IMG/VR virus record: IMGVR_UViG_3300002026_000124
Span: 8,176-72,175 of that record
Direction: 5' to 3' (one strand)
Length of the DNA: 64,000 nucleotides
Origin: a virus
Taxonomy: Duplodnaviria > Caudoviricetes
Shown here: piece after piece, positions 1 to 64,000 of the stretch
Layout: every line of letters starts with the position of its first letter
Numbering within the stretch: position 1 is the first letter of the stretch
The notes under the pieces: model-generated
Database searches by the model: none
The model's input: only the letters and a program-made list of their open reading frames with translations
Told to the model about the DNA's origin: nothing
Made by a program: the position numbers and the translations under genes

Positions 1-292
1 CAATATATGCTGGAAGTCTAGCAGCTTCATATTGTAATGCTTTCTGAAATCCCCTATCAGTGGTTCTAAAAAATTTATTTTGAAGTTCTCTTTTCTGTTC
101 TAACTCCAAACCTTTCTTATGAATTTCTTCCGGAGTGTTACCCTTAATAATTACTTTGTTTTCTTTAGATGGGATAGCACTTACAGAAGACTGTAAACTT
201 GGATTTTGTTCATGAAAACCGAAGCCATCTAAATTAAGAAATTTATTAAGCTGTTGATATATCGTTAATTTATTTTGTTTTTCGTCAGCCAT
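1..292 (-). CDS. portal protein, N-terminal part (runs off window)
   Basis: Manual translation MADEKQNKLTIYQQLNKFLNL...QYEAARLPAY; directly downstream of terminase; GTATTTAT motif upstream (318-325). Confidence 0.55.
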   Translation of the reverse strand, partial: MADEKQNKLTIYQQLNKFLNLDGFGFHEQNPSLQSSVSAIPSKENKVIIKGNTPEEIHKKGLELEQKRELQNKFFRTTDRGFQKALQYEAARLPAYI

Positions 293-366
293 TTTTTATA
301 ATTTATTATAGTTTTTTATAAATACTTTAATTTTTTCGAAAAGTTCGATTTAACTATAAATACATT

Positions 367-2421
367 CTATCTTTTGTTTTTATCAACGATTCCTGTAAAT
401 AACCAAGCATTTGCTTGATATGGATTTAATGGTGATACGCTATTTGGCGAAATCATTGGTCTATTTTTAATATCTTGTTTTTGACCAATTTCGTTTATAT
501 CGTTTACAGTGAGAAAAGCATTCATCATTTTTTCGGTTATGCCTTTATTCTGCTTATATTTCGCCATGTCAAAGTTCAGAACATATAAACCGATTGATAG
601 TCCCATGATAGAATCATCGTGAAAACTACGTTTATGGTCAGCCACACGATTTCCAGGTACTGTCACAAAAGTTTTTAATTCGTTTAACAATCTAATTGAC
701 CTAATAATTACATCACCAAGATGAACTGCTCTTTGCATTTCCAATACAACAGATGGTCGATTATTTCCAATAAAAAATCCGGGAATTAAATCTAGGTTAA
801 CAGTTGCTCCATCAGGCATAATTTTTTGACCCTTCTTAATATAACCTTGTAATCTATCCCTAGATGGTTTATGTGTTACTTCGGCATAATGCATATTTTC
901 GTATCCAATTTCCAACATAGTTTCAACAGTTTGAGCACCATGACCACCAGTAATATCGATAATACAATAAGCATTATTATATGATTTACCATATTGATAT
1001 GCAATTTGTGCAAGTAATTGAGGCGTTACTTTTCCGTAATATTCAGCAACTTGTTCAACCGTATGTCGTTTTATTTTAACCTTTTTTATTTTATCCCCCT
1101 TAGTTATTATCTTTTCTTCAATGGTTTCGATTGTTTTAAGCATATTGATGGTCGAACTATCTTCACCATGACCCGGAGAAACGTCAATTGCCATAATATA
1201 ATCCTCTCCAGGTAATGAGTCTTCCCAAATCCACATGTTCAAATCATTATATTCTTGACGAATAGGTGTTTTAACTTCATTTTCCTGTATTCTTTTAAGA
1301 TATTCCTCAGCAATAAAGTTATCTCCAGAACCCAAGAATGAACATAAAAGTTCCTGTGCAATTTTACGCATGTCACCGTTTGCATCCTTAACTTGGTCTT
1401 CGAACCAAGGCGAACTCGCTTCCCATCCATCATCCATCATTTGGATTCTTCTCACATTGTTCCAATTTTCATCGGGTAATCTAATTTCATTTTCTTTTCC
1501 TTTATTCTTTACCCATGATAAACCCTTATTATATCTAGGGTCATTATACCACCATAATTCAACCGCTTTGAAATTATTTTCATTTCTACGTGCCCCATCG
1601 AAATGCTTATAAAATACTGCATCTAATCCGGAAGGTGTACTAACCATAATTGCCCCACCACCAGTACCTAAAGTAGGTTTAGCAGCTGTCCAGAATTTAT
1701 CGCCCTTTTCAGTCCATGCTGTTTCATCCCAAAATATTAAAGTTGGTGTCATACCACGAAGACCTTTAGAACTAAAAGCACCTAGTTTAGAATTATTGTC
1801 ATAAATTTTTAATTTTTGAGTATCTTTTAAATTTTTCTCATTACTATCCCTACCTGTTTTTGGTCTAAGCCAATCCGGACAACCTTCAATGAATAAAACA
1901 ACGTCACTCATTAATTCGTCACGTGCAGTTTCTAGTTTATCCGCAACAATAGCAACCTGACGGTTTTGATTAAACATTATATACCATGCAATATATGCAC
2001 ATGTGGTTGTTGAAATACCTGCCTGACGATATTTATTAGCAACTACAAAACGATTATCTAAATATGTTCTAATTAAATCTTTTTGGAAATCAAATAAATG
2101 AAAGGGAACAATAAGACCCGCAGTACCTTGAGTCTGGTCAAAAATAGTTAAATATGTTTCAATGAAATAAACTGGATTAGTAGCACATTTTACAATTTCG
2201 TCTTCCTGTTCTAAAAGTGTTAATTCACTAGCTTTTTTTGCAATACCATCCTTGGTAACAATAACAGGTTCAATTTTCCCAGTTTTTTTTCTAATTTCTT
2301 CCCCTAACTTTCTAATTTTCTCCTTTTCAGTATCTTTTTGAAAATTATATGGTATTATAGGTACGTGTTCTGGGGAATCGTCCTTTTCTAGTATATTATC
2401 TAAATCTACATTAACATTCAT
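367..2421 (-). CDS. terL: terminase large subunit (T4 gp17-like)
   Basis: KYRQAGISTT Walker A-like motif, LIFWDETAW Walker B, STPSG coupling motif, nuclease motifs AIDVS and HDDSIM. Confidence 0.93.
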   Translation of the reverse strand: MNVNVDLDNILEKDDSPEHVPIIPYNFQKDTEKEKIRKLGEEIRKKTGKIEPVIVTKDGIAKKASELTLLEQEDEIVKCATNPVYFIETYLTIFDQTQGTAGLIVPFHLFDFQKDLIRTYLDNRFVVANKYRQAGISTTTCAYIAWYIMFNQNRQVAIVADKLETARDELMSDVVLFIEGCPDWLRPKTGRDSNEKNLKDTQKLKIYDNNSKLGAFSSKGLRGMTPTLIFWDETAWTEKGDKFWTAAKPTLGTGGGAIMVSTPSGLDAVFYKHFDGARRNENNFKAVELWWYNDPRYNKGLSWVKNKGKENEIRLPDENWNNVRRIQMMDDGWEASSPWFEDQVKDANGDMRKIAQELLCSFLGSGDNFIAEEYLKRIQENEVKTPIRQEYNDLNMWIWEDSLPGEDYIMAIDVSPGHGEDSSTINMLKTIETIEEKIITKGDKIKKVKIKRHTVEQVAEYYGKVTPQLLAQIAYQYGKSYNNAYCIIDITGGHGAQTVETMLEIGYENMHYAEVTHKPSRDRLQGYIKKGQKIMPDGATVNLDLIPGFFIGNNRPSVVLEMQRAVHLGDVIIRSIRLLNELKTFVTVPGNRVADHKRSFHDDSIMGLSIGLYVLNFDMAKYKQNKGITEKMMNAFLTVNDINEIGQKQDIKNRPMISPNSVSPLNPYQANAWLFTGIVDKNKR

Positions 2422-2701
2422 TTTATAAATATTTATAATAAATACTTATAAACATAAAATAGCAAAGCACGCTATATTTCTCGACATAGCGTGCTTCGAT
2501 TTCCTTCACCCAAATGGTGCGATGAACTTAAAATGCCAAAGACGCATTTCTACGTCTTCTAAACTGTTTTACCACTTACAATGTTAATATGGGTAATCAG
2601 CGTTTTGATATCAACTAAACCGCAAGGCTTGGCAATAATCCGGTATTGTCAAGCCTCGAAACCTTTTCCTCCGAATAAGGTAGGATAGGCAAATATAAAT
2701 A

Positions 2702-3184
2702 CTATAACTTTATTGAAGAGGTTTCAACAAACTCATTATTTTTTAAAACGATTTTTCTAGCATAGAATAAATCTTTAACACGTACTAATGACATTCCATA
2801 ATGAAAAACTAATAATGGTACATCATCGGATTTATCAAATATTTCATCATATTGATTAAAACCGTTTTCATCAATATCCTCTCTATCTTCTTCATATGCT
2901 AATGCGTGAATAGTGTGATAACCATGCATATACGGTCTATCTACGGCTTCATGCAGACATACCAAATCAAAACCACTTGTTTTTAAACTATAAACTGCTG
3001 AAATGTAGTTTTCTTCAGGTGGCATAGCTTTATCACATGCAGGAGTTAAATCCCAACACCATGCCTCAATATCGACATTAGTTTCGTCATCCGAAAATAT
3101 AAATTCGTATAACCCTTCATCTTTGGAATTATATCCAATTTTTAAAACGTATATTAATTTTAATTTTTTATCATCAATTTCCAT
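2702..3184 (-). CDS. hypothetical protein
   Basis: 160 aa ORF in terminase operon with late motif at 3199-3206. Confidence 0.7.
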   Translation of the reverse strand: MEIDDKKLKLIYVLKIGYNSKDEGLYEFIFSDDETNVDIEAWCWDLTPACDKAMPPEENYISAVYSLKTSGFDLVCLHEAVDRPYMHGYHTIHALAYEEDREDIDENGFNQYDEIFDKSDDVPLLVFHYGMSLVRVKDLFYARKIVLKNNEFVETSSIKL

Positions 3185-3215
3185 AGCGTGATTTTCCTAT
3201 AAATACTATGAACTA

Positions 3216-3650
3216 TTAATAATTACTGATGATTAAACCTGTACAGATACGAATTTTATCCGATACAATTTTAAGTACTAAATCATGAGCAAATAATTGC
3301 TCAAACTCTTTGGATTTAATCCAGATATAAATCAGCCGAGAAACAATTCCAAGAACTAAGATTGTTAACGAAACATATAAATTGACTAATGTAATAAGGA
3401 TTGCAATTGCTAATAAGACATAGCTGATGATGTTTAGTACGAATCTCCAACTCATTAAAACTATCAATAGGTCGTATGAATATGTCGTAAATATTCTACG
3501 ATATTCAAGCCAGTCTGTTTCCGAACCACTTTCGTCAAGACCTTGTACCTTTTTGAATATCTCTAATTCACGTTTTTTTGAACCCCCAATATAGGTTCTA
3601 CGAAACTTTAATGTATCGAATTGTATCATAATAGTGTTTATTAAAAACAA
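3216..3650 (-). CDS. putative membrane protein
   Basis: Two hydrophobic stretches; TGTAAC-N16-CGTATAAT motif upstream (3650-3679). Confidence 0.55.
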   Translation of the reverse strand: MFLINTIMIQFDTLKFRRTYIGGSKKRELEIFKKVQGLDESGSETDWLEYRRIFTTYSYDLLIVLMSWRFVLNIISYVLLAIAILITLVNLYVSLTILVLGIVSRLIYIWIKSKEFEQLFAHDLVLKIVSDKIRICTGLIISNY

Positions 3651-3678
3651 TTATACGTTAAAATTAATTAAATGTTAC

Positions 3679-3706
3679 AAAAAAACCCGAATTTCTTCGG
3701 GTTTTA
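3679..3706. terminator. intrinsic terminator
   Basis: AAAACCCGAA-TTTC-TTCGGGTTTT hairpin. Confidence 0.7.
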
Positions 3707-3732
3707 ATTTTATAAATTACAATTTATAATTG

Positions 3733-6216
3733 TTATACACCACCCATTTGGGTTTTTCCTTGTGTTCCACCAGCAGCAAATTGATTACCCATTGCTTTTG
3801 TTTTAAAAGCATCTGATTTATATTCAACACCATTACGACCTAATCTCAAAGTACCACCACCATTTTCAACATATAGTTTTAATAACTCATATCTCTGTGG
3901 TAATTGTAGTTTTCTAGCTTCTTCAGCAATTGCACCCATTTGAGGATTGATTAAAATGTTTCGATATGCTTCACCAAACAATTTATTAACTTCGTTCGCA
4001 TTGTTAGGGTCAAGTTTTGCAAATTTTTCTTTTATACTCCAACCAAACATTTCATTTACTTGAACTTTTTTCTTTAATATTACGTTTTCATACAATTTAA
4101 ATTGTTTGTCAATAATACCATCAAGTTTTTTCATTGTGCTTGATTTTGCACTTTCATTAAGTGTTGATTTTCTTAAACCAGCTTTTTCTTCAAGACGTGT
4201 GCGAATATATTTTCTTACTTTAGCTTCACTTTCATTCATTGAAATCTGAACTTCTTTATCCGGACTGATAGTAATGTCAACACCAGTAGTTGGAGCACCG
4301 TCAGGTTTAACTGTAGCTACACCAAGACTTTGAGCACCTGGAGCAAAACCAGTGAATGGTTTGTCACCACTTTTTTCAAATGGTTTTTCAGCACCCATAT
4401 CATCAGCATCTTCTTCACTAGCAGTATCAATATCTTCGATGTCAATTCCGTCTTTTTCAACTTCTTCTTCATCTTCTTTTAACATGTTAGGTACACTGAC
4501 TTCAGTATTTAATGGGTCTACAGTTTCGGCAATACCTAAACCTGCAATTCCACCACCACTCTTTGAAGCACCAACTTCTTGACTAATAGCAGTCATGATT
4601 TTTTTAATGTCGACTTCAGCTTTTCCAGCACTTTTCAATCTAGTATTTAATGCTGTGATTTGTTTTCCTAAACTAGCTGCTTGTGCTTCTAATTTTTTAA
4701 CTTCTGCAGGAACTTCACCTGCATTATATGTTTGTTTAATTCCGGTAACGGCTTTATTAACACCCTGTTTAGCTTGGTCAAATTTTTGTCCAACTGCTTG
4801 ACCAACTTGGTTAGCTTTATTACCGATTGCCTGACTAGCTTGGTTTGCACCTGCCTTAATTCCACCAACTGCAGCTTTACCTAGGTTTTTTAAACCACCA
4901 AATAATTCGTTAAGTTGTGCAATATTTTCTTCATCTGAACTTTCATTCATTCCGGTAACCATAGGTTCAAGTTTATTTGCATAATCTTCATGACCATAAT
5001 CACCCTTTAATTGATTTAAAATTTCAGGATTAACTATTTTAATAACCATTGCAACATTTTCTAAATCGCCATCATTCTGACCATCATTATGTGCATTTGC
5101 ATAACCACTTACAAGGTTACCAACTTCTTCTTCACCACATTCCATAAGTGCTTCGGCACTATTATAACCACGTGATTCAGCATATTGTGCAAAACCACCA
5201 CATTCGCTACACTGTTCCACACCTTCAGCAGCCATACCCAATTCTTCTTCCCCACCATCTTGAGGTACACTATCACCTAAGTCAGCAATGTCATCTTGGT
5301 TAACAACCTTAATGAGTCTATTTGCCATATCTTTTCTATCTTCGATTTCAATTTCAGGAAGTTTATCTTTAAATGCAGATATAAAAGAATTAATATATGA
5401 CTTAACCTGTTCGTCAGTCATTTCTGTTTTTCTAATTTTATTAGTTATCTTACCAATAACTTTTTCAAGTTCTTTATTTGGTTCATCTGTTTCTTCGCCA
5501 GTATCAATACCGCCAGCATCTTCTGCTCCAGCTTCCATATCTTCAGCACCTTCAGCGCCTGCATCACCCATATCTTCACTACCTGCTTCAGCATCTTCTG
5601 CTCCTTCAGCACCTGCATCACCCATGTCACCCATATCTTCAGCACCCATTTCGTCTGCACCTGCTTCAGCATCGCCCATTCCCATATCCTCACCACCTGC
5701 TTCTGCACCTGCATCAGCCATATCACCACCTTCTGGTGGACCACTTGGAAGAGCCTGTGGTGCTGGTTCTGGAGTTGCATCTGCACTTGCAGCAGCATCT
5801 AAATCATCTACTTTACTAGCAGCCATATCGATTTCTTTTCCCGCAACATCTTCGTTTAAAACCATTTTGCTACCGGATTTATTTGGTTTTAATGAGTTTG
5901 CACCACCAATAGTGTGAAACATCATATTTCTTTGTTTGTCTGCTTCAGCTAAAGACTTAAATTGATAGTTTGTTATATTTGATAAACCACCAATATATGC
6001 AAAATCAGATGCGTTAGGGTCTTGTTTTGTTCCTGCCTTTTTAATATAGTAGTTATGGTTTTCTTTAATAATACCATATGCTACGCCATCGGCAGCTCTC
6101 TTATAATCAATAAGACTACCTGCACCACTAGTTTTGGTTTCTTTAATTATTGGTTTTACGCTACCTAAATTTCTAAGTCTTTCGTAATATGCTTCTTTTG
6201 ATGAATGGTTTTTCAT
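3733..6216 (-). CDS. acidic low-complexity head/scaffold-like protein
   Basis: 827 aa with GAEGAED/MGDAG acidic repeats; near terminase/portal; late motif 6260-6267; function inferred. Confidence 0.5.
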   Translation of the reverse strand: MKNHSSKEAYYERLRNLGSVKPIIKETKTSGAGSLIDYKRAADGVAYGIIKENHNYYIKKAGTKQDPNASDFAYIGGLSNITNYQFKSLAEADKQRNMMFHTIGGANSLKPNKSGSKMVLNEDVAGKEIDMAASKVDDLDAAASADATPEPAPQALPSGPPEGGDMADAGAEAGGEDMGMGDAEAGADEMGAEDMGDMGDAGAEGAEDAEAGSEDMGDAGAEGAEDMEAGAEDAGGIDTGEETDEPNKELEKVIGKITNKIRKTEMTDEQVKSYINSFISAFKDKLPEIEIEDRKDMANRLIKVVNQDDIADLGDSVPQDGGEEELGMAAEGVEQCSECGGFAQYAESRGYNSAEALMECGEEEVGNLVSGYANAHNDGQNDGDLENVAMVIKIVNPEILNQLKGDYGHEDYANKLEPMVTGMNESSDEENIAQLNELFGGLKNLGKAAVGGIKAGANQASQAIGNKANQVGQAVGQKFDQAKQGVNKAVTGIKQTYNAGEVPAEVKKLEAQAASLGKQITALNTRLKSAGKAEVDIKKIMTAISQEVGASKSGGGIAGLGIAETVDPLNTEVSVPNMLKEDEEEVEKDGIDIEDIDTASEEDADDMGAEKPFEKSGDKPFTGFAPGAQSLGVATVKPDGAPTTGVDITISPDKEVQISMNESEAKVRKYIRTRLEEKAGLRKSTLNESAKSSTMKKLDGIIDKQFKLYENVILKKKVQVNEMFGWSIKEKFAKLDPNNANEVNKLFGEAYRNILINPQMGAIAEEARKLQLPQRYELLKLYVENGGGTLRLGRNGVEYKSDAFKTKAMGNQFAAGGTQGKTQMGGV

Positions 6217-6294
6217 TTGAATATTTTTAATTTAACTATTATTTACTTTACATTTTTTTATAAATACTTTATTTGGAACAAAAAAATGCAAAAC

Positions 6295-6555
6295 TTATAT
6301 TATTTCACCAACTTCGTTAGTGATTTTATTTTTAACTAGCATTTCAGCAACTCTTTTTGTGATTAAATTCTTTTTATTATATATATCAATAATTGATTGA
6401 TTCGCCTTTTTATGTGAAACATTTTCGTTTAGAAATTTTTCATTTTTATGCATATGCTCAACAATGTCATAGAAAACTTTTTCTGCCTTTTTATTTTCTA
6501 TGTATTCTTTTAATTGTGCTTCCGTAACTATAATTCTTTTCATTGCATTAGTCAT
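6295..6555 (-). CDS. hypothetical protein
   Basis: ORF with MKRIIVTEAQLKE N-terminus. Confidence 0.6.
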   Translation of the reverse strand: MTNAMKRIIVTEAQLKEYIENKKAEKVFYDIVEHMHKNEKFLNENVSHKKANQSIIDIYNKKNLITKRVAEMLVKNKITNEVGEII

Positions 6556-7351
6556 TATACTCTTTTAAACTTAATTCATCAGTCAAGTATTGGTTTTTCA
6601 TTTCAACCATTTTTTCTAAATATCCTGTGTTACGCAAAATTTTGAATACTAGGTTCTCAACACCAAATTCTCCCGATTTATCAAGTCCGGATTGTCTATA
6701 TTTTTTTATTTTATTTTTTAATACTTCATGCTTTTTAATGAAACTTTCATCGTTCATTTCATCTTCAAGGTCATCAATTGCATTCATCAGACCTGCAGAT
6801 TTTAATTGCACATCTGCCATATCAATGTTAATAATCTTCTTTATTGGTTTTCTAATCCAATCATTTTTAATTAGTGAATATGTACCTGAAGAATGATGAG
6901 GTTCTTTCGAATCTTGAAAATACATTTCAACATCATGACCTTTTACTTGTATAGGTAACTTATCTGCCCAAAGTTGTTTTTTTAATTTAAAGAAATCTCC
7001 AACAAAATCCTTATTTTCAGAGATTTGATTGAAGTCAAGTACTATGTGAATATCTAAATCGGAGTTCTCACTATAGTTATAGTTTGCCATGCTACCGGTT
7101 AATATTACGTCATCAAATTTGAGGTTCTCAACATCAGAAAATTCAATAAATCTTTTAGCATTCATTAATAATGTCTTCCTCACTTCTTGTTTTAGCTTGT
7201 CGTTATCCCAAATAAGCGGACTTAATGTATCGTTCATTTTTATTGATGATACATCAACTACCTCTGGTTCAATTACTTCTTTAAGAATTTCAGAAATATT
7301 ATTTTTCTTCCAGAATTTTGCGCTCCATTTTCTCGGATTATTGCTATCCAT
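6548..7351 (-). CDS. Pol-beta-superfamily nucleotidyltransferase
   Basis: ILTGSMANYNYSENSDLDIHI (GS...DLD motif). Confidence 0.75.
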   Translation of the reverse strand: MDSNNPRKWSAKFWKKNNISEILKEVIEPEVVDVSSIKMNDTLSPLIWDNDKLKQEVRKTLLMNAKRFIEFSDVENLKFDDVILTGSMANYNYSENSDLDIHIVLDFNQISENKDFVGDFFKLKKQLWADKLPIQVKGHDVEMYFQDSKEPHHSSGTYSLIKNDWIRKPIKKIINIDMADVQLKSAGLMNAIDDLEDEMNDESFIKKHEVLKNKIKKYRQSGLDKSGEFGVENLVFKILRNTGYLEKMVEMKNQYLTDELSLKEYND

Positions 7352-7355
7352 ATCT

Positions 7356-8051
7356 TTAATTAATATATGATGTTAATTCGTATTTACCACTATCCATTCT
7401 ATAAATACTAATTGTTACACTTCTATTTTTTTGTGGGACACCATCTTTCAATAGCTGTATTGTATCACGTTTAGTTTCGCCATAATTAATACCGCCAGTA
7501 CCAAAACGGAAGAACATAGCGTCTTCATCAACGGTATAACCCTTCTTCCCTACCTTTATTCTAACAGAATCGAGTGCTTCAGATAATGTATTAAAATATG
7601 TATCATTTTGTTGTGGCATATCAGAACCTTCAGCAATTCCGGCTTCTGGATTACTTGGCATTAATTTAGTAATAATTGTTTCTATTTTACCTAGAAGTTC
7701 TTTATAATTTTTATCGTTCTGCATTGAAAGGTAATCAAGTTTTCTTTTCAATTCATCAACCTTAATTTGATAATTTCCTTGGTCTTCATTAACATTCTGC
7801 TGAACGTTTTTTACACTCCTACTTATTAAAAGTCTATAGATTGAATCTATTACGCCATATTCTTGGTCTGATAATAAATCATCAATAACCCCTTTAATTT
7901 TTTCGGCTTTATCAGTATAAACTTCGGTGTCCATTTCAAGCCCCTCATTTAAATTTTTAGCCGAAATCACATTATTTAATTTAAATCCCGGATTTAATTT
8001 TACCATATTTTCGAAAAGCAATGCTTTAGAATCTTTAGCTGTTCTTATCAT
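7356..8051 (-). CDS. hypothetical protein with LFExM leader
   Basis: KDSKALLFENMVKLNPGF N-terminus. Confidence 0.65.
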   Translation of the reverse strand: MIRTAKDSKALLFENMVKLNPGFKLNNVISAKNLNEGLEMDTEVYTDKAEKIKGVIDDLLSDQEYGVIDSIYRLLISRSVKNVQQNVNEDQGNYQIKVDELKRKLDYLSMQNDKNYKELLGKIETIITKLMPSNPEAGIAEGSDMPQQNDTYFNTLSEALDSVRIKVGKKGYTVDEDAMFFRFGTGGINYGETKRDTIQLLKDGVPQKNRSVTISIYRMDSGKYELTSYIN

Positions 8052-8080
8052 AATATTTTCAATTTGTTATAAATACTAAT

Positions 8081-9469
8081 TTAATTGTGAATTAGATTAA
8101 TAATTCCTTGTGTGTCTTTTCTTGACGCAGGAATATCTGTATCGCCAGGTTTTATAATCACCCACCATTTTCTGTCATGTGGTAAGTTTCTATCGTGCGG
8201 CATCTTAATATAATCATCATACCATATAACATTTTTGTCATCTAAATTAAAAAGATGTTTATGCTGATGTTCATTATTATAATAATTAATGATTCTTGAT
8301 TTTATAATTGGCTTTTCAGTTTTTTCATCAAATTGCCACATGCCAGCCATATCTTTCCATTCCACATTTCCAATATCAGAGGGTTTCTCTTTAAAAAACT
8401 CACTAAATAATTTTGCTGGTGCTGCAACACCAAGTACATCACCTTTTGTAAGACCAGTTACTTGATGCCCTTCAAGTGAAAATTTAAACTCAAAATTTGG
8501 CGGTATTTTAGCACCCTTTATCATATTAACCTCTTTAGTGTATGCATAATGAATGGTGTTTGGAGTATTTCTAGCAATATCAAACGCCAATTCTAAATAT
8601 TTCGATGAGATAAAATCACCAGCATCATGCCATCTAACAACGGTATCTTCACCCCTTTTTTGACTATACCCCTCTATTTTTTGAATCTGTCCAATTATAT
8701 TATTTTTCCACTCATCCCAATGGTTAATAATATAATTTAATTTTTGCATTTTTTGTCTAATTGGTGGGTCGTATTGAACATAATTACCCATTTGAGCATA
8801 ACACCATTTTACACATTCTTTCGCTTGTGTACAAGTAATAAGAACATAGAAGTTTTCTGGTGAATAATCTCCCCTTTCTAAATAAATTATTGATTTTAGT
8901 GCAGGTAATGAAATGTTAAAAAAATTACTTTTCGCCATTTTTTGATTTTTACCTAATAACTTATCATCATCAAGTTTTGTTGTTAAAACATCTGCCAGTT
9001 TTTTTAAATCAAAATCTGGAATGTCTTCTGCTCGTACATCATAATATTTCCTAACTTTACCGGATAATTTCGATGGGTCAATTTTTTTTCCCGTTCTTCT
9101 ATCAACAACATTACTTAAATCAACAATCAAATCTTTAAGTGTTCCAGAATGTATACGACCAGTTGCACCAACACCTTGTTTATCACCACGTATGAATGCT
9201 GCCAGTTTTTCCTTAAAACCGCTTTGCATCTCCTGTTCAATACCTTTATCTAATTTAGCAGTTTTAATTGAATTAAACATTTCATCACCTTGCATTTCTT
9301 CACTAATTTCAGTACTACATGGAGTTTGTTCTATATCTTTTTGTAGTGGTACAAAATCAGATGTTGAGAATCCTGGGGGTAATTTGGATAAAGAATTTTC
9401 TTCTCTTAACGGCATTCCAGCAACCCTATTCATCATTTCGAATAATCGCTGTTTAGAATCTTTAATCAT
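8081..9469 (-). CDS. Gp88-like Cys-motif protein with LFExM leader
   Basis: FFNISLPA, CTQAKECVKWCYA, VRWHDAGDF and YAYTK motifs resemble phage gp88-like proteins. Confidence 0.6.
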   Translation of the reverse strand: MIKDSKQRLFEMMNRVAGMPLREENSLSKLPPGFSTSDFVPLQKDIEQTPCSTEISEEMQGDEMFNSIKTAKLDKGIEQEMQSGFKEKLAAFIRGDKQGVGATGRIHSGTLKDLIVDLSNVVDRRTGKKIDPSKLSGKVRKYYDVRAEDIPDFDLKKLADVLTTKLDDDKLLGKNQKMAKSNFFNISLPALKSIIYLERGDYSPENFYVLITCTQAKECVKWCYAQMGNYVQYDPPIRQKMQKLNYIINHWDEWKNNIIGQIQKIEGYSQKRGEDTVVRWHDAGDFISSKYLELAFDIARNTPNTIHYAYTKEVNMIKGAKIPPNFEFKFSLEGHQVTGLTKGDVLGVAAPAKLFSEFFKEKPSDIGNVEWKDMAGMWQFDEKTEKPIIKSRIINYYNNEHQHKHLFNLDDKNVIWYDDYIKMPHDRNLPHDRKWWVIIKPGDTDIPASRKDTQGIINLIHN

Positions 9470-9541
9470 ATTAAAACATTTTCTATAAATACTGAATTAT
9501 TAATTAAAATGCCATAGTATTTATTATAAATTCCTGTAGAA

Positions 9542-11251
9542 ATGAATTTAGAATGTTTAAATACGATAATTAGCGAAAATCTTGCAATACATATTGATAT
9601 TGATGATTTACGTTCATGGAACTTAAATACTGGTCTTACACTAACAAGTATAACTAAATGGAATCAATCTAAAGCAGATAATCTTAATCTATATGATTTC
9701 GGATTAACTGGTTATGATAATGGTAGAATTGACAACATGTTAGATGGGATTACATTAAATAGTAATGATAATAAAGTAAAATTATACCGTGTAGGGAAAA
9801 ATGACGCTAGTGGAAATACCTCATATAGTGGTTATACTATTTCTTCATTCACAGGGACTTCAGTGGGAAACTACTTTAATCTAAATGGTGGTTATTTTCA
9901 AGGATTTTTTAAATTAGAGGGTTATAATTATGAATTATTTCCACCTAGATATAATAATGGTATTACTATTGAAACAATTATAGAGTTATTACCCGAATCC
10001 AAAGGCATTTTCTTTTTAATGGGTACTCGTGCTGAAGATAAATATAATCCATATTTTAGCGGTGAAACTGCAATCACTGGTCAAACTGCATATCAGGAAA
10101 TTCATAATATTACTAAATACAAATATTCTTTTTCCGGTTATACGACATCTGAAGGTAATTATTTAGAGGCATTTGAGGAAATTGGCATTAATAAACAAGC
10201 ATTCTCTGAACCGGAGAATTTAGTTGCCGTCATTGATGAAGACATTCCAGAACTAGATAATGTTAGAAACAATGTAATTGCATTTGAAATTACAGCAGAT
10301 GGTAATATCGGATATAAATATATTGATAACGATGGTTTAATTGCTCAAAATTATTCCCCAAATGTTATAACAAAAATTGGATGGACAATTATTGATGTTG
10401 TTTTCACACCATATGATATAATCCCTAATTATAATCCCGCAATGTATAATTGCTATCCTCGTAGAACAGGTAGCCTAATGTTTTATGTTAATGGTAGGAA
10501 ATTTTGGAAAGTGAATGATTTTCTAGAATGGTATTGTACTCCATTAATTAATAATAGGGAAAAACAATTGGGTGTACCATTTAATATTAGTTGGGGTGGC
10601 GGTTCATTTGGACTTGAACATTCTTGGCATTTTAGCGGAGATACTTCAAATCCATTAGTTATGGACACAAGAAAAGATAATCTGCTAATTCAGAAATACT
10701 TCAATAATTCATATATTGGAAATGTTCAAAAATTAAGAATGTATGATACTGCGTTTACTCCACAAATGGTACTACATAATGCATTAATTGAGGTTAATGA
10801 TAATAATTATAACATATTTGTTAATAAAGGTGGTAGATTAGTTAATGGTGTACTAAGTACAGCAAATATTACTCAACAAACATCTGGGTCTGATATCAGA
10901 AAATCAATTAAATATAGAAATGCTGACAATACTTATAGAAATCTATTCGATATGCTAGATATCAAAGTCGTTGTTAAATCTAAATCAAATACTAGTGTTG
11001 AACTAATTAAATTTAAAAAGGATAGTATAACCGGAATGACAGGATGGACAGGTTTAATATATATTGACAACTTTACTTATGACTTTATTGTACCCAATAC
11101 AATTACTGCACAACATCCTAACGAAGTATTATATGCTGAAATTAAGTTCCAATGGGCAGACCCATATGATATTGATGGTGTACTTGATAGAATTTTTATA
11201 ATTAATTTAACAACTTCTGCATTACTTGATAATAGTATAAAAAATTATTAA
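9542..11251 (+). CDS. putative virion structural protein
   Basis: 569 aa, beta-rich; late motif 9517-9524; heads the tail-fibre operon. Confidence 0.5.
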   Translation: MNLECLNTIISENLAIHIDIDDLRSWNLNTGLTLTSITKWNQSKADNLNLYDFGLTGYDNGRIDNMLDGITLNSNDNKVKLYRVGKNDASGNTSYSGYTISSFTGTSVGNYFNLNGGYFQGFFKLEGYNYELFPPRYNNGITIETIIELLPESKGIFFLMGTRAEDKYNPYFSGETAITGQTAYQEIHNITKYKYSFSGYTTSEGNYLEAFEEIGINKQAFSEPENLVAVIDEDIPELDNVRNNVIAFEITADGNIGYKYIDNDGLIAQNYSPNVITKIGWTIIDVVFTPYDIIPNYNPAMYNCYPRRTGSLMFYVNGRKFWKVNDFLEWYCTPLINNREKQLGVPFNISWGGGSFGLEHSWHFSGDTSNPLVMDTRKDNLLIQKYFNNSYIGNVQKLRMYDTAFTPQMVLHNALIEVNDNNYNIFVNKGGRLVNGVLSTANITQQTSGSDIRKSIKYRNADNTYRNLFDMLDIKVVVKSKSNTSVELIKFKKDSITGMTGWTGLIYIDNFTYDFIVPNTITAQHPNEVLYAEIKFQWADPYDIDGVLDRIFIINLTTSALLDNSIKNY

Positions 11252-11252
11252 T

Positions 11253-12392
11253 ATGTCAACAAATTGCTCTGTAATTATAATATCTGATGGCTGTTCTCTT
11301 AATACTGCTGAATATGTTGAGAGAATCAGTGACTCAGTTATAATTACTGACCCTGCAGGCGATACGTTAATACTTCAAGATTATAATCCGGCATCCACAC
11401 CAATAATTCCACCGACACCACCATATGTTGCGGAAAATGTTGCAAATAAAAAAACAGATTTACTAAATCCTGATAACACCACCTATCCAACAACACTTGC
11501 AGTTGCTAACGCATTAATAAGTGGAACAACCTACGAGTTACAATCACCCGCAGTAATTTCAGTTGGTGGAATAACCGCAGGCATGGTTCTAACAGGTAAA
11601 ACATTAGCGGAAATAATACAAGATATGTTAGTGCCGGAATTATTTGGAAGTATTACTGCACCATCAACCTCAATTTCATTGTCAACAACAGGTACATTTG
11701 AAGTTGGATGTACTATTTCACAAACAATTAGTGGTACGTTTAATCGTGGTTGTATCAATCCTAAGTATTGTAGTATTAGTGATAAACGTAGTGGATGTGT
11801 GACTGCCTATAGTTTTACTGGCACAGGTATGCCAGTTGGTTGGCAAAGCTGCATAACTAGTCCAGCCACTCAAATTAATCCTAGTTATACAATTATAAAT
11901 GGTAGTCAGTCTTGGGGTGTTTGCAGTACTTATGAAGCAGGATTACCCGCTCTAGGAAGTAAGAATACCGAATATTGTACAGCATTACCATCAGGTAATA
12001 CCTCAGCTGCTAGTTCGAGTGTATCCGGTATATACCCATATTATTATGGTAAAGTAGTTTCGGCAGGTCGCCCTGCAGTTACAAATGAATTAATTACTGG
12101 TGGTACTAAGTCTATTGCAAGTAGTACAGGTACAGTTACCATTGATTTTAATAGTGCGTCAAACGAATTCACGTGGCTTGCAATACCTGCAATTAGTACG
12201 TCAAAAACTTGTTGGTATGTGAATGCCCTAGATAATGGTAGAATCAATAACTTATTGAGTGATAAGTATCCTGATGAATGTATATTAAGTGTTTCTTCAG
12301 GTCAATATTGCTGGTCAGGTATAAATTATAAAATATATATGAGTGGTGCTGTGGGAGCTATTACAGACCCAATCCAATTTAGAAATAACTAA
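11253..12392 (+). CDS. putative virion/tail protein
   Basis: Ser/Thr/Gly-rich, upstream of tail fibre. Confidence 0.5.
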   Translation: MSTNCSVIIISDGCSLNTAEYVERISDSVIITDPAGDTLILQDYNPASTPIIPPTPPYVAENVANKKTDLLNPDNTTYPTTLAVANALISGTTYELQSPAVISVGGITAGMVLTGKTLAEIIQDMLVPELFGSITAPSTSISLSTTGTFEVGCTISQTISGTFNRGCINPKYCSISDKRSGCVTAYSFTGTGMPVGWQSCITSPATQINPSYTIINGSQSWGVCSTYEAGLPALGSKNTEYCTALPSGNTSAASSSVSGIYPYYYGKVVSAGRPAVTNELITGGTKSIASSTGTVTIDFNSASNEFTWLAIPAISTSKTCWYVNALDNGRINNLLSDKYPDECILSVSSGQYCWSGINYKIYMSGAVGAITDPIQFRNN

Positions 12393-12393
12393 T

Positions 12394-14715
12394 ATGGCAA
12401 TAAATTTAAGTGATAATATAAGGGTAAATGGACCTAAACCTACCGAGAGTAAATATTTAAATATACTCTCACCATACATTGACATTAATGAAGTTAATTC
12501 ATCAATTGCTATTGGTGAACGATATATAGGTCTCACAGTTAATGTTAATGGTGTCGAATATTGGTATAAGGTTGGTATTGGTGATGGTGACTTAGTTGTT
12601 AAATCTAGTGGTGGTGGCAGTGGTAGCTTAACTGGTGCAACTAACGGCTTAAGTTTAATTAATAGCGGAACTACTGCAGTCTTAGGAGGTGTGTTGACTC
12701 AAAACACTAATATTACTGGTAATTATACCCTAACTTTAAGTGGTGGTAGTAAAATAAACACAACCTGTGGTTATCAAATCTCTGGCGTGACGATGTTTAG
12801 AACGAGTAGGTCACTATCAAATATTGGAATTGGTTGTTTAAGTTTAAATGCTGTAAGCACAGCAATTGATAATGTTGCTATGGGACGTTTAGCAATGTGT
12901 AAAAATACAATCGGTAATTATAATACTGCATATGGTACTTCTGCGCTATGTTGTAATTCTAGTGGTAATTGGAATGTTGGTGTAGGTACTAATGCTCTCA
13001 CAAGAAATGGAACTGGTTGTAGTAATGTTGCAGTTGGGACAGGCGCACTTAGTAATAATCAAAGTGGTAGTGGTAATATTGCATTTGGAAATAACACATT
13101 AAATGCTAATTCCACTGGTTGTGATAATATTGGGGGTGGGACACTTGCAGTTAGTCAAAATACTAGTGGTTGTAATAACATTGGTTTTGGTGTTAGTGCG
13201 GTTCTATGTAACTGCAGTGGTTGTTATAATATTGGTCTTGGTTGGAATTCTCTAACAAATAATAGAACTGGTAGTAATAATATCGCATTTGGATATCAAG
13301 CATTGGCGGGAATACAGAATATTTCCCATAGCAATAACATTGGTGTGGGTTATCAAACACTTTTTTGCATAAGTGGTGGTACTAGCAATATTGGTATGGG
13401 TTATCGTGCACTATATAATAACACCAAAGGAAATCATAATAATGCTAGTGGTTATCAAGCACTTAGTGCAAATACTACTGGTCGTTTTAACATTGCTAGT
13501 GGTTATCAGGCGTTGGTTAAAAATACTTCAGGAACTGGTAATATTTCAAGTGGTTATCAAGCACTTTATTGTAACACTACTGGTTGTTATAATATTGGTA
13601 ATGGTTATCAAGTGCTTAGTGGGAATAGTAGCGGTCATCACAATGTGGCAAGTGGCTACAAATCAATGGCATGTACTTTTAATGCTGTTGGTAATGTTGC
13701 TATTGGGCATCAATCTCTATATTGTGGAGGTAATAGTTCAGGTAATATTGCTATTGGTTGCTGTACATTATCTAATAATTGGAGTGGTGGTCAAAATATT
13801 GCAATTGGTGATTGCCCACTTTATTGTAACATTAATGGTAATTATAATATTGCAATAGGTTATCAAGCACTTTATTGTAATACATGTAATTCATGTAATA
13901 TTGCAATAGGTTTCCGTGCACTTTATAATAATAAATGTGTTGGTGGTGTTGGAGGATGTGATAATATTGCAATAGGTTTATACTCTTTATATTCAAATAC
14001 CTATGGACGTTATAATATAGGTATTAATCAATGTTCATTATATTCAAATACCTATGGTTGTCATAATAGTGCTAGTGGATATCAAGCACTAAGTGCAAAT
14101 ACAACTGGCTGTTTCAATACAGTTTATGGAAGTCAAGCATTACCGAAGAACACAACTGCAAGAAGTAATACAGCCATTGGTTATCGTGCTGGTTTTAGTA
14201 ACGTTACTGGTAGTGGTAGTACATATATTGGAACATGTGCAGGTTATAATGGAACTGCTTCAAACATGCTATATATTGCAAATAATGCAACAACTACACT
14301 GATTAAAGGTTGTTTCAGTAATAATACAGTATGTAATGCAGGAAATGTTACAACATGGAATACAACCTCTGATATTAGGATAAAGGAAAATATATGTACG
14401 ATTGAAAATAGTATTGGTATAATTTCACAATTGAATCCAGTAGAATTTGATTATAATTGCAATTATGCATGTAATCATTCATGGGATGACAAGCAAAGAA
14501 TATGTAATTATGGATTTATTGCACAAGAATTCGAGCAAGTATTTCCAAAGCACATAACTATTGGTTGTGAGAAGATAGGAGATTGCATCATAGAAGACTT
14601 CAGAACTATAAGTACTGGACATTTACTACCATTATTAGTAAAGGCAGTTCAGGAGCAACAATTAGAGATTAAAGATTTAAAGGAAAAATTAAATCGGATT
14701 TTAGATAAAATATAA
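12394..14715 (+). CDS. tail fibre/adhesin with YadA-like repeats and C-terminal S74 chaperone
   Basis: Many NIAIGYQAL-type repeats; SDIRIKENI and GFIAQE motifs then coiled coil; start reassigned to ATG 12394. Confidence 0.8.
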   Translation: MAINLSDNIRVNGPKPTESKYLNILSPYIDINEVNSSIAIGERYIGLTVNVNGVEYWYKVGIGDGDLVVKSSGGGSGSLTGATNGLSLINSGTTAVLGGVLTQNTNITGNYTLTLSGGSKINTTCGYQISGVTMFRTSRSLSNIGIGCLSLNAVSTAIDNVAMGRLAMCKNTIGNYNTAYGTSALCCNSSGNWNVGVGTNALTRNGTGCSNVAVGTGALSNNQSGSGNIAFGNNTLNANSTGCDNIGGGTLAVSQNTSGCNNIGFGVSAVLCNCSGCYNIGLGWNSLTNNRTGSNNIAFGYQALAGIQNISHSNNIGVGYQTLFCISGGTSNIGMGYRALYNNTKGNHNNASGYQALSANTTGRFNIASGYQALVKNTSGTGNISSGYQALYCNTTGCYNIGNGYQVLSGNSSGHHNVASGYKSMACTFNAVGNVAIGHQSLYCGGNSSGNIAIGCCTLSNNWSGGQNIAIGDCPLYCNINGNYNIAIGYQALYCNTCNSCNIAIGFRALYNNKCVGGVGGCDNIAIGLYSLYSNTYGRYNIGINQCSLYSNTYGCHNSASGYQALSANTTGCFNTVYGSQALPKNTTARSNTAIGYRAGFSNVTGSGSTYIGTCAGYNGTASNMLYIANNATTTLIKGCFSNNTVCNAGNVTTWNTTSDIRIKENICTIENSIGIISQLNPVEFDYNCNYACNHSWDDKQRICNYGFIAQEFEQVFPKHITIGCEKIGDCIIEDFRTISTGHLLPLLVKAVQEQQLEIKDLKEKLNRILDKI

Positions 14716-14924
14716 TGAGTCAATTGTCAGAAATTTATGCGGGTTGGAAGAATATTATATTTCCTAATCCGGAAGTAGAGGCACAAGCTAAAAAAAGAAT
14801 AATTATTTGTGTGAGTAACGAATGTAAAAATTTTCGTAAAAATAAAAGTTGTAAGCTATGTGGTTGTTACATGCCTGCCAAAGTAAGAAGTCCGAAATCT
14901 AAATGTGATATTGGTAAATGGTAA
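14715..14924 (+). CDS. small Cys-rich protein
   Basis: CxxxxC...CKLCGC...KCDIGKW. Confidence 0.6.
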   Translation: MSQLSEIYAGWKNIIFPNPEVEAQAKKRIIICVSNECKNFRKNKSCKLCGCYMPAKVRSPKSKCDIGKW

Positions 14925-15347
14925 TTATTTCCTATTGCTTGTAACTACGTAAGTATTTTCAAGCGCAATGCCCTCAAATGTATCGGTATCAATACACATT
15001 TTATGATATGAGTCCAAAATTTCCGTTTTTCCATTGAAAATTAATTCAATCCTACCACTTAAACAAAGCATACAATGTATATAATCTCTTTGTTTTAATT
15101 CAATTACCGAACCTTTAGGTAAATAATAGAAAATTACAATATCTTCCGGTTTACTATTATCGATAATTTTTTTATATTTAATATCATTTACACACTCATC
15201 CCAATCGGTAAAAAAACGGATAATTATACCGTCTTCGATAGTGTGAACGCTAGGAAGTTTTTTTATTAAGCTGCCCTTCTTTTTTAGAATTGAGGCGTTA
15301 ATTTTATCAAACAATTGTCTTTTCTCGTCAGTCATTCTAATTAACAA
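14925..15347 (-). CDS. cupin-like hypothetical protein
   Basis: HCMLCLSGRIELIFNG beta pattern. Confidence 0.45.
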   Translation of the reverse strand: MLIRMTDEKRQLFDKINASILKKKGSLIKKLPSVHTIEDGIIIRFFTDWDECVNDIKYKKIIDNSKPEDIVIFYYLPKGSVIELKQRDYIHCMLCLSGRIELIFNGKTEILDSYHKMCIDTDTFEGIALENTYVVTSNRK

Positions 15348-15931
15348 TAAGGAATACTACTTATGTCGTCTCTATTAATTTCGTTCGTACCTAATGATTT
15401 TTTCGCAATTAATGATTCGGTGTAATGTCTAATAAAAATTGATTTTATTTTTTCCGGTGCTTTTTTAAATGATATGAAATCAATTTCAACGCCATCAGAT
15501 GTCCACAATGTAACATCAATACCAGTCCATTCAATATAACTATAATCGGCTTCACCATTTGGAGCAGTATCATAACTACCACTATCATATGTAGCATTTA
15601 CTCTAATCGGAACATTATCACCCTCAAATTTTAATGAAAATTCTATCGGTTCTTTATTAGCATCGAATTGATAGACAATCTCAAAATTATTTAGAATTGA
15701 TAAATGAGAAGCCTGATTTCCATATTCCCAATCACCACCAAGTCTGGCATCAGAAATTTCTGTTTTAATATTATTCTTATCGATTAATGAATCACAAATA
15801 AATTGTTTCTGAAAATCTTCATTTTTTAATAAATTTACTTTCTCTTCTTCCTTATTATATGCTTCATTTCCAAGAAAATCAAAATTTTGAATTTCTTCGT
15901 TTATTAGTTTTATTAATTCGATATTTTTCAT
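15341..15931 (-). CDS. hypothetical protein with INEEI leader
   Basis: KLINEEIQNF; late motif 15948-15955. Confidence 0.65.
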   Translation of the reverse strand: MKNIELIKLINEEIQNFDFLGNEAYNKEEEKVNLLKNEDFQKQFICDSLIDKNNIKTEISDARLGGDWEYGNQASHLSILNNFEIVYQFDANKEPIEFSLKFEGDNVPIRVNATYDSGSYDTAPNGEADYSYIEWTGIDVTLWTSDGVEIDFISFKKAPEKIKSIFIRHYTESLIAKKSLGTNEINRDDISSIPYC

Positions 15932-16195
15932 TAAAGTTTAATTTAAAATAAATACTATGAGATTCATATAAATCTAAATAATTTTAACATTTAAAGTATT
16001 TATAAGTATGAAAGTCATTGCTTAATTAGGAATTAAGTTACGTCTGTAAAGTCAGAAATGGTTTTTGAAATTTTATCGCCAGTTAGTGGTTAAGTAAAAT
16101 TTAGACATAACAAAATGATTATTATGAATGCACTCCTTAAAAAAGAGTGCATTTTTTTATTAAATATAAATATTTTTATTTTTTTTCGAAAAAAG

Positions 16196-16226
16196 TTTGT
16201 ATTTATGATTTTAAGTCGTACATTTG
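16196..16226 (+). promoter_or_regulatory. Bacteroidota-type sigma70 promoter of tRNA operon 1
   Basis: TTTG (16196-99), 19-nt spacer, TACATTTG (16219-26). Confidence 0.75.
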
Positions 16227-16255
16227 TACTCTGTAATAGTTAAACATAGTTTGAA

Positions 16256-16330
16256 ATGAAAAATTTAGTAAACATACAACCCCAGCCGCAACAACATCCA
16301 AAAGATGGTGAATGGGAAAAGTTTGCTTAA
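16256..16330 (+). CDS. attenuator leader peptide 1 (Pro/Gln/His)
   Basis: MKNLVNIQPQPQQHPKDGEWEKFA*; QPQPQQHP core matches the downstream Pro/His/Gln tRNAs. Confidence 0.85.
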   Translation: MKNLVNIQPQPQQHPKDGEWEKFA

Positions 16331-16357
16331 ATTTTCAAGAGAAGTTTTAGGTTAATT

Positions 16358-16389
16358 AAACCCCATTCGTGACGAGTGGGGTTTTTTTT
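16358..16389 (+). terminator. attenuator terminator 1
   Basis: AAACCCCATTCG-TGA-CGAGTGGGGTTT plus T-run; 5' arm complementary to GAATGGG 16310-16316. Confidence 0.85.
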
Positions 16390-16397
16390 GTTTTTAT

Positions 16398-16473
16398 CGG
16401 GATATAGTACAGTTGGTAGTATGCGTGCTTTGGGAGCATGAGGTCGTCAGTTCGAGTCTGGCTATCCCGACCA
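16398..16473 (+). tRNA. tRNA-Pro(TGG)
   Basis: Cloverleaf, loop TT-TGG-GA, encoded CCA. Confidence 0.92.
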
Positions 16474-16474
16474 A

Positions 16475-16568
16475 CAGGAAGTGAGCGAGAGGTTGAAGCT
16501 ACTGGTCTTGGAAACCAGTCACGGCACAAAGGCGTTGTCGTGCGTGGGTTCGAACCCCACCTTCCTGA
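16475..16568 (+). tRNA. tRNA(TGG) with long variable arm
   Basis: CAGGAAG/CTTCCTG acceptor, CTGGT-CTTGGAA-ACCAG, about 25-nt variable arm. Confidence 0.8.
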
Positions 16569-16638
16569 CATGTGGACTGGTTAGAATTTACATACAAGGT
16601 CGTCCGTAATTGGAAATGATGCGTAGGAAATTCAACAT

Positions 16639-16713
16639 GGTGGGTATAGCTTAGTTGGTTAAAGCGTCTGATTGTGGTTCAGAAGACCGTGGGTTCGAAC
16701 CCCACTATCCACC
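16639..16713 (+). tRNA. tRNA-His(GTG)
   Basis: G-1, loop TT-GTG-GT, C73. Confidence 0.92.
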
Positions 16714-16721
16714 CTTTTTTT

Positions 16722-16797
16722 CGAGTAGTTGGGGAGTTGGTCACCCCGCCACATTTGGGATGTGGAGAACTCGCAGGTTCGAATCCTGCCTACTCGA
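16722..16797 (+). tRNA. tRNA-Pro(TGG)
   Basis: CCACA-TTTGGGA-TGTGG, C1:G72, A73. Confidence 0.9.
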
Positions 16798-16799
16798 CT

Positions 16800-16874
16800 G
16801 TGTTAGGCGTAGATGTTGGCATCTTCACTTGGCTGTGAACCAAGGCTTCGGGGGTTCGATTCCCCTCTAACACC
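16800..16874 (+). tRNA. tRNA-His(GTG)
   Basis: CTTGG-CTGTGAA-CCAAG, C73; no encoded G-1. Confidence 0.8.
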
Positions 16875-16966
16875 TAAAAGCGTGATAAAAGAGTTTATCA
16901 CGTTTATATGTGATTGAATATAAAATTTACTAATCAGCTTATATTATATTCAATCACATATAATAC

Positions 16967-17039
16967 TGTCTCGTGGTGTAATTGGCAACATGTTTGGCTC
17001 TGAACCAAAAGAGTAGGGGTTCGAAACCCTTCGAGACAA
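16967..17039 (+). tRNA. tRNA-Gln(CTG)
   Basis: TTTGG-CTCTGAA-CCAAA, U1:A72. Confidence 0.88.
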
Positions 17040-17044
17040 CATAT

Positions 17045-17125
17045 TATCCTTTGGCAGAATGGTCATTGCATCGCCCTTTGAAGGCGACACCGAGAGGTTT
17101 GCAGGTTCGAGTCCTGCAGGGATAA
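17045..17125 (+). tRNA. tRNA-Gln(TTG) with long variable arm
   Basis: TCGCC-CTTTGAA-GGCGA; variable hairpin ACC-GAGA-GGT; U1:A72. Confidence 0.82.
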
Positions 17126-17242
17126 CAAAAAGTTTTTGGAAATCTTGTATTTATTATTATCTTTGCATAAATATTGCTGGTATAATAACACGTTGTTATA
17201 GAATAGTACACGATGCATACTATCGCCAACATTTTTTAATAT

Positions 17243-17315
17243 TGTCCTGTGGTGTAATTGGCAACACGTCTGGTTTTGGTCCAGAAGAGTTCAGGTTCGA
17301 GACCTGACGGGACAA
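17243..17315 (+). tRNA. tRNA-Gln(TTG)
   Basis: TCTGG-TTTTGGT-CCAGA, U1:A72. Confidence 0.9.
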
Positions 17316-17467
17316 CAAATTTATTATTATGGGAAAATTAAGAGTTGGAAACAAGGAAAATTCTTTACTTAATGGTGAATGGGCAGGTCATGTTAGAAAA
17401 GATGGTAAGGAATGGACTGCAAGAAAACGCAGAAACCTTGACAAAGAAATAATTAAAAAGGAAAGCA

Positions 17468-17890
17468 ATGAGTTATAATTTATTCTTAGATGACTACAGA
17501 TTTCCAAAGGAAACTGTTGATTACATGTTTATTCCAATCTACACTAGTGAAGAATGGATAATCGTCAGGAATTACTATGCCTTTATTACAATAATTCAAA
17601 AGAAAGGTCTTCCGGATATCATTTCTTTCGACCACGACCTTGCAGATGTTCATTATAAGAATCAGGTTTTCGATTATAATGATGAAACCCTGGAAAAAAC
17701 CGGATATCATTGTGCAAAATGGCTCATTGACTATTGTCTCGATAATAATTTAGAAGTTCCCACAAGAATATTAATACATTCAATGAATCCTTACGGGACA
17801 CAGAATATCAAATCAGTTTTCGAAACCTACTTCAAGGTTTATGGTAAAGAATATAGTCCAATTAGCATTACCCCAAGCATGCGTAGATAA
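17468..17890 (+). CDS. cyclic-phosphate-processing receiver-like domain protein
   Basis: LFLDDYRFP...ISFDHDL...IHSMNP pattern. Confidence 0.65.
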   Translation: MSYNLFLDDYRFPKETVDYMFIPIYTSEEWIIVRNYYAFITIIQKKGLPDIISFDHDLADVHYKNQVFDYNDETLEKTGYHCAKWLIDYCLDNNLEVPTRILIHSMNPYGTQNIKSVFETYFKVYGKEYSPISITPSMRR

Positions 17891-17980
17891 TTGTTTTTAA
17901 TGTCTTTGCAGCTTAAGTCCCAATCTTTTAAATAAAAGGATAGTATTTATATAAAATAAGTACATAATAAAATATCAATT

Positions 17981-19150
17981 ATGAAAAAAGATAGTAAAGT
18001 AAGACTTTTCGAAGTCATGGGCAGATTAGACAAAACGTTTAAACCAGTTCTTAACGAATGGAATTTCGATAAGAAAAAAGATGACGATTCCGATGATAAA
18101 GAGGAAAAAGAAGAAAAGGACGAAAAACCAAAAGGTAAAACACAGTTTAATTTTGATAAAAAAGAAGATAAAGAAACTGAGAAACATGAAGATTCTGAAA
18201 CTCCTGAAGAATTGAAAGAAGAAGATGCGCCAAAAGCTAAGATACCTGTTAATGCAATTGCAAAAGTAGGTGGAAAAATTAATGAGTCTTTGCCTGTAGA
18301 TGAAAAATATAATAAATGGGGTCAATCTCAAGATGCTTGGGCAGATATTGAAAATGGTAAACCCTCAATTGGAAAAGAATTACAGAAAAAAGTAAATCTT
18401 GATAAAAAGGGCGAACTTGGTAGCGGAAGTGGTGATTCTCACGTACCCGAATATTATTACTCATATGATTCAGATGACCCAATTTCAAACGTTAATGGCT
18501 ATACCCAACGTCAAATTGATGCTAAAAATCAACAGTGGAGAGATAATATGTCACGCAATATGAGAGGGTCAATGGGTGATGAAGATGGTATGTATGAAAA
18601 TAAAAAGATTAAATTGGAAAAGAGTAAAGTAAGACTTTTCGAAGTTATGCAAAGAGTAACACCAAATTTTACTGGTAAAGCATTAAATGAAAGAGACGAA
18701 GAATTTTGGGCACAAGAAAAAAATGCAGGTGATGGTAATGCATATTCAAACACTAATCGTTATGAAACCGAAAATGGTCAAATGATTCCAGTTAATAAAT
18801 ATGATGAATTTGAACACGGTAAAATTTTGGGAACATATGATAGTAATGGTAATAAAATTGGAGACCCGAATTTACCTAAATCAATAATAGAACCTAAAAA
18901 AGAACCAACACCAGATGAAATAACACAAACTAATGACGATAGTGTGAAAATTACTAGCGCCCTAATTCAAAATGGTTTCTTTAATTCAAGTGGTAGTAGT
19001 GATAAATTCGTTAAACCGTATGACCAAGGACCGAATTGGCATGGCTGGAGTGAAATGGATAAATTTTTAAAGGATGGTGCTCAAAAGGGTTTGTGGTCAG
19101 AAGAGAGTGCTAGAAAATATAGCGAAAACGTGTGGCGTTCATACGATTAA
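17981..19150 (+). CDS. acidic protein with two LFEVM motifs
   Basis: RLFEVMGRLDKTF and RLFEVMQRVTPNF; late motif 17943-17950. Confidence 0.7.
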   Translation: MKKDSKVRLFEVMGRLDKTFKPVLNEWNFDKKKDDDSDDKEEKEEKDEKPKGKTQFNFDKKEDKETEKHEDSETPEELKEEDAPKAKIPVNAIAKVGGKINESLPVDEKYNKWGQSQDAWADIENGKPSIGKELQKKVNLDKKGELGSGSGDSHVPEYYYSYDSDDPISNVNGYTQRQIDAKNQQWRDNMSRNMRGSMGDEDGMYENKKIKLEKSKVRLFEVMQRVTPNFTGKALNERDEEFWAQEKNAGDGNAYSNTNRYETENGQMIPVNKYDEFEHGKILGTYDSNGNKIGDPNLPKSIIEPKKEPTPDEITQTNDDSVKITSALIQNGFFNSSGSSDKFVKPYDQGPNWHGWSEMDKFLKDGAQKGLWSEESARKYSENVWRSYD

Positions 19151-19190
19151 AATAAAAAAATAAAAATATTTTAATTTTTTTTCGAAAAAG

Positions 19191-19221
19191 TTTGTATTTA
19201 TCAAAAATGTCTCTATCTTTG
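19191..19221 (+). promoter_or_regulatory. Bacteroidota-type promoter of tRNA operon 2
   Basis: TTTG (19191-94), 19-nt spacer, TATCTTTG (19214-21). Confidence 0.75.
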
Positions 19222-19253
19222 CAGAGAATTTAATTAGTGAAAACAATAAAGTT

Positions 19254-19367
19254 ATGAAAAATTTACTCAACATATTATCAGTAGTCCTAGTGGATGCGCT
19301 CTTATGGGCAGCGGATGAGGATATGGTATATCGTGTCGGGTCGAAAGATACTGGAGTAGGTTATTAA
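19254..19367 (+). CDS. attenuator leader peptide 2 (Val/Leu/Asp/Ala/Trp/Glu/Met)
   Basis: MKNLLNILSVVLVDALLWAADEDMVYRVGSKDTGVGY*. Confidence 0.85.
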   Translation: MKNLLNILSVVLVDALLWAADEDMVYRVGSKDTGVGY

Positions 19368-19387
19368 TAACTGAAACAATAAAAACG

Positions 19388-19417
19388 AAACCCGACCCGA
19401 AAGAGTCGGGTTTTTTT
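19388..19417 (+). terminator. attenuator terminator 2
   Basis: AAACCCGAC-CCGAAAGA-GTCGGGTTT plus T-run; competing strand GTCGGGTCG at 19335-19343. Confidence 0.85.
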
Positions 19418-19443
19418 ATTGTTCTTTGACATGTTGGAAATTT

Positions 19444-19514
19444 GGTCTATTAGGGTATGGGTATCCTTGGTGGTTGTCGCCCACCAGAATCGAGTTCGAG
19501 TCTCGAATAGACCG
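19444..19514 (+). tRNA. tRNA-Asp(GTC)
   Basis: GGTGG-TTGTCGC-CCACC, G73. Confidence 0.85.
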
Positions 19515-19664
19515 CTAAACATTTGATTGTCGGGTTATTACTCAGAGGGTTTTAACTTACGAAGATAGACGTGTTAGTATAATAAGTACACTTGCCTTAA
19601 ATAAGTAGGAAGTTGTAACATGAAAAGGTTATCACACGTAACAAGAACGTCAAATGTTTTTAAC

Positions 19665-19734
19665 GGGGTCGTAGTTTAATGGTTAGAATACCGCACTGTC
19701 TATGCGGGGAAGGGGTTCGAATCCCACGGCTTCG
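19665..19734 (+). tRNA. tRNA-Asp(GTC), weak T-stem
   Basis: CCGCA-CTGTCTA-TGCGG; T-stem has only about 3 bp. Confidence 0.6.
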
Positions 19735-19867
19735 GCAAAATTTAAATTTATGAAAAAGAATAAGTCGTCCGAAAATACCGGACAGTTAAAATCAAAAGTT
19801 TGCTTTAAAGTAATTTCTAAAGAGGAATTAAAGAAAAACAGAAGTAATGCATATGATTACTTAATTT

Positions 19868-19992
19868 AATCTACCGATAATCTACCGTTATAACAGTAAA
19901 AAGTGCAATATGTTGCACAATCTACCGATAATCTACCGATAATCTACCGATAATTACCGTTATAACAGTAAAAAGTGCAATATGGTGCACAA
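19868..19992. repeat. AATCTACCGAT tandem repeats and duplicated palindromic unit
   Basis: Several AATCTACCGAT copies; two copies of TACCGTTATAACAGTAAAAAGTGCAATATG(T/G)TGCACA. Confidence 0.85.
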
Positions 19993-19996
19993 AAAC

Positions 19997-20080
19997 GCAG
20001 CATTATACAAGCGGTCAAAGTAGCAAGTCCTTCAAACTTGCATCTTCGGATTTCGAGGGGTTCGAATCCCCCATGCTGTA
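19997..20080 (+). tRNA. tRNA(TTC, Glu) with long variable arm and C33
   Basis: CAAGT-CCTTCAA-ACTTG; variable hairpin ATC-TTCG-GAT. Confidence 0.75.
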
Positions 20081-20131
20081 CCTTGACTTTTCTGTACCAT
20101 AGGACTATTTATAATAAAATATTATACTCCT

Positions 20132-20776
20132 ATGGCACGAAAAGAAAAAAAATATCACTTTATTTATAAAACAATAAACATCATAAATAATAAGTTTTAT
20201 ATTGGTATGCATTCAACAGACAATTTGAATGATGGATATGTTGGTAGCGGAACAAGACTTTGGTATTCAATAAATAAATATGGTAGGGAAAATCATAGAT
20301 TGGAAATACTTGAATTTCATGAAACACGAATTATATTAAAAGAACGTGAAAAGAATTTAGTAAATGAGGATTTATTGAAAAATCCTATGTGCATGAACAT
20401 AAAGATTGGTGGTGAAGGTGGATTAAATGGTCTTTCACAAGAATCAATTAAAAAAATACGTAAGGGTGCATCTGATTTCATGAAAATGAAGTGGAATGAA
20501 CCAGAATTTAGAAATATGTGTTCTCAACGTTCTATAATTAAAATGAAAGAAAATCATAGACTTGGTAAAATGAGATATGATACGTTTATTGGTAAATCTC
20601 ATAGTGAAGAAACAAGAGAACTTATGAAAGTAGTTCATAAGGGAATGGGTATTGGTTCTACAAATTCTCAATTCGGTACTTGTTGGATAACTAAGTGTGG
20701 CGTAAATAAAAAAATTAATAATAATGATTTGTCCTTATATATTAGTGATGGTTGGTGTAAGGGTAGAGTCATATAA
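20132..20776 (+). CDS. GIY-YIG (Seg-like) homing endonuclease
   Basis: FIYKTINIINNKFYIGMHS...GYVGSG; NUMOD3-like GKSHSEETR. Confidence 0.88.
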   Translation: MARKEKKYHFIYKTINIINNKFYIGMHSTDNLNDGYVGSGTRLWYSINKYGRENHRLEILEFHETRIILKEREKNLVNEDLLKNPMCMNIKIGGEGGLNGLSQESIKKIRKGASDFMKMKWNEPEFRNMCSQRSIIKMKENHRLGKMRYDTFIGKSHSEETRELMKVVHKGMGIGSTNSQFGTCWITKCGVNKKINNNDLSLYISDGWCKGRVI

Positions 20777-20777
20777 T

Positions 20778-20849
20778 GGTCCGTTCGTCTAACGGTTAGG
20801 ACGGCAGGTTTTCATCCTGTTAATAGGGTTTCGATTACCCTACGGACTA
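20778..20849 (+). tRNA. tRNA-Glu(TTC)
   Basis: GCAGG-TTTTCAT-CCTGT. Confidence 0.9.
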
Positions 20850-20856
20850 CTAAAAT

Positions 20857-20929
20857 TGCGTGTTGTGGAAGTTGGCTCTCCGGACAGAATCATAATCTGT
20901 AGACACTGGTTCAAATCCAGTACACGCAA
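20857..20929 (+). tRNA. tRNA(CAT), Met or Ile2
   Basis: ACAGA-ATCATAA-TCTGT. Confidence 0.8.
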
Positions 20930-20936
20930 CAATATT

Positions 20937-21011
20937 GCTCTCTTAACTCAGTTGGTTCAGAGTGTCACGCTTACAACGTGAAGGTCGGGGGTTCGACTCC
21001 CTCAGAGAGCA
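20937..21011 (+). tRNA. tRNA-Val(TAC)
   Basis: TCACG-CTTACAA-CGTGA. Confidence 0.92.
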
Positions 21012-21208
21012 CAAATGCCGTAAGTCTGGATAAAATTCCTTAAAGGGAAACTGGAGTAGCGAATAACTTAAAGCGAAGTGGTTTCGTGATAGACGGTTGT
21101 GATGAAAAGTTAGTCACTCATTAGTCGCAGGGTAGAATGGTGTAAGAATGGGAGCACGTTTGCGATAAGCAAAAAGACGAAAGGTTCGAATCCGAAATAC
21201 CCCTTAAT

Positions 21209-21283
21209 AGTCCCTTAGTTTAGTTGGTAAAAACGTCTGGCTTACATCCAGAAGATGCACTGGTTCGAATCCAGTAGGGACTA
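21209..21283 (+). tRNA. tRNA-Val(TAC)
   Basis: TCTGG-CTTACAT-CCAGA. Confidence 0.9.
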
Positions 21284-21478
21284 CTTTTGACATACGGTTT
21301 AGGACCGTTATAGCTTCGGCTATAAAGGGGGTGGGATGTTCGCTACTGACCACCCCTTTACAAAAAACGTTTAATTTTGCATAGTTATTCTTATTAATTT
21401 AAACTATCTGTGCAAATTTTATCGGTTGTAGAGGCGATAAGCATAGTTTATCGGTTGTAGAGACGATAAAATTTAAAT

Positions 21479-21560
21479 ACGGGTATAGTCCAACGGTAGG
21501 ACGCTCTCTGTCCAAGGGGAGAAATAGGCTGCAGTCAGGGTTCAATTCCCCTTACCCGTG
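21479..21560 (+). tRNA. atypical tRNA, ambiguous anticodon (GTC or TCC), long variable arm
   Basis: ACGGGTA/TACCCGT acceptor, G73, irregular anticodon loop, variable hairpin GGCT-GC-AGTC. Confidence 0.6.
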
Positions 21561-21620
21561 CAAAAAATAATTATTATCCTTGTATTATATATTAACTGCA
21601 TATACTAAGATAATAAATAT

Positions 21621-21702
21621 CTCGCAGTGTCGTAATTGGTAGCCGGGACAGTCTAAGAAGCTGTTGCCTTCGGGTGTGTGGGTTCGAGTCCCACTTGCGA
21701 GA
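21621..21702 (+). tRNA. tRNA-Leu(AAG)
   Basis: ACAGT-CTAAGAA-GCTGT, class II arm, A73. Confidence 0.88.
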
Positions 21703-21709
21703 CGAATAT

Positions 21710-21765
21710 GGGGATGTGATGAAATTGGCGATACATGCCAGACTTAGAATCTGGCGCTAATAAAC
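21710..21765 (+). pseudogene. truncated tRNA-Leu(TAG), 5' part
   Basis: Acceptor 5' strand, D arm and CCAGA-CTTAGAA-TCTGG present; no T arm before the next tRNA. Confidence 0.65.
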
Positions 21766-21777
21766 TGGCTTCACTTT

Positions 21778-21854
21778 GGGGCAGTAGTGACAATTGGCTA
21801 ACACGACAGATTTGCACTCTGTAAATGGGGTATCATACATCCCCTGCTCCACCA
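21778..21854 (+). tRNA. tRNA-Ala(TGC), aberrant T-loop
   Basis: G3:U70, A73, CCA; T-loop reads ATCATAC. Confidence 0.7.
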
Positions 21855-21923
21855 CAACATTGGTTTCGAAAACCAACGTCTCCACTTTTCCAGAAAACCA
21901 AGTATTTATAATAAAGAAATATT

Positions 21924-22742
21924 GTGAATACTTGGAAAACTAATAGAAAAACAATTTTAATTAATTGTGAAAATTGTGGAAATGAATTCAAAAAAACATT
22001 ATCTGAATATAATCGTTCAGAAAAATTAAATAAAAAACATTTTTGTTCATTAAAATGTAATAATGAATCTAAAAAGATTAAACTAAAATTCTGTTTACAA
22101 TGTAATGAAGAGTTTATTCCCGATAAAAATAAAACTAAGTTCTGTTCACATTCTTGTAACGCAAAATATAATAATAAAAATAGAAAGGGTATTAAATACA
22201 ATATAAGTGAAAATGGTTTAATTGGATTAAGGGAATCGTATAAAAATAATTTCGGATATGATATTATAAAATTTAGAAATAACTATTATCAATCACAGAA
22301 TTATTGTAAAGAATGTAATGAACCTATTCCATATGAAAAAAAGAATCATGTTTTTTGTAATCGGGATTGTAAAAGAACATATGATAGAAAGAATTTAACT
22401 GAATATCAAAAATACTATAAAGATTGTCAATTTAAATTTGGTTTATCAGACTATCCAAATGAATTTGATTTCGAATTGATTAAAACACATGGTTGGTATC
22501 AACCAAAAAATCATGGCAATAACTTAGGTGGAATTAGTAGAGACCATATGATTTCAGTAAAATATGGATATGAAAATAATATTAGTTCTGAGATAATTAG
22601 TCATCCTGCCAATTGTCAATTGATGATTCATAATGAGAATATTAGTAAATATAAGAATTGTTCAATAACATTAGAAGAACTAATGATTAAAATTGATAAT
22701 TGGAATGAAAAATATTCACAAATAACAATGGGTTTAACATAG
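21924..22742 (+). CDS. HNH homing endonuclease with Zn-finger repeats
   Basis: CxxC...FCSxxC repeats; C-terminal SRDHMIS...HPANCQLMIHNEN. Confidence 0.8.
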   Translation: MNTWKTNRKTILINCENCGNEFKKTLSEYNRSEKLNKKHFCSLKCNNESKKIKLKFCLQCNEEFIPDKNKTKFCSHSCNAKYNNKNRKGIKYNISENGLIGLRESYKNNFGYDIIKFRNNYYQSQNYCKECNEPIPYEKKNHVFCNRDCKRTYDRKNLTEYQKYYKDCQFKFGLSDYPNEFDFELIKTHGWYQPKNHGNNLGGISRDHMISVKYGYENNISSEIISHPANCQLMIHNENISKYKNCSITLEELMIKIDNWNEKYSQITMGLT

Positions 22743-22805
22743 TGGCGAGTGTTAACCGTAAGTCCTGCGTGGCTGGTAACGGTGGTTCGATTCCATCAGC
22801 CTGTT
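22728..22805 (+). pseudogene. degenerate tRNA-like remnant
   Basis: GGTGG-TTCGATT-CCATC T arm, weak acceptor, no clear anticodon arm; overlaps HNH stop. Confidence 0.4.
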
Positions 22806-22811
22806 GTTTAT

Positions 22812-22884
22812 GCCCTGTTGACGTAATTGGCAACCGTATTGGTCTTAAAAGCCAAGTTTCTCAGTTCGAATCTGAGGCGGGGTA
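22812..22884 (+). tRNA. tRNA-Leu(TAA) lacking the long variable arm
   Basis: TTGGT-CTTAAAA-GCCAA; 4-nt variable loop GTTT; A73. Confidence 0.8.
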
Positions 22885-22920
22885 CTATTTAAAAATTTTA
22901 TAGTATTTATGATAAAAACT

Positions 22921-23241
22921 ATGGATACAAAACAAAAATTATTCGAGATGATGGGTAAACTAAATCATGATTTTAAACAATCAAAAATTGTTGAAGGGTT
23001 TGAAAATAGTAATAATCCAATTAATTCCGAACAATTAACCCAAAAGGATGTGGCATCTAAAATTAGAAATCGAGGATATCAATATCACACAGATACTACA
23101 CTTAAAACAATTGGTGTAAATGCTATTATAGATGAAATGAAACCCAGAGATTTACAATATTTTTTGGATTTAGGGTTTGTACGTGAACCATTAGGTGATT
23201 TAGGTTCAGAATATGATTCATTAAATTATCATTACATATAA
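22921..23241 (+). CDS. hypothetical protein with LFEMM leader
   Basis: MDTKQKLFEMMGKLNHDF; late motif 22903-22910. Confidence 0.6.
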   Translation: MDTKQKLFEMMGKLNHDFKQSKIVEGFENSNNPINSEQLTQKDVASKIRNRGYQYHTDTTLKTIGVNAIIDEMKPRDLQYFLDLGFVREPLGDLGSEYDSLNYHYI

Positions 23242-23245
23242 ATCT

Positions 23246-23761
23246 ATGGACTACCATTTGAGTTTATTTATCATGTCGATTCTTGTATTTGTTTCCTATG
23301 TCGGAGCAGTATGGATTAAATTCGGTGTACAGCCATCAATAAGTGCAAGTTATGATTGTTGGAAAGGCTTATGGCAATCACTTTTCGTATTATTCTGTTG
23401 GGGATTTGCATTTCCTGCAATGGTTATTGGTATAGAAGTAACGCCATTAATGTTTTTTGCTTGTGCTGGAATTATGTTTGTAGGTGCCGCATATGAAATA
23501 AAAATTAAATGGGTATATGAATATCATATGGTATTTGCAATATCCGGAATTATATTTAGCCAGTTAGCAATTTACTTTGGTTATGATTTACTATGGGTTA
23601 ACATAGTATCGGTTGTATTATCAGTATTAATATTATTAGGTAAATTGTATCTTGGTTTAAAGAATCACTTCTGGTGGATAGAGTTAGTTGCCTTTGCTGC
23701 AATAGTTTATGCAATGGGAACTAAGATTATTCCTTTCTTATATCTAACAACACTTAATTAA
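23246..23761 (+). CDS. multi-pass membrane protein
   Basis: About five hydrophobic helices. Confidence 0.7.
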   Translation: MDYHLSLFIMSILVFVSYVGAVWIKFGVQPSISASYDCWKGLWQSLFVLFCWGFAFPAMVIGIEVTPLMFFACAGIMFVGAAYEIKIKWVYEYHMVFAISGIIFSQLAIYFGYDLLWVNIVSVVLSVLILLGKLYLGLKNHFWWIELVAFAAIVYAMGTKIIPFLYLTTLN

Positions 23762-23764
23762 AAT

Positions 23765-23847
23765 TCGTTCGTGGTAGAGTGGTCGATTACATTGGTCTCC
23801 AAAACCAATAGAGAAATCTCACGTGGGTTCGAATCCTACCGAACGAG
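23765..23847 (+). tRNA. tRNA-Trp(CCA) with long variable arm
   Basis: TTGGT-CTCCAAA-ACCAA; variable hairpin GAG-AAAT-CTC; G73. Confidence 0.85.
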
Positions 23848-24247
23848 CATAAATAATGGTAAAAATTGCGGGTACGTACACAAGTCAAAGTTCTTTCCAA
23901 CGGAACACCGACTACTACTGAGGGTAGAGATATTCCCAAGAGCAATATCAGTTAGTGTATGACCATTATTTTATAATTTTTTATAAAATTTCCAAAAATC
24001 TTTAAATTTTTATTATTTTTTATTTTTCAGATAGTATTTATCTGAAAAGTATAACTATGGCAATATCAAAACAAGACAATGCTTGTAGAACGTTCATTAT
24101 AAATGAAAAGGAGTACAATGTCTATAAAGATGGGAAGCACACATTTGTTAAATCTGAGGATAAAATTGTATTTAATAGTACAAAATCTGATATAACTGTG
24201 TCTCAATGGTTAAAAAAAATAAGAAATACTAAATAATAAGAATTTAA

Positions 24248-25936
24248 ATGGCAATATTAGGAACAGATGTATCGGTAAGTGTAGGTGGTAATATTCGTTG
24301 GACGGGTGGTGCAACAACAAACTATACAGTACTTGAATTACATAGATTTTTACAAGATTTGGCTGACGATGCAGCTGCAAGTGGAAATGATTTAATTGAT
24401 ATTACAAGTAGTACACCATCTGAAAGGTCAACAGATAATATCATCACATTATTGGGAAGTTACAATATCGATGATACGATGGCGAAGCATCTTTATGATG
24501 GTTCTATTACGCAGAGTGGGGGTAGTACAGTATATTCTGGTTTAAAGGTGTTGGGTGCTGTAAATAACAGTGCAACTCAATTACAAGTTATTCAGAATAA
24601 CGGTTTATATGATGGTGCAGCACCTTTCTGGGGAACTCAGGCAACTGGTGGTTTTAATGGTAGTGCAGCTTCCGGGGTTTTGATGCGATGTTTAATTAAA
24701 TCGAGATTTGGAAATAATGATATTGATGGTAAGCGTATTAGGGTACAGGCAAGACATTGGGGTGACACATATGATTTCTTTAACGTTACTTTGGGTCAGG
24801 GTGAAGCCGTAGCTGCTATTGGTACAACACCTGATGCACAAAATACTACATCTAAGCCGACAGTTACTGCATATACTCATGTTGCGAACACCGAAGGTTA
24901 TCAAACAATTAATTTAAATAATGGTAATGGTGCACAACCTTATTATTCTAAATGGACATATGGTGTAAATACTTCTGGTGATGGACTTAAAGGTGTTTGG
25001 GAATATATTAAAGATTTAACTGGTACTGGTACAGCAAAAACTTTACATGGTATCAACGGTGAATTGTTTTTAGGTGTTACACATCAATATGCGTATAGTG
25101 GAGAAACTGGAACTGCATTTATTGAAGACGATGTTATTACTTGGGGTGCGGGTGCTACTGCAGGGACTGGTTTATTACTTGCATTAAATGATGCCGGAAC
25201 GACTGGTACTGTATGGATGCAATTACTAACTGGTGTTGCACCAACAAATGCGATGACAGTCAATAATGAAGCTGCTAATGGTAGTCATAAACTTAATGGG
25301 AATACTACTACAAGAACAATTCCTAAAGTATTTTTAGGTTCATATACAGGTTCACTAATTGGTGCATTTGGTATTGGTGTACTGGCTTCAAATTTACTTT
25401 CGACTGATAGTATTCAAGATTTACTTGGTGTTACTCAAATTCCACCAAACAACGTTACATTTACTGTATCTGGATTGGTAAGTGGACAGGACATGGTGTT
25501 GGTAGGACCGAAAGCTGGTGGTGATACATTTGACTTTGCACAATTAACATTAAATACAACATTAGCGGCTGGCTCAACAACAGTTGTTGTAACTACTGCA
25601 ATTCCTTCTGATACACCTTCAAGTGGAACTATTAGGGTACTTGATAATAATGGTGTTTATATTCGTGCACCATATACATCATGGGCAGGAAGTACATTTA
25701 ATTTAACCGGTACTTTTGGTAGTGCTGCAACTGCACCTAAAAATGTTTGGATATCATATATTGATAGACTTGCTGACGATACTACAGAAGCATTTACATC
25801 AATCTATAGTGCACCAAGGTCACTTTGGATTAGGGTTCGTGATGGTGGTGTGACTCCTATTAAAACATATGAATCACAAGGTACATTAGGTTCTGCTGGT
25901 GGTAGTGCAGTTGCAAGTAGAATTACAGACCTTTAA
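24248..25936 (+). CDS. putative virion structural protein
   Basis: 562 aa, Gly/Thr-rich; late motif 24034-24041. Confidence 0.6.
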   Translation: MAILGTDVSVSVGGNIRWTGGATTNYTVLELHRFLQDLADDAAASGNDLIDITSSTPSERSTDNIITLLGSYNIDDTMAKHLYDGSITQSGGSTVYSGLKVLGAVNNSATQLQVIQNNGLYDGAAPFWGTQATGGFNGSAASGVLMRCLIKSRFGNNDIDGKRIRVQARHWGDTYDFFNVTLGQGEAVAAIGTTPDAQNTTSKPTVTAYTHVANTEGYQTINLNNGNGAQPYYSKWTYGVNTSGDGLKGVWEYIKDLTGTGTAKTLHGINGELFLGVTHQYAYSGETGTAFIEDDVITWGAGATAGTGLLLALNDAGTTGTVWMQLLTGVAPTNAMTVNNEAANGSHKLNGNTTTRTIPKVFLGSYTGSLIGAFGIGVLASNLLSTDSIQDLLGVTQIPPNNVTFTVSGLVSGQDMVLVGPKAGGDTFDFAQLTLNTTLAAGSTTVVVTTAIPSDTPSSGTIRVLDNNGVYIRAPYTSWAGSTFNLTGTFGSAATAPKNVWISYIDRLADDTTEAFTSIYSAPRSLWIRVRDGGVTPIKTYESQGTLGSAGGSAVASRITDL

Positions 25937-25998
25937 TAATTAATAATTGATTTTAAAATATATAAACGTATTTTTATGTACGTGGAAAGGAGTGCTTT

Positions 25999-28900
25999 AT
26001 CGCAACAATAGTAGTAAATACGTATCTTGATGGTGGGGTTGCAAGAACTGCAGGTGAAACTTGGACGATAAATAGTGGTGCAATTTTTACAGTTAGAACT
26101 GATAGTCGATGGCATCTCAATAGTCCTGCAGCTTATGCTGGTTCATTTAGTACAATAATTTGTAATGAGGGTGAAGTGGTTTTTGATGGTCGCAATGTTA
26201 GGTGGTTAGCGATTAATACAGGTAGTGGAACTGCTGCAATTGGAGACACTATTAGCCAAGGCGGTGTATCTGGTTATTTTTTAGGCTTTTGGTCAAGTCT
26301 TACTGCGCAACCATCGTTAACAATTGGTGCTACTGGATTTATTAAGTTAAGAGAAGTTACAGGTGGTAATTATGCTGCAGGTGCTCTAACTTTTAGTGGT
26401 GGTGGTGCTGCAACAGCGACTAGTGCTGATGTTACTGGCTGGATAGAAATTGTAGCAGATGCTAGTACATCAATGACATTCCCACGATTAGGTAAACATA
26501 CTATTCGTGGTGATTGGTTTTATCTTGCAAATACAAATGGTACATTAGGTCAACAAATACAATTACCCACTAATGGTGGTGGTGTGAATACGTTCTGCCC
26601 CGGTGTTTGGGTCGAAACTGCTCCAAGTTCTAATACTTATGAATATTTTCCAGCATTAACGACAAGTTCTGGTTGGGCTAGACAACATATTGGTGCTGCT
26701 GTTGGTGAAACTGATAAAAGACAAAATTTTGTAAAAGATATCGGAAATGGTCTGGTACAGTTCGGAGAATCGTCAAGTCTTGCAGGTACATATGCTAACC
26801 TTGCTGCACAAGTAACTGCATATAGTTCAATATCACATACTTCCACATATACTGTAGTTAATAATCTTTGTACAATAACATATACAACTGGACATTTTTT
26901 AAAAACTGGTGCACAAGTTGGGGTGGATTTTACTTCAGGTGGTGCTTCTGCTTTAGATAATATATTTACTATTACAGTATTAGATGCTTTTACATACACA
27001 TTCGCATTAACAACTGCCGACACAAGTGGTAATGCCACGGTAAGACCTGGGATATCAATGGCAGCCACTGCACATGCATTAGGTGTTGGCGATACAGTTT
27101 ATTGTGATTTTACCACAGGAACTGGTGTTGATGGTCAATATACTGTTTATTCGGTGGGTAGTACTAGCGTATATTTTCTTGCTTATCCACATATTGCAGC
27201 ACTAACAGGTGGTAACGTGTCAATACATTCAAGATTTGTAGTAACATTTACTACACATGCATTGGCACTTGGTAATAGGGTTCATCTTGATTTCACAACA
27301 GGTGCTGGTGTTGATGGAATTTATACTATTGTTGCAGTTCCAGATGCAAACACATTTCATATTGTGGCTAACAACGGTGCTACAGCAACTTCTGGAAACG
27401 TTAGTATTAGACAAACAATTGGTAATGTTCCTGTAAGTGGTTGTACAATTAGAATACCAAATGTTATTTTACGAGAATGCCCTACTGCTGCAAGGGCGAC
27501 TAATCAAATTACTGCATCCATTACTACAAGACCTGAATGGCTGACTACATCCGCAGGTGCAATAGATTTCGAATATGCATATACTACATGGTATATGAAT
27601 TTTTCGCAACCATATTCAGTTAGATTATATCATTCCAGTACATACGACTCATTAATTTCAAATGAGGTTGCTACCGCATTAGATATTGATGACATGCATA
27701 CTTCCATGTATGGTAGCCAAGACGTTGTGACATTTAATTGTACTTCAAATTTTGCTGGTGGTGCGGTTAAGAACTGTAAATTCCAAAGAGGAAATGCCCC
27801 CGGAACATCTGACCACGCTGTAATAGTAAATTATAGTAAGGACATTGTTTTCACTAATGTGACTGGTGGAATTATTCAGTATGGTAGGAGTTCAGGTAAA
27901 GGATTTTTTCTATCATATGATAACGGATGTTCATTCATTAATTGTAGAGGTTTTAATACCAACTTTCCAATGACTGCATGTATAAATATAACGATAAGTA
28001 ATTACGACCATTGTGATAGATATATTGGATATACAACTACTACTAGTCCAAATTATGCATTTCTTTTAAGTGCTGGTTGTTCAAATATTGATATAAACGG
28101 GATTAGCTTTGGTTTTAACGGAACAGTTCCTAACGTTCATCCGCATTCAGGTTTATTGTCGATTACTGCAAATAATGGAGTTAAATTGAGAAATGGTGGT
28201 TCAAAAACGACTCCATTGGCTTGTGGGTCGTGGAGACCAAACTATCACTCAATGAGGGTGACTCATATTACTGGAGGGAATAATGATAATATTAAATATC
28301 AGAGACTATATATTGATGATAATGCTGGAACTGGAGTATTTTCAACGGTAAATAGTGATAATAACATAACCTACGAGTCTGTTCATTGTGGCATATATGT
28401 AATGAGTGCAATGGCAGTATCTGTTCAAATCAATGCAGGTCTTAACTCAATCATCAAAAACGGAAGAGCGGGAAATACTACAACTACAGGACAAGCATCT
28501 GTATATGGTAGTCACTTTCAAGATATATTCTTAGGTGATTTTAATGGTAGATTTATTCTTACATGTAATGAACCAACTGTTGAGACAATATCACAATTTA
28601 CGATGGTATCTGGAGTAGCTAAATTTAACTCAGCAGGTGGTATTTTAATGGGGGTTATTGGTAACCAAGCAATTTTTGAGGATTCTTGTTTTAGATTAGG
28701 TCATACTGGTTTTCAGAATACCACACCTTCAATGTCAGGTGGTGTTATTGGAAACTTTACATTAGAATATGATATTGATTTAGGCACTGGTTATACTAAT
28801 ACGTGGTCGACACTCAATGGAACAAATTTGAGTGCAATTTCTGTCAATCCGGCAATCGGATTTAAAATGAAAATCAGAATAACAACTACTAATACAAATG

Positions 28901-29253
28901 CTGCAGCAATAACGCATTTAAGAATTGATACAGTATCAACTGCTGCAGCACAGGAAAATGTTTATCCACTTGATACAGTTCCAATAACGATTAAGGTTTT
29001 GGATGCCATAACTAAATTACCAATTTCTGGTGCTAGAGTATATTTGGAAACAAGTCCTGCAGGGGTTGATATTTTCAACACATTAACCGATGTAAATGGA
29101 AATATTCAAACATCATTTTTCTACGAGTCGGATGTGAATGTTGTTGGTAGAGTTAGAAAATCCACTGAATTCCCATTTTATAAAACAGGTGATATTATTG
29201 GTGAAATAACTTCAGAAGGATTTGACAATACCATTTTATTGATTTCCGATTAA
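25999..29253 (+). CDS. large putative tail/virion protein; likely ATC start at 25999
   Basis: Frame is open 59 codons upstream of GTG 26176, reading (I)ATIVVNTYLDGGVARTAGETWT; repeated DFTxGxGVDG units. Confidence 0.6.
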   Translation: MATIVVNTYLDGGVARTAGETWTINSGAIFTVRTDSRWHLNSPAAYAGSFSTIICNEGEVVFDGRNVRWLAINTGSGTAAIGDTISQGGVSGYFLGFWSSLTAQPSLTIGATGFIKLREVTGGNYAAGALTFSGGGAATATSADVTGWIEIVADASTSMTFPRLGKHTIRGDWFYLANTNGTLGQQIQLPTNGGGVNTFCPGVWVETAPSSNTYEYFPALTTSSGWARQHIGAAVGETDKRQNFVKDIGNGLVQFGESSSLAGTYANLAAQVTAYSSISHTSTYTVVNNLCTITYTTGHFLKTGAQVGVDFTSGGASALDNIFTITVLDAFTYTFALTTADTSGNATVRPGISMAATAHALGVGDTVYCDFTTGTGVDGQYTVYSVGSTSVYFLAYPHIAALTGGNVSIHSRFVVTFTTHALALGNRVHLDFTTGAGVDGIYTIVAVPDANTFHIVANNGATATSGNVSIRQTIGNVPVSGCTIRIPNVILRECPTAARATNQITASITTRPEWLTTSAGAIDFEYAYTTWYMNFSQPYSVRLYHSSTYDSLISNEVATALDIDDMHTSMYGSQDVVTFNCTSNFAGGAVKNCKFQRGNAPGTSDHAVIVNYSKDIVFTNVTGGIIQYGRSSGKGFFLSYDNGCSFINCRGFNTNFPMTACINITISNYDHCDRYIGYTTTTSPNYAFLLSAGCSNIDINGISFGFNGTVPNVHPHSGLLSITANNGVKLRNGGSKTTPLACGSWRPNYHSMRVTHITGGNNDNIKYQRLYIDDNAGTGVFSTVNSDNNITYESVHCGIYVMSAMAVSVQINAGLNSIIKNGRAGNTTTTGQASVYGSHFQDIFLGDFNGRFILTCNEPTVETISQFTMVSGVAKFNSAGGILMGVIGNQAIFEDSCFRLGHTGFQNTTPSMSGGVIGNFTLEYDIDLGTGYTNTWSTLNGTNLSAISVNPAIGFKMKIRITTTNTNAAAITHLRIDTVSTAAAQENVYPLDTVPITIKVLDAITKLPISGARVYLETSPAGVDIFNTLTDVNGNIQTSFFYESDVNVVGRVRKSTEFPFYKTGDIIGEITSEGFDNTILLISD

Positions 29254-29338
29254 TTTTCAGTAAAATTTTTAAACATTAAATATAGTATTTATAGTAAAAA
29301 TATATTTAAATTACTATATTTACAAAATATTTATTAAT

Positions 29339-29617
29339 ATGGCTAATGATATCGAGGTAGTAGAAGAAGCATATAGAGCGTTAAAACAACTACATATAAC
29401 ATCAAATGATGTAAATCAAGATTTGTTAGTTGTGATTGAAGAGTTAAAGAAGGAAAACGAATATCTCAAAGAACTTATTATCAATGCAGATAAGAATGTT
29501 GCAATCCAAAAATCTATCGTATTAAATAGTTTGATGTCTAGTCAAGAAAAACATGAACGAGATTATCAAGAAATTTTGTTATTGAAAAATGAAATAAAAT
29601 TATTAAAAGGTAAATAA
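29339..29617 (+). CDS. coiled-coil hypothetical protein
   Basis: Heptad-like pattern; late motif 29285-29292. Confidence 0.55.
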   Translation: MANDIEVVEEAYRALKQLHITSNDVNQDLLVVIEELKKENEYLKELIINADKNVAIQKSIVLNSLMSSQEKHERDYQEILLLKNEIKLLKGK

Positions 29618-30048
29618 TGGCTATATCAATTAATTGGGGAACTAAAGTAATATATGTACCAAAATCAGATTTGACTTCATTGGGTGGAAACATATATGAA
29701 CTCGATTTAGACTGGTTTAGATTGGAACTAAAATCTTTGGAGGATGGTGAAGAAGGCATAGTGTTTCCCGATACACATACACATAATTCACCTGTTACCC
29801 TTGGTGGTGCAACGTATGCACAGGTTATTGAATTTATAAATGGATATACAATAACTTTTGAAGATGGACAATATGCAGTAAAGGCGGTTGGTGCTAATAG
29901 CAATGTTGCTGACGTTACTAATGTTAATCAGGTTTCATTAAGAACCTCTAACTCAGCAGGATTGATTGTTGTGACATCCGGCTCTGGTGTTACCGAACAA
30001 GACAAATTAGATATTGCCAACAGAGTTTGGAGTAAAACATTACCATAA
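29617..30048 (+). CDS. putative virion protein
   Basis: MAISINWGTKVIYVPK; coupled in late operon. Confidence 0.55.
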   Translation: MAISINWGTKVIYVPKSDLTSLGGNIYELDLDWFRLELKSLEDGEEGIVFPDTHTHNSPVTLGGATYAQVIEFINGYTITFEDGQYAVKAVGANSNVADVTNVNQVSLRTSNSAGLIVVTSGSGVTEQDKLDIANRVWSKTLP

Positions 30049-30773
30049 TGACAACAGGTGAGAGACTATTATCAATATCATCACTTTCTAGTGGTACTAC
30101 ACTTGACTTATTTATGAATATCAGTGGAGGTACTTCATTAAATTATCCCGAATTAATATATGTTGATATAACAAATTGTAGTGCAATTGGTAGTGATGAT
30201 GGTCAATTAGAAATTACCGCAAGTGGTGGCACAGCTCCATACACATATTCAATTGGTGGTGCATATCAAAGTAGTAACATTTTTACCGGATTATCTGCGG
30301 GAACATACAGCATTTCGGTTAAAGACTATGCTTCATTAATTGATAGTATTGGTGGAATTAAATTAACTGTCCCTAGTTCGGGTCCACCATCAACAGTAAT
30401 ACCGTTTATTTATAGTTTAATAATTACTGATTTAACTCAAAATAATTCATTAGATGGTAGTATTAAGGTATTTGCTAGTGGTGGTACTATGCCATACACA
30501 TATTCAATTAATGATAATCCTTATCAAGTAAGTAATAATTTCTCAGGTTTACCTGCAGGTGATTTTAAAATTAATGTTAAAGATGCGGATGGGTTAATTG
30601 GTGGTTTATCTGGAATTAAAGTGAGTTCGCAAACATTAGTTAGTGGGGGTAGTGGTTGGGGTGGTGGTAGAAAATTCGACAATCAACGCTATAAAACTAA
30701 AGTCAATGTTAAGAATATAAAAATTAGTGATACCGATTTAAATGAAAGTATTAAAGTTAGGGTAACGATTTAG
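30048..30773 (+). CDS. SprB-repeat protein
   Basis: Two DG-x-I-x-ASGGTxPYTYSI repeats typical of Bacteroidota SprB repeats. Confidence 0.75.
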   Translation: MTTGERLLSISSLSSGTTLDLFMNISGGTSLNYPELIYVDITNCSAIGSDDGQLEITASGGTAPYTYSIGGAYQSSNIFTGLSAGTYSISVKDYASLIDSIGGIKLTVPSSGPPSTVIPFIYSLIITDLTQNNSLDGSIKVFASGGTMPYTYSINDNPYQVSNNFSGLPAGDFKINVKDADGLIGGLSGIKVSSQTLVSGGSGWGGGRKFDNQRYKTKVNVKNIKISDTDLNESIKVRVTI

Positions 30774-30815
30774 TACTAATTTATAAAATCGAACTATTTA
30801 TATGAAAACATTGTT

Positions 30816-31397
30816 ATGCAAAAATTTTTCACAGATAAAACAAAATTATTCGAATGCAACATATCTGTTGATGGTGCGAATATTAATGAAACCAAGGCTA
30901 GACTAATTCTAGAATTTCCTAATAAAAGAAATCTTTTATTTTATGGTGATATTGATACTAATGGTAAATGTAAGGTAGTAATACCCGCACTTAAGGAAAT
31001 GAATGAATGTGAGGGGACAGTTTTATTGGAAGTTATTGCAGAATCAACACATTTCGAATCATGGAGAGATAAATTTCAACTCGAAACTAATAAAAAGGTG
31101 CAGGTCGAAATGGTTGAATCACAAAAAGAGGTTATTATTGAAAATACTAAGCCACGTGTTGCAGTTATTGTCGACAATGTGGTGGAAATTAATCCAACCT
31201 ATAAAAAGTTTGATAAGTTTGTTAATGAAAATAAAATTAACATAAATTCGGTTATGAAAAATAAAACCGAATTTTTCAACACTTTATATGAATTTAAAAA
31301 CCGTTATAATGCAAGTAAAGAAGATGTAGTTATAATTGTTGAAGAATTGAAAAAGGTTGCAAATTCAAATGAAATACAAAATTTATTAAATTCTTAA
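30816..31397 (+). CDS. hypothetical protein
   Basis: 193 aa ORF. Confidence 0.6.
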   Translation: MQKFFTDKTKLFECNISVDGANINETKARLILEFPNKRNLLFYGDIDTNGKCKVVIPALKEMNECEGTVLLEVIAESTHFESWRDKFQLETNKKVQVEMVESQKEVIIENTKPRVAVIVDNVVEINPTYKKFDKFVNENKININSVMKNKTEFFNTLYEFKNRYNASKEDVVIIVEELKKVANSNEIQNLLNS

Positions 31398-31405
31398 TTA
31401 ATTTC

Positions 31406-31435
31406 TGTAACATTCCTTGTTGATTATCGTATAAT
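31406..31435 (+). promoter_or_regulatory. TGTAAC-N16-CGTATAAT promoter-like motif
   Basis: Same motif and spacing at 39549-39578 (+) and 3650-3679 (-). Confidence 0.65.
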
Positions 31436-31469
31436 ATACTATATTTGAAATATTTTTAAATACTGTATT

Positions 31470-32115
31470 ATGTTTATTATTTCAAAAAAGAAAGATTATT
31501 ACGATGGCGTTGTTGGTACTGTTGGTATCGACAAAACACTTGTGTATAACCGTGAAACTGTTGAAATCGAGGAAAATAAATTCCCAAATATTCTAAAAAA
31601 AATGCCATATTATGGTAGCCGATAATTTCATAATTGGATTTTGTGGAAAACTTTATGTTGGTTGGAAACTCTCATATGAAGTAGATGCTCCACAGGGTAA
31701 AGTATTAATGAGTGACATCACATATGATTTTGAATTTATTAAGAGCATATTTAATTGTGATGGTTGGAGTGGTAAACTAATTGACCAATATAATTATGTT
31801 GTAAGCTATGATGCGTTGCAATTATTTATAGATTTAAAAGTACCTGTTTTTATATATGAAGTCTATCATAACAGAACATCCATTGGTAAATATTGGGGTA
31901 GAGATACTACAAAATTCTTTGTTAATCCCACACTAAAAGATTATGAGTTCTTTAAAATTTTTGATAGTTTTCAAGCGTTTCAAGAAATTCAGATGTTTAT
32001 GGGTGGTGTATTAGGTAGGGGTGAAAAGGAAATCGTTGAAATTGAAGACAAATATAAGATTGCACAACACGGATTTAATAAATGGAGTTTTAGAAAAGAA
32101 CCAAAAACTAAATAA
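31470..32115 (+). CDS. hypothetical protein, apparently split by a frameshift
   Basis: ORF from 31470 (MFIISKKKDYYDGVVG...) overlaps ORF 31612-32115 in the +1 frame near an A8 run. Confidence 0.45.
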
Positions 32116-32116
32116 T

Positions 32117-32524
32117 ATGTCTGAAAGTCATGAAGGTGGGTTTCAATTTGAAACTGAAAGAGAAAAATTTAAAAGACACATGGAAGAACAAAGGGCGTTG
32201 TTCGAAAGAAAAGTGTACGAAAAAAGAGTGAGAGTGATGGAAGCTAATTCTGTTGAATCTAAAACCGATTCCTTAATTAAAGAAATTGAAAGACTGAGGG
32301 TTGAGAATGCTAATTTAAGAAACGAAAATGGAAATTTGTATGCTAAAATTAGAAAGCTAACTTATTATTCAGAGAATAATAAAACTACACAGCAATCAGG
32401 ATTTATAGTTGTACCAAAAAAAGAAGGTCCTTCGATGTACGATATATTTGCTAGTAATTGGGAGTCTGTAAAAGAATTTATCAAAAATATAGGAGATAAA
32501 ACAATAAAGTGGTTTAATAGTTAA
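32117..32524 (+). CDS. coiled-coil hypothetical protein
   Basis: MSESHEGGFQFETE start. Confidence 0.6.
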   Translation: MSESHEGGFQFETEREKFKRHMEEQRALFERKVYEKRVRVMEANSVESKTDSLIKEIERLRVENANLRNENGNLYAKIRKLTYYSENNKTTQQSGFIVVPKKEGPSMYDIFASNWESVKEFIKNIGDKTIKWFNS

Positions 32525-32559
32525 ATCATAAAGTATTTAGGGTAAAACAACATTTTAAA

Positions 32560-32835
32560 ATGGAACAAGAATTACACGATATTCACATAATACCCGCAGT
32601 GTTTCTCAAATATAGAGAAGATGGTAATGTGATTTTAAGATGCTTACAGGGTGAAGAAACTGTGGATAGGGCATTTGAACCACATATTACCAAAGGTATT
32701 AAAGACCCAAAATATTTATTGTTGGGAATCATGACAGGTGTTGGGTACACGCAATTGAATGTTTGCGATGCTAGTGAATTTGAAGATTTATTTATTGAAA
32801 AGTGGTCGATTCTTTATAAAAACGTTGACTATTAA
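32560..32835 (+). CDS. hypothetical protein
   Basis: 91 aa ORF. Confidence 0.55.
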   Translation: MEQELHDIHIIPAVFLKYREDGNVILRCLQGEETVDRAFEPHITKGIKDPKYLLLGIMTGVGYTQLNVCDASEFEDLFIEKWSILYKNVDY

Positions 32836-33167
32836 TGGAAAGCGAAACCGATAGATTACATCAACAATTAATTAAACTTGGTGATATGATGGGGGATGGT
32901 TTACACCATGAAGACCCTTGGATATCTAGAGAATATAGAAAGGTGCTTAAAGCACTTCATCCCGAAATGTTTCCTAGTAAGAAACGTAAACCAAGTCAGA
33001 AACTAATCAGGACATTAATACCATGTACCTGTGGTGCGAAAGGATGGGTATTTGTTAGATTTAATGAGGGAAAAGTTGGTATTAAATGTAAAGATTGTCA
33101 ACGTGCTACCGGAGAATGTAATAGTAATACCGAAGCATGTGAAAATTGGAATAAATTAGTTCATTGA
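32835..33167 (+). CDS. Zn-ribbon protein
   Basis: CTCG...CKDC...ENWN. Confidence 0.55.
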   Translation: MESETDRLHQQLIKLGDMMGDGLHHEDPWISREYRKVLKALHPEMFPSKKRKPSQKLIRTLIPCTCGAKGWVFVRFNEGKVGIKCKDCQRATGECNSNTEACENWNKLVH

Positions 33168-33173
33168 TATTAT

Positions 33174-33455
33174 GGGGGCGACTTGGATTTGATTAGATGT
33201 CAGATTGGTAAAGTAAGCAAGTCTTAGTTGAATCAGACTAAGTAAAAAAGAGTGTTGAACTCGCAATGGTAGCGTAGGGAATAAACAAACCAACAAAAAC
33301 TTCTGGTGAAGTAAGTTATGAATAAGTGAGTAACGAATCCCGAAGAGAAACTAAAATGTAAACTATTCTATTTTGCTTGTTTAGAAAAACGAGATAAACT
33401 TGTAGAAAACCTATTAATCACATTTAAGACGAGGGTTCGAATCCCTCCGCTTCCA
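33174..33455 (+). ncRNA. ssrA: tmRNA
   Basis: 5' GGGGGCGACTTGGATTTGA; 3' GAGGG-TTCGAAT-CCCTC-CGCTTCC-A; G3:U70; internal tag ORF ending GEVSYE*. Confidence 0.88.
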
Positions 33456-33481
33456 CTTAATACATTAAAAATCAATTAGTT

Positions 33482-33757
33482 ATGGGAAAGAAATCATTGA
33501 AAAGTAAATTAATTGGATTAGTACTTAAAAATCTATGTAAAGAAAATTTTGAATTAATTACACAAGAATTAGTACAAGATGATTTAAATAAATATTTAGC
33601 ATTTAAAACAAGAGTTTCTGATTTTAGATTATGTGAAGACCAAAATTTTAAAAGTGCTGGAATATCATTTACTGATGATAATGATGAATTTCGTGTGATT
33701 AATGTTACTATTGGACAAACAATTACATCGAAAAATAAACTATTAAAAATCAATTAG
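33482..33757 (+). CDS. hypothetical protein
   Basis: 91 aa ORF. Confidence 0.5.
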   Translation: MGKKSLKSKLIGLVLKNLCKENFELITQELVQDDLNKYLAFKTRVSDFRLCEDQNFKSAGISFTDDNDEFRVINVTIGQTITSKNKLLKIN

Positions 33758-33759
33758 TT

Positions 33760-34188
33760 ATGGGACTCGATTATGAAAAAATGAGCAAAATGTTGGATGA
33801 TTATATTGCATCACCAGAAGGTATTGCATATTTCGAAAATAAACGAATTATCCAAGAAATTCAAGAAGGTCGCTACAGGCGTTTTGAGGCGTATTTACAG
33901 ACACATGATTTTGATAAGTTAATGTATCGGCTAATACTTGAACATGGGGAAGAATGGCGTGAAAAATGCTACCACAGTGGTTGTGAACCATATCCTAATA
34001 ACAAGCTGCAATTCATCATCGATTATGTACAACGTGAATTTGAAGTAATTAGGGTAGCACAACTTGAGAATATGTTTAATACGCAAATAAGGTTCTTCAA
34101 GGGATATTATTTCAGAATCATGCATGGTCAGGGCAGTTGTTTTGATTTATATAATGGTGGGGATTTTAAACATTTATTAAGTGCATGA
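33760..34188 (+). CDS. hypothetical protein
   Basis: 142 aa ORF. Confidence 0.6.
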   Translation: MGLDYEKMSKMLDDYIASPEGIAYFENKRIIQEIQEGRYRRFEAYLQTHDFDKLMYRLILEHGEEWREKCYHSGCEPYPNNKLQFIIDYVQREFEVIRVAQLENMFNTQIRFFKGYYFRIMHGQGSCFDLYNGGDFKHLLSA

Positions 34189-34496
34189 AAAAATTCAATA
34201 AATTAGTAAGGGATAGGATTCCGGAAATCATTGTAAAAAAGGGTTCGAAATGTGATTATCATATTGCTGAAAATAATGAAGAATTTATAACTAAACTTCA
34301 CGAAAAACTCAGGGAAGAAGTCCAGGAATTCGAAGATAACCCAAGTATTGAAGAAATGGTTGACATAATGGAAGTTCTGGAAAGTCTATCAATATATTAC
34401 GGTTTTGAAGCAGATGAAATCGATAAAGAGAAGAAAGAAAAGAATGAAAAACGTGGGGGATTCAAAAAAAGAATAATATTGGATTCTACGGATTAA
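34185..34496 (+). CDS. MazG-like nucleotide pyrophosphohydrolase (PRA-PH-like)
   Basis: KLVRDRIP...KLREEVQEF...EEMVDIMEV...KRGGF. Confidence 0.85.
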   Translation: MKKFNKLVRDRIPEIIVKKGSKCDYHIAENNEEFITKLHEKLREEVQEFEDNPSIEEMVDIMEVLESLSIYYGFEADEIDKEKKEKNEKRGGFKKRIILDSTD

Positions 34497-34557
34497 GAGA
34501 TAAAATGTTAACCATTAAATGGGTGGCGATTCATTAGTAGTTAATATATTAACCAAT

Positions 34558-34646
34558 GGCGGGGTGGTGGAATTGGTAGACACGCTGGACTTAAAATCCA
34601 GTGGGCAGTAATGCCCGTGTGGGTTCGAGTCCCATCCCCGCTACCA
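34558..34646 (+). tRNA. tRNA-Leu(TAA)
   Basis: CTGGA-CTTAAAA-TCCAG, class II arm, CCA. Confidence 0.93.
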
Positions 34647-34661
34647 AAAATTAGAAAAATT

Positions 34662-34934
34662 ATGGCGAAATTAAAAGTGCCTGTGGATGTACTGTATGAA
34701 AAATGCAGGAAAGTCATTAATCATGAAATCCGAATTGAATCTCGTGAAGAAGCAAGAGAAATTATGCTACTTACTACAGAGAAGCATCGTAATGATTTCG
34801 TCAAATATCACCAACAGGACATGGGTAATATTTGTTGCATGGTTCTTGATGCAGCAAAGCAAGACTTGGTGAAAGAAGGAAAATTAGTTCTGAAACCCGA
34901 AGATAGTTTCGGACACCCATTAACATTTGAATAA
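34662..34934 (+). CDS. hypothetical protein
   Basis: Start reassigned to MAKLKVP, downstream of the tRNA. Confidence 0.55.
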   Translation: MAKLKVPVDVLYEKCRKVINHEIRIESREEAREIMLLTTEKHRNDFVKYHQQDMGNICCMVLDAAKQDLVKEGKLVLKPEDSFGHPLTFE

Positions 34935-35164
34935 TATGGCAATAATTTATTAAAAAAACTGTAAAGAAAAGACTATGATAGATATTAAAGCGGGTGAAGG
35001 TTTATGCGAATATATTCGAAGGGCAAATGGTATGAAAAAAGAAATATCGCAATTAAGTGACATACCAAAAATTGTAAATAGTGATAAAATTACAATTACT
35101 GGTGGTGCTGAATTTATTGGGAAATTTTTGAATGCGTTACCGGAAGAATATAAATAATTTTAAA

Positions 35165-35247
35165 GTCCTTGTGATGAAATTGGTAGCACGTGATAGTTTC
35201 AAAAACTATTGCCTTCGGGCGTGAGGGTTCGAGTCCCTCCAAGGACA
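35165..35247 (+). tRNA. tRNA-Leu(CAA)
   Basis: ATAGT-TTCAAAA-ACTAT, class II arm. Confidence 0.9.
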
Positions 35248-35323
35248 CTAATTTAATTAAAATTTAAAACGATGAAAGAAAAATTTAAAGTCTTGTAGGT
35301 TGCTCTAATGCGACTACAAGAAA

Positions 35324-35644
35324 ATGAGAGTAAAAACTATTTCAAAGACCACTACTAATCGTGGTGTATTCAATCGTGCGTATAAAGAACTTCTTGAACG
35401 CAAAGGTAGAATCCATTGTTCACGTTGCAAATACCATAAAGGTGAAAACTATGAAGGTAAATGGTATGGAGAATATATTTATGACGATATGAATACCTGT
35501 CGTGGTAAATCAGGAACTCATACAAAGTTACCAAATTGGAAACTTGTTTCAAAACAACCAAAACAATGGATGAAAAAACCCATCAAATTTGTTGATAAAC
35601 AATATGGTGGGTACAGGTACATTTACGTTGACATCAAATGGTGA
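35324..35644 (+). CDS. basic hypothetical protein
   Basis: CSRC motif, 106 aa. Confidence 0.55.
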   Translation: MRVKTISKTTTNRGVFNRAYKELLERKGRIHCSRCKYHKGENYEGKWYGEYIYDDMNTCRGKSGTHTKLPNWKLVSKQPKQWMKKPIKFVDKQYGGYRYIYVDIKW

Positions 35645-35655
35645 TGTCAACACAT

Positions 35656-35727
35656 TGCGAGTTAGCTTAGTGGTAAAGCATCACCTTCATAAAGTGGAGA
35701 CCGAGGGTTCGAGTCCCTCACTCGCAA
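35656..35727 (+). tRNA. tRNA(CAT), Met or Ile2
   Basis: Loop TTCATAA, canonical T arm. Confidence 0.82.
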
Positions 35728-35728
35728 C

Positions 35729-35757
35729 AAAAAACCCATCGAATTCGATGGGTTTAG
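35729..35757. terminator. bidirectional terminator
   Basis: AAACCCATCGAATTCGATGGGTTT between convergent units. Confidence 0.75.
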
Positions 35758-35770
35758 ATTTCCAATATGT

Positions 35771-36397
35771 TTATTTAAATTTATCTTTAATTTTATTAAA
35801 AAATCCAGATGGTTTAGCTGGTTCTTGCACAGGTGCGGGTTCTTGCACAGGTACTGGTGCTGGTTCAGCTGCAGGTTCGGGTTTTGCAGGATTATATTGA
35901 CTTTTTTCTCCACGAATATCTGCTTGAATTCTTTTAATAATTGTAGGTAAAATGCTTATATGATTCTGTGATAATAATTCACTTCCACCCTCTAATTCTT
36001 CAGGTCTTCCACCATTTTTATCAGTAATTACTTTTATAACCTTAGAAGTTTCAGGACCTATAGCTACTTTCACTTTCTCAATATTTGGATTATCCAAAAT
36101 TGGAAAACTTAAAACGATTTCAGCACCATTAGGAGAATACATTTCAAAACCCTGAACATCTGCAAATTTCCCCATTACATATTTTTTTAATTCAGGATTA
36201 ACATATTGTGAGAATTTATCCATTTGCTGTCCAGCTTTACGTTGATTAATTTCCGAATTACTTCCCGACCATTTATCACGCATAGTGGTATTTAATGCTC
36301 GTTGTGCTAACCCTGTAGAAACTTCATTTAATTTATGTTTGAATGTTGGGTCAATCTTTCCCATAACTTCAAAAAGTCTTTGTTTATTATCTTTCAT
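35771..36397 (-). CDS. hypothetical protein with LFEVM leader and Pro/Ala/Glu-rich tail
   Basis: KQRLFEVMGKIDPTF. Confidence 0.65.
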   Translation of the reverse strand: MKDNKQRLFEVMGKIDPTFKHKLNEVSTGLAQRALNTTMRDKWSGSNSEINQRKAGQQMDKFSQYVNPELKKYVMGKFADVQGFEMYSPNGAEIVLSFPILDNPNIEKVKVAIGPETSKVIKVITDKNGGRPEELEGGSELLSQNHISILPTIIKRIQADIRGEKSQYNPAKPEPAAEPAPVPVQEPAPVQEPAKPSGFFNKIKDKFK

Positions 36398-36429
36398 ATT
36401 ATACTATTTTAATATTTTAATATTATTTA

Positions 36430-37281
36430 TTATGATATCTCAAAATCTACCCATTCACCTTGGTCTTCAGCATTTTCATCAATTTGATTTTCGCTAACTA
36501 CCTTTGGTTTACCTCTTTCAAACTTAACATTTTTAATTATGTTGTCGTTAAGTAATTGTTCCAACAAGTCATTGGATAGTGGTCCATATTTAAATCCACG
36601 TCTTAAACTTCTAGCAATAATAAATGAAAGTAATGCCGGATTTTTTGTTTCCACAGCAGTAATTTCAAAACTATTATATTTTCCACCATTGACTAATCTC
36701 TCAACAAAATCAAATAAATACTCGCCTTCGGTATTAAAAACTTTCGGGGTTGTAACTGACAAATAATATTTTCCATCAATATTGAATATCATACCAATTA
36801 ATGTCCTACCATTTTTTACATCATCTGAAACACCTGCAGTTTCTTCAGCAAATACAGTAATTTTAAACCCTAGTCCCATACCATTTATCCTATTCATTTC
36901 TTTCATAAAATCCCAACCATGACCACCACGATAACCCGAACTCATTTGTTTAATATGAATCATTTCATGAGCCAAAACATTTTTAAATTGTCGATACGTG
37001 AATTTATGGAATGACGACATTGCTAGATATGAGATAGTAACCTCACCGGTGTATCTATTATATGTTCCATGAACATAACCATGTGTTTTCTTTCTATTAT
37101 CCTTCCACAATAGTGGTACTTTGGGTAATATACCATTAAAGAGTTGCTGATTTAATTTATCATATTCATCTTGTATATTAATATCATTTCTATCAACAAT
37201 ATCTTCATCAGCATAAGGTCTTTCATTAAGAATTTTACTTACTTCTTCAGTGATTAACGATTTTAATAGTAAGGTGTTCAT
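36430..37281 (-). CDS. SprT-like zinc metalloprotease
   Basis: VLAHEMIH...HGWDF; LITEEV leader. Confidence 0.8.
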   Translation of the reverse strand: MNTLLLKSLITEEVSKILNERPYADEDIVDRNDINIQDEYDKLNQQLFNGILPKVPLLWKDNRKKTHGYVHGTYNRYTGEVTISYLAMSSFHKFTYRQFKNVLAHEMIHIKQMSSGYRGGHGWDFMKEMNRINGMGLGFKITVFAEETAGVSDDVKNGRTLIGMIFNIDGKYYLSVTTPKVFNTEGEYLFDFVERLVNGGKYNSFEITAVETKNPALLSFIIARSLRRGFKYGPLSNDLLEQLLNDNIIKNVKFERGKPKVVSENQIDENAEDQGEWVDFEIS

Positions 37282-37283
37282 AA

Positions 37284-37709
37284 TTAAAAATTTACTTTAC
37301 ATTCTTGAGTTTTGAAATCGAAAGATAATCCGGAAATATATAATGAACTATCTTTAGCAAGATTGGCATTATTAATAATAAATTTCCACTGATATTCACC
37401 GATATTTTTTTGTGTTTCCTGTTTCATTTCATCGGTATGTTTATCGTATAATTGTAACATAAACACTCCCTCTACCTTTTCAACATCAACTATAAAGTTT
37501 TCTATTCCGAATTCGTTTAACCAAAAAGAAAAACCCCAAGTAGCAATAATATCGCTACCAATAATTTTATTGTCAAATTCTGTCGTGAAATTATCGTAAT
37601 TATTGAATGACGAATTGTTTAACCTTTGATTAAATTTAAATCTTTCATCATTTACTATGTAAGATTCGTTAAGAAATTTTTGAATTTCTTCAAGTATAAT
37701 ATTATTCAT
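37284..37709 (-). CDS. hypothetical protein with ILEEI leader
   Basis: Late motif 37725-37732. Confidence 0.6.
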   Translation of the reverse strand: MNNIILEEIQKFLNESYIVNDERFKFNQRLNNSSFNNYDNFTTEFDNKIIGSDIIATWGFSFWLNEFGIENFIVDVEKVEGVFMLQLYDKHTDEMKQETQKNIGEYQWKFIINNANLAKDSSLYISGLSFDFKTQECKVNF

Positions 37710-37782
37710 TTGACAACATTTTCTATAAATACTCTTGGATAGTTAAAAATCTTACATATATTTGTACTTCAAAATGATTTAT

Positions 37783-38331
37783 ATGGAAGTATTAAAGAAA
37801 CCACTAGTTATTAATTTGTTTGCTGGACCTGGAACAGGAAAATCAACAACAGCTGCACAAATATTTTCAGAATTAAAATGGCAAGGTTATAGCTGCGAAC
37901 TTGTTATGGAATTTGCTAAAGAAAAAGTTTGGGAAGAAAGTTTTAAAGTGCTTGATGACCAAATATATATTTTCGGAAAACAAGTTCACAAAATGCGTAG
38001 GCTTGTTGGTAAGGTAGATATAATCATTACTGATTCCCCGCTATTATTCTCATTAGTTTACGATAGTACAAAGAATGAGAATTTTAAAAACTTAGTTCTG
38101 GATGTTAATAATGAATTCGAAAACCTGAATGTTTTTCTTATAAGACAAAAAAAATATGTTGAGGCTGGAAGGATGCAAACTGAGGAAGGTGCAATAGCAT
38201 TAGATACCCAAATTAAGAATATGCTAATGAATGAAAACCAAACATATTGGGCAGTGAATGCGACACATGAGGTAATTCGTGAAGAACTTCTTCCAATTGT
38301 TATTGGAAAATACGAAAATCTAATTAAATAA
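37783..38331 (+). CDS. P-loop NTPase/kinase (NadR/AAA_28-like)
   Basis: [19 protein letters not shown]. Confidence 0.8.
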
Positions 38332-38627
38332 TGACGCAAATCGCATACAAATTATTCAGGCAATTAAAGTCCGGAGAAATAACATCGTTGTTCATCAATA
38401 AAAAAGAACGACTTAAACGTGGGGAATGGTTAGACGCTAAATCATATCCAACCGATGGATTTAAACATAGACCATTTTGGCATTGTACCGAAAAACCAAT
38501 TGCCCCACATCTAAGTGAGAAAAATAGGATTTGGGTACAGGTTGAAATGGATGATTTCACGGAATTCGATAGACCTGAACACCAAGGTGGTAAATGGTTC
38601 TTGGCAAAAAAAATACGAATACTATAA
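38331..38627 (+). CDS. hypothetical protein
   Basis: 98 aa coupled ORF. Confidence 0.6.
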   Translation: MTQIAYKLFRQLKSGEITSLFINKKERLKRGEWLDAKSYPTDGFKHRPFWHCTEKPIAPHLSEKNRIWVQVEMDDFTEFDRPEHQGGKWFLAKKIRIL

Positions 38628-39503
38628 TTATTCTTCTCCCTTTGGAATTTGATTAAAATAGTCGCTAAATTTTTCGTATTTAAATTTAGGGTTCAACCAT
38701 TCTTTACCTCCGGCAGCTAATCTTTTAACTGCATATAGTTTTAATGCTCTAAAAGGTACTCCAGAACCCGATGACGGAGCTGCTGAATTAAAAAAACTAG
38801 GCATAAAATATTGTGCATATTTACTCTGTAGTTCTCCGGATTTCAATGTGTCGGCAACATTACCAGATTCATCTAAAACCAAAACGATTGATTTTGGATT
38901 CCTCGGAACAATATCAAATACTTCGTCACCATTTCTATCCAATTTTACAACGCTGAATCCATCTACTTTGGTATATTCACCTTTTCTTTGTTGTATTTCC
39001 CATTCAGGATTAACCTTTTCTGCTTCCTGTGCATAGGTTTTCTCCCATTCGAAGCTATATTTTGTGAGTTTAATAAATTTTCCTACCATTGGGTTTTGTT
39101 TCGGTTTGGCTAAATATCTATCTAATGTTGAACCATATGACACAGTTGCAAATGACCCTGGTTTTAGATTATTTTTTAAAAATTTAAAAAAATCATTAAC
39201 TTCTTCCGCTTCTTGGCTGTTATTTGGAATTTGAGGTTTATTCTCTTTATTGCTATCTAACACAAACTGTAATGCTTGTTGAACTTCTTCAGGACTTACT
39301 TGATAATCAGTTGCAAGCTGCTGTAATTCTTTTGGGGATAATGTTGGTCTTGTTCCCAACATTGTTTTAATATCATTGACCATATCGGTTGAAAAAGATT
39401 GCTTTTCTTCGACCTCATTATAATATTCTTCTTTCAAAAGAAAACCTGGATTAACCTTTCTCATCATTTCGAAGAGCATCTGTTTTGTGTTACTATTTTT
39501 CAT
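38628..39503 (-). CDS. hypothetical protein with LFEMM leader
   Basis: KQMLFEMMRKVNPGF; late motif 39541-39548. Confidence 0.65.
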   Translation of the reverse strand: MKNSNTKQMLFEMMRKVNPGFLLKEEYYNEVEEKQSFSTDMVNDIKTMLGTRPTLSPKELQQLATDYQVSPEEVQQALQFVLDSNKENKPQIPNNSQEAEEVNDFFKFLKNNLKPGSFATVSYGSTLDRYLAKPKQNPMVGKFIKLTKYSFEWEKTYAQEAEKVNPEWEIQQRKGEYTKVDGFSVVKLDRNGDEVFDIVPRNPKSIVLVLDESGNVADTLKSGELQSKYAQYFMPSFFNSAAPSSGSGVPFRALKLYAVKRLAAGGKEWLNPKFKYEKFSDYFNQIPKGEE

Positions 39504-39583
39504 AAAATGTATTATTTATGTTTATATCATTAATTTTAACATAAATACTGTAACATAATCATAAATTATTCGTATAATTGCAC

Positions 39584-40675
39584 ATGAACTCATTTTTAGA
39601 AAAAGTCGATTGGAATGTATTAAATACATATATCGACAATAGCTTAATTATCTCAAACAAGCATCCAGAATATGATATTTGGATTCTTAATTATTCGCCA
39701 AAGGTTCAGTCTAAGAAATTTTGGGATGAATATACTTTGTCATGCCGTGGACTCGTTATTGATGCCGAAGGCAATATCTTAGCACGACCATTTCAAAAAT
39801 TCAAGAACTATGAAGAATATGACCCATCAGAATTCGATTGGTCTCAGGACTTCGATGTGTTTGAAAAAATGGATGGCTCATTAATTATCTTATTTTACTA
39901 CGAACCACGTATGGAATGGATAATTGCGTCAAGGGGTTCTTTCGCATCTGAACAAGCGATTGAAGGAAGAAAAATGATTGAGTCTAATACATATAATCAT
40001 TTAGACGTTAAAGAAACATATTTGTTCGAAATTCTGTATCCAGAAAATCGCATTGTTGTCGATTACGGTAATAGAAGAGAATTAGTATTATTAGGTAGAG
40101 TTAACACTTTAGATGGTTTTGAATTATATTATGACGATTTAGTTTCAATGCATTCAAAATATTTTACCGTTGTAAAGAAATTTAATATTAAGTCTTTCGT
40201 TGAATTAAGAGAATTGATAACTAAGGGTGAAGAAAACAAAGAAGGATTTGTAATTAGGTTTTACAGTGGTTTAAGAATTAAGATGAAATTTGCTGAATAT
40301 GTTAGACTACACGGAATCATAACAAATGTCTCAAATCTAGTTGTTTGGGAACATTTGAGAGACAAATATGAATTTGATGAATTGCTTGATAGAGTACCTG
40401 ACGAGTTTTATCAGTGGCTTAATAAAACAGTAGCAACATTAAATAATGAATTCTACAATATTGAGAGATTGGCGTTGAAGGAATTTATTAGGATTTATTA
40501 TAATGACGACACTGTTATTCGTAAAGATTTTGCAATGGAAGCACAAAAAAGTGCTTATCGTTCAATTTTATTTAAAATTTACGATAAAAATAGTTACGAT
40601 GAAATCATATGGAATATGATAAGACCTGAATATAGTAAACCATTTAAGGATGGTTATGTAGATGAAACTTTATGA
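39584..40675 (+). CDS. RNA ligase 1 (T4 Rnl1-like)
   Basis: CRGLV, EKMDGSL motif I, FEIL, EGFV, IKMKF. Confidence 0.88.
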   Translation: MNSFLEKVDWNVLNTYIDNSLIISNKHPEYDIWILNYSPKVQSKKFWDEYTLSCRGLVIDAEGNILARPFQKFKNYEEYDPSEFDWSQDFDVFEKMDGSLIILFYYEPRMEWIIASRGSFASEQAIEGRKMIESNTYNHLDVKETYLFEILYPENRIVVDYGNRRELVLLGRVNTLDGFELYYDDLVSMHSKYFTVVKKFNIKSFVELRELITKGEENKEGFVIRFYSGLRIKMKFAEYVRLHGIITNVSNLVVWEHLRDKYEFDELLDRVPDEFYQWLNKTVATLNNEFYNIERLALKEFIRIYYNDDTVIRKDFAMEAQKSAYRSILFKIYDKNSYDEIIWNMIRPEYSKPFKDGYVDETL

Positions 40676-41760
40676 AAATGAATGTATTATCTCTCTTTGA
40701 CGGAATGTCATGTGGTCAAATCGCTTTAAACCGAGCAGGGGTTGATTATGGAAACTATTATGCTTCCGAAATCGACCCCTTTGCTATTAAGGTAAGTCAA
40801 CATAATTATCCCAATACCCAACAATTGGGAAACGTGTTGAATGTTAAAAGCCAGGATTTACCTAAAATCGATTTATTAATTGGTGGTAGTCCATGTACCG
40901 GATTTAGTAAAGCTGGAAAACAATTGAATTTCGAAGACCCTCACAGCAAATTATTTTTTCAATTTGTTAGAATATTAAATGAAACCAAGCCAAAGCATTT
41001 TCTTTTAGAAAACGTTAAAATGAAGAAGGAATGGCAAGACGTAATTTCATCGTATCTTGGAGTAGAACCCATTTTAATTAACTCAAATCTAGTTAGTGCA
41101 CAGAATCGCAGTCGATTATATTGGACTAATATAAACATCGATAACGCATTATTAGATAAAGGCATATTAATTAAAGATATTACTGAAGATGGTGGTAATA
41201 TAATATTGGAAGACTTTTATAAAAATAGGGAAATAAGAATCTACGATAAAAAATGCCCGACCCTTAGAAGTGAAAGAAATGGATTAAAGGTCGTTAAAAA
41301 TATTACTTTGTCTTCAATTTTAGAAACTAATGTCAACGATAAAGAGTTTTTATTGACGGAAGAAAGCATCGTCAATAATGATATTGGGAAATTTAGAGAC
41401 AATAAAATTGCCAAACAAGTTATGTTTACCGAAAGGCGAACTGAAGAAGCTAAAGCAATAAGAAGAGAATACCAATCAAAGTATGGAAAAGATTATTGCC
41501 CTAGAAGGGGTAAAGAATTAGTTCCACGCACGGACGATAAAGCCAATTGTTTAACCACAGCATTAACTAAAGAACATATAATATTAGATGAAAATTATGT
41601 TTTCCGTAAACTAACACCATTAGAATGTGAACGCTTGCAAACCGTGCCGGATAACTATACAAATGTGAGTGGCGTTAGTAATACTCAGCGATATAAAATG
41701 CTTGGAAATGGTTGGACAATCGATGTTATAGCATATTTATTATCTAACATTCAATTCTAA
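40672..41760 (+). CDS. DNA (cytosine-5) methyltransferase
   Basis: LSLFDG, GGSPCTGFS, LLENV, Q-R-R motif, RYKMLGNGW. Confidence 0.92.
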   Translation: MKMNVLSLFDGMSCGQIALNRAGVDYGNYYASEIDPFAIKVSQHNYPNTQQLGNVLNVKSQDLPKIDLLIGGSPCTGFSKAGKQLNFEDPHSKLFFQFVRILNETKPKHFLLENVKMKKEWQDVISSYLGVEPILINSNLVSAQNRSRLYWTNINIDNALLDKGILIKDITEDGGNIILEDFYKNREIRIYDKKCPTLRSERNGLKVVKNITLSSILETNVNDKEFLLTEESIVNNDIGKFRDNKIAKQVMFTERRTEEAKAIRREYQSKYGKDYCPRRGKELVPRTDDKANCLTTALTKEHIILDENYVFRKLTPLECERLQTVPDNYTNVSGVSNTQRYKMLGNGWTIDVIAYLLSNIQF

Positions 41761-41840
41761 TTTTTACCCTATTTAGAATGATTAAGTTTAGTTAATCGTA
41801 TAGTTTTTTGTATTTATAAGTACAAAAAACTATATAAATT

Positions 41841-43457
41841 ATGATACAAAAAACAAACACAGTTGCAAGTTGCACGTACACCTCTTCAGGTGACTATTCT
41901 ACTTACACGAAAAACAAAGCGTTCGATGGCAATTCTACTACTTATTGGGTCTCATTAAGTACCACTTCACCTAAAACTATTGGGATAACATTCCCATCAG
42001 TAAAGAAAATGGAATACTATGGAATAAAAATTAAGGACACTGCAAATTATTCTATTGAAGAAAATGCACCAGTATCGTGGACATTACAAGTATTGGAAGG
42101 TGGTTCATGGTATACAATACACGAAGTAGTTGATTATTCAGGATTCGTGAGCAATGTAGAATCATTATTCCCAATTCCTGCTTTATCTACGCATAAAAAT
42201 TATCAATTAGTAATCACCAAACAAAAGGGTTTAAGTAATCAAGTTATGATAACTGAAATTATTCTTTATGCTGATATGGATAAAATTGATACAAGTATTA
42301 ATGCCGTTTATTCTTCAAGCGGGGATTTTAGTGCAATATATAAAAAAGATTATGTTTTTGACAACTTTGTAACCCAAAATCAATGGGTATCTAGTTCATC
42401 TAGCACAAAATGGATACAGGTTGATTTAACTAAAGGAGTATTTCCTACAACGCTTGGTTATAGAGTAACTCGTTATGGAATTCTCCCAGGGAATGTTATT
42501 GAATATTTAGACCGTGCTCCAAAATCTTGGATATTGGAAGGTTATGTTGGTGGTGCTTGGGTTAAACTTGATGAAGTTACTGGATTTGATTCAGAAGATT
42601 TTGCAGATGATACTGAAGAACAATTTATAGTTGGTAATCCTAAGTTTGCAACTAAATATAGATTAACCATTACAGAAACTAACGGTGCTCCTGTAGTAAG
42701 TTTAAGAGCATTTACATTATATGAACAACCAAATTTTGGCAATTTAGTTGGCGTTGGTAATGCAATTGTTAGTGGAATACCAAAACCTTTAATTTGTTGG
42801 ATGCCAGAAACTCAACTTACATATACAACATTACAGGTAATTAGAAAAGTATATAGTAATGAAACAGTTATTGCTACATTCCCTTATGCAGATAGAATGA
42901 AAGTTAAATCCTTTATTGACTCAACATATACCAATAATGGTCAAACATATCCTGCTACGTATTGGATTAAATTACTTGGATGCTCTGATGGACAAACACA
43001 TGAAAGTATTCGTATTGAACCAAGCAGAATTGTTTCAACACCTACGTTCAATGGTACTGATTATATTTATACAGTTAGTTCTCCAATTCTTTATTCAATT
43101 GGTGGTATTGAAATACATAATAGATTTAATAATGTTCAAAGTGTTACACTTATAAGTGGTTCAACAACGATGAATTCATCTGGGTCAACACAAATTTATG
43201 GAAGTACTACCGTAAAAACTTCAAATGATAAGAAATCTTCATCAACAAGTACTGTTAGCTCAAAATCAAACATACCTGTAGATAAGTTAGCTGCGAGTAC
43301 ACATAATACTTCAAGGTCGAATAGACAATCCACTACTGTTAGTACACATAATACTTCAAGGTCGAATAGACAGTCAACTACTGTTAGTTCAAGCCATGCT
43401 CCAAGAGGTCCTTATGTACACAGTCTCTCAAACTTAGAAGATAATAGATTAGAATAA
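41841..43457 (+). CDS. discoidin (F5/8 type C) domain virion protein
   Basis: Two AFDG...W / P-x-SW-x-L domains; Ser/Thr-rich tail; late motif 41810-41817. Confidence 0.75.
   Translation: MIQKTNTVASCTYTSSGDYSTYTKNKAFDGNSTTYWVSLSTTSPKTIGITFPSVKKMEYYGIKIKDTANYSIEENAPVSWTLQVLEGGSWYTIHEVVDYSGFVSNVESLFPIPALSTHKNYQLVITKQKGLSNQVMITEIILYADMDKIDTSINAVYSSSGDFSAIYKKDYVFDNFVTQNQWVSSSSSTKWIQVDLTKGVFPTTLGYRVTRYGILPGNVIEYLDRAPKSWILEGYVGGAWVKLDEVTGFDSEDFADDTEEQFIVGNPKFATKYRLTITETNGAPVVSLRAFTLYEQPNFGNLVGVGNAIVSGIPKPLICWMPETQLTYTTLQVIRKVYSNETVIATFPYADRMKVKSFIDSTYTNNGQTYPATYWIKLLGCSDGQTHESIRIEPSRIVSTPTFNGTDYIYTVSSPILYSIGGIEIHNRFNNVQSVTLISGSTTMNSSGSTQIYGSTTVKTSNDKKSSSTSTVSSKSNIPVDKLAASTHNTSRSNRQSTTVSTHNTSRSNRQSTTVSSSHAPRGPYVHSLSNLEDNRLE
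43296..43385 (+). repeat. 45-nt in-frame tandem duplication
   Basis: STHNTSRSNRQSTTV twice. Confidence 0.9.
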
Positions 43458-43607
43458 ACTAAGTTAATTAAATAAAATGGGAAGCATGCTTCCCATTTTT
43501 TATTTAATTAAAAATAATTACAAGTTTTTGTAACATTTACTTGTTTTATTCGTATTTATGTCTTTACTTTGCACTCAGAAATCAAAACATATTAAAAAAT
43601 TAAAGCA

Positions 43608-43700
43608 ATGAAAATTTTTGGCACATATTATTACGGTAAAAAATCTTATAAGAAACATCTTACGAGAATCGGGAATGTTATGTCCAAAAAGCAAAAATAA
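43608..43700 (+). CDS. attenuator leader peptide 3 (Tyr/Lys)
   Basis: MKIFGTYYYGKKSYKKHLTRIGNVMSKKQK*. Confidence 0.85.
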   Translation: MKIFGTYYYGKKSYKKHLTRIGNVMSKKQK

Positions 43701-43726
43701 GCAATGATTTTTGCATAAAGCACAGA

Positions 43727-43755
43727 GACCCGATTCGAAAGATTCGGGTTTTTTT
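43727..43755 (+). terminator. attenuator terminator 3
   Basis: ACCCGATTC-GAAA-GATTCGGGT plus T-run; competing GAATCGGG at 43666-43673. Confidence 0.85.
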
Positions 43756-43762
43756 GTTTTTA

Positions 43763-43836
43763 GACCTCTTAGCTCAATTGGTAGATGCACCACCCTTTTA
43801 AGGTGGGGGTTCTGGGTTCAAGTCCCAGAGGGGTCA
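43763..43836 (+). tRNA. tRNA-Lys(TTT)
   Basis: CCACC-CTTTTAA-GGTGG. Confidence 0.88.
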
Positions 43837-43841
43837 CAAAT

Positions 43842-43931
43842 GAGAGTACGGCAACGAGTGGTGTTGCGCAGAGGCGCATAATCTCTGTCCCAGTGGGGTG
43901 AACATAGGTGGTTCGAATCCATCTGCTCTCA
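43842..43931 (+). tRNA. tRNA(CAT) with long variable arm and G33
   Basis: AGAGG-CGCATAA-TCTCT; about 20-nt variable region. Confidence 0.7.
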
Positions 43932-43936
43932 CAAAT

Positions 43937-44017
43937 GCCAGTATTGAACAGGTGGTGAGTTTAAGACTCTGTAAAAGTCTCGCTTCGGCTGTGTAGGTTC
44001 GATTCCTGCTGCTGGCA
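43937..44017 (+). tRNA. tRNA-Tyr(GTA)
   Basis: AGACT-CTGTAAA-AGTCT. Confidence 0.88.
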
Positions 44018-44071
44018 CTTACGGTAGAGTTTAGGCAATTTCTGTACCCAACGTAACTGAAATATCCATAC

Positions 44072-44142
44072 GCACCCGTAGCAAAGGGGATATGCCTCTG
44101 GCTTTTAACCAGATGACACAGGTTCGATTCCTGTCGGGTGCA
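44072..44142 (+). tRNA. tRNA-Lys(TTT)
   Basis: TCTGG-CTTTTAA-CCAGA. Confidence 0.88.
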
Positions 44143-44197
44143 CTTTTAGGGTTTTTTACTACTTTTTAAGTCCAATGTCCCAATAAAAAGTAGACAA

Positions 44198-44282
44198 GTA
44201 TTCGTAGCAAAGTGGTTATGCTCCTGCCTTTTAAGCAGAGTGTCTAAACAACACAACGTGGGTTCGATTCCCACCGAATACA
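44198..44282 (+). tRNA. tRNA-Lys(TTT) with long variable arm
   Basis: CTGC-CTTTTAA-GCAG; variable hairpin GTGT-CTAAACA-ACAC. Confidence 0.82.
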
Positions 44283-44287
44283 CAAAT

Positions 44288-44370
44288 GGACAGGTGGGTG
44301 AGTGGTTAAAACCGCCAGACTGTAAATCTGGTAGCTTCGGCTTTCGGGGGTTCGAATCCCTCCCTGTCCA
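44288..44370 (+). tRNA. tRNA-Tyr(GTA)
   Basis: CCAGA-CTGTAAA-TCTGG. Confidence 0.93.
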
Positions 44371-44383
44371 CAAATATATGATT

Positions 44384-44620
44384 ATGGAAACACTAAAAGA
44401 AATTGTGAATGGAACTATGGCTAAACTAAGCCATATATGCAATGGTAAAGCGTATTATAGAATTGATAATGAGAATCATTCTTATCAACTTGAAATTAAT
44501 TGCAATGATGCTGAATGGAAAGATGTGTATATCTATCCTGAAATCAAAGCAATTACATTAATGAGGTGGATACGCAAGGGTATTGAAAAACAGGATGACA
44601 CATTCATCGTGTTGAAATAG
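44384..44620 (+). CDS. hypothetical protein
   Basis: Start reassigned to METLKEIV. Confidence 0.55.
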   Translation: METLKEIVNGTMAKLSHICNGKAYYRIDNENHSYQLEINCNDAEWKDVYIYPEIKAITLMRWIRKGIEKQDDTFIVLK

Positions 44621-44626
44621 GCTCAA

Positions 44627-44698
44627 GCACTCGTGGCAGAATGGCGATGCTACTCCCTCTTAAGGAGACCAATAGGGGTTCGATTCCCTTCGGGTGCA
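44627..44698 (+). tRNA. tRNA-Lys(CTT)
   Basis: CTCC-CTCTTAA-GGAG. Confidence 0.85.
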
Positions 44699-44703
44699 CA
44701 ATT

Positions 44704-45210
44704 TTATTCTACAAAGTCTTCGTAATACCGAATCAATTGGTTCTCGGTTTCAAAGTACCTGATTTTATCATTATCTGGTGTATAATTAACCATTTCTCTG
44801 CCTTTAATTACTAATCCATCATATCCTAATCTTAACATTTCATCATTAACATTTGTGTTTGTATCAAAATCTCTTTTCGCATCAAAATAATCGTCAATTC
44901 CCTTTTCTCTACCATAATTCATCGCAAGTCGTTGTATAAACATTTCAGCATCATTCAAAGTATTAACAATTTTTGGATGTTTCGGTATTGCTCCGACAAC
45001 AAAATATACTTTACCATACTTTCTTGCTAATCCACGATTACTTAATGCTGCGGTATATAGACCCTGACCAAATGAAGCCATTCCATTATTTTCTTTACCT
45101 AATTCTTGGACACCTCTAATAGTTACATTTTGTCTTTTCCACCTGAGATATTCAGATTGATTAAAATTATTGATTTCCTCATTAATAATTTTAGCGATAT
45201 TATCATTCAT
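44704..45210 (-). CDS. putative ADP-ribosyltransferase-like protein with INEEI leader
   Basis: R...GQGLY...A-x-x-YG...GYDG...E pattern resembles ART-fold domains; inference. Confidence 0.4.
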   Translation of the reverse strand: MNDNIAKIINEEINNFNQSEYLRWKRQNVTIRGVQELGKENNGMASFGQGLYTAALSNRGLARKYGKVYFVVGAIPKHPKIVNTLNDAEMFIQRLAMNYGREKGIDDYFDAKRDFDTNTNVNDEMLRLGYDGLVIKGREMVNYTPDNDKIRYFETENQLIRYYEDFVE

Positions 45211-45388
45211 TGATATTACTTTTCAATAAATACATTCTAAATACAATCAATTATAGTTTTTATTTAGATTATTATAATATGTTTAATAGCATGTTTTAGA
45301 ATTATTTATTGATTTTTTTTGGCGGTTTAAATTATTTACCATAATTTTGTCTTCGAATTCAAGTACAAAACTTGGATTATATAAATAT

Positions 45389-47041
45389 ATGATAAATAAA
45401 ACTCCGGGCGAAATTGCTGAAGTACAGTACGCAATCGCCACAGACGAACATCTTTATGATGTTACCCCAAATCCCCGTTATTTAGAATCTCTTCGTGACA
45501 CTGGTTACGACAATTATCAGGCAATTGCCGATATTGTTGACAACTCAGTTGATGCTATCGTTTCTATGGATAGCAATCCAAATCCATTCATTAAAATTCT
45601 CACTAAATTTTCCGATAAAGGAAAGGGTAGAATTTTAATCATCGACAATGGTAGTGGTATGGTTAAAGAAACACTTATTGAAGCATTAAAACTTGGTTCG
45701 GAAACCCACAAAGAACGTGAAACTGAATTAGGATTTTTTGGTGTTGGTTTAAATGCTGCAACCGTTTCAATGGGTCGTGGTTTTAAAGTGATTACCAAAC
45801 ACGCTGACGATACCTATCTTACCGGTATATTCGATTTGGACAGAGCCATTAAAGAGGAATCTTGGAAATTTGTTTCCATTGAAGAATCTGACGATGACGA
45901 CATTAAGTCATTTGTGAAATTAACGAATGATGCACCAACGGGAACAATTATTGAGATTTATAGTCTCGACAGAATTTCGAATCATCAGAAATCTCAGTTC
46001 GATGAAATTCTTTTAAAAACAATTGGAAGAGTTTATCGTTATTTCATTAGCGAAAATAGTAATGGAAATAACAGCGATGGGAAAATTGCTTTTTATTTGA
46101 ATGATAAAAGAATCAGAAAAATCGACCAAATGGGTAGAGAATTGAAGGGGACAAAACTCCTTAACGAAAATCAACCCGAACAAAAATATCAATTCAATAT
46201 CGATGGGGAATTGATTGAGGTTATTGTAAAATATTATTATGTTGACAGTGAAATTGAAACTGTCTATCCTTCCGAAAAACTCAATGGTAGGTCTAATGGT
46301 TTTTACGTTATGCGTAATGAACGTCAAATTATGGAAGCCGAAAGACTTGACTTTTCAGGTATTGATAAATCATCGGGTCACCATACCAATTTCCGTGCAG
46401 AAATTCTTTTCGATGGTAAATTTGACCATATCTTCAAAACAAATGTAATGAAGAATAGGATTATTATGCCACAGCAATTAACGGATAAAATGCAGTCGGA
46501 TGTCAGCAATTACGTTAAATATGCTAAAGAGGAAAGGGAAAAGAATGCTCCGATAAACGAAGATGTTGACGAAAATGTGAAAAAAGATGTTGAAAGCATC
46601 GTTAACAGTAAAAACAAATCTTTAAGCACCCCAACTCTTTTAAGAGATAAGAAAGGCAATCTTATTAAAAAGGAGGAAGTAATTACCGATGCTCCGGAAG
46701 AAAACGATGTAAAAAGAGACCGTAAAAAGGAAGAAAATCCTAGGAAACCGAAAACGAAATATAAAATCGATGTCGATTTCGTCCACAATGGTGAAAGCGG
46801 TTCGTTTTACGTTCCTCGTCATATGGGTGGTGGTAAATATTTACTTCGCATTAACCTTGACCACGGATTCTACACTGAATTTGAAAAATTAAACCGTCAG
46901 GGTAGAGAATTCATCATCAATTTACTTCACTCATATGCACTCGCAGCTCACAGCGAGATATATAGCGAAGATTTAGATACAATTGACGAACTAATCAATA
47001 CTTGGAGTAATTTCCTACGTAGAGATTTAAAGAACAATTAA
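45389..47041 (+). CDS. GHKL (MORC/HSP90-like) ATPase
   Basis: AIADIVDNSVDA, IIDNGSGM, GFFGVGL. Confidence 0.85.
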   Translation: MINKTPGEIAEVQYAIATDEHLYDVTPNPRYLESLRDTGYDNYQAIADIVDNSVDAIVSMDSNPNPFIKILTKFSDKGKGRILIIDNGSGMVKETLIEALKLGSETHKERETELGFFGVGLNAATVSMGRGFKVITKHADDTYLTGIFDLDRAIKEESWKFVSIEESDDDDIKSFVKLTNDAPTGTIIEIYSLDRISNHQKSQFDEILLKTIGRVYRYFISENSNGNNSDGKIAFYLNDKRIRKIDQMGRELKGTKLLNENQPEQKYQFNIDGELIEVIVKYYYVDSEIETVYPSEKLNGRSNGFYVMRNERQIMEAERLDFSGIDKSSGHHTNFRAEILFDGKFDHIFKTNVMKNRIIMPQQLTDKMQSDVSNYVKYAKEEREKNAPINEDVDENVKKDVESIVNSKNKSLSTPTLLRDKKGNLIKKEEVITDAPEENDVKRDRKKEENPRKPKTKYKIDVDFVHNGESGSFYVPRHMGGGKYLLRINLDHGFYTEFEKLNRQGREFIINLLHSYALAAHSEIYSEDLDTIDELINTWSNFLRRDLKNN

Positions 47042-47166
47042 ATTCCGATAATCAATAAGAAGCCGAGAAAATATCTCGGCTTTTTTATTTAAAATCACTA
47101 TTGCATTTTAATTTTAATTAATTTATATTTGCTAAAAATAACTTTAAAGCATAAGCAATATGAAAA

Positions 47167-47925
47167 ATGACTAATAAAAAAAGGAAGGTAACTACTACTG
47201 TTACGACAACTGTTACCGAAGAAATTATTAAAATAACCTCAAACGAAAAAACTCACATTATCTGTATTTTAGACCAAAGTGGTTCGATGTCAAATATTAT
47301 GTCGGACAGTATTGGTGGTTTCAATGCATTCCTTAAAAAGCAAAAAGAATTACCTGATGAAGCAACTATTACCGTTGCATTATTTGATGATAAATATAAA
47401 CTGCTTTATGATAATATTGATATTAAAAAAGCAGAAGAACTTACAAGTGCAGTTTGGTATCCACAGGGGATGACAGCACTTTATGATGCGATTGGTAAAA
47501 CAATCAATGTCGAGAAAAGAAATTTTGAAATACTTGGAAACGAAGCACCTGCAAAAGTATTGTGTGTTATTGTAACCGATGGTGAAGAAAATAGTAGTAA
47601 AGAATATAAATTAGAAGATGTTAAAAAATTAATTAAATCTTGTGAAAAAGATAACTGGAACTTCATGTATTTAGCTGCGAATCAAGATGCGTTTGCTGTT
47701 GGAACAAGTTTTGGTGTAAGTGCTGGAAATACATTTAATTATACTGCAAGTGCTGCTGGTGTTGCAAATATGTCAGCGACACTGAATAATGCGAGTGTAA
47801 GCTATAGGTCAATGAGTAGCACATCAGATAATTTTCAGAAATTGTCTAAGAAATTAATTGATGATAAGGACGATGATGTAATAAAAGATGTTATCACGAC
47901 AAGTGGTACATTCACAATTAAATAA
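47167..47925 (+). CDS. von Willebrand factor A domain protein
   Basis: ILDQSGSM MIDAS, TALYDAIG, VTDGEEN. Confidence 0.88.
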   Translation: MTNKKRKVTTTVTTTVTEEIIKITSNEKTHIICILDQSGSMSNIMSDSIGGFNAFLKKQKELPDEATITVALFDDKYKLLYDNIDIKKAEELTSAVWYPQGMTALYDAIGKTINVEKRNFEILGNEAPAKVLCVIVTDGEENSSKEYKLEDVKKLIKSCEKDNWNFMYLAANQDAFAVGTSFGVSAGNTFNYTASAAGVANMSATLNNASVSYRSMSSTSDNFQKLSKKLIDDKDDDVIKDVITTSGTFTIK

Positions 47926-48141
47926 ATTTTTCTGTTTTGTTTCTATTTTGTTTTTTGGGGGGGTGTTGACAAACACCCCTTTTTTATTGATTAAAATTTT
48001 TTATAATTTAGCTAAAAGTTTGTTACATAATTACTTAAAATTTATTTAATTATTTTTCCGAAAATTTCTCAAAGTCGTTGTATTTATTATGGCAAATGAA
48101 TATATTTGTATCTATAATTTTACGAAATCTTAAATTTTATT

Positions 48142-50721
48142 ATGAACGAAAAAATCTTAAAAACTTACGCAAAATCCGAAATTTATAAAGCAACATTAGA
48201 ATACTTTAAAGGCGATACATTAGCTACCGAAGTATGGATAAATAAATATTGTTTAAAAAATGATACGGATTATTTCGAACTTACACCGGATGATATGCAT
48301 CGAAGAATTGCGGGTGAACTTGCAAGAATTGAAGCAAAATACCCCAATCCATTATCTGAGGACCAGATTTATAAAACGCTAAAGAATTTTAAAAGAATTG
48401 TACCGCAAGGTTCACCAATGTCAGGAATTGGAAACGATTTTCAAGTTGTATCGTTATCAAATTGTTTTGTGATTGGTAATAAAGGTGAAGGTGATTCTTA
48501 TGGTGCTATATTAAAAATCGACCAAGAACAAGTTCAACTCATGAAACGTAGAGGTGGCGTTGGACATGACCTATCACATATTAGACCTTCAGGAAGTCCA
48601 GTTAAGAACTCCGCAATAACATCCACAGGTATAGTTCCATTCATGGAAAGATACTCAAATACAACAAAAGAAGTAGCACAAGATGGTCGTAGAGGTGCAT
48701 TAATGCTAAGTGTTTCAATTAAACATCCTGATTCCGAAAAATTTATTGATGCCAAACTGGAACAAGGTAAAATAACAGGTGCAAATGTTAGCGTAAAATT
48801 ACATGATGATTTTATGAAAGCTGCACTAGATAGTACACCATATCAACAACAATATCCTATTGATAGCGAAACTCCAAAATATACTAAAACAATTGACGCA
48901 CAAAAACTTTGGAAAAAGATTATACATAATGCTTGGAAATCAGCAGAACCAGGAATTTTATTTTGGGATAAGGTAATCTCTGAAAGCATTCCGGATTGTT
49001 ATGCCGACCAAGGATTTAAAACGGTTAGCACTAATCCATGCGGTGAAATCCCGTTATGTCCTTACGATAGTTGTAGACTATTAGCAATTAATTTATTTGG
49101 GTATGTAAGAAATCCATTCACCAAAGAATCATATTTCGATTGGTCAGCATTTTTTAATGATGCACAAATCGCAATGCGTTACATGGATGATATCATTGAC
49201 CTTGAAATCGAAAAGATTGATGCAATATTAGCTAAAATAGAAAGTGACCCTGAAGATGCATTTACGAAAATTTATGAAAATAATCTTTGGATGAATATTA
49301 AAAAAATGACCATTAAGGGTCGTAGAACTGGCTTGGGTGTTACTGCTGAAGGCGATATGCTTGCAGCTTTGGGTCTGCGCTATGGAACAGATGAGGCAAC
49401 TTCATTTAGTGAAGAAGTTCACAAGACATTGAAGTTAGAAGCATATCGTTCAAGTGTAACTATGGCTAAAGAACGTGGTGCATTTCCAATATATGATTGG
49501 GATAGAGAAAAAGAAAATCCATTCATCGAAAGAATTTTTAACGAAGATGAACAACTCTATAAAGATATGGTTACTTTTGGTCGTAGAAATATTGCACTCC
49601 TAACACTTGCACCAACTGGAACTGTTTCTTTAATGACACAAACTACTTCAGGGATTGAGCCAGCATTCTTACCTGTGTATATGCGTAGACGCAAGATTAA
49701 TCCACAAGAAAAAGACGTGCGTATCGATTTTGTTGACGAAGAAGGTATCGCATGGATGGAATATCCAGTATTTCATCACAAATTTGAAATGTGGCTTGTA
49801 ATTAATGGATATAATATTGACGTTGTTAAGACAATGACCAAAGAACAACTCGAAGAAATTGTTAAAACTTCACCATATTATAAAGCGACATCAAATGATG
49901 TAGACTGGGTTAAAAAAGTTGAAATGCAGGGTAGATTACAAAGGCATATTGACCACTCAATTTCAGTAACAGTTAATTTACCTAAAGAGACTACAGAAGA
50001 AATTGTTTCTAAAGTATATGAAGCAGGGTGGCGTAGTGGTTGTAAAGGAATGACAGTTTATCGTGATGGTAGTCGTAGTGGGGTATTGGTATCAAGCACA
50101 GAAAAGAAAAATAATGAAAAGGATGTTGAATTTCATGAACATCACGCACCTAAACGTCCTAAGAGATTAAAAGGTGAAATACATAGATTTCAAAATAGCT
50201 TGGAGAAATGGATTGCTGTTGTTGGAATTAAAGACGGTAGACCTTATGAAATCTTCACAGGTAAAAATGAAAATGGATTAAGTAATTTACCTTCGAATGT
50301 TAAAGACTGTGAAATCGTTAAAAATATTATTGATAAGGAAGAACTTAATGATGCCTATGAAAAAATCATTGTTAAGAAAAAGAGATATGACATTGAATAT
50401 GTTGACAGCGATGGTATTAAACAAGTTCACACCGGTCTAAACCATGCTTTCGACCCAGAATATTGGAATTATGCTAAATTAATTTCGGGAATGCTTAGAC
50501 ATGGAATGCCAATGATATATGCATATCAGTTGGTAGAATCGCTTAACTTTAAAGAAGACCATATCAATACTTGGAAAAATGGTGTTGCACGTGTAATTAA
50601 AAGATACGTGAAGGATGGTGAAAAAAGTCAGGGGAAGTGTTCTATATGTGGTGGAACTGAATTTGAATTTCAAGAAGGCTGTCTCAAATGTTCGGGGTGC
50701 GGGTGGTCAAAATGTTCCTAA
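48142..50721 (+). CDS. nrdJ: class II (adenosylcobalamin-dependent) ribonucleotide reductase
   Basis: SLSNCFV, TNPCGEIPL, APTGTVS, C-terminal Zn ribbon. Confidence 0.9.
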   Translation: MNEKILKTYAKSEIYKATLEYFKGDTLATEVWINKYCLKNDTDYFELTPDDMHRRIAGELARIEAKYPNPLSEDQIYKTLKNFKRIVPQGSPMSGIGNDFQVVSLSNCFVIGNKGEGDSYGAILKIDQEQVQLMKRRGGVGHDLSHIRPSGSPVKNSAITSTGIVPFMERYSNTTKEVAQDGRRGALMLSVSIKHPDSEKFIDAKLEQGKITGANVSVKLHDDFMKAALDSTPYQQQYPIDSETPKYTKTIDAQKLWKKIIHNAWKSAEPGILFWDKVISESIPDCYADQGFKTVSTNPCGEIPLCPYDSCRLLAINLFGYVRNPFTKESYFDWSAFFNDAQIAMRYMDDIIDLEIEKIDAILAKIESDPEDAFTKIYENNLWMNIKKMTIKGRRTGLGVTAEGDMLAALGLRYGTDEATSFSEEVHKTLKLEAYRSSVTMAKERGAFPIYDWDREKENPFIERIFNEDEQLYKDMVTFGRRNIALLTLAPTGTVSLMTQTTSGIEPAFLPVYMRRRKINPQEKDVRIDFVDEEGIAWMEYPVFHHKFEMWLVINGYNIDVVKTMTKEQLEEIVKTSPYYKATSNDVDWVKKVEMQGRLQRHIDHSISVTVNLPKETTEEIVSKVYEAGWRSGCKGMTVYRDGSRSGVLVSSTEKKNNEKDVEFHEHHAPKRPKRLKGEIHRFQNSLEKWIAVVGIKDGRPYEIFTGKNENGLSNLPSNVKDCEIVKNIIDKEELNDAYEKIIVKKKRYDIEYVDSDGIKQVHTGLNHAFDPEYWNYAKLISGMLRHGMPMIYAYQLVESLNFKEDHINTWKNGVARVIKRYVKDGEKSQGKCSICGGTEFEFQEGCLKCSGCGWSKCS

Positions 50722-51197
50722 CTTAATGTCTGGAATGAATTATTTTCTTAATAAAAATTAAATGATTTTATATAAAGATAACGAATACGTGACCTTTGAA
50801 TTATTCGATGGGACATCTGCAACACTAACTGTTTCGGAATATGAAAATTTTGTGAAAAAAAATCCAGAATATCAGTAAATGTTCTTTGATATATGAAATA
50901 AATATTATAAATTTGCTCTTCGAGCAAGTAAAATGATACAACTAGAAAGTAAAATTATTGGTGATAAATATGTGAGTGGTTATTATTTAACCATTCACGA
51001 TTTATCCGAACTCGTAAGAGATTTTCAGGTAGATTGTCGTGATGGATTTGTGAGTAACGACAATTCATATATTGAAAGTTGGTTAAAAAATCATAAACGC
51101 ATTGAAAATAAATGATATTGTACATAACATTAAAAACAATATGTTCGTATAATATTACTATTGAAAAATAAATAACTGTAAAATTAAATTAAAATGT

Positions 51198-53513
51198 ATG
51201 AAAAAACATGTAAAAATTGATGAAGGCTATTTCCTTGCCACGCAAGAAGTTAATAGCAATGTAACTGTAGAAGTGCAGAAAAGAACCAATCACATATTTG
51301 TGGTTGACGTAAGTGGTTCAATGTATAATGAGCTGCCACTAATCAGAACCCAATTGAAAAACAAACTCTCTAACCTGATGAAGGAAGGTGATACAATTTC
51401 AATTGTTTGGTTTTCCGGAAGAAACGATGCTGGAATCTTAAAAGAAGAAGTTGAAGTTAAATCCCTGAAAACCCTTAGCGACCTCAACGATGCAATTGAC
51501 AAATGGCTTCGTACTGTTGGGTTAACGGCTTTCTATAAACCATTACAACTTGTAAAAGAGTTGGTTGGTAGAATTAAAGTAAACAGACCCGATTCAGTGT
51601 TCTCAATGATTTTCCTTACAGACGGTTATAACAATGACTGTCCTTGGAATGAAGTGACAAAGGCACTTAAAGACCTTGAAAATGATGTAGTTAGTTCAAC
51701 ATTCGTTGAATATGGATACTACGCTGATTCCCGCAAACTCACCGAAATGGCTTCAATTCTTGGTGGTGAGAAAATCTCAACAAGTAATTTTGATGAATAC
51801 GAACCGATATTCGACAGAAAAATATCATCAAGTATCAATGGTGGTAAAAAATCTGTTGTAGAAATCACCGATGCGTATCTTTACGATTTCGCATTTAGTG
51901 TTGGTGTTGACGGTAGTGTTTTATTGTACAACATTGTTGACGGAAAAATCCTGGTTGGCTCAGATGTAAAAGAAGTTCACTTTTTCAGTTCAACTGCTAT
52001 TGGTGAATTAAGTCTTCCACATTATCCAAAAAGTGAAAGATTGGATACTGCACTTTATGCTGCAATCTATGTACTTGCCGACAAACTCATGAACGATGAT
52101 GCAGAAAGAATTTTCTATGCACTCGGTGATAATCATTATTACAATATGTTAGCGAATGCTTTTGGTAAACAAAAACTTAATGGTTTTAAAACCGCTATTA
52201 AGGAATGCGTTGCTGACGTATCGAAAAGATTTCCGGATGGTGTAGCGAAAATTAAAAAGGTTGACGACAATGCGTATTGCCTAATGAATCTTATTGAAGA
52301 TTTAGGTAGTATCGATGGTTGCCTTTTCTATCCAAGTGATTCTAATTTCGTTTACAACAGAATTGGTAGAAAGAAAGTAGCTAGGGGTGAAAACCTTTCA
52401 GATGCTGATAAGAAGAGAATTGCCGAAGCCAAAAATGTTGAGGAACTGAGTAAAATCACCGAAGAAATCAGTGAAAAGAATATTGCGATTAAATTCAATA
52501 ATTCTGACCCTGATAGAGGTTATGCCTTAACTAATTTGGTTTGGAATGAAGAACGTGCCAATCTTTCAATTCTTATTCGTATTGAAGGTAATGCAACACT
52601 TCCTGCGAATAAATTCAAAATTGACAACATCGCAACCTACAAATACAATACATTCACTTTGGTGAAAGATGGTATTGTAAATGTGGACAAACTTCCGGTA
52701 AGCTATTCGAAGGAATTGTATGACCATTTAACTAGCAAGGGAATTAAATTCTTCGTTGTTGGTTCAGTATCTGCACCCGTTGTAACAAATCTCGATATTC
52801 CGAGAATCGTTATCGACCTTGCAAGTTTACCAATAGTAAACCGTGGAATGGTAAAAGCTGTTAGTGCAAACGAATTGGCTAAACAGGAATGGGAATTATT
52901 GAAGCTGCAAGCAAATAAGAAAGTTTACGATTACTACAGGAAATCATTGTTTCCTAAAGAAAGTAAATCTTTCATTGAATTGCTTACTCCTACTCTCGGT
53001 GCTGAAAAAGCACAGGAATGTGCCGATTGGCTTAAAGAAGTTGGTATTACTGACTTTAATGGTTTTGCACCAAAGACTGATTTCGAAGAATCTACGGATT
53101 TCTACATGTCAGTTAACTTGGCTACCAAAATCAAAGGTCTTTCAAGTCTACCAAAGGTAGAAGATGTTGTGGCTAAAATAGCAAGTGGTGCTGCTTTGAA
53201 GGTAAGCGAATGGGCAATGTCCGGAGCGATTAAAGCATATCAAGCTGCTCAAGAATCTGACATTTATAAAACATTGTCAGAGGAACAGAAGAAGGAAGCA
53301 CTTCGCACTTACCTCATTTCTAAAGCAACTGAATTGAATATTGCTAAGAGAAAAGTTATGCAAGAAATTGCACAAATTAAATTCTCTCTTATTCTTTCAA
53401 AGAAATGGTTTGTTGAATTCAAGAGTTTCGATGAAAACAAATTAAGTCTTAAACTTGATGGTCAGGATTTAGAATTTACTTTCGATTTAAGTGAAAAGGA
53501 AGAAAAAATCTAA
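51198..53513 (+). CDS. large vWA domain protein
   Basis: VVDVSGSM, FLTDG. Confidence 0.8.
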   Translation: MKKHVKIDEGYFLATQEVNSNVTVEVQKRTNHIFVVDVSGSMYNELPLIRTQLKNKLSNLMKEGDTISIVWFSGRNDAGILKEEVEVKSLKTLSDLNDAIDKWLRTVGLTAFYKPLQLVKELVGRIKVNRPDSVFSMIFLTDGYNNDCPWNEVTKALKDLENDVVSSTFVEYGYYADSRKLTEMASILGGEKISTSNFDEYEPIFDRKISSSINGGKKSVVEITDAYLYDFAFSVGVDGSVLLYNIVDGKILVGSDVKEVHFFSSTAIGELSLPHYPKSERLDTALYAAIYVLADKLMNDDAERIFYALGDNHYYNMLANAFGKQKLNGFKTAIKECVADVSKRFPDGVAKIKKVDDNAYCLMNLIEDLGSIDGCLFYPSDSNFVYNRIGRKKVARGENLSDADKKRIAEAKNVEELSKITEEISEKNIAIKFNNSDPDRGYALTNLVWNEERANLSILIRIEGNATLPANKFKIDNIATYKYNTFTLVKDGIVNVDKLPVSYSKELYDHLTSKGIKFFVVGSVSAPVVTNLDIPRIVIDLASLPIVNRGMVKAVSANELAKQEWELLKLQANKKVYDYYRKSLFPKESKSFIELLTPTLGAEKAQECADWLKEVGITDFNGFAPKTDFEESTDFYMSVNLATKIKGLSSLPKVEDVVAKIASGAALKVSEWAMSGAIKAYQAAQESDIYKTLSEEQKKEALRTYLISKATELNIAKRKVMQEIAQIKFSLILSKKWFVEFKSFDENKLSLKLDGQDLEFTFDLSEKEEKI

Positions 53514-53691
53514 TCATTTTTAATAAATTAAAACCCCGGAAAATATTCGGGGTTTTTTTGTAACGTAAACTTAATATTCGTTTTTGATTCATAACAGTAT
53601 GTATAGTTGTCAGGTCGGAAAGTGCCTTAAATGTTCCTATACTGGAATTGCCTGATTCCCTTTTTTATTGTATTTATATAGAAAGACTGTC

Positions 53692-53931
53692 ATGAAAAGA
53701 AAATTATTTGCAATCATATTAATTTTATCCGTAATATTATTATCTGGATGTGCAACCGAACAATATGCACAAGTACATCGGAAGAAAAAATCGTTGATGT
53801 TGTTGAAAAACACTGAGTTAGATAGGAATATTAAACTTTATAAACAAAGGCATAATCATTATAATAAACGTGATTTTGATAAGCATATTAGAAAACAAAA
53901 AAATCATTTTTACGGTAATTCTAAAAAATAA
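53692..53931 (+). CDS. putative lipoprotein
   Basis: MKRK, hydrophobic stretch, LSGC lipobox. Confidence 0.6.
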   Translation: MKRKLFAIILILSVILLSGCATEQYAQVHRKKKSLMLLKNTELDRNIKLYKQRHNHYNKRDFDKHIRKQKNHFYGNSKK

Positions 53932-53941
53932 TTGAAAAAAG

Positions 53942-53972
53942 TTTGCAGATATTGAAACTTTATTTACCTTTG
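53942..53972 (+). promoter_or_regulatory. Bacteroidota-type promoter of tRNA operon 4
   Basis: TTTG (53942-45), 19-nt spacer, TACCTTTG (53965-72). Confidence 0.75.
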
Positions 53973-54014
53973 CGGAGTATTTAGTTTTATACAAGACATA
54001 AAATTTATAAAATA

Positions 54015-54143
54015 ATGAAATCACAAGTATCCAATATTAACATTTCGTCAACGATTAATAGTCGTAATGGAGAAAGTATATTCTGTTCAAGTTTTACAGG
54101 CAGAAATATAGCGGATACGGGTTCAGGATTTTTATCGTGTTGA
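54015..54143 (+). CDS. attenuator leader peptide 4 (Ser/Asn/Ile/Thr/Phe/Cys/Gly/Arg)
   Basis: MKSQVSNINISSTINSRNGESIFCSSFTGRNIADTGSGFLSC*. Confidence 0.85.
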   Translation: MKSQVSNINISSTINSRNGESIFCSSFTGRNIADTGSGFLSC

Positions 54144-54166
54144 AATAAACACAAAAAAATTAAAAA

Positions 54167-54197
54167 GAACCCGAATTCGCAAGATTCGGGTTTTTTT
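54167..54197 (+). terminator. attenuator terminator 4
   Basis: AACCCGAAT...GCAA...ATTCGGGTT plus T-run; competing CGGGTTC at 54118-54124. Confidence 0.85.
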
Positions 54198-54213
54198 ATG
54201 TTCTTTTTATACT

Positions 54214-54284
54214 GTCGGGATAATTTAGTGGTAGAATGCTTGTTTGGTATTCAAGCAACACCAGTTCGATTCTGGTTCTCGGCT
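54214..54284 (+). tRNA. tRNA-Thr(GGT)
   Basis: Loop TTGGTAT. Confidence 0.82.
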
Positions 54285-54372
54285 CAAAATATAACTCTTA
54301 CGGGTTATAAATACAAAATATAACCTCTACAGGTTATACTCCGTAAGATGTTCATTGACATGCTGGTTTTAT

Positions 54373-54447
54373 GCACGGATGGTCGAGTGGTCAAAGGCAA
54401 CGCTCTGCAAAAGCGTACAATCGTGGGTTCGAATCCCACTCCGTGCT
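54373..54447 (+). tRNA. tRNA-Cys(GCA)
   Basis: ACGCT-CTGCAAA-AGCGT, U73. Confidence 0.92.
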
Positions 54448-54494
54448 CTGGGTCGTTTTCGTACTTTCTCAGTATTTATCTGAAAGTACAAATT

Positions 54495-55157
54495 ATGGCA
54501 AGAAAAGAAAAACAATATCATTTCATTTATAAGACAACTAATAAGTTGAATGGTAAATATTATTACGGAATGCATTCCACAAATAATTTAAATGATGGAT
54601 ATTATGGTTCAGGAAAAAGATTGAGACGTTCTTTGAATAAATATGGTAAAGAAAATCATGTTGTTGAATATCTTGAATTTCTACCCGATAGAAAATCGCT
54701 AATTGAACGTGAAAAAGAAATTGTTAATTTAAATGAAATTGCGAAAGAAGATTGTATGAATCTAATGGTTGGTGGAAAAGGTGGTTTTATTTCAGAACAG
54801 GCATTGAAGGGAAGATATGCTGCAGATAAAATTTTGATTGAAAAATATGGTGAGAATTGGCGAAGAGTTATTTTTAGAAAATATTTTGATGGTTTAAGTG
54901 ATGAAGAAAAAGAATTAATTTATCAGAAAATGAAAAAAACTAATGAAATAAATGGATATGACTATAAAGGTTTTTTAGGAAAAAAACATTTACCTGAAAC
55001 CATAGAAAAAATGAAAAAAAGTAAGAATGTTGGGATAAATAATTCACAATTTGATACTTGCTGGATTTATTCTGATGAATATAGTAAACCACAAAAAATT
55101 AAAAAATTTCAATTAAATGAATTTATTAATCGTGGTTGGCGAAAGGGAAGAAAATAA
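54495..55157 (+). CDS. GIY-YIG (Seg-like) homing endonuclease
   Basis: MARKEKQYHFIYKTTN...YYGMHST...GYYGSG; paralogue of 20132-20776. Confidence 0.88.
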   Translation: MARKEKQYHFIYKTTNKLNGKYYYGMHSTNNLNDGYYGSGKRLRRSLNKYGKENHVVEYLEFLPDRKSLIEREKEIVNLNEIAKEDCMNLMVGGKGGFISEQALKGRYAADKILIEKYGENWRRVIFRKYFDGLSDEEKELIYQKMKKTNEINGYDYKGFLGKKHLPETIEKMKKSKNVGINNSQFDTCWIYSDEYSKPQKIKKFQLNEFINRGWRKGRK

Positions 55158-55160
55158 TAC

Positions 55161-55241
55161 TGTGACGTGGATGAATGGTTTAGTCACCACGCTGATACCG
55201 TGGGTCGCAAGACAACGTGGGTTCGAGTCCCACCGTCACAA
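55161..55241 (+). tRNA. tRNA-Ile(GAT) with long variable arm
   Basis: CCACG-CTGATAC-CGTGG; variable hairpin GTC-GCAA-GAC. Confidence 0.85.
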
Positions 55242-55273
55242 CAAAGCAATCAAAATTTTAATCATTCACTAAT

Positions 55274-55358
55274 GGAAGAGTGTCCGAGTGGTTTATGGTG
55301 GCAGTCTTGAAAACTGCTGGATGTAAAAGTCCCGTGGGTTCGAATCCTACCTCTTCCG
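55274..55358 (+). tRNA. tRNA-Ser(TGA)
   Basis: GCAGT-CTTGAAA-ACTGC, G73. Confidence 0.93.
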
Positions 55359-55397
55359 CACTATTTAATTGGAAATTGGGTAGAATATTTAAAAAAA

Positions 55398-55482
55398 GGA
55401 GGGGGGACAGGATGGTAATGTGCCTGTTTGCTAAACAGAGGCTGGGATAATACCCAAGAGTGGTCGGTACACTCTCTCTCCG
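55398..55482 (+). tRNA. tRNA-Ser(GCT), aberrant T-loop
   Basis: Loop TTGCTAA; T arm GAGTG-GTCGGTA-CACTC. Confidence 0.75.
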
Positions 55483-55483
55483 C

Positions 55484-55930
55484 AAAAAAGGTTAGTAATC
55501 CAGAAGCCTAACCAGCCGAAGGGTGAAGTTTCCTTAATGAAATTGATACAAACAAGCACCTGTGGTGGGATTGCAATGTGTTGATAAATTAGTTAAAAAC
55601 TCATTTCGACTTTAATATTGGAACATGAAGATTTATGGTGCACCTTATCTTCTGGAAGGTTCGAAACCTTTGGAGTCGGCTAGAATCACATGCAGTGGAT
55701 ATCATCATGTGGTTTGTGCACCAAAAAAGAAGTCATGACTCTTTGAGGTGTAAAAGTTCTGGGATGCATAAGAGGCTGACCTAATGTTCTGTTGGAATTT
55801 GAGTGTTAGTAGATTTATTTACACGTACTTGGCAATACGATTAACACGATAGTTCTCCGAGACATTTTAAGTTACCTGCAATGGTATTCGGGAGACGTGA
55901 GTAGAAGGCTCACCCCAGAACTTATTTTTA
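55484..55930 (+). ncRNA. candidate large structured ncRNA
   Basis: No long ORF; long-range helices 55754-63/55914-23 and 55636-43/55716-23. Confidence 0.45.
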
Positions 55931-55932
55931 AT

Positions 55933-56008
55933 GCATCGGTAGTGCTATAATGGTTAAAACGGCTGTCTGTTAAACAGCGAGATGCAGGTTCGACTCCTGC
56001 TCGATGCG
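55933..56008 (+). tRNA. tRNA-Asn(GTT)
   Basis: GCTGT-CTGTTAA-ACAGC, G73. Confidence 0.85.
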
Positions 56009-56163
56009 CAAAAAGGGACAAGTAAATGGAACAAACCTTGTTTCCGCAGGGTGAGTTTGCCGTCTAAAGCACGGACATTTGCATCGGAATTGTCCTTTAT
56101 AGGTCGGGTTGCAGAGGGCGCAATTCGGGTAACTGCCTCACAAGGTAGCCTATATAATATTAT

Positions 56164-56235
56164 GGAGATATAGCTGAGTTGGTTTAGCGGTGGCGTGAAG
56201 TCCCACAGACACAGGTTCGAATCCTGTTATTTCCA
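56164..56235 (+). tRNA. tRNA-Phe(GAA)
   Basis: Loop GTGAAGT, one stem mismatch. Confidence 0.75.
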
Positions 56236-56326
56236 CTTGAGTGCGATAAATAATGTTTCGCAGCATATTATTAATGCATCCCTGTTAATATGTTGTGGGT
56301 GAGATTCCCACGCTTAAAAGAATTAT

Positions 56327-56399
56327 GGTGCAGTAGCAAAGTTGGTCAACGCATCGGACTGAAAATCCGACTATGGTGGTTCGAATCCACCCTGCACCA
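56327..56399 (+). tRNA. tRNA-Phe(GAA)
   Basis: TCGGA-CTGAAAA-TCCGA. Confidence 0.9.
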
Positions 56400-56406
56400 C
56401 AGTAAT

Positions 56407-56481
56407 GCGGGTATAGCACAACGGTTAGTGCGTCTGGCTTCCAACCAGAGGATGTCGGTTCGATTCCGATTACCTGCTCCA
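56407..56481 (+). tRNA. tRNA-Gly(TCC)
   Basis: TCTGG-CTTCCAA-CCAGA, U73, CCA. Confidence 0.93.
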
Positions 56482-56483
56482 TT

Positions 56484-56555
56484 GCACACTATAACTTAAT
56501 TGGTAAAGTGCTTGATTTGTAATCAAGATATGCGGTTCGAGTCCGATAGAGTGCT
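56484..56555 (+). tRNA. tRNA-Thr(TGT), imperfect stems
   Basis: CTTGA-TTTGTAA-TCAAG. Confidence 0.7.
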
Positions 56556-56641
56556 CAACAATGTCTTCCACACCTCTAAATTATGTGCATCTGGAAGGCT
56601 ACTTGTCGAACCCAATCATAGTACTGTGATTGGGTTCATAT

Positions 56642-56714
56642 GGTGATGTGGCGCAACGGTCAGCGCAGGACGCTTATATCGTCAAGGTTGTGGGTTCGAG
56701 TCCCACCTTCACTA
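56642..56714 (+). tRNA. tRNA-Ile(TAT)
   Basis: GACG-CTTATAT-CGTC, A73. Confidence 0.85.
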
Positions 56715-56729
56715 CAAAATTAATAACAT

Positions 56730-56818
56730 GGGAGTGTAGCTGATTAGGCTTTAGCTGCAGACTGTTAATCTGTGAATGAAAAATTGAAATAAAGTAGGTT
56801 CGAATCCTTCCTCTCCCG
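56730..56818 (+). tRNA. tRNA-Asn(GTT) with 20-nt A-rich variable region
   Basis: GCAGA-CTGTTAA-TCTGT, G73. Confidence 0.78.
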
Positions 56819-56856
56819 CTCTAAATAATTGCAATATTCTTCGTATTTATGTTGGA

Positions 56857-57756
56857 ATGAATTACAAAAATTTACATACTATTATTAACGAAGAAATTCA
56901 GAACGTTTTAGATGAAACGTATAAAAGTGTTGACGAAATTAAAAAATTAGCGAATAATATTCTTATCACAACTGCTGAGAAAAATTTCGAAAAATATAAT
57001 ACTGACGGGTCATTCAGGTACATTTATGGTGTAAATGTAGACCAAATGGATTCAAATAAGTACGATGAAATAAAAAATTATGTTATTGAAAGTAATGTTC
57101 AAATATATTTCCAACCCAAAGACGATAAAGGTAGTAATAAAGCAGATTATAGCAATATTGTAACACATAAAGGTGAAAAGTATAATCCAAGAACTGAAAG
57201 AGATATTAACCTTTATTATGATTACAATAGATTTAAAGAAAAAATTGATGAAATTTTAATTGAACATGTAATTAGTAGAACTGATTTTTATTCTAAACTA
57301 TATTACGAATTCTACACATCTTTGGTTCACGAACTTCAACATTCTTATGACGATTATCGTAGTGGTGGTATGGCGTATAACACTCCTGAAAATAAGAATT
57401 ATAGGAAAAATTATTACCGGAAAATGGAAAATAATATTGTGAGAAGTCAAATTAATGACATGGAAATGTATAAGAAATATTTAAATCTACCCCACGAAAT
57501 ATGGGCGAGATTTTCACAAGCGATGATTAAGGTTCATTTTTATACTTGGGATATTGATAAATCAAGTGATACTCAAATCATATATTCTATGTATCCATTA
57601 AAACAGGTATTAAATGATTTCAGATATGCATTTGATAATTTTAAGGTTTTATCACCGGAAACACAAAAAAGACTCTATAGAAAAGTCTCACAATTCTGGC
57701 ATATTGAACAGGAAAAAATTAATGAGCTTAATAAGAATGGTGGTAATAAACCTTAA
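56857..57756 (+). CDS. zincin-like metallopeptidase with INEEI leader
   Basis: LVHELQH and downstream HE; late motif 56843-56850. Confidence 0.65.
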   Translation: MNYKNLHTIINEEIQNVLDETYKSVDEIKKLANNILITTAEKNFEKYNTDGSFRYIYGVNVDQMDSNKYDEIKNYVIESNVQIYFQPKDDKGSNKADYSNIVTHKGEKYNPRTERDINLYYDYNRFKEKIDEILIEHVISRTDFYSKLYYEFYTSLVHELQHSYDDYRSGGMAYNTPENKNYRKNYYRKMENNIVRSQINDMEMYKKYLNLPHEIWARFSQAMIKVHFYTWDIDKSSDTQIIYSMYPLKQVLNDFRYAFDNFKVLSPETQKRLYRKVSQFWHIEQEKINELNKNGGNKP

Positions 57757-57797
57757 ATTTCCCAATATTAATAATGTTTCTAATAGTTCTTAATAAT

Positions 57798-57869
57798 GCA
57801 CCGGTAACTCAGTGGTAGAGTGTCTGGCTGTTAACCAGAGAGTCGGGGGTTCGAATCCCTCTCGGTGCG
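57798..57869 (+). tRNA. tRNA-Asn(GTT)
   Basis: TCTGG-CTGTTAA-CCAGA, G73. Confidence 0.93.
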
Positions 57870-57940
57870 CAAAACACTTGCTAATTGAAAAATTTTAATT
57901 AACTTTACTACAAAATAATTTTAATTAAAATATAATAAAA

Positions 57941-58315
57941 ATGGAAGGTATGAGAATCAGAGGTAATAGAGAAACTAAAGTTGATAAAGCAAACTTAATT
58001 GAACAAATTAAACTGAATAAAAAAAATCATGTCAGGGAGTACGAAAAGGCAATTCTTGCTTATAAAGAAGAGGCACTAAATCAATTAAGTAAAGAGTTTA
58101 AGAGAGTTGAAAATGGTGCTCTTGACGCTAAATTGGATTTGATAACCCCAATCAATAATGCTAAAAACTACGATAAGATTATCGAAATGTTTGAATGGGA
58201 AGTTGAAGATTATGTCGTTTTGACACAAGCAGAATTCAATGAATATGTTCAGGACGAAACCGAATTTGCTAGACAAGCTAAATTCTCGAACACATTTTAC
58301 TCCAATTCAATTTAA
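57941..58315 (+). CDS. hypothetical protein
   Basis: 124 aa ORF. Confidence 0.6.
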   Translation: MEGMRIRGNRETKVDKANLIEQIKLNKKNHVREYEKAILAYKEEALNQLSKEFKRVENGALDAKLDLITPINNAKNYDKIIEMFEWEVEDYVVLTQAEFNEYVQDETEFARQAKFSNTFYSNSI

Positions 58316-58364
58316 ACATTGGTAACGTCAATATGAAATAAGAGTATTTATGTGAAAAAGAATT

Positions 58365-58583
58365 ATGAAAAAAATTTGGAATTTTATTATTAGTAACATT
58401 ATCATGACCATTAAATCGGCATGGTACGCAATTCTTGCAGCAATAATTGGAACAATCGTTGGAATTATCTGGGATTTTAATACCGGATTTTTCACGTTTT
58501 TTGGAATTTGCATTGCATTTGTATTATTCATTTGGGTTCGTCAATTATGGTGGTGGATTACTAAAACAGGTGATTACAAATGA
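58365..58583 (+). CDS. small membrane protein
   Basis: Two transmembrane-like segments. Confidence 0.6.
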   Translation: MKKIWNFIISNIIMTIKSAWYAILAAIIGTIVGIIWDFNTGFFTFFGICIAFVLFIWVRQLWWWITKTGDYK

Positions 58584-59098
58584 AAGTAACTATTTTAAAA
58601 AATAGAAGAAGACCATTTCCATTCTTTCGTTTTCCAAGTCTAACAATATTCAGGAGAACTAAATCTTATTCAATTAAAATAAGATTTATGTTCACTGAAT
58701 CGTGTTTTTATAAATTTAATGATGCTGACCAATATGACATAAACAAATTATTTGGCTTTAGCATTGGTTTACACCATAATAATTCATTTAGATTTGGTTG
58801 GAGACCCAATGCTGATTTAAGTAAAATGGAAATCGTTGGTTATGAATATCTTAATAAATTAAGAATTCCAACATTACCAATTTGTGAAGTTAAGGTTGGT
58901 AAGTGGTATGGTTACGAAATAAGATATAATGCTAAAACGAATTATATTGAATACACAGTGACTAGTGAAGATGAAAATTTTGGAATGCAACATCCGGTAA
59001 AACAAAAAAATAAAATATTTTTCGGATATAAATTGGGTTTGTATTTCGGTGGTAATAAAAAACCACCACATAAGATGATTTTTTATAGGAGAAGTTAA
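58580..59098 (+). CDS. hypothetical protein
   Basis: 172 aa coupled ORF. Confidence 0.6.
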   Translation: MKVTILKNRRRPFPFFRFPSLTIFRRTKSYSIKIRFMFTESCFYKFNDADQYDINKLFGFSIGLHHNNSFRFGWRPNADLSKMEIVGYEYLNKLRIPTLPICEVKVGKWYGYEIRYNAKTNYIEYTVTSEDENFGMQHPVKQKNKIFFGYKLGLYFGGNKKPPHKMIFYRRS

Positions 59099-59099
59099 T

Positions 59100-60008
59100 A
59101 TGGGATTTGATATCAATAGCAAAACTGGTCGTTGGATTGACGAATATGGATTAATGTTGGGGCATAACCCCGATTGGAATCCAAATGGTGATATGGGTAA
59201 GGGCGATTGTATTGGTACGGCATTAGATGCATATCTTGCATATGACTATAAACCATTTGTGAGAGCGGTAAAGGGTTGCTACGAGATTAAAGAAGACGAA
59301 AAAGGATTATATGTTGAGGGTTATAGACATCCAAGCTATAAGAATGATGATTATAACGACATGAGTCGAGACCATATTCTGAATACTTTGGTACTAATGA
59401 AACTTAGTGATGAAAAGGTTTATTTAAAGTTTTTATCCAAAAATTTAAGGTGGAGAATTTCTGATAGATATAAATTTACCATTGATTTGTGGTTATGGAT
59501 GAAAGGAATTACCGGAAATCGATTTGCGATGTTAGCATATTATATGGTCATTATCGTAAGTATGTTTTTCTCAATATTGTTGAATAAAATAATCTATTTG
59601 TTAGCGGGTATCAGTAAAGAAGTTCCACAAGACAAATATGTACAGTTTGACAGAAGTAAATTTTCTAAATTTCAATTATTTTTAATTGGAATAAGATTTC
59701 CGATGTATACATTATGTCAAATGTCTTTCATGCTATATGCCACACCCGATTCCCCTGGTAAATGGTTATTGAAAAAGATTTGCTTATGGGGAATTGATAA
59801 AGAAAATTTCTTATTGAGAATAATGTATGGTGGAAAGGTTAGTGCTGAAGATGTCTACAATTATAAATCAATGAGTAGCTGGCGTTGGAGCACATACTTA
59901 AATGAATTAAATGACAGGGATTTATACATTATCACTGACCCCAAAGAACTTGAAGCTAATGTACTTGATGTAGATTTGCTTAGAAAAATGTATGAAAAAT
60001 TAAAATAA
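59100..60008 (+). CDS. hypothetical protein
   Basis: 302 aa ORF. Confidence 0.6.
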   Translation: MGFDINSKTGRWIDEYGLMLGHNPDWNPNGDMGKGDCIGTALDAYLAYDYKPFVRAVKGCYEIKEDEKGLYVEGYRHPSYKNDDYNDMSRDHILNTLVLMKLSDEKVYLKFLSKNLRWRISDRYKFTIDLWLWMKGITGNRFAMLAYYMVIIVSMFFSILLNKIIYLLAGISKEVPQDKYVQFDRSKFSKFQLFLIGIRFPMYTLCQMSFMLYATPDSPGKWLLKKICLWGIDKENFLLRIMYGGKVSAEDVYNYKSMSSWRWSTYLNELNDRDLYIITDPKELEANVLDVDLLRKMYEKLK

Positions 60009-60009
60009 T

Positions 60010-60092
60010 GCCGATGTGGTTCAGGGGTCGACAACGCCAGTCTTGTAAACTGGAGACGTAAGTCCGCGCTGGTTCGAATCCAGCCATCGGCT
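60010..60092 (+). tRNA. tRNA-Thr(TGT) with long variable arm
   Basis: CCAGT-CTTGTAA-ACTGG; variable hairpin GAC-GTAA-GTC. Confidence 0.85.
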
Positions 60093-60133
60093 CTCTAAAA
60101 ATAACTTTATTAATACAAATAACATGGAAAGCG

Positions 60134-60355
60134 ATGAAGGTAAGCAGAGAAAAAACAGCAACCTTGTTTCTATTCTTAGGAACATTTTTCAACCCATTGG
60201 GTTACGATGCAGCTCTAAAGTGGCTGATGGACACAACAGGCAGTTATTGGTTTTCAATTTCTATTTTTTACCTTGTATCGCTGTCTTGTTTTATATCTTA
60301 CTTTGTATTAGCTAAGATAAACCCTTTTAAAATTTTTACAAGAAAAAGGAATTAA
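60134..60355 (+). CDS. small membrane protein
   Basis: Two hydrophobic segments. Confidence 0.5.
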   Translation: MKVSREKTATLFLFLGTFFNPLGYDAALKWLMDTTGSYWFSISIFYLVSLSCFISYFVLAKINPFKIFTRKRN

Positions 60356-60387
60356 TGTTGGAAATTAATTCCCTTTTTATTACATTT

Positions 60388-60459
60388 GCCCTTATAGTAT
60401 AACGGATAATACAGAGGTCTTCTAAACCACAGATTGGGGTTCGATTCCCCGTAGGGGTA
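60388..60459 (+). tRNA. tRNA-Arg(TCT)
   Basis: Loop CTTCTAA, A20. Confidence 0.85.
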
Positions 60460-60478
60460 CTATCTTAAATTTAAAACA

Positions 60479-60661
60479 ATGAATAGAGTAAAAATTACGA
60501 TTAATGTCGACAGCGAAAAAGAATTAACTGAGAAAGAAATTGTTGAAGCAATGGTTAATTTTAAATATCGCTTAGAAGGATACACCACCGAGTCTCCTGA
60601 ATTTTTATCTAATGCTGAAATTAGTATTGATAAAAAATATGTTATAACAACACTCTCATAG
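60479..60661 (+). CDS. hypothetical protein
   Basis: 60 aa ORF between tRNAs. Confidence 0.45.
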   Translation: MNRVKITINVDSEKELTEKEIVEAMVNFKYRLEGYTTESPEFLSNAEISIDKKYVITTLS

Positions 60662-60723
60662 TTCAACGGATAGAATTGGAGTTTCCTAAACTTTAGACAC
60701 AGGTTCGATTCCTGTTGGGAGTA
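60652..60723 (+). tRNA. tRNA-Arg(CCT)
   Basis: Loop TTCCTAA, A20. Confidence 0.85.
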
Positions 60724-60738
60724 CAAAAAAATGTTATT

Positions 60739-61119
60739 ATGATTAGATTTTTAAATAAAAACGATAAAAAGGAGCTAAACAATTTAATAAAAATTGCTCT
60801 TAATGAAAAAATGTTTATTGTAAAAAAGAAAAATCATCATTTCTTCGGCTATTTTGAAGACAATAAATTAGTTGGCGTTGTTGGATTTTTTACAATGAAA
60901 AGATTTAAAACTATTGGTTTTGTAAGTGCATTTGTTTTACCCGAATATCGTGGAAAGGGTATTTATGATAAACTTTCGAAAGAAAGATTGGAATATTGTC
61001 AACAACATTATAACGGTTTTATCATATTTATAACAACAAATGATAAAAGCAGACCACAGATGGAAAAAATTGGTTTTAAATTGATTGAACATCAATATAG
61101 AATGTATTTAAATATTTAA
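60739..61119 (+). CDS. GNAT acetyltransferase
   Basis: FVLPEYRGKGIY motif A. Confidence 0.85.
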   Translation: MIRFLNKNDKKELNNLIKIALNEKMFIVKKKNHHFFGYFEDNKLVGVVGFFTMKRFKTIGFVSAFVLPEYRGKGIYDKLSKERLEYCQQHYNGFIIFITTNDKSRPQMEKIGFKLIEHQYRMYLNI

Positions 61120-61124
61120 CAATT

Positions 61125-61197
61125 GCCCTTGTAATTCAACGGATAGAATGCTTGGTTTCGACCCAAGTCGTTGCGGGTTCGAGTCCTGCCGAGGGTA
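61125..61197 (+). tRNA. tRNA-Arg(TCG)
   Basis: CTTGG-TTTCGAC-CCAAG. Confidence 0.9.
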
Positions 61198-61203
61198 CAA
61201 AAT

Positions 61204-61278
61204 ACACTTGTGGCGCAATTGGATTAGCGCAATTGATTACGAATCAATAGGTTGGGGGTTCGAATCCCTTCAGGTGTA
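61204..61278 (+). tRNA. tRNA-Arg(ACG)
   Basis: ATTGA-TTACGAA-TCAAT. Confidence 0.9.
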
Positions 61279-61287
61279 CTAATATGA

Positions 61288-61536
61288 ATGAAAATGAAAA
61301 AGTTAAAAACTAATATCTTAAAAAAGATTAATCAGAGAGTCCGTATTGTAAAAAACGGAGAATCTTTTGAAGTTCAAAGTAGAAAATCTGATATTGGAAA
61401 TTGGATTGGTATAAGTACTTTTGCCTCCCATCGAAAAGCATTAGATAAAAAGCATAACTATATAGTTATGATAGTGTTGAGGGATTTAGGATTTCGTTCT
61501 GAATTTGCTAACAGAAGAAAAAAAAGGAAAGGATGA
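61288..61536 (+). CDS. basic hypothetical protein
   Basis: 82 aa ORF. Confidence 0.5.
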   Translation: MKMKKLKTNILKKINQRVRIVKNGESFEVQSRKSDIGNWIGISTFASHRKALDKKHNYIVMIVLRDLGFRSEFANRRKKRKG

Positions 61537-61760
61537 AAAAGGAAAGGGTTATTGTAATATATGCCGATACATGGGATAATTTATGTGTTGAAATGCTAGG
61601 TTATTATCATGACCATTGCCGACATTATTATGCCGGATTAACCACCGAAACTCCCAAACACTTACAGGATTTAATTAAAGAGGAAAAAAATTATGTCTTT
61701 CTTTGCGAAGAAGACGAACCATATAAAGTCAATAATATGAAAAATTTTAATAGTTCTTAG
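61533..61760 (+). CDS. hypothetical protein
   Basis: 75 aa ORF. Confidence 0.5.
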   Translation: MKKERVIVIYADTWDNLCVEMLGYYHDHCRHYYAGLTTETPKHLQDLIKEEKNYVFLCEEDEPYKVNNMKNFNSS

Positions 61761-61786
61761 TTTGCCACTCTTGGTAAATTAAGATT

Positions 61787-61993
61787 ATGGTAGCTTTAAA
61801 AAAGAAGACCAAAAAACCACCAATGAAATATTGGTTGGTTGAACTCACCCTTACGAGTGGCAGAGTTCGAACATTTTATGTAAAAGCAAGAACAGAGTTT
61901 GATGCCTATAATAAGGCAGATTATTATGCTAGTCTTGCAAGTAACAAACAATTATTTGACTTGACAACATCTGAATTTAGATTGTTGTCATAA
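61787..61993 (+). CDS. hypothetical protein
   Basis: 68 aa ORF. Confidence 0.5.
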   Translation: MVALKKKTKKPPMKYWLVELTLTSGRVRTFYVKARTEFDAYNKADYYASLASNKQLFDLTTSEFRLLS

Positions 61994-62045
61994 ACACCGC
62001 AGGGTGGATGTAACTCCTAAAATCGTTATATTCACCCTGCTCCAT

Positions 62046-62116
62046 GCGTCTGTCGTTTAATGGATAGGACAGTCCCGTTCAAGGGATGTGTGGGGGTTCG
62101 AATCCCTCCGGATGCA
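62046..62116 (+). tRNA. tRNA with 6-nt anticodon loop (TTC or TCA)
   Basis: GTCCC-GTTCAA-GGGAT; Glu-like D-stem; canonical T arm. Confidence 0.65.
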
Positions 62117-62123
62117 CAATATT

Positions 62124-62199
62124 GCGGGATAGGTGTAAGTGGTTGCATGTCTGCTTGCCAAGCAGAAGGACTTAGAGAGTTCGACTCTCTCATCCCGCA
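62124..62199 (+). tRNA. tRNA-Gly(GCC)
   Basis: TCTGC-TTGCCAA-GCAGA; A73 and 8-nt variable region are atypical. Confidence 0.78.
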
Positions 62200-62257
62200 C
62201 AAATAAGTTCGAAAATCTTTTTTCGCATTTTTTTAGTATTTATGTTAAATAAATATT

Positions 62258-62941
62258 ATGAAATGGAATCAAGATGATGTTAATAAAGCAATTTCTTTAC
62301 ATCAAGCAGGAATGCAATTTAATGAAATTGCTCTATTAATGAACAGAAGTGTTCGTAGTGTTCAAGTGAGATTGAATAAGTTAGGCTGTGGTCAAAATAG
62401 ACACAAAACTACAGAAACAATAATATGTGTTGAATGTGGTAAAGAATTTATTGGATTAATAAAGGATAAAAGAAAGTTTTGTTCACAATCATGTAATGCA
62501 ACATTTAATAATAAGAAATTCCCCAAAAGAAAGAATGAAAATAAATCATCAAATTGTTTAAATTGTGGAGGCGAACTAAATTATAACCAACAAAAATTTT
62601 GTTCTAAGGAATGTAACGTTGTTCATAAACAAAATGAAACATACTGTAAAATTGAAAATGGCGATACATCGTTTTATGTGGATACATATAAAAGATATCT
62701 TATTCATAAACATGGTGAAAAATGTATGAAATGTGGATGGAATGAAATTAATCCAACAACTGGTTTAGTTCCAATTCAATTAGAACATAAAGACGGTAAT
62801 TCTGAAAATCATAATTTAAATAACTTGGAATTATTATGTCCTAATTGTCATTCATTAACACCAACATATGGTGCGTTGAATAAAGGAAATGGTCGTGAGA
62901 AAAGAAGATTAAAAAGACAAAATAAATTAGGTAATAATTAG
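62258..62941 (+). CDS. HNH homing endonuclease
   Basis: CMKCG...LEHKDGNSENHNLNNLELLCPNCHS; N-terminal Zn fingers. Confidence 0.9.
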   Translation: MKWNQDDVNKAISLHQAGMQFNEIALLMNRSVRSVQVRLNKLGCGQNRHKTTETIICVECGKEFIGLIKDKRKFCSQSCNATFNNKKFPKRKNENKSSNCLNCGGELNYNQQKFCSKECNVVHKQNETYCKIENGDTSFYVDTYKRYLIHKHGEKCMKCGWNEINPTTGLVPIQLEHKDGNSENHNLNNLELLCPNCHSLTPTYGALNKGNGREKRRLKRQNKLGNN

Positions 62942-62974
62942 ATAATGAAAACTTAAACTAAAAACCCATTTAAT

Positions 62975-63817
62975 ATGGGTTTTTTTCATATTTATTACAA
63001 ATACCTGTCTAGTAATAATATGAAAAAAATAATCCCTCTGTTTTTATTATCAATCACATTTAATTTATATGCGCAAATCGACACTATGAAAGACTATAAA
63101 TATAAAACAATTGTAATATCCGATGTTCATCTTGGATTAAAAGACTCTAAATCTGAAGAATGTATAGAGTTTTTAAAAAATAATCGATGTAAAAATTTGT
63201 TTTTAGATGGTGATATTATCGATGGTTGGCAGCTCAGTAGAGGTGGGAAGTGGAGAAAAAAGGATAGTAATTTCATAAAACAAGTATTGAAATTGTCAAA
63301 CAACGGTACTAATGTAGTTTATTTAAGGGGCAATCATGATGATTTCTTAGAAACTTTTATTCCATTTGTTATTGGATATAATTTTGAAGTGCTTAATGAT
63401 TACGTTTATGAATCATTTGGAAAAAAATATCTTATAATGCATGGTGATGTTTTTGACCCAATAACTACACAAGCGACATGGTTGGCAAAATTGGGGAGTG
63501 TTGGTTATGACATACTTTTATTTTTAAATAGACATCATAATAGAAGAAGACTTCAACAAGGACTTCCATATAAATCAATATCCCATGATATAAAGAAAAA
63601 TGTTAAATTTGTTGTTAATCTACTTTCAAGATTTGAAGATGCTGCTGTTGCATATGCAAAACAAAAAAAATGTGATGGAATTATCTGCGGACATATTCAT
63701 ACACCTGAAGATAAAATGATTAATGGAATTCATTATCTAAATTCTGGCGATTGGGTTGAAACAAAAAGTGCACTCGTAGAAGACCTTGAAGGAAATTGGA
63801 AAATCATTTATTATTAA
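62975..63817 (+). CDS. calcineurin-like metallophosphoesterase (LpxH-like)
   Basis: SDVHLG, GDIID, GNHD, HGD, GHIH, NSGDW. Confidence 0.88.
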   Translation: MGFFHIYYKYLSSNNMKKIIPLFLLSITFNLYAQIDTMKDYKYKTIVISDVHLGLKDSKSEECIEFLKNNRCKNLFLDGDIIDGWQLSRGGKWRKKDSNFIKQVLKLSNNGTNVVYLRGNHDDFLETFIPFVIGYNFEVLNDYVYESFGKKYLIMHGDVFDPITTQATWLAKLGSVGYDILLFLNRHHNRRRLQQGLPYKSISHDIKKNVKFVVNLLSRFEDAAVAYAKQKKCDGIICGHIHTPEDKMINGIHYLNSGDWVETKSALVEDLEGNWKIIYY

Positions 63818-64000
63818 AATTGTAATAAAGTATTTATATTCATGAGAAATATAATTACTTTAATTATTCTAATAGTCTTGTTTCAAAATTCGTTTTCTCA
63901 AGTCATTAAGGATAGAAATGTTGTTACGATAGGAGTAACACTAAATAAAATATTGCGATTAACTATTGATGATGGAAATGGAATTAATTTCCAATTCGAT

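Follow-up and report, generated by a model that had tools for sequence, protein, structure and literature searches.

Attenuation by leader peptides is known from enterobacterial amino-acid operons, and the closest known systems to the ones described here include the thr (Thr and Ile), ilvGMEDA/ilvBN (Ile/Leu/Val), trpL, hisL, leuL and pheL leaders. In these attenuators a promoter-proximal short ORF rich in regulatory codons is followed by an intrinsic terminator placed before the regulated genes, an antiterminator competes for the 5' arm of the terminator, and the position of the ribosome decides between the two. One leader may also sense several amino acids, as in thr and ilv. In addition, the pheST (pheM) leader-peptide attenuator, which is cellular and senses one amino acid, controls phenylalanyl-tRNA synthetase in E. 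coli. The features of the enterobacterial operon attenuators, with the deciding role of the ribosome being a proposed one here, are shared by four units in a stretch of 64,000 nucleotides (hereafter the window), which is part of a giant Bacteroidota phage. Here the units precede clusters of phage tRNA genes, and we found no published description of such leader control of tRNA genes in the literature searched.

Layout of the leader units and tRNA clusters

An earlier note on the window had claimed that four tRNA clusters begin with a promoter, an ORF of 24–42 codons, an antiterminator strand, a terminator and the first tRNA, in this order, and all these elements were found where it had placed them. 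The units, as read from the sequence, start at positions 16196, 19191, 43540 and 53942, lie on the + strand and carry the antiterminator strand inside the ORF, which starts 22–76 nt 3' of the -7 box. The terminators are GC-rich stems of 9–12 bp with T runs, located 6–22 nt upstream of the first tRNA. Units 1 and 3 are preceded by a separate terminator of the upstream genes. The same four leader families occur in related giant phages, on approximately 25 IMG/VR contigs. The comparison set was made up of the distinct leaders in which a terminator could be recognised, 39 in number.

Promoter 1 (16196–16226) matches exactly the Bacteroidota-type consensus TTTG-N19-TAnnTTTG, and the box is kept upstream of 9/10 family-1 leaders. 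The 24-codon ORF (16256–16330) has a core at codons 8–15 (16277–16300) consisting solely of Gln, Pro and His, and all 10 distinct homologues contain P, H and Q. The antiterminator strand GAATGGG (16310–16316) is complementary to the 5' arm of the terminator (16358–16392; 12-bp stem and T run); the duplex has an energy of -12.1 kcal/mol, and comparison with 200 shuffles gave p=0.02. The cluster that follows (16398–17316) encodes Pro (three copies), His (two) and Gln (three) tRNAs. Unit 2 has a Bacteroidota-type promoter (19191–19221) that is kept upstream of 10/13 family-2 leaders, and an ORF of 37 codons (19254–19367; 13 distinct homologues) with a core at codons 10–25 (19281–19328) written solely in Val, Leu, Asp, Ala, Trp, Glu and Met. 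The antiterminator strand GTCGGGTC (19335–19342) complements the 5' arm of the terminator at 19387–19420. The tRNA genes, interspersed with homing-endonuclease ORFs (19444–23848), specify Asp (three), Glu (two), Met, Val (two), Leu (two), Ala and Trp; the Ala tRNA (21778–21851, anticodon TGC, G3:U70) was found by Rfam and missed by ARAGORN.

The promoter of unit 3 (approximately 43540–43571; CTTG ... TACTTTG) is near or off the consensus; the GTATTTAT-containing box is kept in the relatives, and the strict consensus fits 2/8 of them. The gene upstream has its own terminator at 43473–43500. The ORF has 30 codons (43608–43700; eight distinct homologues), and 8/10 residues of its core (codons 7–16, 43626–43655) are Tyr or Lys. 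The antiterminator strand GAATCGGG (43666–43673) is a perfect complement of the 5' arm of the terminator at 43728–43757 (p=0.005 against shuffles), and the cluster (43763–44699) consists of three Lys-ttt, one Lys-ctt and two Tyr tRNAs. Unit 4 starts with a Bacteroidota-type promoter (53942–53972) kept upstream of 11/11 family-4 leaders. Its 42-codon ORF (54015–54143; 10–11 distinct homologues) has a core at codons 6–32 (54030–54110) with 26/27 residues from Ser, Asn, Ile, Thr, Arg, Gly, Phe and Cys, followed by the antiterminator strand ACGGGTTC, also given as (A)CGGGTTC (54117–54124), which complements the 5' arm of the terminator at 54163–54200 (p=0.005 against shuffles). The 19 tRNAs of the cluster (54214–62200), with ORFs interspersed, are those for Thr, Cys, Ile, Ser, Asn, Phe, Gly and Arg, and no + strand intrinsic terminator was found inside it.

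The claim that four operons divide the 20 amino acids among them holds, though not exclusively, since a fifth cluster (34558–35728), located downstream of protein genes and a tmRNA and having no leader, encodes Leu-taa, Leu-caa and Met and thus duplicates Leu and Met. Promoter-like sites are also present within clusters, at 17135 and 60358. Because of these sites and the leaderless cluster, some of the tRNAs may be made independently of the switch.

Leader composition and the downstream tRNAs

The cores had also been noted to match the downstream anticodons. Indeed, the cognate residues in the cores of units 1–4 number 8/8, 16/16, 8/10 and 26/27, respectively. When whole ORFs are considered, with the N-terminal tag and the tail counted, 76 of the 129 residues are cognate, a value reached by none of 1,000,000 random 3+7+2+8 partitions of the 20 amino acids (the best random one gave 71). 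Chance is excluded as the source of the match. Leader 4 contains three AGT codons and the contig has no tRNA-Ser(GCT); relatives encode this tRNA past the point that corresponds to the end of the contig.

Related leaders keep the composition of the tRNA set while the sequence drifts. Every amino acid of its own set is included in each of the 39 leaders, be it a single Cys, Trp or His, and the cognate share before the antiterminator is 75, 90, 55 and 90% in families 1–4 against backgrounds of 8, 35, 13 and 45%. In family 2, hydrophobic and acidic residues swap for each other within the set. Family 3 is the least cognate and its core retains conserved Ser and Gly; family 4 retains the conserved peptide motif SRNG..IFC. 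At the codon level, TTG is present in the family-2 leader of all three contigs having tRNA-Leu(CAA) in cluster 2 and in none of the five lacking it. No such tracking was seen between CTG codons and tRNA-Leu(CAG) in the clusters of the relatives. ARAGORN found no Met tRNA in cluster 2 of the relatives, yet their leaders retain Met codons, and in one relative (L019) cluster 4 includes a Pro tRNA and the leader has no Pro codon. Gap runs are multiples of three in 16/19 (family 2) and 32/45 cases within the ORFs, and in just 6/29 and 4/25 cases past the stop codon; together with the conserved positions of start and stop this points to translation of the ORFs.

The same device, i.e., promoter, leader written in cognate residues, antiterminator, terminator and tRNA block, is borne by the Cellulophaga phages phi4:1 and phi17:2, of which phi4:1 is a cultured phage of 145 kb from an unrelated, independent lineage. 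In phi4:1 two clear units are seen and the amino acids are partitioned differently. The core of leader A, with 11/11 residues from Gln, Arg, Leu, His, Glu and Pro, precedes tRNAs Pro, Glu, Gln, His, Leu, Leu and Arg-ACG, and that of leader B, with 17/17 from Thr, Lys, Gly, Ile, Val, Asp, Ala, Arg and Tyr, precedes tRNAs Ala, Lys, Ile, Gly, Met, Asp, Thr, Val, Arg-UCU, Met and Tyr. Arg is written as CGT in leader A and as AGA in leader B, in accordance with the downstream isoacceptor. In total, the cognate residues number 34/47, a score matched by none of 5e5 random partitions. These leaders have no sequence similarity to those of the window; in the GenBank record one lies within the CDS of the hypothetical protein gp075 and the other is unannotated. 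The proposal of the earlier note that leader composition should track the downstream tRNAs in homologues was thus borne out in approximately 25 contigs and, with a different partition, in phi4:1.

These comparisons bear on two other explanations. Firstly, the ORFs might encode functional micro-proteins, family 2 resembling a small membrane helix, with the hairpins being ordinary terminators and the tRNA match coincidental. The hydrophobic family-2 core and the conserved motif of family 4 would fit. However, the probability of such a coincidence is below 1e-6 in the window and, in phi4:1, below 2e-6. The supposed helix has acidic residues substituted for hydrophobic ones, and changes in the antiterminator go along with changes in the terminator arm (see below). 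This explanation is extremely improbable. Secondly, the signal might be uncharged tRNA during starvation of the host for amino acids and not tRNA abundance, as in the attenuators of biosynthetic operons. The mechanism would be identical to the classical one, and a stalled ribosome is blind to the difference between a missing and an uncharged tRNA. Extra tRNA is, however, no cure for the lack of an amino acid, and the synonymous codons follow the isoacceptor (Arg in phi4:1, TTG with tRNA-Leu-CAA), which sensing of amino acids does not require. We regard starvation sensing as quite unlikely.

Alternative pairing and the proposed control

A strand complementary to the 5' arm of the terminator had been reported after the core of all four leaders, and it indeed starts 6–10 nt further on in each. 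Within the comparison set, the duplex between the ORF and the arm, always directly 3' of the core, was significant (p<=0.05 against 200 dinucleotide shuffles) in 33/39 leaders and no better than shuffles in the other 6/39, unit 2 of the window among them (p=0.11). In family 3, p<=0.02 was obtained for 8/8 relatives, and one of these (L030) has a compensatory A-U to U-A swap in the duplex. Alignment A1 of family 2 contains five pairs with compensatory changes, the register control being clean, and its covariation of 0.187, compared to 0.088 in shuffles, was equalled in 0/500 of them. In constrained folds, a ribosome in the core gives the antiterminator pairing, as seen for the strand of unit 1, and a ribosome at the stop codon gives the terminator. 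For unit 4, when the ribosome is placed early or midway in the core, even the full transcript has the antiterminator state as its fold of minimum energy. In units 1–3 the terminator is thermodynamically stronger, and the model therefore requires kinetic control, as in trp. Shuffle controls, compensatory changes and constrained folds thus all speak for the alternative between the two states.

The earlier note had identified no classical 1:2 protector helix. The helix, formed by codons 4–7 with the antiterminator, is significant in 7/11 family-2 leaders, and not in units 1–3 of the window or in families 1, 3 and 4 overall. Judged from these sequences, it does not appear to be a general component of the device and is supported in family-2 relatives only.

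T-boxes and protein-dependent attenuators likewise end in a pair of terminator and antiterminator, and it might be asked whether the leader RNA is recognised by a protein (protein-mediated antitermination) or, as in a T-box, binds tRNA directly, the ORF being incidental. Searches gave no Rfam family at the gathering threshold on any leader, the leader families (Trp_leader, Thr_leader, His_leader, Leu_leader and others) included (best sub-threshold scores Trp_leader 24.7/41, Thr_leader 28.6/55 and His_leader 21.4/49), and the T-box covariance model had no match on the four leader regions even at E<=1. Furthermore, translation is indicated by the indels in multiples of three and by start and stop codons that stay in place, and the variable core retains composition and neither sequence nor structure. 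Such reading of the RNA is therefore very unlikely.

Each unit combines a short ORF with signs of translation, regulatory codons, an intrinsic terminator and a mutually exclusive antiterminator. We propose that the units are, most probably, ribosome-mediated (leader-peptide) attenuators that sense decoding speed, i.e., the usable supply of cognate tRNA, and feed back on tRNA transcription. Host RNA polymerase would initiate at the Bacteroidota-type promoter and a ribosome would start on the short ORF. With cognate aminoacyl-tRNAs abundant, the ribosome would pass the core and cover the antiterminator or sit between it and the terminator; the antiterminator would be blocked while the terminator is made, the hairpin would form and transcription would end before the first tRNA. 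In units 2–4 the stop codon lies 18–26 nt beyond the antiterminator, and its occlusion there assumes no RNA pairing across the bound ribosome. Should any tRNA of the group be scarce, the ribosome would be delayed in the core, leaving the antiterminator free to pair with the emerging 5' arm, and the polymerase would continue into the tRNA genes. Sequence and comparison show the parts, their conservation, the agreement of leader composition and codons with the tRNAs downstream, and the alternative pairing; translation of the ORFs, stalling, its effect of raising read-through and use of the switch during infection are inferred. Since each operon yields the very tRNAs needed by its own leader, each unit would be a negative-feedback controller of one tRNA group; as the leader uses the amino acids carried by the tRNAs that follow, the phage probably makes each block only when those codons are read slowly. 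Attenuation by the supply of charged tRNA, as first suggested for the window, has thus gained support from the composition of homologues, the phi4:1 isoacceptors, the shuffle controls, the compensatory changes and the indels in multiples of three.

The units could instead be general translation gauges, in which any slow or absent translation leads to read-through with no group-specific sensing and leader composition is a by-product. The geometry would answer to any slowing of the ribosome, and as a general 1:2 helix appears to be lacking, untranslated transcripts should read through by default. This would nevertheless leave unexplained four disjoint compositions in one genome, each matching its own cluster, the retention of every set member in 39/39 leaders and the choice of CGT or AGA by the downstream Arg isoacceptor in phi4:1; we consider it unlikely.

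As to what the attenuators would serve, a tentative and rather doubtful idea is that they are on-demand counter-defence sensors, each of which would signal that one group of tRNAs is being lost, whether cut by anticodon nucleases of the host or through a decay of host tRNA that the phage induces, and would turn on no more than the set replacing it. A connection with anti-phage tRNA nucleases is conjectural, and what speaks for it is gene context, namely an Rnl1-like ligase and a cREC protein. If the idea were true, the partition of the code would reflect the tRNAs that are attacked together; Lys and Tyr, alone in a small unit adjoining the Rnl1-type RNA ligase, would be an example. In that case, the tRNA supply of tRNA-rich phages across Bacteroidota would be both codon-resolved and self-correcting.

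Comparison with known attenuators

T-box riboswitches, as proposed for the phage units, respond to the state of a particular tRNA by switching between terminator and antiterminator before translation-related genes. They bind the tRNA directly via a specifier codon and need no ribosome, whereas the phage units are modelled as ribosome-mediated, and T-boxes are not known to be a feature of Bacteroidota. The pheST (pheM) attenuator shares with the phage units leader-peptide attenuation of a component of the translation apparatus instead of biosynthesis, but it concerns a synthetase and a single amino acid in a cellular setting. Compared to the enterobacterial attenuators, the phage units are phage-borne, have Bacteroidota promoters and mostly lack the 1:2 protector helix. 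Their leaders cover up to eight amino acids each, and the four together span all twenty. Finally, the regulated genes are those of tRNAs and not of biosynthetic enzymes, so that the product would close the loop directly on decoding.

tRNA blocks and leader units of the window

The window represents the final 64 kb of one 72-kb contig, and its genes include a T4-type large terminase, a ribonucleotide reductase and a tail-fibre chaperone domain. As the IMG/VR relatives are contigs of up to 327-365 kb, the window is regarded as a fragment of a giant phage genome. The sequencing runs listed as containing most of the window are all DNA runs, with no RNA run among them, and the three best are microbial-mat metagenomes. 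The closest cultured terminase is TerL of Flavobacterium phage immuto (28% identity), a phage that has merely 3-4 tRNAs and no leader of the kind described here. The leader promoters fit the Bacteroidota consensus TTTG-N19-TAnnTTTG exactly, apart from promoter 3, which is off consensus. Taken together with the Flavobacterium phage terminase, the promoter type makes a host among the Bacteroidota likely.

There are 47 tRNA genes in the window according to ARAGORN, every one on the + strand. An additional tRNA detected by Rfam only (21778-21851) has the anticodon TGC and a G3:U70 pair and is thus a tRNA-Ala. Four large blocks can be delineated: Pro/His/Gln (block 1), Asp/Glu/Met/Val/Leu/Ala/Trp (block 2), Lys/Tyr (block 3) and Thr/Cys/Ile/Ser/Asn/Phe/Gly/Arg (block 4). 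The earlier note stated that these blocks divide the 20 amino acids among them. The 3+7+2+8 partition is real, but it is not exclusive, since a fifth small block without a leader (Leu-taa, Leu-caa and Met; 34558-35728) is located downstream of protein genes. This trio is closed by a bidirectional terminator (35732-35755) and is conserved in two relatives, L001 and L003. Promoter-like sites of the Bacteroidota type are also found inside block 1 (17135-17165), preceding the last tRNA-Gln and protein genes, and inside block 4 (60358-60388), directly 5' of tRNA-Arg(tct). Judged from their sequence, these sites are possible leader-independent entry points, and together with the leaderless fifth block they may supply some tRNA whatever the state of the switch.

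Each large block is preceded by a promoter, an ORF (24, 37, 30 and 42 codons in units 1-4, which are located at 16196, 19191, 43540 and 53942, respectively) and a GC-rich hairpin with a T run, after which the first tRNA starts within 6-22 nt. The genes upstream of units 1 and 3 have a separate terminator of their own, and the second hairpin is therefore not needed for those genes. No other + strand intrinsic terminators were found inside blocks 1, 2 or 4. The core of each ORF, its segment rich in amino acids of the downstream tRNA set (cognate residues), has the composition initially reported: Gln/Pro/His account for 8 of 8 residues in unit 1, block-2 amino acids for 16 of 16 in unit 2, Tyr/Lys for 8 of 10 in unit 3 and block-4 amino acids for 26 of 27 in unit 4. 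In a conservative test, the whole ORFs minus the start codon were compared with random partitions that kept the set sizes of 3, 7, 2 and 8 amino acids. The cognate residues number 76 of 129, a value equalled by none of 1,000,000 random partitions, the best of which reached 71. When a block contains two anticodon classes for one amino acid, its leader usually has codons for both (Gln CAA/CAG, Lys AAA/AAG, Ile ATT/ATA, Gly GGA/GGC, Leu CTN/TTA and Arg CGT/AGA).

The tRNA genes display several other features. Several tRNAs of normally class I type, those for Pro, Glu, Lys, Asn and others (16475-16569, 19997-20082, 44198-44283 and 56730-56819), measure 82-95 nt and are folded by ARAGORN with a long, paired variable arm. 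An aberrant tRNA (62046-62117) combines a Glu-like D arm with an anticodon loop of 6 nt, GUUCAA, in which either UUC or UCA can be read, and relatives L004 and L014 have a tRNA with the anticodon CTA. Only two of the contig's 47 long ORFs end in TGA, which is also the stop codon of leader 4; taking TGA as sense lengthens ORFs only modestly. Stop-codon reading is a possibility. A phage-encoded tmRNA (33174-33458; Rfam 69.5 bits) is found in the same place in relatives, whose tag peptide ends in AA. Downstream of the attenuators, the conserved 17-mer GTTCTTTGACATGYTGG (19421-19437 and 54350-54366, and more than 20 related loci) precedes two tRNA genes by approximately 7 nt, namely the first tRNA-Asp(gtc) in block 2 and tRNA-Cys(gca) in block 4. 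It has three matches in the window vs. 0.17 expected, and its candidate roles are a second promoter, a processing signal or an endonuclease site. ORFs of homing-endonuclease type (NUMOD3, HNH, GIY-YIG) are scattered among the tRNA genes (20132-20776, 21924-22742 and 54477-55157). In relative L003 an HNH ORF is immediately 5' of the first tRNA of block 1, the position occupied elsewhere by the family-1 leader, which was not found in this contig.

Leader families in related contigs

Relatives were gathered by protein and pattern searches of IMG/VR, and approximately 25 contigs have the same four leader families, numbered after the window units, ahead of the same tRNA sets. Families 1-4 comprise 10, 13, 8 and 11 distinct leaders, respectively, and the terminator could be delimited automatically for 39. 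Between the N-terminal tag and the antiterminator the cognate share is 75, 90, 55 and 90% in families 1-4, against background frequencies of 8, 35, 13 and 45%. The earlier note proposed to test in related genomes whether leader composition covaries with cluster content. In these contigs the homologous leaders retain the composition of their tRNA set, and every amino acid of the own set, including a lone Cys, Trp or His, is present in 39 of 39 leaders. The order of residues drifts across homologous leaders and the composition is kept. In family 2, acidic and hydrophobic residues are exchanged at identical positions, which favours selection on set membership over a membrane peptide.

Gap runs inside the ORFs are mostly multiples of three (16/19 and 32/45), and past the stop codons they are not (6/29 and 4/25), a signature of translated frames in the alignments. 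A strict Bacteroidota promoter is located at most 110 nt upstream in 32 of 42 leaders. The match is looser in places: family 3 is just half cognate and retains conserved Ser and Gly, leader 2 of the relatives retains Met codons with no Met tRNA detected by ARAGORN in their block 2, and one relative has a block-4 Pro tRNA without a counterpart in its leader. At the codon level, TTG is present in the family-2 leader in 3/3 contigs with a block-2 tRNA-Leu(CAA) and in 0/5 without it, these being few and related sequences; CTG codons and tRNA-Leu(CAG) are not correlated in the window clade.

A fifth kind of leader was found at 5932-6190 of a 6.5-kb contig, L050 (IMGVR_UViG_3300012956_000388), before tRNA-Pro and tRNA-Glu, where the contig ends. 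It has the family-1 N-terminus and a mixed core (Ser, Val, Asp, Arg, Tyr, Glu, Pro, Gln and Lys), with an antiterminator (TTGGGACT) and a terminator of its own. A pattern scan with the family-1 N-terminus gave 36 matches, most of which were dismissed as chance matches within coding regions (e.g., in contigs L061 and L064).

Terminator and antiterminator strands

As the earlier note described, a strand of 7-9 nt complementary to the terminator 5' arm follows the core by 6-10 nt in each leader. In 33 of 39 leaders the antiterminator duplex is better than in 200 dinucleotide shuffles of the ORF (p<=0.05), and its relative place is constant. The family-2 alignment has five pairs changed on both sides of the helix; the covariation (0.187 vs. 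0.088 in shuffles, reached in 0/500 of them) is lost when the register is slid by one to three columns. Single compensatory swaps are seen in families 3 and 4; in the family-4 alignment the terminator arms are out of register. None of the Rfam families matched the leaders at threshold, permissive E-values giving only sub-threshold, terminator-driven matches.

The four window leaders were also folded with the ribosome footprint masked, on the assumption that RNA does not pair across a bound ribosome, and the predicted state switches with ribosome position. In these constrained folds, as long as the 3' arm is missing, a ribosome placed in the first or middle part of the core allows the antiterminator to pair with 7-10 nt of the 5' arm; a ribosome placed on the stop codon leaves the 5' arm unpaired, and the terminator hairpin is formed. 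The stop codon overlaps the antiterminator (GTCGGGTAA) in most family-2 relatives and is located 10-12 nt past it in family 1, which is the classical geometry, and in window units 2-4 it is 18-26 nt past the antiterminator. Between the leader stop and the terminator, family-2 relatives share a conserved CTCCTTTCTTA (approximately columns 110-125 of the family-2 alignment; e.g., L026:1851-2004), which resembles the 16S rRNA 3' end and is absent from window unit 2, whose ORF spans that region.

No classical 1:2 (protector) helix, the pairing that gives termination without translation, had been identified initially. Across all families tested, this stands for window unit 2 and families 1, 3 and 4, where the helix is not significant, but not for most family-2 relatives, in which RNAalifold predicts a significant helix of codons 4-7 with the antiterminator. 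Since the 1:2 helix is mostly absent, most units should read through without translation and, according to the folding model, should act as switches that stop when translation is smooth.

tRNA supply as the probable signal and comparison with known systems

Leader-peptide attenuation with tRNA-supply feedback is the simplest mechanism using all of these parts. What is sensed would be how much usable cognate tRNA is supplied, with transcription of those same tRNA genes as the output. A protein with a cREC domain (cREC_REC, cyclic-phosphate processing receiver; 17468-17890) is encoded just after tRNA block 1, and an Rnl1-like RNA ligase (PHROG 562; 39578-40675) 3 kb before the Lys/Tyr block. The RNA-repair type of these neighbouring genes suggests that tRNA damage is of consequence for the phage. 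Anticodon-nuclease defences are known to target tRNAs for Lys and Tyr, and action of the attenuators against such nucleases is a conjecture.

tRNA similarity led to a cultured virus, the 145-kb Cellulophaga phage phi4:1 (NC_021788.1; L068), whose tRNA array includes two units of the same build. In unit A, a 22-codon ORF (L068:8707-8775) with a Bacteroidota-type promoter upstream has a core of 11 residues, exclusively Gln, Arg, Leu, His, Glu and Pro, and the strand GGGAGG complements the terminator arm; the tRNAs are Pro, Glu, Gln, His, Leu-tag, Leu-taa and Arg-acg. In unit B, the ORF (L068:9667-9750) has the same promoter type and a core of 17 residues, exclusively Thr, Lys, Gly, Ile, Val, Asp, Ala, Arg and Tyr, before tRNAs for Ala, Lys, Ile, Gly, Met, Asp, Thr, Val, Arg-tct, Met and Tyr. 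Unlike the window, phi4:1 groups Glu, Leu and Arg with Pro/His/Gln, and its leader follows suit. Cognate residues number 34 of 47, reached by 0/500,000 random partitions, so that the proposed tracking of the downstream tRNAs holds under a different partition. The sole Arg codon is CGT in leader A and AGA in leader B, each matching the downstream Arg isoacceptor. Such a choice among synonymous codons, which sensing of amino-acid supply would not require, speaks for tRNA supply as the signal. In the phi4:1 annotation, one leader peptide is contained in gp075 (hypothetical protein) and the leader before tRNA-Pro is unannotated. Another ORF, gp076 (L068:11759-11860), precedes Ser/Asn/Trp/Phe tRNAs and has suggestive residues (W, W, F, S, N, N); it has no convincing terminator and was not counted.

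It is a standing question what large phages gain from dozens of tRNA genes and how these are used; codon bias, compensation for host tRNA decay and escape from tRNA-cutting defences are the explanations normally offered. If the proposed feedback is true, these would be the first known tRNA genes controlled by the decoding speed of their own codons, tRNA supply would be coupled directly to the ribosome, and the phage would handle its tRNA pool as several groups, each monitored separately. The question is thereby opened to testing, as each leader states the tRNAs reported on. Cellulophaga baltica and phi4:1 offer a cultured pair for bench work, and the synonymous Arg codons of the two phi4:1 leaders allow clean mutant design. 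The units would also be compact modular sensors of individual tRNA availability, reusable as reporters. The earlier note knew of no such description for phage tRNA operons, and full-text literature searches covering phages and cells likewise found none for leader-peptide attenuation of tRNA genes. The class of mechanism is textbook; the novelty lies in tRNA genes as the target, in the logic of the feedback, in leaders that each span as many as eight amino acids and in the way a few leaders on a virus share out the whole code.

Follow-up and report, generated by a model that had tools for sequence, protein, structure and literature searches.

Leader-peptide transcription attenuation has been described for the enterobacterial trpL, hisL, pheL, leuL, thrL, and ilvL leaders, in which a short translated leader containing a run of regulatory codons is followed by mutually exclusive 1:2, 2:3, and 3:4 RNA pairings and by a terminator before the first gene, with the position of the ribosome deciding between these pairings. 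A corresponding arrangement is predicted upstream of a cluster of Pro, His, and Gln tRNA genes in the phage genome described here. As in the trp leader, strand 2 of the phage unit resembles strand 4 in sequence and strand 1 resembles strand 3; thrL and ilvL are the most similar to it, in that they also sample more than one amino acid. The phage unit differs from the enterobacterial leaders in that it would control tRNA genes rather than biosynthetic enzymes, and in that its product would decode the sensor directly, whereas theirs works via amino-acid pools. It also differs in being viral, in its Bacteroidota-type promoter, and in having no Shine-Dalgarno sequence. At the gathering score, Rfam matched no family other than tRNA and tmRNA, with the Trp, His, Thr, and Leu leader families all unmatched, and a permissive scan of 16100-16420 returned 28 weak sub-threshold hits to unrelated terminator-bearing leaders, none of them to an amino-acid leader family or a T-box.

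Three further systems bear comparison. The pheM leader of the E. coli pheST (phenylalanyl-tRNA synthetase) operon is a leader-peptide attenuator placed over a translation component for the same amino acid; pheM, however, is cellular, concerns one amino acid, and controls a synthetase, whereas the phage unit samples three amino acids and would control tRNAs. T-box riboswitches likewise respond to the condition of one particular tRNA by choosing between a terminator and an antiterminator upstream of translation-related genes, but they bind the tRNA without a ribosome through a large conserved architecture and are typical of Firmicutes; none of their features was found here. In a flavobacterium, Flavobacterium psychrophilum, candidate leader-peptide attenuators have been reported upstream of amino-acid operons (PMC9723704). 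These candidates share the host phylum, the promoter type, and the proposed mechanism with the phage unit, but are cellular and lie over amino-acid biosynthesis operons. Units in the cultured phage phi4:1, described below, have the same design and logic as the present one, although they divide the amino acids differently and have other switch sequences.

Control of tRNA genes has mostly been described at the promoter level, in connection with growth rate and the stringent response. We know of no cis-acting sensor of codon-reading speed that answers with the very tRNAs reading those codons. A literature search, incomplete in its coverage and including a survey of viral tRNA clusters (PMC6409571), found no description of an attenuator ahead of tRNA genes. 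The proposed mechanism is classical, and the new part, to our knowledge, is the target: tRNA genes whose products decode the leader itself.

The phage genome and its Pro/His/Gln tRNA cluster

The phage contig is 72,175 bp long with a G+C content of ~33%; the window—that is, the whole stretch of DNA analyzed—covers 64 kb of it. Among its phage-like features are a tail-fibre-type protein carrying an endosialidase-chaperone domain and, within a tRNA cluster, an ORF resembling homing endonucleases. ARAGORN identified 47 tRNA genes, which lie without exception on the + strand in blocks grouped by amino acid; the Rfam tRNA model confirmed nearly all of these, and Rfam added a tmRNA and an extra tRNA at 21778, a tRNA-Ala with a G3:U70 pair. 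An RNA ligase of the Rnl1 type is encoded at 39578-40672 and a metallophosphoesterase at 62975-63814. The host is probably a member of Bacteroidota, since the promoter-like sites show the TTTG and TAnnTTTG boxes typical of the sigma-A promoters of this phylum. The DNA sequencing runs that contain most of the stretch are microbial-mat metagenomes, with other runs containing small shares of it, and the matches listed include DNA runs only and no RNA sequencing run. The nearest cultured relative was sought by comparing the 562-residue ORF at 24248-25933 with 50,697 phage records in tblastn, which gave no match; blastn of the region matched tRNA genes only.

The cluster of interest comprises eight tRNA genes at 16398-17316, called by ARAGORN as Pro(tgg) (three copies), His(gtg) (two), Gln(ctg) (one), and Gln(ttg) (two). 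An initial annotation, made from the sequence alone, had assigned all eight to Pro, His, or Gln; ARAGORN agrees throughout, and the Rfam tRNA model confirms seven of the genes, with the His call at 16800-16874 falling under the gathering score. Genes for Pro, His, and Gln tRNAs occur nowhere else in the contig. The first seven genes (Table 1) are arranged in the order Pro, Pro, His, Pro, His (the call made by ARAGORN only), Gln(ctg), and Gln(ttg), and two tRNAs of the cluster, at 16475-16569 (the second Pro) and 17045-17126, have unusually long variable arms. Behind the cluster lie a 49-codon ORF and a gene for a cyclic-phosphate processing receiver (cREC_REC) protein, the latter spanning 17468-17887. 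Because the terminator scan detected no + strand terminator between the tRNAs and 19387, the 49-codon ORF and the cREC gene probably share the transcription unit of the tRNAs.

Table 1. Positions of the predicted elements of the Pro/His/Gln unit and of the leaders of its sister units, numbered from the first nucleotide of the window
Feature	Position	Strand	Basis or description
Upstream hairpin and T run	16126..16161	+	Fold -12.2 kcal/mol, z -4.3
Predicted Bacteroidota-type sigma-A promoter	16196..16226	+	Two-box motif
Leader ORF	16256..16330	+	24 codons and TAA
Regulatory core, QPQPQQHP (8 consecutive Gln/Pro/His codons)	16277..16300	+	Kept with synonymous changes in relatives
Strand 1, a candidate anti-antiterminator within the core, predicted to pair through CCCA with UGGG in strand 2	16280..16289	+	RNAalifold consensus
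Strand 2, predicted antiterminator strand GAATGGG	16310..16316	+	Complement to terminator 5' arm
Inner hairpin around the stop codon	16320..16357	+	-6.9 kcal/mol; some compensatory pairs (CG:8, UA:7)
Predicted intrinsic terminator	16358..16389	+	12-bp stem, -17.4 kcal/mol, eight T to 16389
Seven tRNA genes, putatively under the attenuator	16398..17126	+	ARAGORN, Rfam
Internal promoter-like two-box element, TTTG ... TATCTTTG	17135..17165	+	Two-box motif
Last tRNA-Gln(ttg), 3' of the internal promoter-like element	17243..17316	+	ARAGORN, Rfam
49-codon ORF and 140-codon cREC_REC gene	17329..17890	+	Pfam PF20274, E 5e-21
Sister unit leader	19254-19367	+	Before Asp/Glu/Met/Val/Leu/Ala/Trp tRNAs
Sister unit leader	43608-43700	+	Before Lys/Tyr tRNAs
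Sister unit leader	54015-54143	+	Before Thr/Cys/Ile/Ser/Asn/Phe/Gly tRNAs, further on Arg

The predicted promoter of the unit consists of TTTG as the -33 box (16196-16199) and TACATTTG as the -7 box (16219-16226), with a predicted start at ~16231; in Flavobacterium, the -7 box occupies -12 to -5 (PMC9723704). The motif TTTG N18-20 TAnnTTTG occurs eight times in the window versus 2.9 expected, and four of the six two-box motifs on the + strand sit before tRNA units. The hairpin and T run farther upstream are predicted to shield the unit from transcription arriving from the left. The second promoter-like element noticed in the initial annotation at 17158-17165 is indeed present, as TATCTTTG preceded by a TTTG at a distance of 23 nt from its start, a spacing equal to that of the three leader promoters. 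Its suggested role as an independent promoter of the last Gln tRNA is plausible, the two-box motif being complete, but is not universal among relatives: comparable boxes occur before the last Gln tRNA or just past the cluster in several of these but not all. The element may give the last Gln tRNA and the genes following it a basal level of expression, or may mainly serve the protein genes downstream. With such an internal promoter, expression of one or more Gln tRNAs and of the genes behind them may escape the attenuator.

The leader and its predicted switch RNA

Codons 8-15 of the leader ORF read CAA CCC CAG CCG CAA CAA CAT CCA, in agreement with the earlier observation of eight consecutive codons starting with C, now placed at 16277-16300. 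With the amino-acid composition of the long ORFs of the phage as background (frequency of the Gln/Pro/His set 0.079), an uninterrupted run of eight has a probability of ~1.5e-9 for that one eight-codon position. The initial annotation had taken these codons to sample several isoacceptors, a claim that does not hold: since two anticodons are available for Gln only, the leader samples synonymous codons instead. The core contains a single His codon, and the sensing of His would therefore be weak. The leader uses the two Pro codons that are rarest in the phage, a choice that may reflect either sensing or merely the need for CCCCA in strand 1. The first seven codons are conserved as well, and are common to the second leader of the genome (19254-19367).

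The pairing proposed earlier between GAATGGG (16310-16316) and CCCATTC (16362-16368) is an exact complementarity, and CCCATTC lies within the 5' arm of the predicted terminator. In this terminator, the 5' arm (16358-16369) constitutes strand 3 and, across the loop, the 3' arm (16373-16384) constitutes strand 4. Strand 2 is located 10 nt past the codon run and 11 nt ahead of the stop codon, and the inner hairpin draws strands 2 and 3 together. Only 8 nt separate the T run of the terminator from the first tRNA at 16398, and room for another promoter is absent. A complement of 7 nt between the ORF and the terminator arm was reached in 128 of 20,000 shuffles, and the in-ORF complements of the four units of the window gave a combined P of 5e-6.

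Folding of the leader yielded a z score of -3.6 against shuffled sequences, with the minimum free energy structure corresponding to the antiterminated form and the centroid to the terminated form. Locally, the 2:3 helix together with the inner hairpin was calculated at -19.1 kcal/mol and the 1:2 pairing at -10.4 kcal/mol; globally, the two states are nearly isoenergetic, at -36.2 kcal/mol for 1:2 plus 3:4 and -35.4 kcal/mol for 2:3. The antiterminator helix measures 7 bp in this phage and 8 bp in most relatives, and with a helix of this length facing a thermodynamically competitive terminator, the outcome would therefore depend on kinetics. The candidate CCCA:UGGG (1:2) pairing is conserved and was picked by RNAalifold, with 92% of cells paired across 20 aligned leaders; it is short and invariant, with four conserved pairs and a few variable ones, and hence shows no covariation.

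The relation between ribosome position and RNA state was modeled by masking 28 nt around each A-site codon and folding the RNA outside the polymerase before strand 4 emerges. For the window leader, the 2:3 helix was predicted with the A site at codons 1-15, and was lost from codon 16 to the stop codon; in this model, such codon-dependent formation and loss of the helix is the geometry demanded by classical attenuation. The 2:3 helix was also formed in the fold of the ribosome-free nascent RNA, and the behavior of the unit without translation is therefore ambiguous.

Orthologous leaders, sister units, and phage phi4:1

With the cREC_REC gene as an anchor, 56 IMG/VR loci were fetched, and ~35 related contigs were found to share the order Pro/His/Gln cluster, anchor gene, and Asp/Glu/Val/Leu/Ala/Trp cluster. 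In all, 22 orthologous leaders were obtained from IMG/VR contigs, of which 20 are distinct and aligned and two (L008 and L018) are more divergent. The short leader ORF shows clear signs of coding constraint. Its frame is open in 20 of 20 aligned orthologues, versus one and three for the other frames; all indels are multiples of three; and variable columns at codon positions 1, 2, and 3 number 11, 11, and 19 of 23 (Fisher P 0.009). The orthologous leaders are 22-24 codons long, except for one of 32, and Gln, Pro, and His are retained in the core via CAA/CAG and CCA/CCG/CCC exchanges.

Superimposed on this coding pattern, strand 2 is invariant in the 20 orthologues, and is kept in L004 despite being read there in another frame. 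This invariance points to a signal at the RNA level that the peptide would not explain. In L008 and L018, the three strands read GAACGGG, CCCGTTC, and GAACGGGG, versus GAATGGG, CCCATTC, and GAGTGGGG in the others—that is, one position is altered together in strands 2, 3, and 4, a three-way compensated change—and the Gln/Pro/His core is kept in both. Since the 2:3 helix is invariant in the 20 close orthologues, the covariation comes from these two divergent leaders and from the paralogues. For 18 of 20 orthologues, the footprint model predicts the 2:3 helix with the ribosome on every core codon or on all except one; for 19 of 20, the helix is blocked at the stop codon. No convincing strand 2 was found at one locus, L020, which otherwise has a terminator and a leader rich in Gln, Pro, and His. 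An apparent absence of tRNA-His from L006, L018, and L040, which would have spoken against codon matching, proved to be a threshold effect of ARAGORN, as each has one.

Three sister units occur in the same genome (Table 1), each with a promoter, a short ORF, an in-ORF complement to a terminator arm, a terminator, and tRNAs. Every leader of the genome is enriched in codons for its own tRNA set (binomial P 2e-3 to 7e-7), and when the four leaders were compared with the four clusters, the true assignment was the best of 24, with 73 matches versus 58 for the next best. The core of the second leader is matched in 16 of 16 codons once the tRNA-Ala at 21778 is counted. In the footprint model, a ribosome at the stop codon left strand 2 unmasked in all three sister units; their switching must therefore differ in detail, and, as modeled, they must lean more on 1:2-type pairings or on timing.

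The cultured Cellulophaga phage phi4:1 shows kinship to the present phage by one tRNA-Gln match only. It has three leader units, and its tRNAs are partitioned into three sets unlike those of this phage. Its leader cores match their own tRNA sets in 11 of 11, 16 of 16, and 10 of 10 codons. In phi4:1, the Glu tRNA belongs to the set with Pro, Gln, and His, and it is in this phage alone that Glu codons appear in that leader; leader composition therefore tracks tRNA content, not ancestry.

The specificity of the design was assessed by a blind scan for an ORF with a 7-nt complement to a following terminator, covering the window and 57 fetched loci (~0.98 Mb). Of the 59 units detected on the + strand, every one is followed by a tRNA at a distance of no more than 1 kb, and 45 by one at no more than 60 nt; by chance, 22% of positions would satisfy the 1-kb limit. 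The scan of the opposite strand detected no unit among 98 terminator-like hairpins.

Proposed mechanism, alternatives, and implications

The initial annotation had read the locus as a leader-peptide attenuator, a reading that gains support at the sequence level: the elements are present and conserved, the switch is compensated in divergent relatives, and the sister units are codon-matched. We consider it likely that the unit is a ribosome-mediated transcription attenuator gating the Pro/His/Gln tRNA cluster of the phage. The locus combines the sequence elements of such a device with conservation visible in the coding sequence as well as in the RNA, mutually exclusive pairings, and a fit between ribosome position and switch state; from these, we infer that the leader is translated, in which direction the unit responds, and what its physiological trigger may be.

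In the proposed mechanism, transcription would start at the promoter, and the leader would be translated while RNA polymerase proceeds. With Gln, Pro, and His codons decoded fast, the ribosome would reach the stop codon at 16328, its footprint lying over strand 2; with strand 2 covered, strands 3 and 4 would form the terminator, and transcription would stop just ahead of the first tRNA. With any core codon decoded slowly, the ribosome would stall on the core, masking strand 1 and leaving strand 2 free to pair with the emerging strand 3, in which case no terminator would form and the polymerase would enter the tRNA genes. Read-through would probably extend into the RNA-repair-type gene behind the tRNAs. 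As the tRNA products decode the core codons of the leader itself, the arrangement would therefore constitute negative feedback on tRNA supply. The trigger could be a scarcity of host tRNAs for these codons, reflecting phage codon use relative to the host pool, or the destruction of tRNAs by a host nuclease. One objection to the mechanism is that extra tRNA is useless where the shortage concerns the amino acid rather than the tRNA.

A broader role is possible, although we regard it as somewhat doubtful: the unit may be one channel of a closed-loop tRNA homeostat, or counter-defence sensor, of the phage. Depletion of Pro, His, or Gln tRNAs by anticodon nucleases or host shut-off would then stall the leader ribosome and turn on both replacement tRNAs—of which the forms with a long variable arm may escape nucleases—and the cREC gene, with the Rnl1-type ligase, the phosphoesterase, and tmRNA as backup. 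The presence of genes for cREC, the Rnl1-type RNA ligase, the metallophosphoesterase, and tmRNA fits the idea of loss to nucleases without proving it.

Among the alternatives, the one that survives best, though we judge it unlikely, is that the attenuator reports general translation status, such as ribosome availability, transcription-translation coupling, or the stage of infection, with the cluster merely being timed by it. Such a role would be in keeping with the fold model, in which any slowdown in the leader before codon 16 gives read-through, and with the conservation of the seven N-terminal codons and their occurrence in the second leader, but it leaves unexplained both the own-cluster codon runs in seven units of two unrelated phages with different partitions and the retention of the core amino acids through synonymous changes. 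Less probable still is a translation-independent RNA switch in which the leader codons pair with the anticodons of free tRNAs in the style of a T-box specifier. The complementarity between the core and the anticodons of the tRNAs that follow it speaks for such a switch, as does the bistability of the leader RNA, but no T-box or other Rfam leader matched at the gathering score and the permissive scan gave chance-level hits only; moreover, the start, stop, and frame are conserved, with in-frame indels and mostly third-position variation, and the boundary between permissive and non-permissive ribosome positions coincides with the end of the core. We give equally little credence to the reading of the ORF as a free-standing micropeptide gene with its own terminator; the likeness to an attenuator would then be fortuitous, and the tRNAs would arise from leaky read-through or an unrecognised promoter. 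Small conserved phage genes are common and the peptide is conserved along its full length, including outside the core, but 2-25 nt separate the terminator from the first tRNA in 13 of 20 distinct orthologues (the other seven have an ORF inserted there), the strand-2 complement is significant and is compensated in L008 and L018, conservation at the C-terminus falls on residues that strand 2 and the inner hairpin encode, and the design is seen only ahead of tRNA clusters.

The attenuator reading is directly testable, since phi4:1, with its three units, and its host are cultured. If true, it would supply compact natural codon-specific sensors for synthetic biology, and would assign a function to the tiny ORFs heading phage tRNA clusters, which annotations usually omit or label wrongly. 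It would also bear on the question of why phages carry tRNAs, whether to compensate for codon usage or to replace tRNAs destroyed by host defence. Overall, phage tRNA arrays would then be on-demand and feedback-controlled rather than constitutive baggage.

Leader units in a cultured phage

In Cellulophaga phage phi4:1, each of three tRNA blocks is preceded by a leader and terminator unit whose leader codon run fits the amino acids of the block downstream. The annotated start of gp075 in this phage is probably mis-called, because it lies upstream of the repeated promoter; the remaining two leaders, apart from gp075, carry no annotation.

Composition of the tRNA clusters

The strong hairpins within the Pro/His/Gln region of the window comprise one 10-bp stem and one near-perfect inverted repeat of 20 bp, with a combined energy of −32.5 kcal/mol (z −9.3); they may represent a site of processing, an additional control point, or a small mobile element. 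In four relatives (L005, L006, L018, and L022), the first gene under the proposed attenuator is a conserved Lys-rich ORF, located after the attenuator terminator and before the first tRNA-Pro. In a further related locus, L020, the sequence immediately 3′ of the leader terminator resembles the 5′ half of a tRNA-Pro gene, with TGG in its anticodon loop; the next called tRNA comes only after some 600 nt of other sequence, and this region is therefore possibly an interrupted tRNA gene. Two tRNA groups in the window lack a leader of their own. In the second of these, the anticodon of the odd tRNA was called as two bases; the fourth leader (54015-54143) contains Arg and Gly codons that may cover this group. 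Homing-endonuclease-like ORFs interrupt or flank the tRNA clusters as insertions; the evidence consists of a weak NUMOD3 match, a GIY-YIG-like N-terminus judged by eye, and, in relatives, Cys/His-rich ORFs that are HNH-like.

Long tRNA genes of the window

An extended variable arm is normally confined to Leu, Ser, and Tyr tRNAs. The window has nine tRNA genes of 82-95 nt, whose anticodons correspond to Pro, Gln, Glu, Asp, Trp, Lys, Ile, Asn, and Thr, and the two ARAGORN drawings inspected both showed an extended variable arm, which in the Pro gene has a 7-bp stem. Scores against the Rfam tRNA model were 45-59 bits for most of the nine and 35 bits for the gene at 21479; the gene at 19997 fell under the gathering score. 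The long Pro tRNA gene is also carried by relatives.

tmRNA and RNA-repair-type genes

Three genes of RNA-repair type are present in the window, together with a phage-encoded tmRNA that is conserved within the group of the window phage, with matches to Rfam RF00023 of 68-119 bits.

Coordinates of the features in the window, phi4:1, and related loci (L numbers)
Feature	Location	Remarks
Three leader and terminator units	phi4:1 (L001, NC_021788.1) 5564-5632, about 6524-6607, 8270-8368	codon-matched
Two hairpins	window 16880-16963	between second His and first Gln tRNAs
Lys-rich ORF	L005 8515-8643; L006 7477-7605; L018 9210-9344; L022 8101-8229	42-44 codons
Possible interrupted tRNA gene	L020 7900-8530	
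Leaderless Leu, Leu, Met tRNAs	window 34558-35728	directly after protein genes
Leaderless Thr, four Arg, odd, Gly tRNAs	window 60010-62200	directly after protein genes
Homing-endonuclease-like ORFs	window 20132-20776, 21924-22742	inside or beside tRNA clusters
Homing-endonuclease-like ORFs	L002, L008, L009, L023	upstream of first tRNA-Pro
Long tRNA genes	window 16475-16569, 17045-17126, 19997-20082, 21479-21561, 23765-23848, 44198-44283, 55161-55242, 56730-56819, 60010-60093	
cREC_REC domain protein gene	window 17468-17890	directly behind Pro/His/Gln tRNAs
T4 Rnl1-type RNA ligase gene	window 39578-40675	
Calcineurin-like phosphoesterase gene	window 62975-63817	
tmRNA	window 33174-33458; L006 17638-18004; L018 17973-18341; L025 14332-14693

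Follow-up and report, generated by a model that had tools for sequence, protein, structure and literature searches.

About nine tRNA genes with class I anticodons bear a long variable arm in the stretch of phage DNA analysed here (64,000 nucleotides, hereafter the window), which belongs to a jumbo phage of ~330–360 kb. A long variable arm is classically tied to Leu, Ser, Tyr, and Sec tRNAs; about one-fifth of this phage's tRNAs outside these four classes carry one, usually a hairpin of 3–4 bp with a GNRA loop, one unpaired base on its 5′ side, and three on its 3′ side. The reading developed below, to which we give an even chance, is that these are working phage tRNAs charged by host enzymes with the cognate amino acid, that the arm is under selection, and that its likeliest benefit is bet-hedging against nucleases or toxins.

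Long-armed genes in the tRNA arrays

The original prediction was of ten long-armed loci, each combining a class I anticodon with a class II scaffold. ARAGORN called nine of them with starts at the predicted positions, and Rfam RF00005 (gathering threshold, 29 bits) matched eight, at 35.3–58.7 bits, with the extra bases aligned to the variable region. The Glu gene is absent from the RF00005 matches even at E ≤ 10, and the element listed as a CAT tRNA has neither an ARAGORN call nor an RF00005 match at E ≤ 1. The features are as follows.

16475–16569, + strand: tRNA-Pro(UGG), 95 nt (ARAGORN; Rfam 53.7 bits)
17045–17126, + strand: tRNA-Gln(UUG), 82 nt (ARAGORN; Rfam 57.4 bits; arm z −4.1)
19997–20082, + strand: tRNA-Glu(UUC)-like gene, 86 nt (ARAGORN only; lower confidence)
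21479–21561, + strand: degenerate tRNA, GUC ("Asp") according to ARAGORN, 83 nt (ARAGORN; Rfam 35.3 bits)
22812–22885, + strand: tRNA-Leu(UAA) without a long arm, the converse case, 74 nt (ARAGORN; Rfam 45.8 bits)
23765–23848, + strand: tRNA-Trp(CCA), 84 nt (ARAGORN; Rfam 55.2 bits)
39578–40675, + strand: T4 Rnl1-type RNA ligase gene (Pfam PF09511, 73 bits; phrog_562, 224 bits)
43842–43934, + strand: tRNA-like gene with a CAU triplet (cloverleaf fold, −31.2 kcal/mol; homologues in relatives G001 and G003)
44198–44283, + strand: tRNA-Lys(UUU), 86 nt (ARAGORN; Rfam 57.8 bits, insertion in the variable region)
55161–55242, + strand: tRNA-Ile(GAU), 82 nt (ARAGORN; Rfam 52.6 bits; arm z −5.2)
56730–56819, + strand: tRNA-Asn(GUU), 90 nt (ARAGORN; Rfam 45.6 bits)
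60010–60093, + strand: tRNA-Thr(UGU), 84 nt (ARAGORN; Rfam 58.7 bits)

The variable region spans 13–25 nt in all nine ARAGORN-called genes. Folded alone, it forms a stable hairpin in six (Pro, Gln, Trp, Lys, Ile, and Thr; −1.9 to −7.8 kcal/mol, z = −1.5 to −5.2), whereas the Glu arm is weak and Asn and the 21479 gene have no stable arm stem. The prediction of long-armed genes is partly confirmed. The six genes with stable hairpins and Asn share a 7-bp acceptor stem, a 5-bp T stem, a GTTCRA T loop, and a 7-nt anticodon loop with U33; Glu departs from this with C33, the 21479 gene with a 3-bp T stem, and the 43842 element with G33. The long-armed genes lie 1–15 nt from ordinary tRNAs within same-strand arrays, and four homing endonuclease genes are also located inside the tRNA arrays. 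As predicted, most coexist on the contig with a short-armed copy bearing the same anticodon (Pro, Gln, Glu, Asp, Lys, Asn, Thr, and CAT); ARAGORN found no such copy for Trp or Ile(GAT).

Three loci are weak or irregular, which counts against regarding the whole set as working tRNAs. The Glu gene has a class-II-like D arm, a marginal 3-bp arm stem closed by a UUCG loop (AUC-UUCG-GAU), and an odd anticodon loop (CCUUCAA) that recurs in 74–77 nt Glu genes of relatives G003, G004, and G005. The 21479 gene, possibly a pseudogene, has a 16-nt variable region, an acceptor similar to those of Gly tRNAs, and a body similar to those of Glu/Met tRNAs. The 43842 element, with the loop CGCAUAA (G33 rather than U33), C8, a 5-bp D stem, and the arm CCC-AGUG-GGG, is a diverged copy of a conserved 87–90 nt Tyr(GUA) gene of the relatives.

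Conservation and covariation of the arm

Relatives of the phage, collected via the terminase and a neighbouring ORF, carry long-armed Gln, Trp, Lys, Cys, Asn, Thr, and Pro tRNAs, and their arm stems differ in a compensatory manner. The Trp gene (arm AGA-GAAA-UCU, G73) is the sole Trp tRNA on the contig, and its orthologues in G003 and G005 have compensatory stems, AGA/UCU being replaced by CC/GG among relatives. The Gln gene (arm ACC-GAGA-GGU) has long orthologues in G003 and G004 with differing stems (ACC/GGU versus CCCA/UGGG), and the Thr gene (arm GAC-GUAA-GUC, G1:C72, U73) has a G003 orthologue with the arm GAA-GAAA-UUC, the stems being GAC/GUC and GAA/UUC; further long Thr genes were found. 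The Ile gene (arm GUC-GCAA-GAC), the sole GAU gene on the contig, is identical at 82 of 82 positions in G001, where both the sequence upstream and the tRNA that follows (Ser) have diverged. Long Asn genes occur in G001 and G003, and the 20-nt AU-rich variable region of the Asn gene, which lacks a stable stem, is nearly matched in an unrelated contig, L315.

Long-armed class I tRNAs are common in phages. They make up ~6% of class-I-anticodon tRNAs in an unbiased sample of viruses, and at least 73 other viral contigs carry long-armed tRNA-Trp(CCA); across 185,579 genomes, this gene is seldom found except in viral or array contexts. The arm folds in 54 of 60 distinct long Trp genes, with a loop that is mostly GAAA. 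Among 14 long Trp genes, double changes were found in all three arm pairs with 92.9% of cells paired, a covariation score reached by none of 500 shuffles. Recurrence of the arms in relatives, together with their covariation, puts them far beyond chance; the hairpin, once present, is on this pattern of substitution kept by selection. Long and short Trp genes swap for one another among close relatives, and the arm is thus not essential. The converse is also widespread: short-armed Leu genes occur in all relatives and make up 27 of the 74 distinct Leu tRNAs in a pool of the relatives and a set of viral loci. A literature search found no paper on long-armed class I tRNAs in phages and no report of an arm added to a class I tRNA; here, a single phage bears such arms and the design recurs on many unrelated viral contigs.

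Amino-acid identity and origin

The long-armed genes resemble canonical class II tRNAs (Leu, Ser, and Tyr) in having a variable region of 13–25 nt drawn out as a stem-loop, and Pro, Glu, Ile, and many Trp genes also share the 3-bp D stem, 11-nt D loop, and C32-U33-NNN-A37-A38 loop. They differ in their anticodons (UGG, UUG, UUC, GUC, CCA, UUU, GAU, GUU, and UGU, none for Leu, Ser, or Tyr), in a discriminator and 1:72 pair that fit the class I amino acid of the anticodon, and in arms shorter than those of Ser with three unpaired 3′ bases rather than one or two. The acceptor marks named in the original prediction are present in the sequence (Pro C1:G72/A73, Gln U1:A72, Trp and Asn G73), and cognate marks prevail among long genes generally: Trp G73 in 54 of 60, Cys U73 in 7 of 7, His C73 in 9 of 10, Asn G73 in 8 of 8, and Pro C1:G72 in 3 of 4. 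With their conservation and arm covariation, they bear out the proposed parallel, structurally altered tRNA set. A tRNA-Ser identity set comprises an arm stem of 5–7 bp (as in phage Ser genes), about one unpaired 3′ base, G73, and G1:C72/G2:C71; most arms here have 3–4 bp and three unpaired 3′ bases, a geometry unlike Ser and Leu arms. Only the Pro gene has a Ser-like arm (7–8 bp, one unpaired 3′ base, −7.8 kcal/mol), together with a Ser-like D arm and the anticodon loop CUUGGAA, yet its acceptor is of Pro type (C1:G72, A2:U71, A73); its nearest neighbours are long Trp/Ser tRNAs for the body and short Pro tRNAs for the acceptor. The Ser-type arm and A37 in place of G37 make the charging and reading-frame fidelity of this tRNA uncertain.

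Complete relatives encode a CCA-adding enzyme but no synthetase of the TrpRS/TyrRS or Ser/Thr/Pro/His families, the two families searched, so host enzymes must charge at least the corresponding tRNAs. Given the cognate acceptor marks and the short, non-Ser arm, the long-armed tRNAs are most likely charged with the normal amino acid by host enzymes. Host synthetases would read the anticodon and acceptor end, both of which are retained, and the arm would jut from the tRNA core where most of the relevant synthetases are not expected to need contact; if expressed, as is probable, the tRNAs would decode their normal codons. Should charging be normal, an extra arm must be acceptable to the host synthetases of at least Trp, Lys, Asn, Thr, Ile, Gln, Pro, Cys, and His, which would be useful for tRNA engineering and annotation rules.

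The class II scaffold of the original prediction applies to about half of the set. In Pro, Glu, Trp, Ile, and probably Asn, the D arm and anticodon arm are class-II-like and sit on a cognate acceptor stem, and the 43842 element derives from a Tyr-type gene, whereas Gln, Lys, and Thr have class I bodies. The Lys gene, whose nearest neighbours are Lys tRNAs, is a class I Lys body with an inserted arm and a paralogue of the gene at 44072–44143. Two routes probably led to the arm: insertion of a hairpin (~10 nt) into a class I variable loop (Gln, Lys, and Thr), and acquisition of a new anticodon and acceptor stem by a Ser/Tyr-type body (Pro, Glu, Trp, Ile, probably Asn, and the 43842 element). For one long Trp type, the top BLAST hits among cultured phages are tRNA-Ser(UGA) genes.

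Mischarging, in which the arm recruits SerRS, LeuRS, or TyrRS so that codons for Pro, Trp, Lys, and others are read as Ser, Leu, or Tyr, was part of the original prediction and is now highly improbable. SerRS and LeuRS ignore the anticodon (PMC5389517; PMC3333845), the Pro gene has Ser-like features, and G73 is common to Trp, Asn, and tRNA-Ser; however, acceptor stems and discriminators follow the anticodon and the arm is mostly unlike that of Ser. The long Trp and Ile(GAU) genes moreover have no second copy in the phage and stand in for short ones in relatives, and steady Trp-to-Ser errors would be costly. The acceptor/T layout (7/5 throughout by ARAGORN) and cognate acceptor marks separate these genes from allo-tRNAs, which are laid out 8/4 or 9/3, have a D arm resembling that of Sec, and are predicted to have Ser identity (Mukai et al., Nucleic Acids Res 2017, PMC5389517). 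Nematode nev-tRNAs likewise combine a class II shape with Gly or Ile anticodons, but are eukaryotic, leucine-charged, and Leu-type in body, whereas acceptor identity in the phage genes follows the anticodon (Hamashima et al., 2012, PMC3333845). There is also a slim chance that the genes are pseudogenes or specify tRNA-like RNAs with non-translational roles (decoys or processing signals), a reading that suits the armless 21479 gene with its weak T stem, the 43842 element with G33 and C8 that both finders missed, and the Glu gene with C33 that Rfam missed. The other seven, however, have intact cloverleaves with U33 and the T-loop consensus, score 45–59 bits, and are conserved with covariation.

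Possible benefit of the arm

For working, normally charged tRNAs, the most likely gain would be a duplicate isoacceptor with another shape, making it a poor target for host nucleases or toxins directed at tRNAs, with selection maintaining the hairpin after its appearance. The arm may thereby help to evade tRNA-directed host defences. A T4 Rnl1-like ligase, an enzyme from the context of tRNA repair, is encoded in the window, and this setting and published precedent make nuclease resistance of the long-armed tRNAs plausible (PMC12673091; PMC12409363). The targets of the PARIS nuclease AriB are Lys(UUU), Thr(UGU), and Asn(GUU) (PMC12409363), all three of which occur in the long-armed set; T5 tRNA-Lys/Thr/Asn, which act against PARIS, are similarly phage duplicates of host isoacceptors (PMC11464382; PMC12409363). 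Escape from Retron-Eco7 by the phage SP15 tRNA-Tyr depends on a longer variable loop (PMC12673091). Known anti-defence tRNAs carry a few anticodon-stem or D-loop changes or a lengthened existing arm, whereas here an arm is added to a class I tRNA. The long Asn tRNA contains UAAUC, the AriB site motif, which its short copies lack; simple evasion predicts the opposite. We know of no nuclease that is blocked by an arm added to a class I tRNA.

A broader version, doubtful but possible, holds that the arm is an adaptive disguise against nucleases and 3′-end-modifying toxins, forming with the arm-less Leu tRNAs a general counter-defence. The arm would give the tRNA core a different outline without preventing use of the tRNA by cognate synthetases, EF-Tu, and the ribosome, and the arm-less Leu tRNAs would be the mirror trick, countering toxins that favour long arms. 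MenT3, and probably AbiEii, are toxins with such a preference. If the arm does protect against tRNA-targeting immunity, it would represent a new counter-defence principle and help in tracking down the host nucleases that it counters. It is also possible, though again rather less than likely, that the arm brings no benefit itself and is a tolerated relic, produced as arrays turn over by duplication, recombination, and remoulding. Fast turnover with anticodon or acceptor remoulding would yield class II bodies and hairpin insertions under class I anticodons, and, with charging of the tRNAs still correct, selection would do no more than preserve folding of the hairpin. Consistent with this are the homing endonuclease genes between tRNAs, which would aid recombination, the mixed origins of the bodies, the tRNA-Ser(UGA) matches of a long Trp gene, the ~6% frequency among viruses, and the flipping of arm presence and absence between relatives, with Leu arm loss equally frequent. 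A useless 10-nt insert should be easily lost, however, and the arms persist over very diverse phages with many compensatory changes; moreover, long Trp genes seldom occur except in viral or array settings, and the Ile(GAU) gene is perfectly conserved.

Long-armed tRNA genes in the window and in other viruses

Nine of the ten loci originally predicted to be long-armed tRNAs with class-I anticodons are called by ARAGORN, with exactly the predicted starts and lengths of 82–95 nt; the tenth, the "CAT" locus at 43842, is not called. Rfam supports eight of these nine (35–59 bits), assigning the extra nucleotides to the variable region. When folded in isolation, the variable regions of Pro(TGG) (16475), Gln(TTG) (17045), Trp(CCA) (23765), Lys(TTT) (44198), Ile(GAT) (55161) and Thr(TGT) (60010) form hairpins, and that of Asn(GTT) (56730) is a 20-nt AU-rich stretch with no stable stem. 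Three loci are weaker.

Weaker items among the long-armed loci of the window
19997–20082, Glu: called by ARAGORN alone; C33, 4-bp T stem, marginal arm
21479: Rfam 35 bits; arm helix absent, T stem of just 3 bp
43842–43934, "CAT": called by neither ARAGORN nor Rfam; cloverleaf fold, loop CGCAUAA (G33)

U33 is near-universal in tRNAs. The "CAT" locus is a homologue of conserved 87–90-nt Tyr(GUA) genes in the related phages G001 and G003. A C33 Glu(UUC) subtype (loop CCUUCAA or CCUUCAC) is conserved in four related phages (window 19997–20082, G003 253998, G004 104284 and G005 70491).

The window (bases 8176–72175 of one 72,175-bp viral contig; G+C about 32%) encodes a T4-type large terminase, a tail-fibre chaperone domain and ribonucleotide reductase. 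It carries 47 tRNA genes according to ARAGORN (48 with a relaxed threshold), all on the plus strand; Rfam counts 45 tRNAs and one tmRNA. Relatives were retrieved from IMG/VR using the terminase and the ORF at 59100–60008 as queries. The complete relatives G003 (357 kb, with terminal repeats) and G004 (327 kb) have about 60 tRNA genes each, and by their size the window's contig represents about one-fifth of a jumbo phage. Against cultured phages, a megablast search with 20 kb of the window matched only a 55-nt tRNA-Gln stretch in Cellulophaga phages.

Other features of the window
30048–30773 (+): SprB-repeat protein (Bacteroidota gliding-motility adhesin repeat), a weak hint of a Bacteroidota host
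33174–33458 (+): tmRNA between tRNA arrays (Rfam RF00023, 69.5 bits, full model), without an ARAGORN call
56642–56715 (+): tRNA-Ile(UAU), with a G001 counterpart at 96% conservation and another in G003; would decode AUA with no need for lysidine
62046–62117 (+): tRNA with a 6-nt anticodon loop, adjoining Gly(gcc); ARAGORN '???' with two-base anticodon 'tc', Rfam 40.8 bits

Long-armed genes recur in the relatives. Ile(GAU) is identical to its G001 counterpart at 82/82 positions, with an unalignable upstream flank and a clearly diverged following tRNA (Ser).

Long-armed genes in related phages
Gln(ttg): 87 nt; G003, G004
Trp(cca): 83–84 nt; G003, G005
Lys(ttt) and Lys(ctt): 83–85 nt; G003
Cys(gca): 82 nt; G001, G003
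Asn(gtt): 86–88 nt; G001, G003
Thr(tgt): 85 nt; G003
Pro(tgg): 85–90 nt; G004, G005

A search pattern in which the Trp anticodon loop lies abnormally far from the T arm matches at least 120 IMG/VR contigs, and an 81–90-nt Trp(cca) gene is present in 73 of the 80 loci retrieved; pooled with the long Trp genes from the window and from related phages, these 73 loci yield 60 distinct sequences. A second pattern scan located long Asn, Lys, Thr and Ile genes, with varied stems, on more unrelated contigs. D loops of ordinary tRNAs fitted the second pattern too, and the loci hit in this accidental way provide an unbiased sample, in which 14 of 246 tRNAs with a class-I anticodon reach 81 nt or more, compared with 9 of 40 in the window. 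In prokaryotes (one genome for each of 185,579 species), just 13 genuine long Trp genes are found among the first 80 Trp-pattern matches listed, 8 of them within tRNA arrays. In cultured phages, blastn with the window's Trp gene and with a common viral Trp type found no match. Solitary 90-nt CCA-anticodon tRNAs with Ser-like bodies, arm stems of 5–6 bp, G73 and an encoded CCA end are present in two isolate genomes (Pelagibius sp. 7325, 1918–2007; Agrobacterium sp. rho-13.3 chromosome 2, 2592–2681), and are candidates for either Ser inserters at Trp codons or prophage tRNAs.

Selection on the arm and amino acid identity

Among relatives, arm stems vary by compensatory changes and the loops remain GNRA. 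Of the 60 distinct long Trp genes, 54 have a foldable arm, whose loop is GAAA in most cases. In 14 of these genes, aligned without gaps, both sides have changed in all three arm pairs and 92.9% of cells are paired, a degree of covariation matched by 0 of 500 shuffles. The AU-rich Asn variable region (window 56774–56793) has a near-identical counterpart in a tRNA-Asn from another viral contig (IMGVR_UViG_3300008116_000067), although the stems differ; the constraint on this region is on sequence, not on pairing.

The expectation that cognate acceptor determinants are kept was borne out across about 1,300 distinct phage tRNAs, in which N73 and the 1:72 pair are alike in long- and short-armed genes of one amino acid. 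Long-armed genes carry G73 for Trp (54/60) and Asn (8/8), U73 for Cys (7/7), C73 for His (9/10) and A73 for Lys (11/11); long Pro genes have C1:G72 (3/4) and A73 (4/4), and long Gln genes U1:A72 (3/4). Arm geometry also distinguishes these tRNAs, with the exception of the window's 95-nt Pro gene, which has a 7–8-bp arm stem and a single unpaired base. Derivation of the arm by copying of the cognate anticodon hairpin does not hold for these genes; arm loops are 4-nt GNRA or UUCG, or unrelated 9-nt sequences.

Usual arm geometry (stem; unpaired 3′ bases)
Ser: 5–7 bp; 1
Leu: 3–5 bp; 2
Tyr: 3 bp or fewer; 3
Long class-I-anticodon tRNAs: 3–4 bp; 3

The complete relatives have a CCA-adding enzyme, and no synthetases of the TrpRS/TyrRS or Ser/Thr/Pro/His families were found in them, so charging by those families must be the work of host enzymes. 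Host synthetases for these amino acids depend on the anticodon and the acceptor end; through retention of both, they would charge long-armed tRNAs with the cognate amino acid. Long Trp genes take the place of short ones among relatives, and vice versa, which fits equivalent decoding. On this sequence evidence, the long-armed genes are most likely functional cognate isoacceptors. Mischarging by SerRS, LeuRS or TyrRS, the other outcome originally envisaged and one with precedents in allo-tRNAs and nev-tRNAs (PMC5389517, PMC3333845), is unlikely given the cognate acceptor marks and an arm geometry unlike that of Ser, except perhaps for Pro 16475.

Retention of the arm

The arm may be kept for a role in counter-defence. 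Such a role is favoured by a gene for a T4 Rnl1-type RNA ligase in the window and by the presence, among the long-armed tRNAs, of Lys(UUU), Thr(UGU) and Asn(GUU), the tRNAs targeted by PARIS AriB, whose site is UAAUC (PMC12409363). Retron-Eco7 cleaves tRNA-Tyr within the variable loop, and a longer loop lets phage tRNA-Tyr escape (PMC12673091). A serious rival to counter-defence is that the arm is a neutral relic. The arm comes and goes between relatives, we know of no nuclease that an added arm blocks, and the AriB site, sought in the window's tRNAs, is not consistently lost from the long copies; a neutral relic thus stays in serious contention.

Origins of the long-armed genes

A literature search found no paper on long-armed phage tRNAs with class-I anticodons; the analysis adds two origins of such genes, the contrast in arm geometry with Ser, Leu and Tyr, and the largest such set so far from a single genome. 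The body (D arm, anticodon stem and T arm) and the acceptor stem were scored separately against the tRNA pool. Pro, Glu, Trp, Ile and partly Asn combine a class-II-like body with a cognate acceptor stem, whereas Gln, Lys and Thr have a class I body. Two observations fit this split: the 83-nt Lys(ctt) of G003 is orthologous to the window's 73-nt Lys(ctt), so that the arm there is a plain insertion, and the best cultured-phage matches of one common long Trp type are tRNA-Ser(UGA) genes, which share its D arm and anticodon stem. Conversely, short Leu genes of 74–78 nt, which have lost the arm, occur in all relatives and at 22812 in the window. Toxins with a preference for long-armed tRNAs exist (bioRxiv 10.64898/2026.01.19.700257) and could explain the arm-less Leu genes.

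A preferred adjacency of long genes to homing endonuclease or other ORFs was considered and is unconvincing (5/9 long versus about 10/33 short genes). Four free-standing homing endonuclease genes (GIY-YIG/NUMOD, HNH) lie within the arrays, one of which stops 4 nt upstream of the perfectly conserved long Ile(GAU).

Homing endonuclease genes in the window
20132–20776 (+)
21924–22742 (+)
54348–55157 (+)
62258–62941 (+)

Follow-up and report, generated by a model that had tools for sequence, protein, structure and literature searches.

The unit at 19191–19439 of the window (the entire 64 000-nucleotide stretch analysed here, from a large uncultured phage of Bacteroidota; Caudoviricetes record IMGVR_UViG_3300002026_000124) is very probably, judging from its sequence and from modelled RNA folding, a ribosome-mediated (leader-peptide) transcription attenuator that exerts feedback control on the phage tRNA supply. 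Expression of the tRNA block that follows is probably limited to times when those same tRNAs are in short supply at the ribosome. A first-pass annotation had proposed an attenuator with a Val/Leu/Asp/Ala/Trp/Glu/Met leader in this region, and both the sequence and the comparative evidence support that reading. The components are arranged in the order promoter, open reading frame (ORF), antiterminator strand, terminator, boxA and tRNA genes. We found no report in the literature of leader-peptide control over phage tRNA arrays, or of this switch for tRNA genes, and no cultured relative.

Organization of the leader and its tRNA array

The promoter, located by a pattern scan at 19191–19221 (+ strand), consists of TTTG at −33, 19 nt and TATCTTTG at −7, and by the consensus of Bacteroides promoters it is of the Bacteroidota sigma-A type. 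Immediately 5′ of it lies a conserved A/T-rich element (a T-run, CGAAAAAG; 19173–19190, + strand), which recurs as a near-identical copy before leader 1 at 16185–16206 and is conserved in a five-way homologue alignment. Of 78 distinct leader units, 65 are preceded by the motif TAnnTTTG, compared with 6% of random 110-nt windows, and the pattern scan returned no further strict promoter motif between 19191 and 45318. The leader ORF (37 codons; 19254–19367, + strand) starts 32 nt after this promoter, and its 5′ untranslated region is A-rich and has no Shine–Dalgarno sequence. It was identified by ORF calling and by a same-frame ORF in homologues, which 30/30 family members retain in spite of indels that are themselves in frame. 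The N-terminal half of the peptide is hydrophobic, and Trp and acidic residues come after it.

Codons 10–25 (19281–19328, + strand), the putative sensor, specify Val, Leu, Asp, Ala, Trp, Glu and Met only. The earlier statement that residues 10–25 all belong to the set encoded downstream is correct for all 16 consecutive codons, a run with a chance probability of approximately 1e-6; over the whole leader, 22 of 36 residues fall in the set against a background of 35% (p = 1e-3). The synonymous codons are used as originally described (GTA, GTC and GTG for Val; TTA, CTC and CTA for Leu), and the several Leu codons mirror several Leu isoacceptors; the window holds no Leu(tag) tRNA for the leader codon CTA. 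One TGG and one internal ATG are present, as had been reported, but the proposed match of the Met codon to the CAT tRNA was not reproduced across homologues, in which the two do not covary. The conserved N-terminal codons (Lys, Asn, Ile) are non-cognate to this cluster, and stalls there are predicted to give read-through as well.

The putatively regulated array (19442–23848, + strand; 4.4 kb) contains 12 tRNA genes according to ARAGORN and Rfam: Asp(gtc) three times, Glu(ttc) and Val(tac) twice each, and CAT, Leu(aag), Leu(taa), Trp(cca) and Ala(tgc). Their order on the + strand is Asp (19444–19515), Asp (19664–19736), an 86-nt Glu-like tRNA (19997–20082), Glu (20778–20850), CAT (20857–20930), Val (20937–21012), Val (21209–21284), Asp (21479–21561), Leu(aag) (21621–21703), Ala(tgc) (21778–21854), Leu(taa) (22812–22885) and Trp (23765–23848). 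The first Asp and the Glu-like tRNA were called by ARAGORN and lie below the Rfam gathering score, and Ala(tgc) scores 40.4 bits in Rfam and is found by ARAGORN only at a relaxed threshold. The array is interrupted by a GIY-YIG gene (20132–20776), an HNH gene (21924–22742) and two small ORFs (22909–23761).

Terminator, antiterminator and boxA

A terminator scan identified a strong intrinsic terminator at 19387–19418 (+ strand), comprising a hairpin (19387–19414) with a 10-bp stem and an 8-nt loop, and a T-run. In 30 homologues 94% of the alignment cells in this stem are paired, with six covarying pairs, and no other terminator-like site was found on the + strand between 19414 and 25000. The 5′ strand of the antiterminator, GTCGGGTCG (19335–19343, + strand), occupies codons 28–30 of the leader; it is a copy of the terminator 3′ arm and is complementary to 19389–19400. 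The perfect complementarity first noted between TCGGGTCG (19336–19343) and CGACCCGA (19393–19400) holds, and the latter sits in the 5′ arm and loop of the terminator hairpin. The longest stretch complementary to the terminator 5′ arm has a mean length of 7.35 nt in the ORF 3′ region versus 3.8 nt in a control region, and it differs in sequence between families, with compensatory changes from one family to another. In the 30-sequence alignment 93% of the antiterminator cells are paired (slid controls, 23–48%), and double changes affect four pairs and 16 cells, a result reached by 0/500 shuffles.

The antiterminator helix is present in the minimum free-energy fold of the nascent RNA, and the predicted energies of the antiterminator and the terminator are alike (−16.8 and −16.5 kcal/mol, respectively). 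Folding simulations of the nascent RNA give the antiterminator when the ribosome stalls at codons 1–22 and lose it from codon 30 onwards, and in 23/30 homologues the last stall codon predicted to be productive is the last acidic sensor codon. As modelled, the leader is a three-segment design. Neither an anti-antiterminator (1:2) nor a pause hairpin was found in the nascent-RNA folds, and nothing upstream is complementary to 19335–19343. Read-through is therefore the predicted default when the leader is not translated, and the synchrony of ribosome and polymerase is left unaccounted for. Most homologues have a stop codon that overlaps the antiterminator strand (GTC GGG TAA). The copy in the window carries an extension, found in only 4/30 homologues, by which the ORF runs eight codons beyond the strand and stops 22 nt past it. 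Because of this extension a ribosome at the stop codon would be off the antiterminator strand, and blocking must therefore be steric or transient in this copy.

Between the terminator and the first tRNA lies a boxA-like element, GTTCTTTGACATGTTGGAA (19421–19439, + strand), which equals the Bacteroidota rRNA-spacer boxA. The identical 19-mer occurs approximately 40–180 nt upstream of 23S rRNA in four Bacteroidota genomes (including Pontibacter, Chryseobacterium and Odoribacter), within the 16S–23S interval in 4/4 and after the spacer tRNAs in 3/4. It also follows the leader terminators of several unit types, and a boxA-like motif follows 45/78 leader units. It matches the Escherichia coli boxA consensus at 10 of 13 positions. 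By sequence the element thus appears to be an rrn-type boxA site, sharing with rRNA-operon antitermination by boxA and Nus factors both the 19-mer itself and a position ahead of a long untranslated operon of structured RNAs. In contrast to the rRNA copies, it is placed downstream of a regulated terminator and in a tRNA operon, and its use by NusB/NusE is putative.

Match between leaders and tRNA clusters

Among 33 distinct homologous leaders in IMG/VR, 513 of 540 core residues (95%) belong to the set {D, E, M, V, L, A, W}, although large binomial p-values overstate independence here because the homologues are related. Ile and Phe together account for 5/388 hydrophobic positions, compared with approximately 35% expected in this AT-rich genome. 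Alignment columns exchange Val, Asp, Ala and Glu freely, second-codon-position changes being tolerated within GNN codons. Leader cores contain Val codons in every case with a downstream Val tRNA and in no case without one (16/0/0/3, p = 0.001). Conservation of hydrophobicity in place of the codon set had been named in advance as an outcome that would count against the attenuator; it is the codon set that is conserved, which favours the attenuator reading.

Three further units in the window share this build, and each has a run matching its own cluster: QPQPQQHP precedes Pro/His/Gln tRNAs, YYYGKKSYKK precedes Lys/Tyr tRNAs, and a leader rich in Ser, Asn, Ile, Thr, Phe, Cys and Gly precedes tRNAs of that set. 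In a 4 × 4 table of leaders by clusters, enrichment is confined to the diagonal (p = 2e-4, 1e-3, 1e-4 and 2e-6). Over 67 distinct IMG/VR leaders, cognate residues make up a fraction of 0.49, with an expectation of 0.27; 0/20000 shuffles reached the observed value. Where Arg tRNAs join Pro/His/Gln (L114), Arg enters the leader, and at L154, L164 and L200 the tRNA sets differ and the leaders again match them.

Proposed mechanism, alternatives and known counterparts

From the anatomy, conservation, covariation and predicted folding described above we infer the following course of events. Transcription would begin at the promoter (19191–19221), and a ribosome would translate the 37-codon leader close behind the polymerase. 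With an ample supply of aminoacyl-tRNAs for Val, Leu, Asp, Ala, Trp and Glu (and perhaps Met), the ribosome would reach the end of the ORF and cover or sterically block the strand at 19335–19343; the terminator (19387–19414) would then fold and transcription would halt ahead of the tRNA genes. A shortage of any one cognate aminoacyl-tRNA would stall the ribosome within codons 10–25 and leave 19335–19343 free to pair with the terminator 5′ arm, forming the antiterminator. The polymerase that reads through may acquire processive antitermination of the rRNA type at boxA (19421–19439) and transcribe the 4.4-kb array. The outcome would be negative feedback on tRNA supply with OR logic across seven amino acids. 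However, additional tRNA would not help if the physiological trigger were a shortage of amino acids rather than of tRNA.

Three other explanations were considered. The product of the ORF might be a small hydrophobic membrane peptide that has its own function; in that case the hairpin would be an ordinary terminator closing this small gene, and the tRNAs would be expressed independently. The layout of the peptide, hydrophobic first and then with Trp and acidic residues, is common among membrane-anchor peptides, the sequence is fairly well conserved (for example, its LLW and ED motifs) and the attenuated transcript would encode this peptide only. This explanation, against which the first-pass annotation had also argued, is nevertheless very improbable: hydrophobicity of helix length is not maintained in the homologues, in which acidic residues (Asp, Glu) take the place of Val and Ala within the supposed helix and Ile and Phe are as scarce as noted above (5/388); Val codons are missing from the leader in precisely those clusters that lack a Val tRNA; the peptides of sister units built with the same promoter, N-terminus and terminator design are matched to their own tRNAs and are not hydrophobic; the pattern scan gave no second strict promoter motif between terminator and tRNAs; and the 3′ end of the ORF covaries with the terminator arm. 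An untranslated RNA switch, T-box-like or riboswitch-like, with direct sensing of uncharged tRNA or some other ligand, or a protein-bound RNA would make the ORF incidental. T-boxes and riboswitches, too, give their output through alternative terminator and antiterminator helices, and the translation of Bacteroidota mRNAs, which lack Shine–Dalgarno sequences, cannot be read from sequence. We consider such a switch extremely unlikely, since no T-box or other riboswitch is matched in Rfam even at E = 10, a conserved structured aptamer is not apparent, the frame is kept through indels in 30/30 homologues with the ATG and stop codon fixed relative to the antiterminator, and the sensor region varies yet stays within the amino-acid set, a constraint at the level of coding.

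The leader might instead sense global translation capacity or the stage of phage takeover and not particular tRNAs, with any ribosome that completes the ORF causing termination and with the amino-acid match reflecting shared ancestry or a GNN mutational bias. This explanation is unlikely. It agrees with the prediction of read-through as the default without ribosomes and of effective stalls at the non-cognate N-terminal codons, and Val, Ala, Asp and Glu all have GNN codons, one mutation apart. Against it, one genome contains four different leaders, each matching a different tRNA set, in divergent phages the leader has been matched anew to the tRNA content, the Leu codons, drawn from three or four boxes, parallel the Leu isoacceptors, and the cognate run ends at the boundary of productive stalling; mutational bias leaves Trp, Leu, Pro/His/Gln and Lys/Tyr unexplained.

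If the attenuator reading is extended to all four units, they may tentatively be seen as an on-demand tRNA replacement system, in which each unit watches one codon group and switches on replacements only when the host pool for that group collapses; we regard this as possible rather than likely. Were it true, the collapse could come from host anticodon nucleases or other tRNA-targeting defences, or from the phage's own host shut-off. The phage would then sense attack on the translation apparatus with codon resolution, and leader/tRNA modules would evolve as swappable cassettes.

Leader-peptide attenuators are known from the trp, his, leu, thr, ilv and pheA operons of Enterobacteria and have been predicted in some Bacteroidetes/Chlorobi by comparative genomics; multi-amino-acid sensing occurs in the thr (Thr/Ile) and ilv (Ile/Val/Leu) leaders. 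The phage unit has in common with these biosynthesis-operon attenuators a promoter-proximal short ORF, a run of regulatory codons, mutually exclusive antiterminator and terminator helices, and a decision that would be made by ribosome position. Unlike them, it is phage-borne, precedes tRNA genes instead of enzyme genes, has a far wider sensor set (seven amino acids, with codons sampled at the isoacceptor level), is followed by boxA and usually has a stop codon overlapping the antiterminator strand, and no 1:2 anti-antiterminator or pause hairpin was found in it. The best sub-threshold Rfam match is Trp_leader (RF00513; 24.7 bits against a cut-off of 41), and Thr_leader (RF00506) reaches 18.7 bits against a cut-off of 55; the likeness to both is one of architecture only.

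In the pheM leader of the E. coli pheST operon (Phe-tRNA synthetase), a gene of the translation apparatus is attenuated through its cognate codons. There, as proposed here, ribosome-mediated attenuation tunes the supply of decoding machinery by how well cognate codons are read; however, pheM is cellular and controls a synthetase for one amino acid, whereas the product of the phage unit would be the very molecule sensed. T-box riboswitches likewise couple tRNA status to a choice between terminator and antiterminator ahead of translation-related genes. In them a specifier codon and the T-box sequence contact uncharged tRNA directly, with no ribosome involved, and they are typical of Firmicutes, not Bacteroidota; the Rfam T-box model gave no match here at the gathering score or up to E = 10. 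With the tRNA arrays of large phages (T4, T5, jumbo and 'huge' phages) the present array shares the clustering of tRNAs interspersed with homing-endonuclease genes and the presumed role of supplementing or replacing host tRNAs. It differs from them in that the tRNAs are grouped by amino acid, and each group has a matched sensor to itself.

A short ORF ahead of a mixed tRNA array

The + strand ORF claimed by the first-pass annotation (19254–19367) is real: its residues 10–25 (19281–19328) are specified only by Val, Leu, Asp, Ala, Trp, Glu and Met codons, and the synonymous codons used are those that had been listed. The perfect complementarity claimed between TCGGGTCG (19336–19343) and CGACCCGA (19393–19400) is likewise present, and CGACCCGA occupies the 5′ arm and loop of a strong terminator-like hairpin (19387–19414) followed by a T-run. 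The observation itself is confirmed. Relative to the protein composition of the window as a whole, the share of leader residues in the set (22 of 36) has p = 1e-3, and a 16-residue run within the set has a probability of ~1e-6. The tRNAs 3′ of the leader are specific for Asp (three), Glu (two), CAT, Val (two), Leu(aag), Leu(taa) and Trp. The tRNA for Ala(tgc) (21778–21854) is detected by Rfam, and by ARAGORN at a relaxed threshold only, while the ARAGORN tRNA calls at 19444 and 19997 fall under the Rfam cut-off. Beyond the leader terminator, no further + strand terminator-like site was found up to 25000, nor any strict promoter motif from 19191 to 45318, in keeping with the array (19442–23848) being one long unit.

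Homing-endonuclease genes of the GIY-YIG (20132–20776) and HNH (21924–22742) types sit between the tRNA genes, and relatives have arrays of the same order without these inserts. The array also contains direct repeats (19867–19992): a unit with an 11-nt period, TAATCTACCGA, is present four times, and a 38-nt unit ending in a small hairpin twice. They stand just 5′ of the GIY-YIG gene and of a doubtful 86-nt 'Glu' tRNA call (19997–20082), whose position 33 is C and whose extra arm is long. Odd calls elsewhere in the window include a 95-nt Pro tRNA (16475–16569) and a tRNA-like gene (62046–62117) for which ARAGORN reports a two-base anticodon.

Three sister units are found in the window, with leaders at 16256–16330 (run QPQPQQHP, ahead of Pro/His/Gln tRNAs), 43608–43700 (run YYYGKKSYKK, ahead of Lys/Tyr tRNAs) and 54015–54143 (rich in Ser, Asn, Ile, Thr, Phe, Cys and Gly, ahead of tRNAs for the same set). 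All four units consist of a TTTG-N19-TAnnTTTG promoter, a short ORF starting MK, a terminator and then tRNAs, and in each of them a strand late in the ORF is complementary to the 5′ arm of the terminator. When the four leaders are tabulated against the four tRNA sets, the diagonal alone is enriched (p = 2e-4, 1e-3, 1e-4 and 2e-6). Units 1 and 2 begin with the same seven codons, M-K-N-L-x-N-I (16256–16276 and 19254–19274), and have the same element upstream of the promoter; both features also occur in four of the loci brought in for comparison (L058, L059, L069 and L211; L-numbered loci are largely IMG/VR contigs). This sharing between leaders with quite different sensor sets suggests that the units are paralogous cassettes, re-tuned through their sensor codons and terminator arms. 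The first cluster contains a second full promoter motif (17135–17165) ahead of its last Gln tRNA. No leader was found before the Leu/Leu/Met group (34558–35728) or the Thr/Arg group (60010 onward). The Leu/Leu/Met group directly follows Trp in the relatives L106 and L052; in the window it lies ~10.7 kb further on, past a protein-coding block and the tmRNA, a displacement suggesting that the operon was split by an insertion or rearrangement.

Codon content of homologous and other leaders

The 19254–19367 leader belongs to a family of 33 distinct homologues, whose shared core ends in LLW, a few Ala/Asp/Val/Glu residues and an acidic pair, followed by four spacer codons and Val-Gly. The first-pass annotation held that its reading would fail if homologues kept hydrophobicity and not the codon set; they show the opposite, with 513 of 540 core residues within {D, E, M, V, L, A, W} and Ile and Phe together at 5 of 388 hydrophobic core positions, compared with ~35% predicted from genome composition. 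Val, Ala, Asp and Glu interchange freely by column and codon position 2 is nearly as variable as position 3 (differences of 0.28 versus 0.37), which argues that membership of the codon set is kept and not the peptide sequence. The core lacks Val in L114, L206 and L215, exactly the three clusters without a Val tRNA (16/0/0/3, Fisher p = 0.001; p-values within the family are descriptive only, as the sequences are related). At conserved columns the Leu codons are TTA, TTG, CTC, CTA and sometimes CTG, mirrored downstream by the isoacceptors taa, caa, aag/gag, tag and cag, one to one in L106. The proposed match between the Met codon and the CAT tRNA fared differently, showing no association among the homologues.

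Three pattern scans of IMG/VR, based on the shared leader start, the boxA element and the antiterminator/terminator skeleton, each with the sensor codons unconstrained, together yielded ~200 loci, on contigs as long as 408 kb. Units were called automatically wherever a terminator stood ≤110 nt upstream of a tRNA and a short ORF ended just before that terminator; this gave 107 units, 67 of which supply distinct leaders followed by three or more tRNAs. The cognate fraction in these 67 leaders is 0.49 against 0.27 expected, a value reached by 0 of 20000 re-pairings of leaders and tRNA sets. Individual units follow suit: Arg codons enter a Pro/His/Gln-type leader precisely in the unit whose cluster has gained Arg tRNAs (L114); leaders rich in Asn, Leu, Thr, Ala, Pro, Gly, Asp and Arg (L154) or composed of Thr/Ala/Pro/Gln/Gly/Arg (L164) precede those same tRNAs; and an Asn/Leu/Glu/Thr/Asp/Arg leader (L200, L203) precedes Asp/Leu/Arg/Glu/Met/Asn/Thr tRNAs. 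'All-in-one' leaders (L082, L103, L105, L124, L134, L207), with most amino acids about once, stand ahead of near-complete tRNA arrays. Judging by the sequences, leader content follows tRNA content across units, and the comparative evidence supports the interpretation of these leaders as attenuators, a function that we infer. The system is widespread, with ~70 distinct leaders on IMG/VR contigs of up to ~400 kb, and its modular build also makes it a natural place to look for switches for Bacteroidota that are codon-specific and read by the ribosome. In L105, Leu, Ala, Gly, Pro and Asp are missing from the leader and likewise from the listed tRNAs.

Antiterminator, terminator and predicted stall geometry

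The ORF strand at 19335–19343 is in effect a copy of the 3′ arm of the terminator. Over all units, the longest exact complement to the terminator 5′ arm averages 7.35 nt in the 3′ region of the ORF versus 3.8 nt in a control region, and the paired sequences vary by family (GAATGGGG/CCCCATTC, GTCGGGT/ACCCGAC, ACCTTGGG/CCCAAGGT, TGGTCGAGA/TCTCGACCA and others). In the family alignment of 30 sequences 93% of antiterminator cells are paired (23–48% in slid controls), and double-sided changes involve four pairs and 16 cells, a level reached by 0 of 500 shuffles. The outermost pair, which is not fixed by any search pattern, occurs as C-G, U-A, A-U and G-C. The terminator is 94% paired in the same alignment, with six covarying pairs.

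The equilibrium fold of the full leader is always the terminator, as a kinetic switch would lead one to expect, and so says little about the switching itself; the nascent RNA up to the terminator loop was therefore folded instead, with the mRNA masked to 12 nt past the A-site codon to represent the ribosome. For the window leader the antiterminator is in the MFE structure for stalls at codons 1–22, partially so at 23–29, and no longer there at codon 30 and beyond. The other three window leaders gave similar folds, the productive range stopping in each where the cognate run stops. In 29 of 30 homologues a stall at any core codon lets the helix form in these folds, and in 23 of the 30 the last productive stall codon is exactly the last acidic sensor codon, so that the four-codon spacer looks like a ruler for the leading edge of the ribosome. 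The predicted energies of the antiterminator (−16.8 kcal/mol) and terminator (−16.5 kcal/mol) are alike. No 1:2 anti-antiterminator was found in the nascent-RNA folds, and read-through is the predicted default without translation. In most homologues the ORF ends in GTC GGG TAA, which places a terminating ribosome on the antiterminator strand. In the window's copy and three others the ORF runs on for 6–8 codons; blocking in these copies would have to be steric or transient, and it is here that the model is weakest for the window's copy.

A spacer motif, ACCTCCTTTCT, lies between the leader stop and the terminator in L036, L052, L081, L113, L184 and ~15 other homologues and is missing from the window's copy. 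It is identical in sense to the 16S rRNA 3′ tail (anti-Shine–Dalgarno; compare locus L240, 1565–1577), and a search for a partner with which it might pair turned up none that convinced. Pairing of the anti-SD-like spacer motif CCTCCTTTCT with the acidic codons was considered and rejected, no convincing helix being seen by eye.

Known attenuators, the boxA-like element and the host

Leader-peptide attenuation is a textbook mechanism, known for amino-acid-making enzymes and one synthetase. The phage unit has the same architecture as these attenuators but differs in having tRNA genes as its target, a broad sensor and three segments rather than four. Among Rfam models it comes closest to Trp_leader, but its 24.7 bits fall short of the cut-off of 41 and leave it outside that family; by Rfam it is not a T-box either. 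In a full-text literature search with incomplete coverage of subscription journals, no paper was found that describes tRNA genes, phage or cellular, under the control of a leader peptide. If the attenuation reading is right, the sensed molecule would be the product itself, giving a direct homeostat for decoding capacity. Attenuation would also explain the grouping of tRNA genes by amino acid in these large phages, and the leader sequence would be a read-out of which tRNAs the phage handles as one supply problem. Either general supply and demand or host-inflicted tRNA loss could be the physiological trigger; the system makes it possible to test how phage tRNA arrays relate to the depletion of host tRNAs, an open question in phage–host conflict.

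Directly after the terminator and ahead of the first tRNA lies a boxA-like 19-mer (19421–19439), which is kept in homologues and also follows the leader terminators of other unit types. Compared with the boxA consensus of Escherichia coli rrn operons, it agrees at 10 of 13 positions. In bacterial genome DNA it occurs in >120 stretches, mostly from Bacteroidota, and in four genomes checked it lies ~40–180 nt upstream of 23S rRNA within the 16S–23S interval, with spacer tRNAs between 16S and the 19-mer in three of the four. The element suggests rRNA-type processive antitermination of the phage tRNA array, in which polymerase that has passed the attenuator would become termination-resistant, as on rRNA operons, while it transcribes the 4.4 kb of largely untranslated array. 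The same 19-mer is found in unrelated viral contigs (L085, L091 and others), upstream of a non-tRNA, structured-looking region.

The promoter motifs and the boxA element point to Bacteroidota as the host of the phage. The window (bases 8176–72175) comes from a 72-kb IMG/VR virus record that is ~21% complete by CheckV, and carries tail-fibre, ribonucleotide-reductase and homing-endonuclease genes, 46–47 tRNA genes and one tmRNA. Neither the region nor the neighbouring 562-aa protein has a match among 50,697 GenBank phage records (megablast, blastn and tblastn), and the VWA protein matches only at ~33% identity, in phages of Shewanella, Pectobacterium, Yersinia, Erwinia and Klebsiella; there is thus no cultured phage model. 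A Pfam search of the neighbouring proteins was mostly empty. The phage-encoded tmRNA (33174–33458) scores 69.5 bits in Rfam and, together with the codon-sensing leaders, suggests a broad phage investment in ribosome stalling and rescue.
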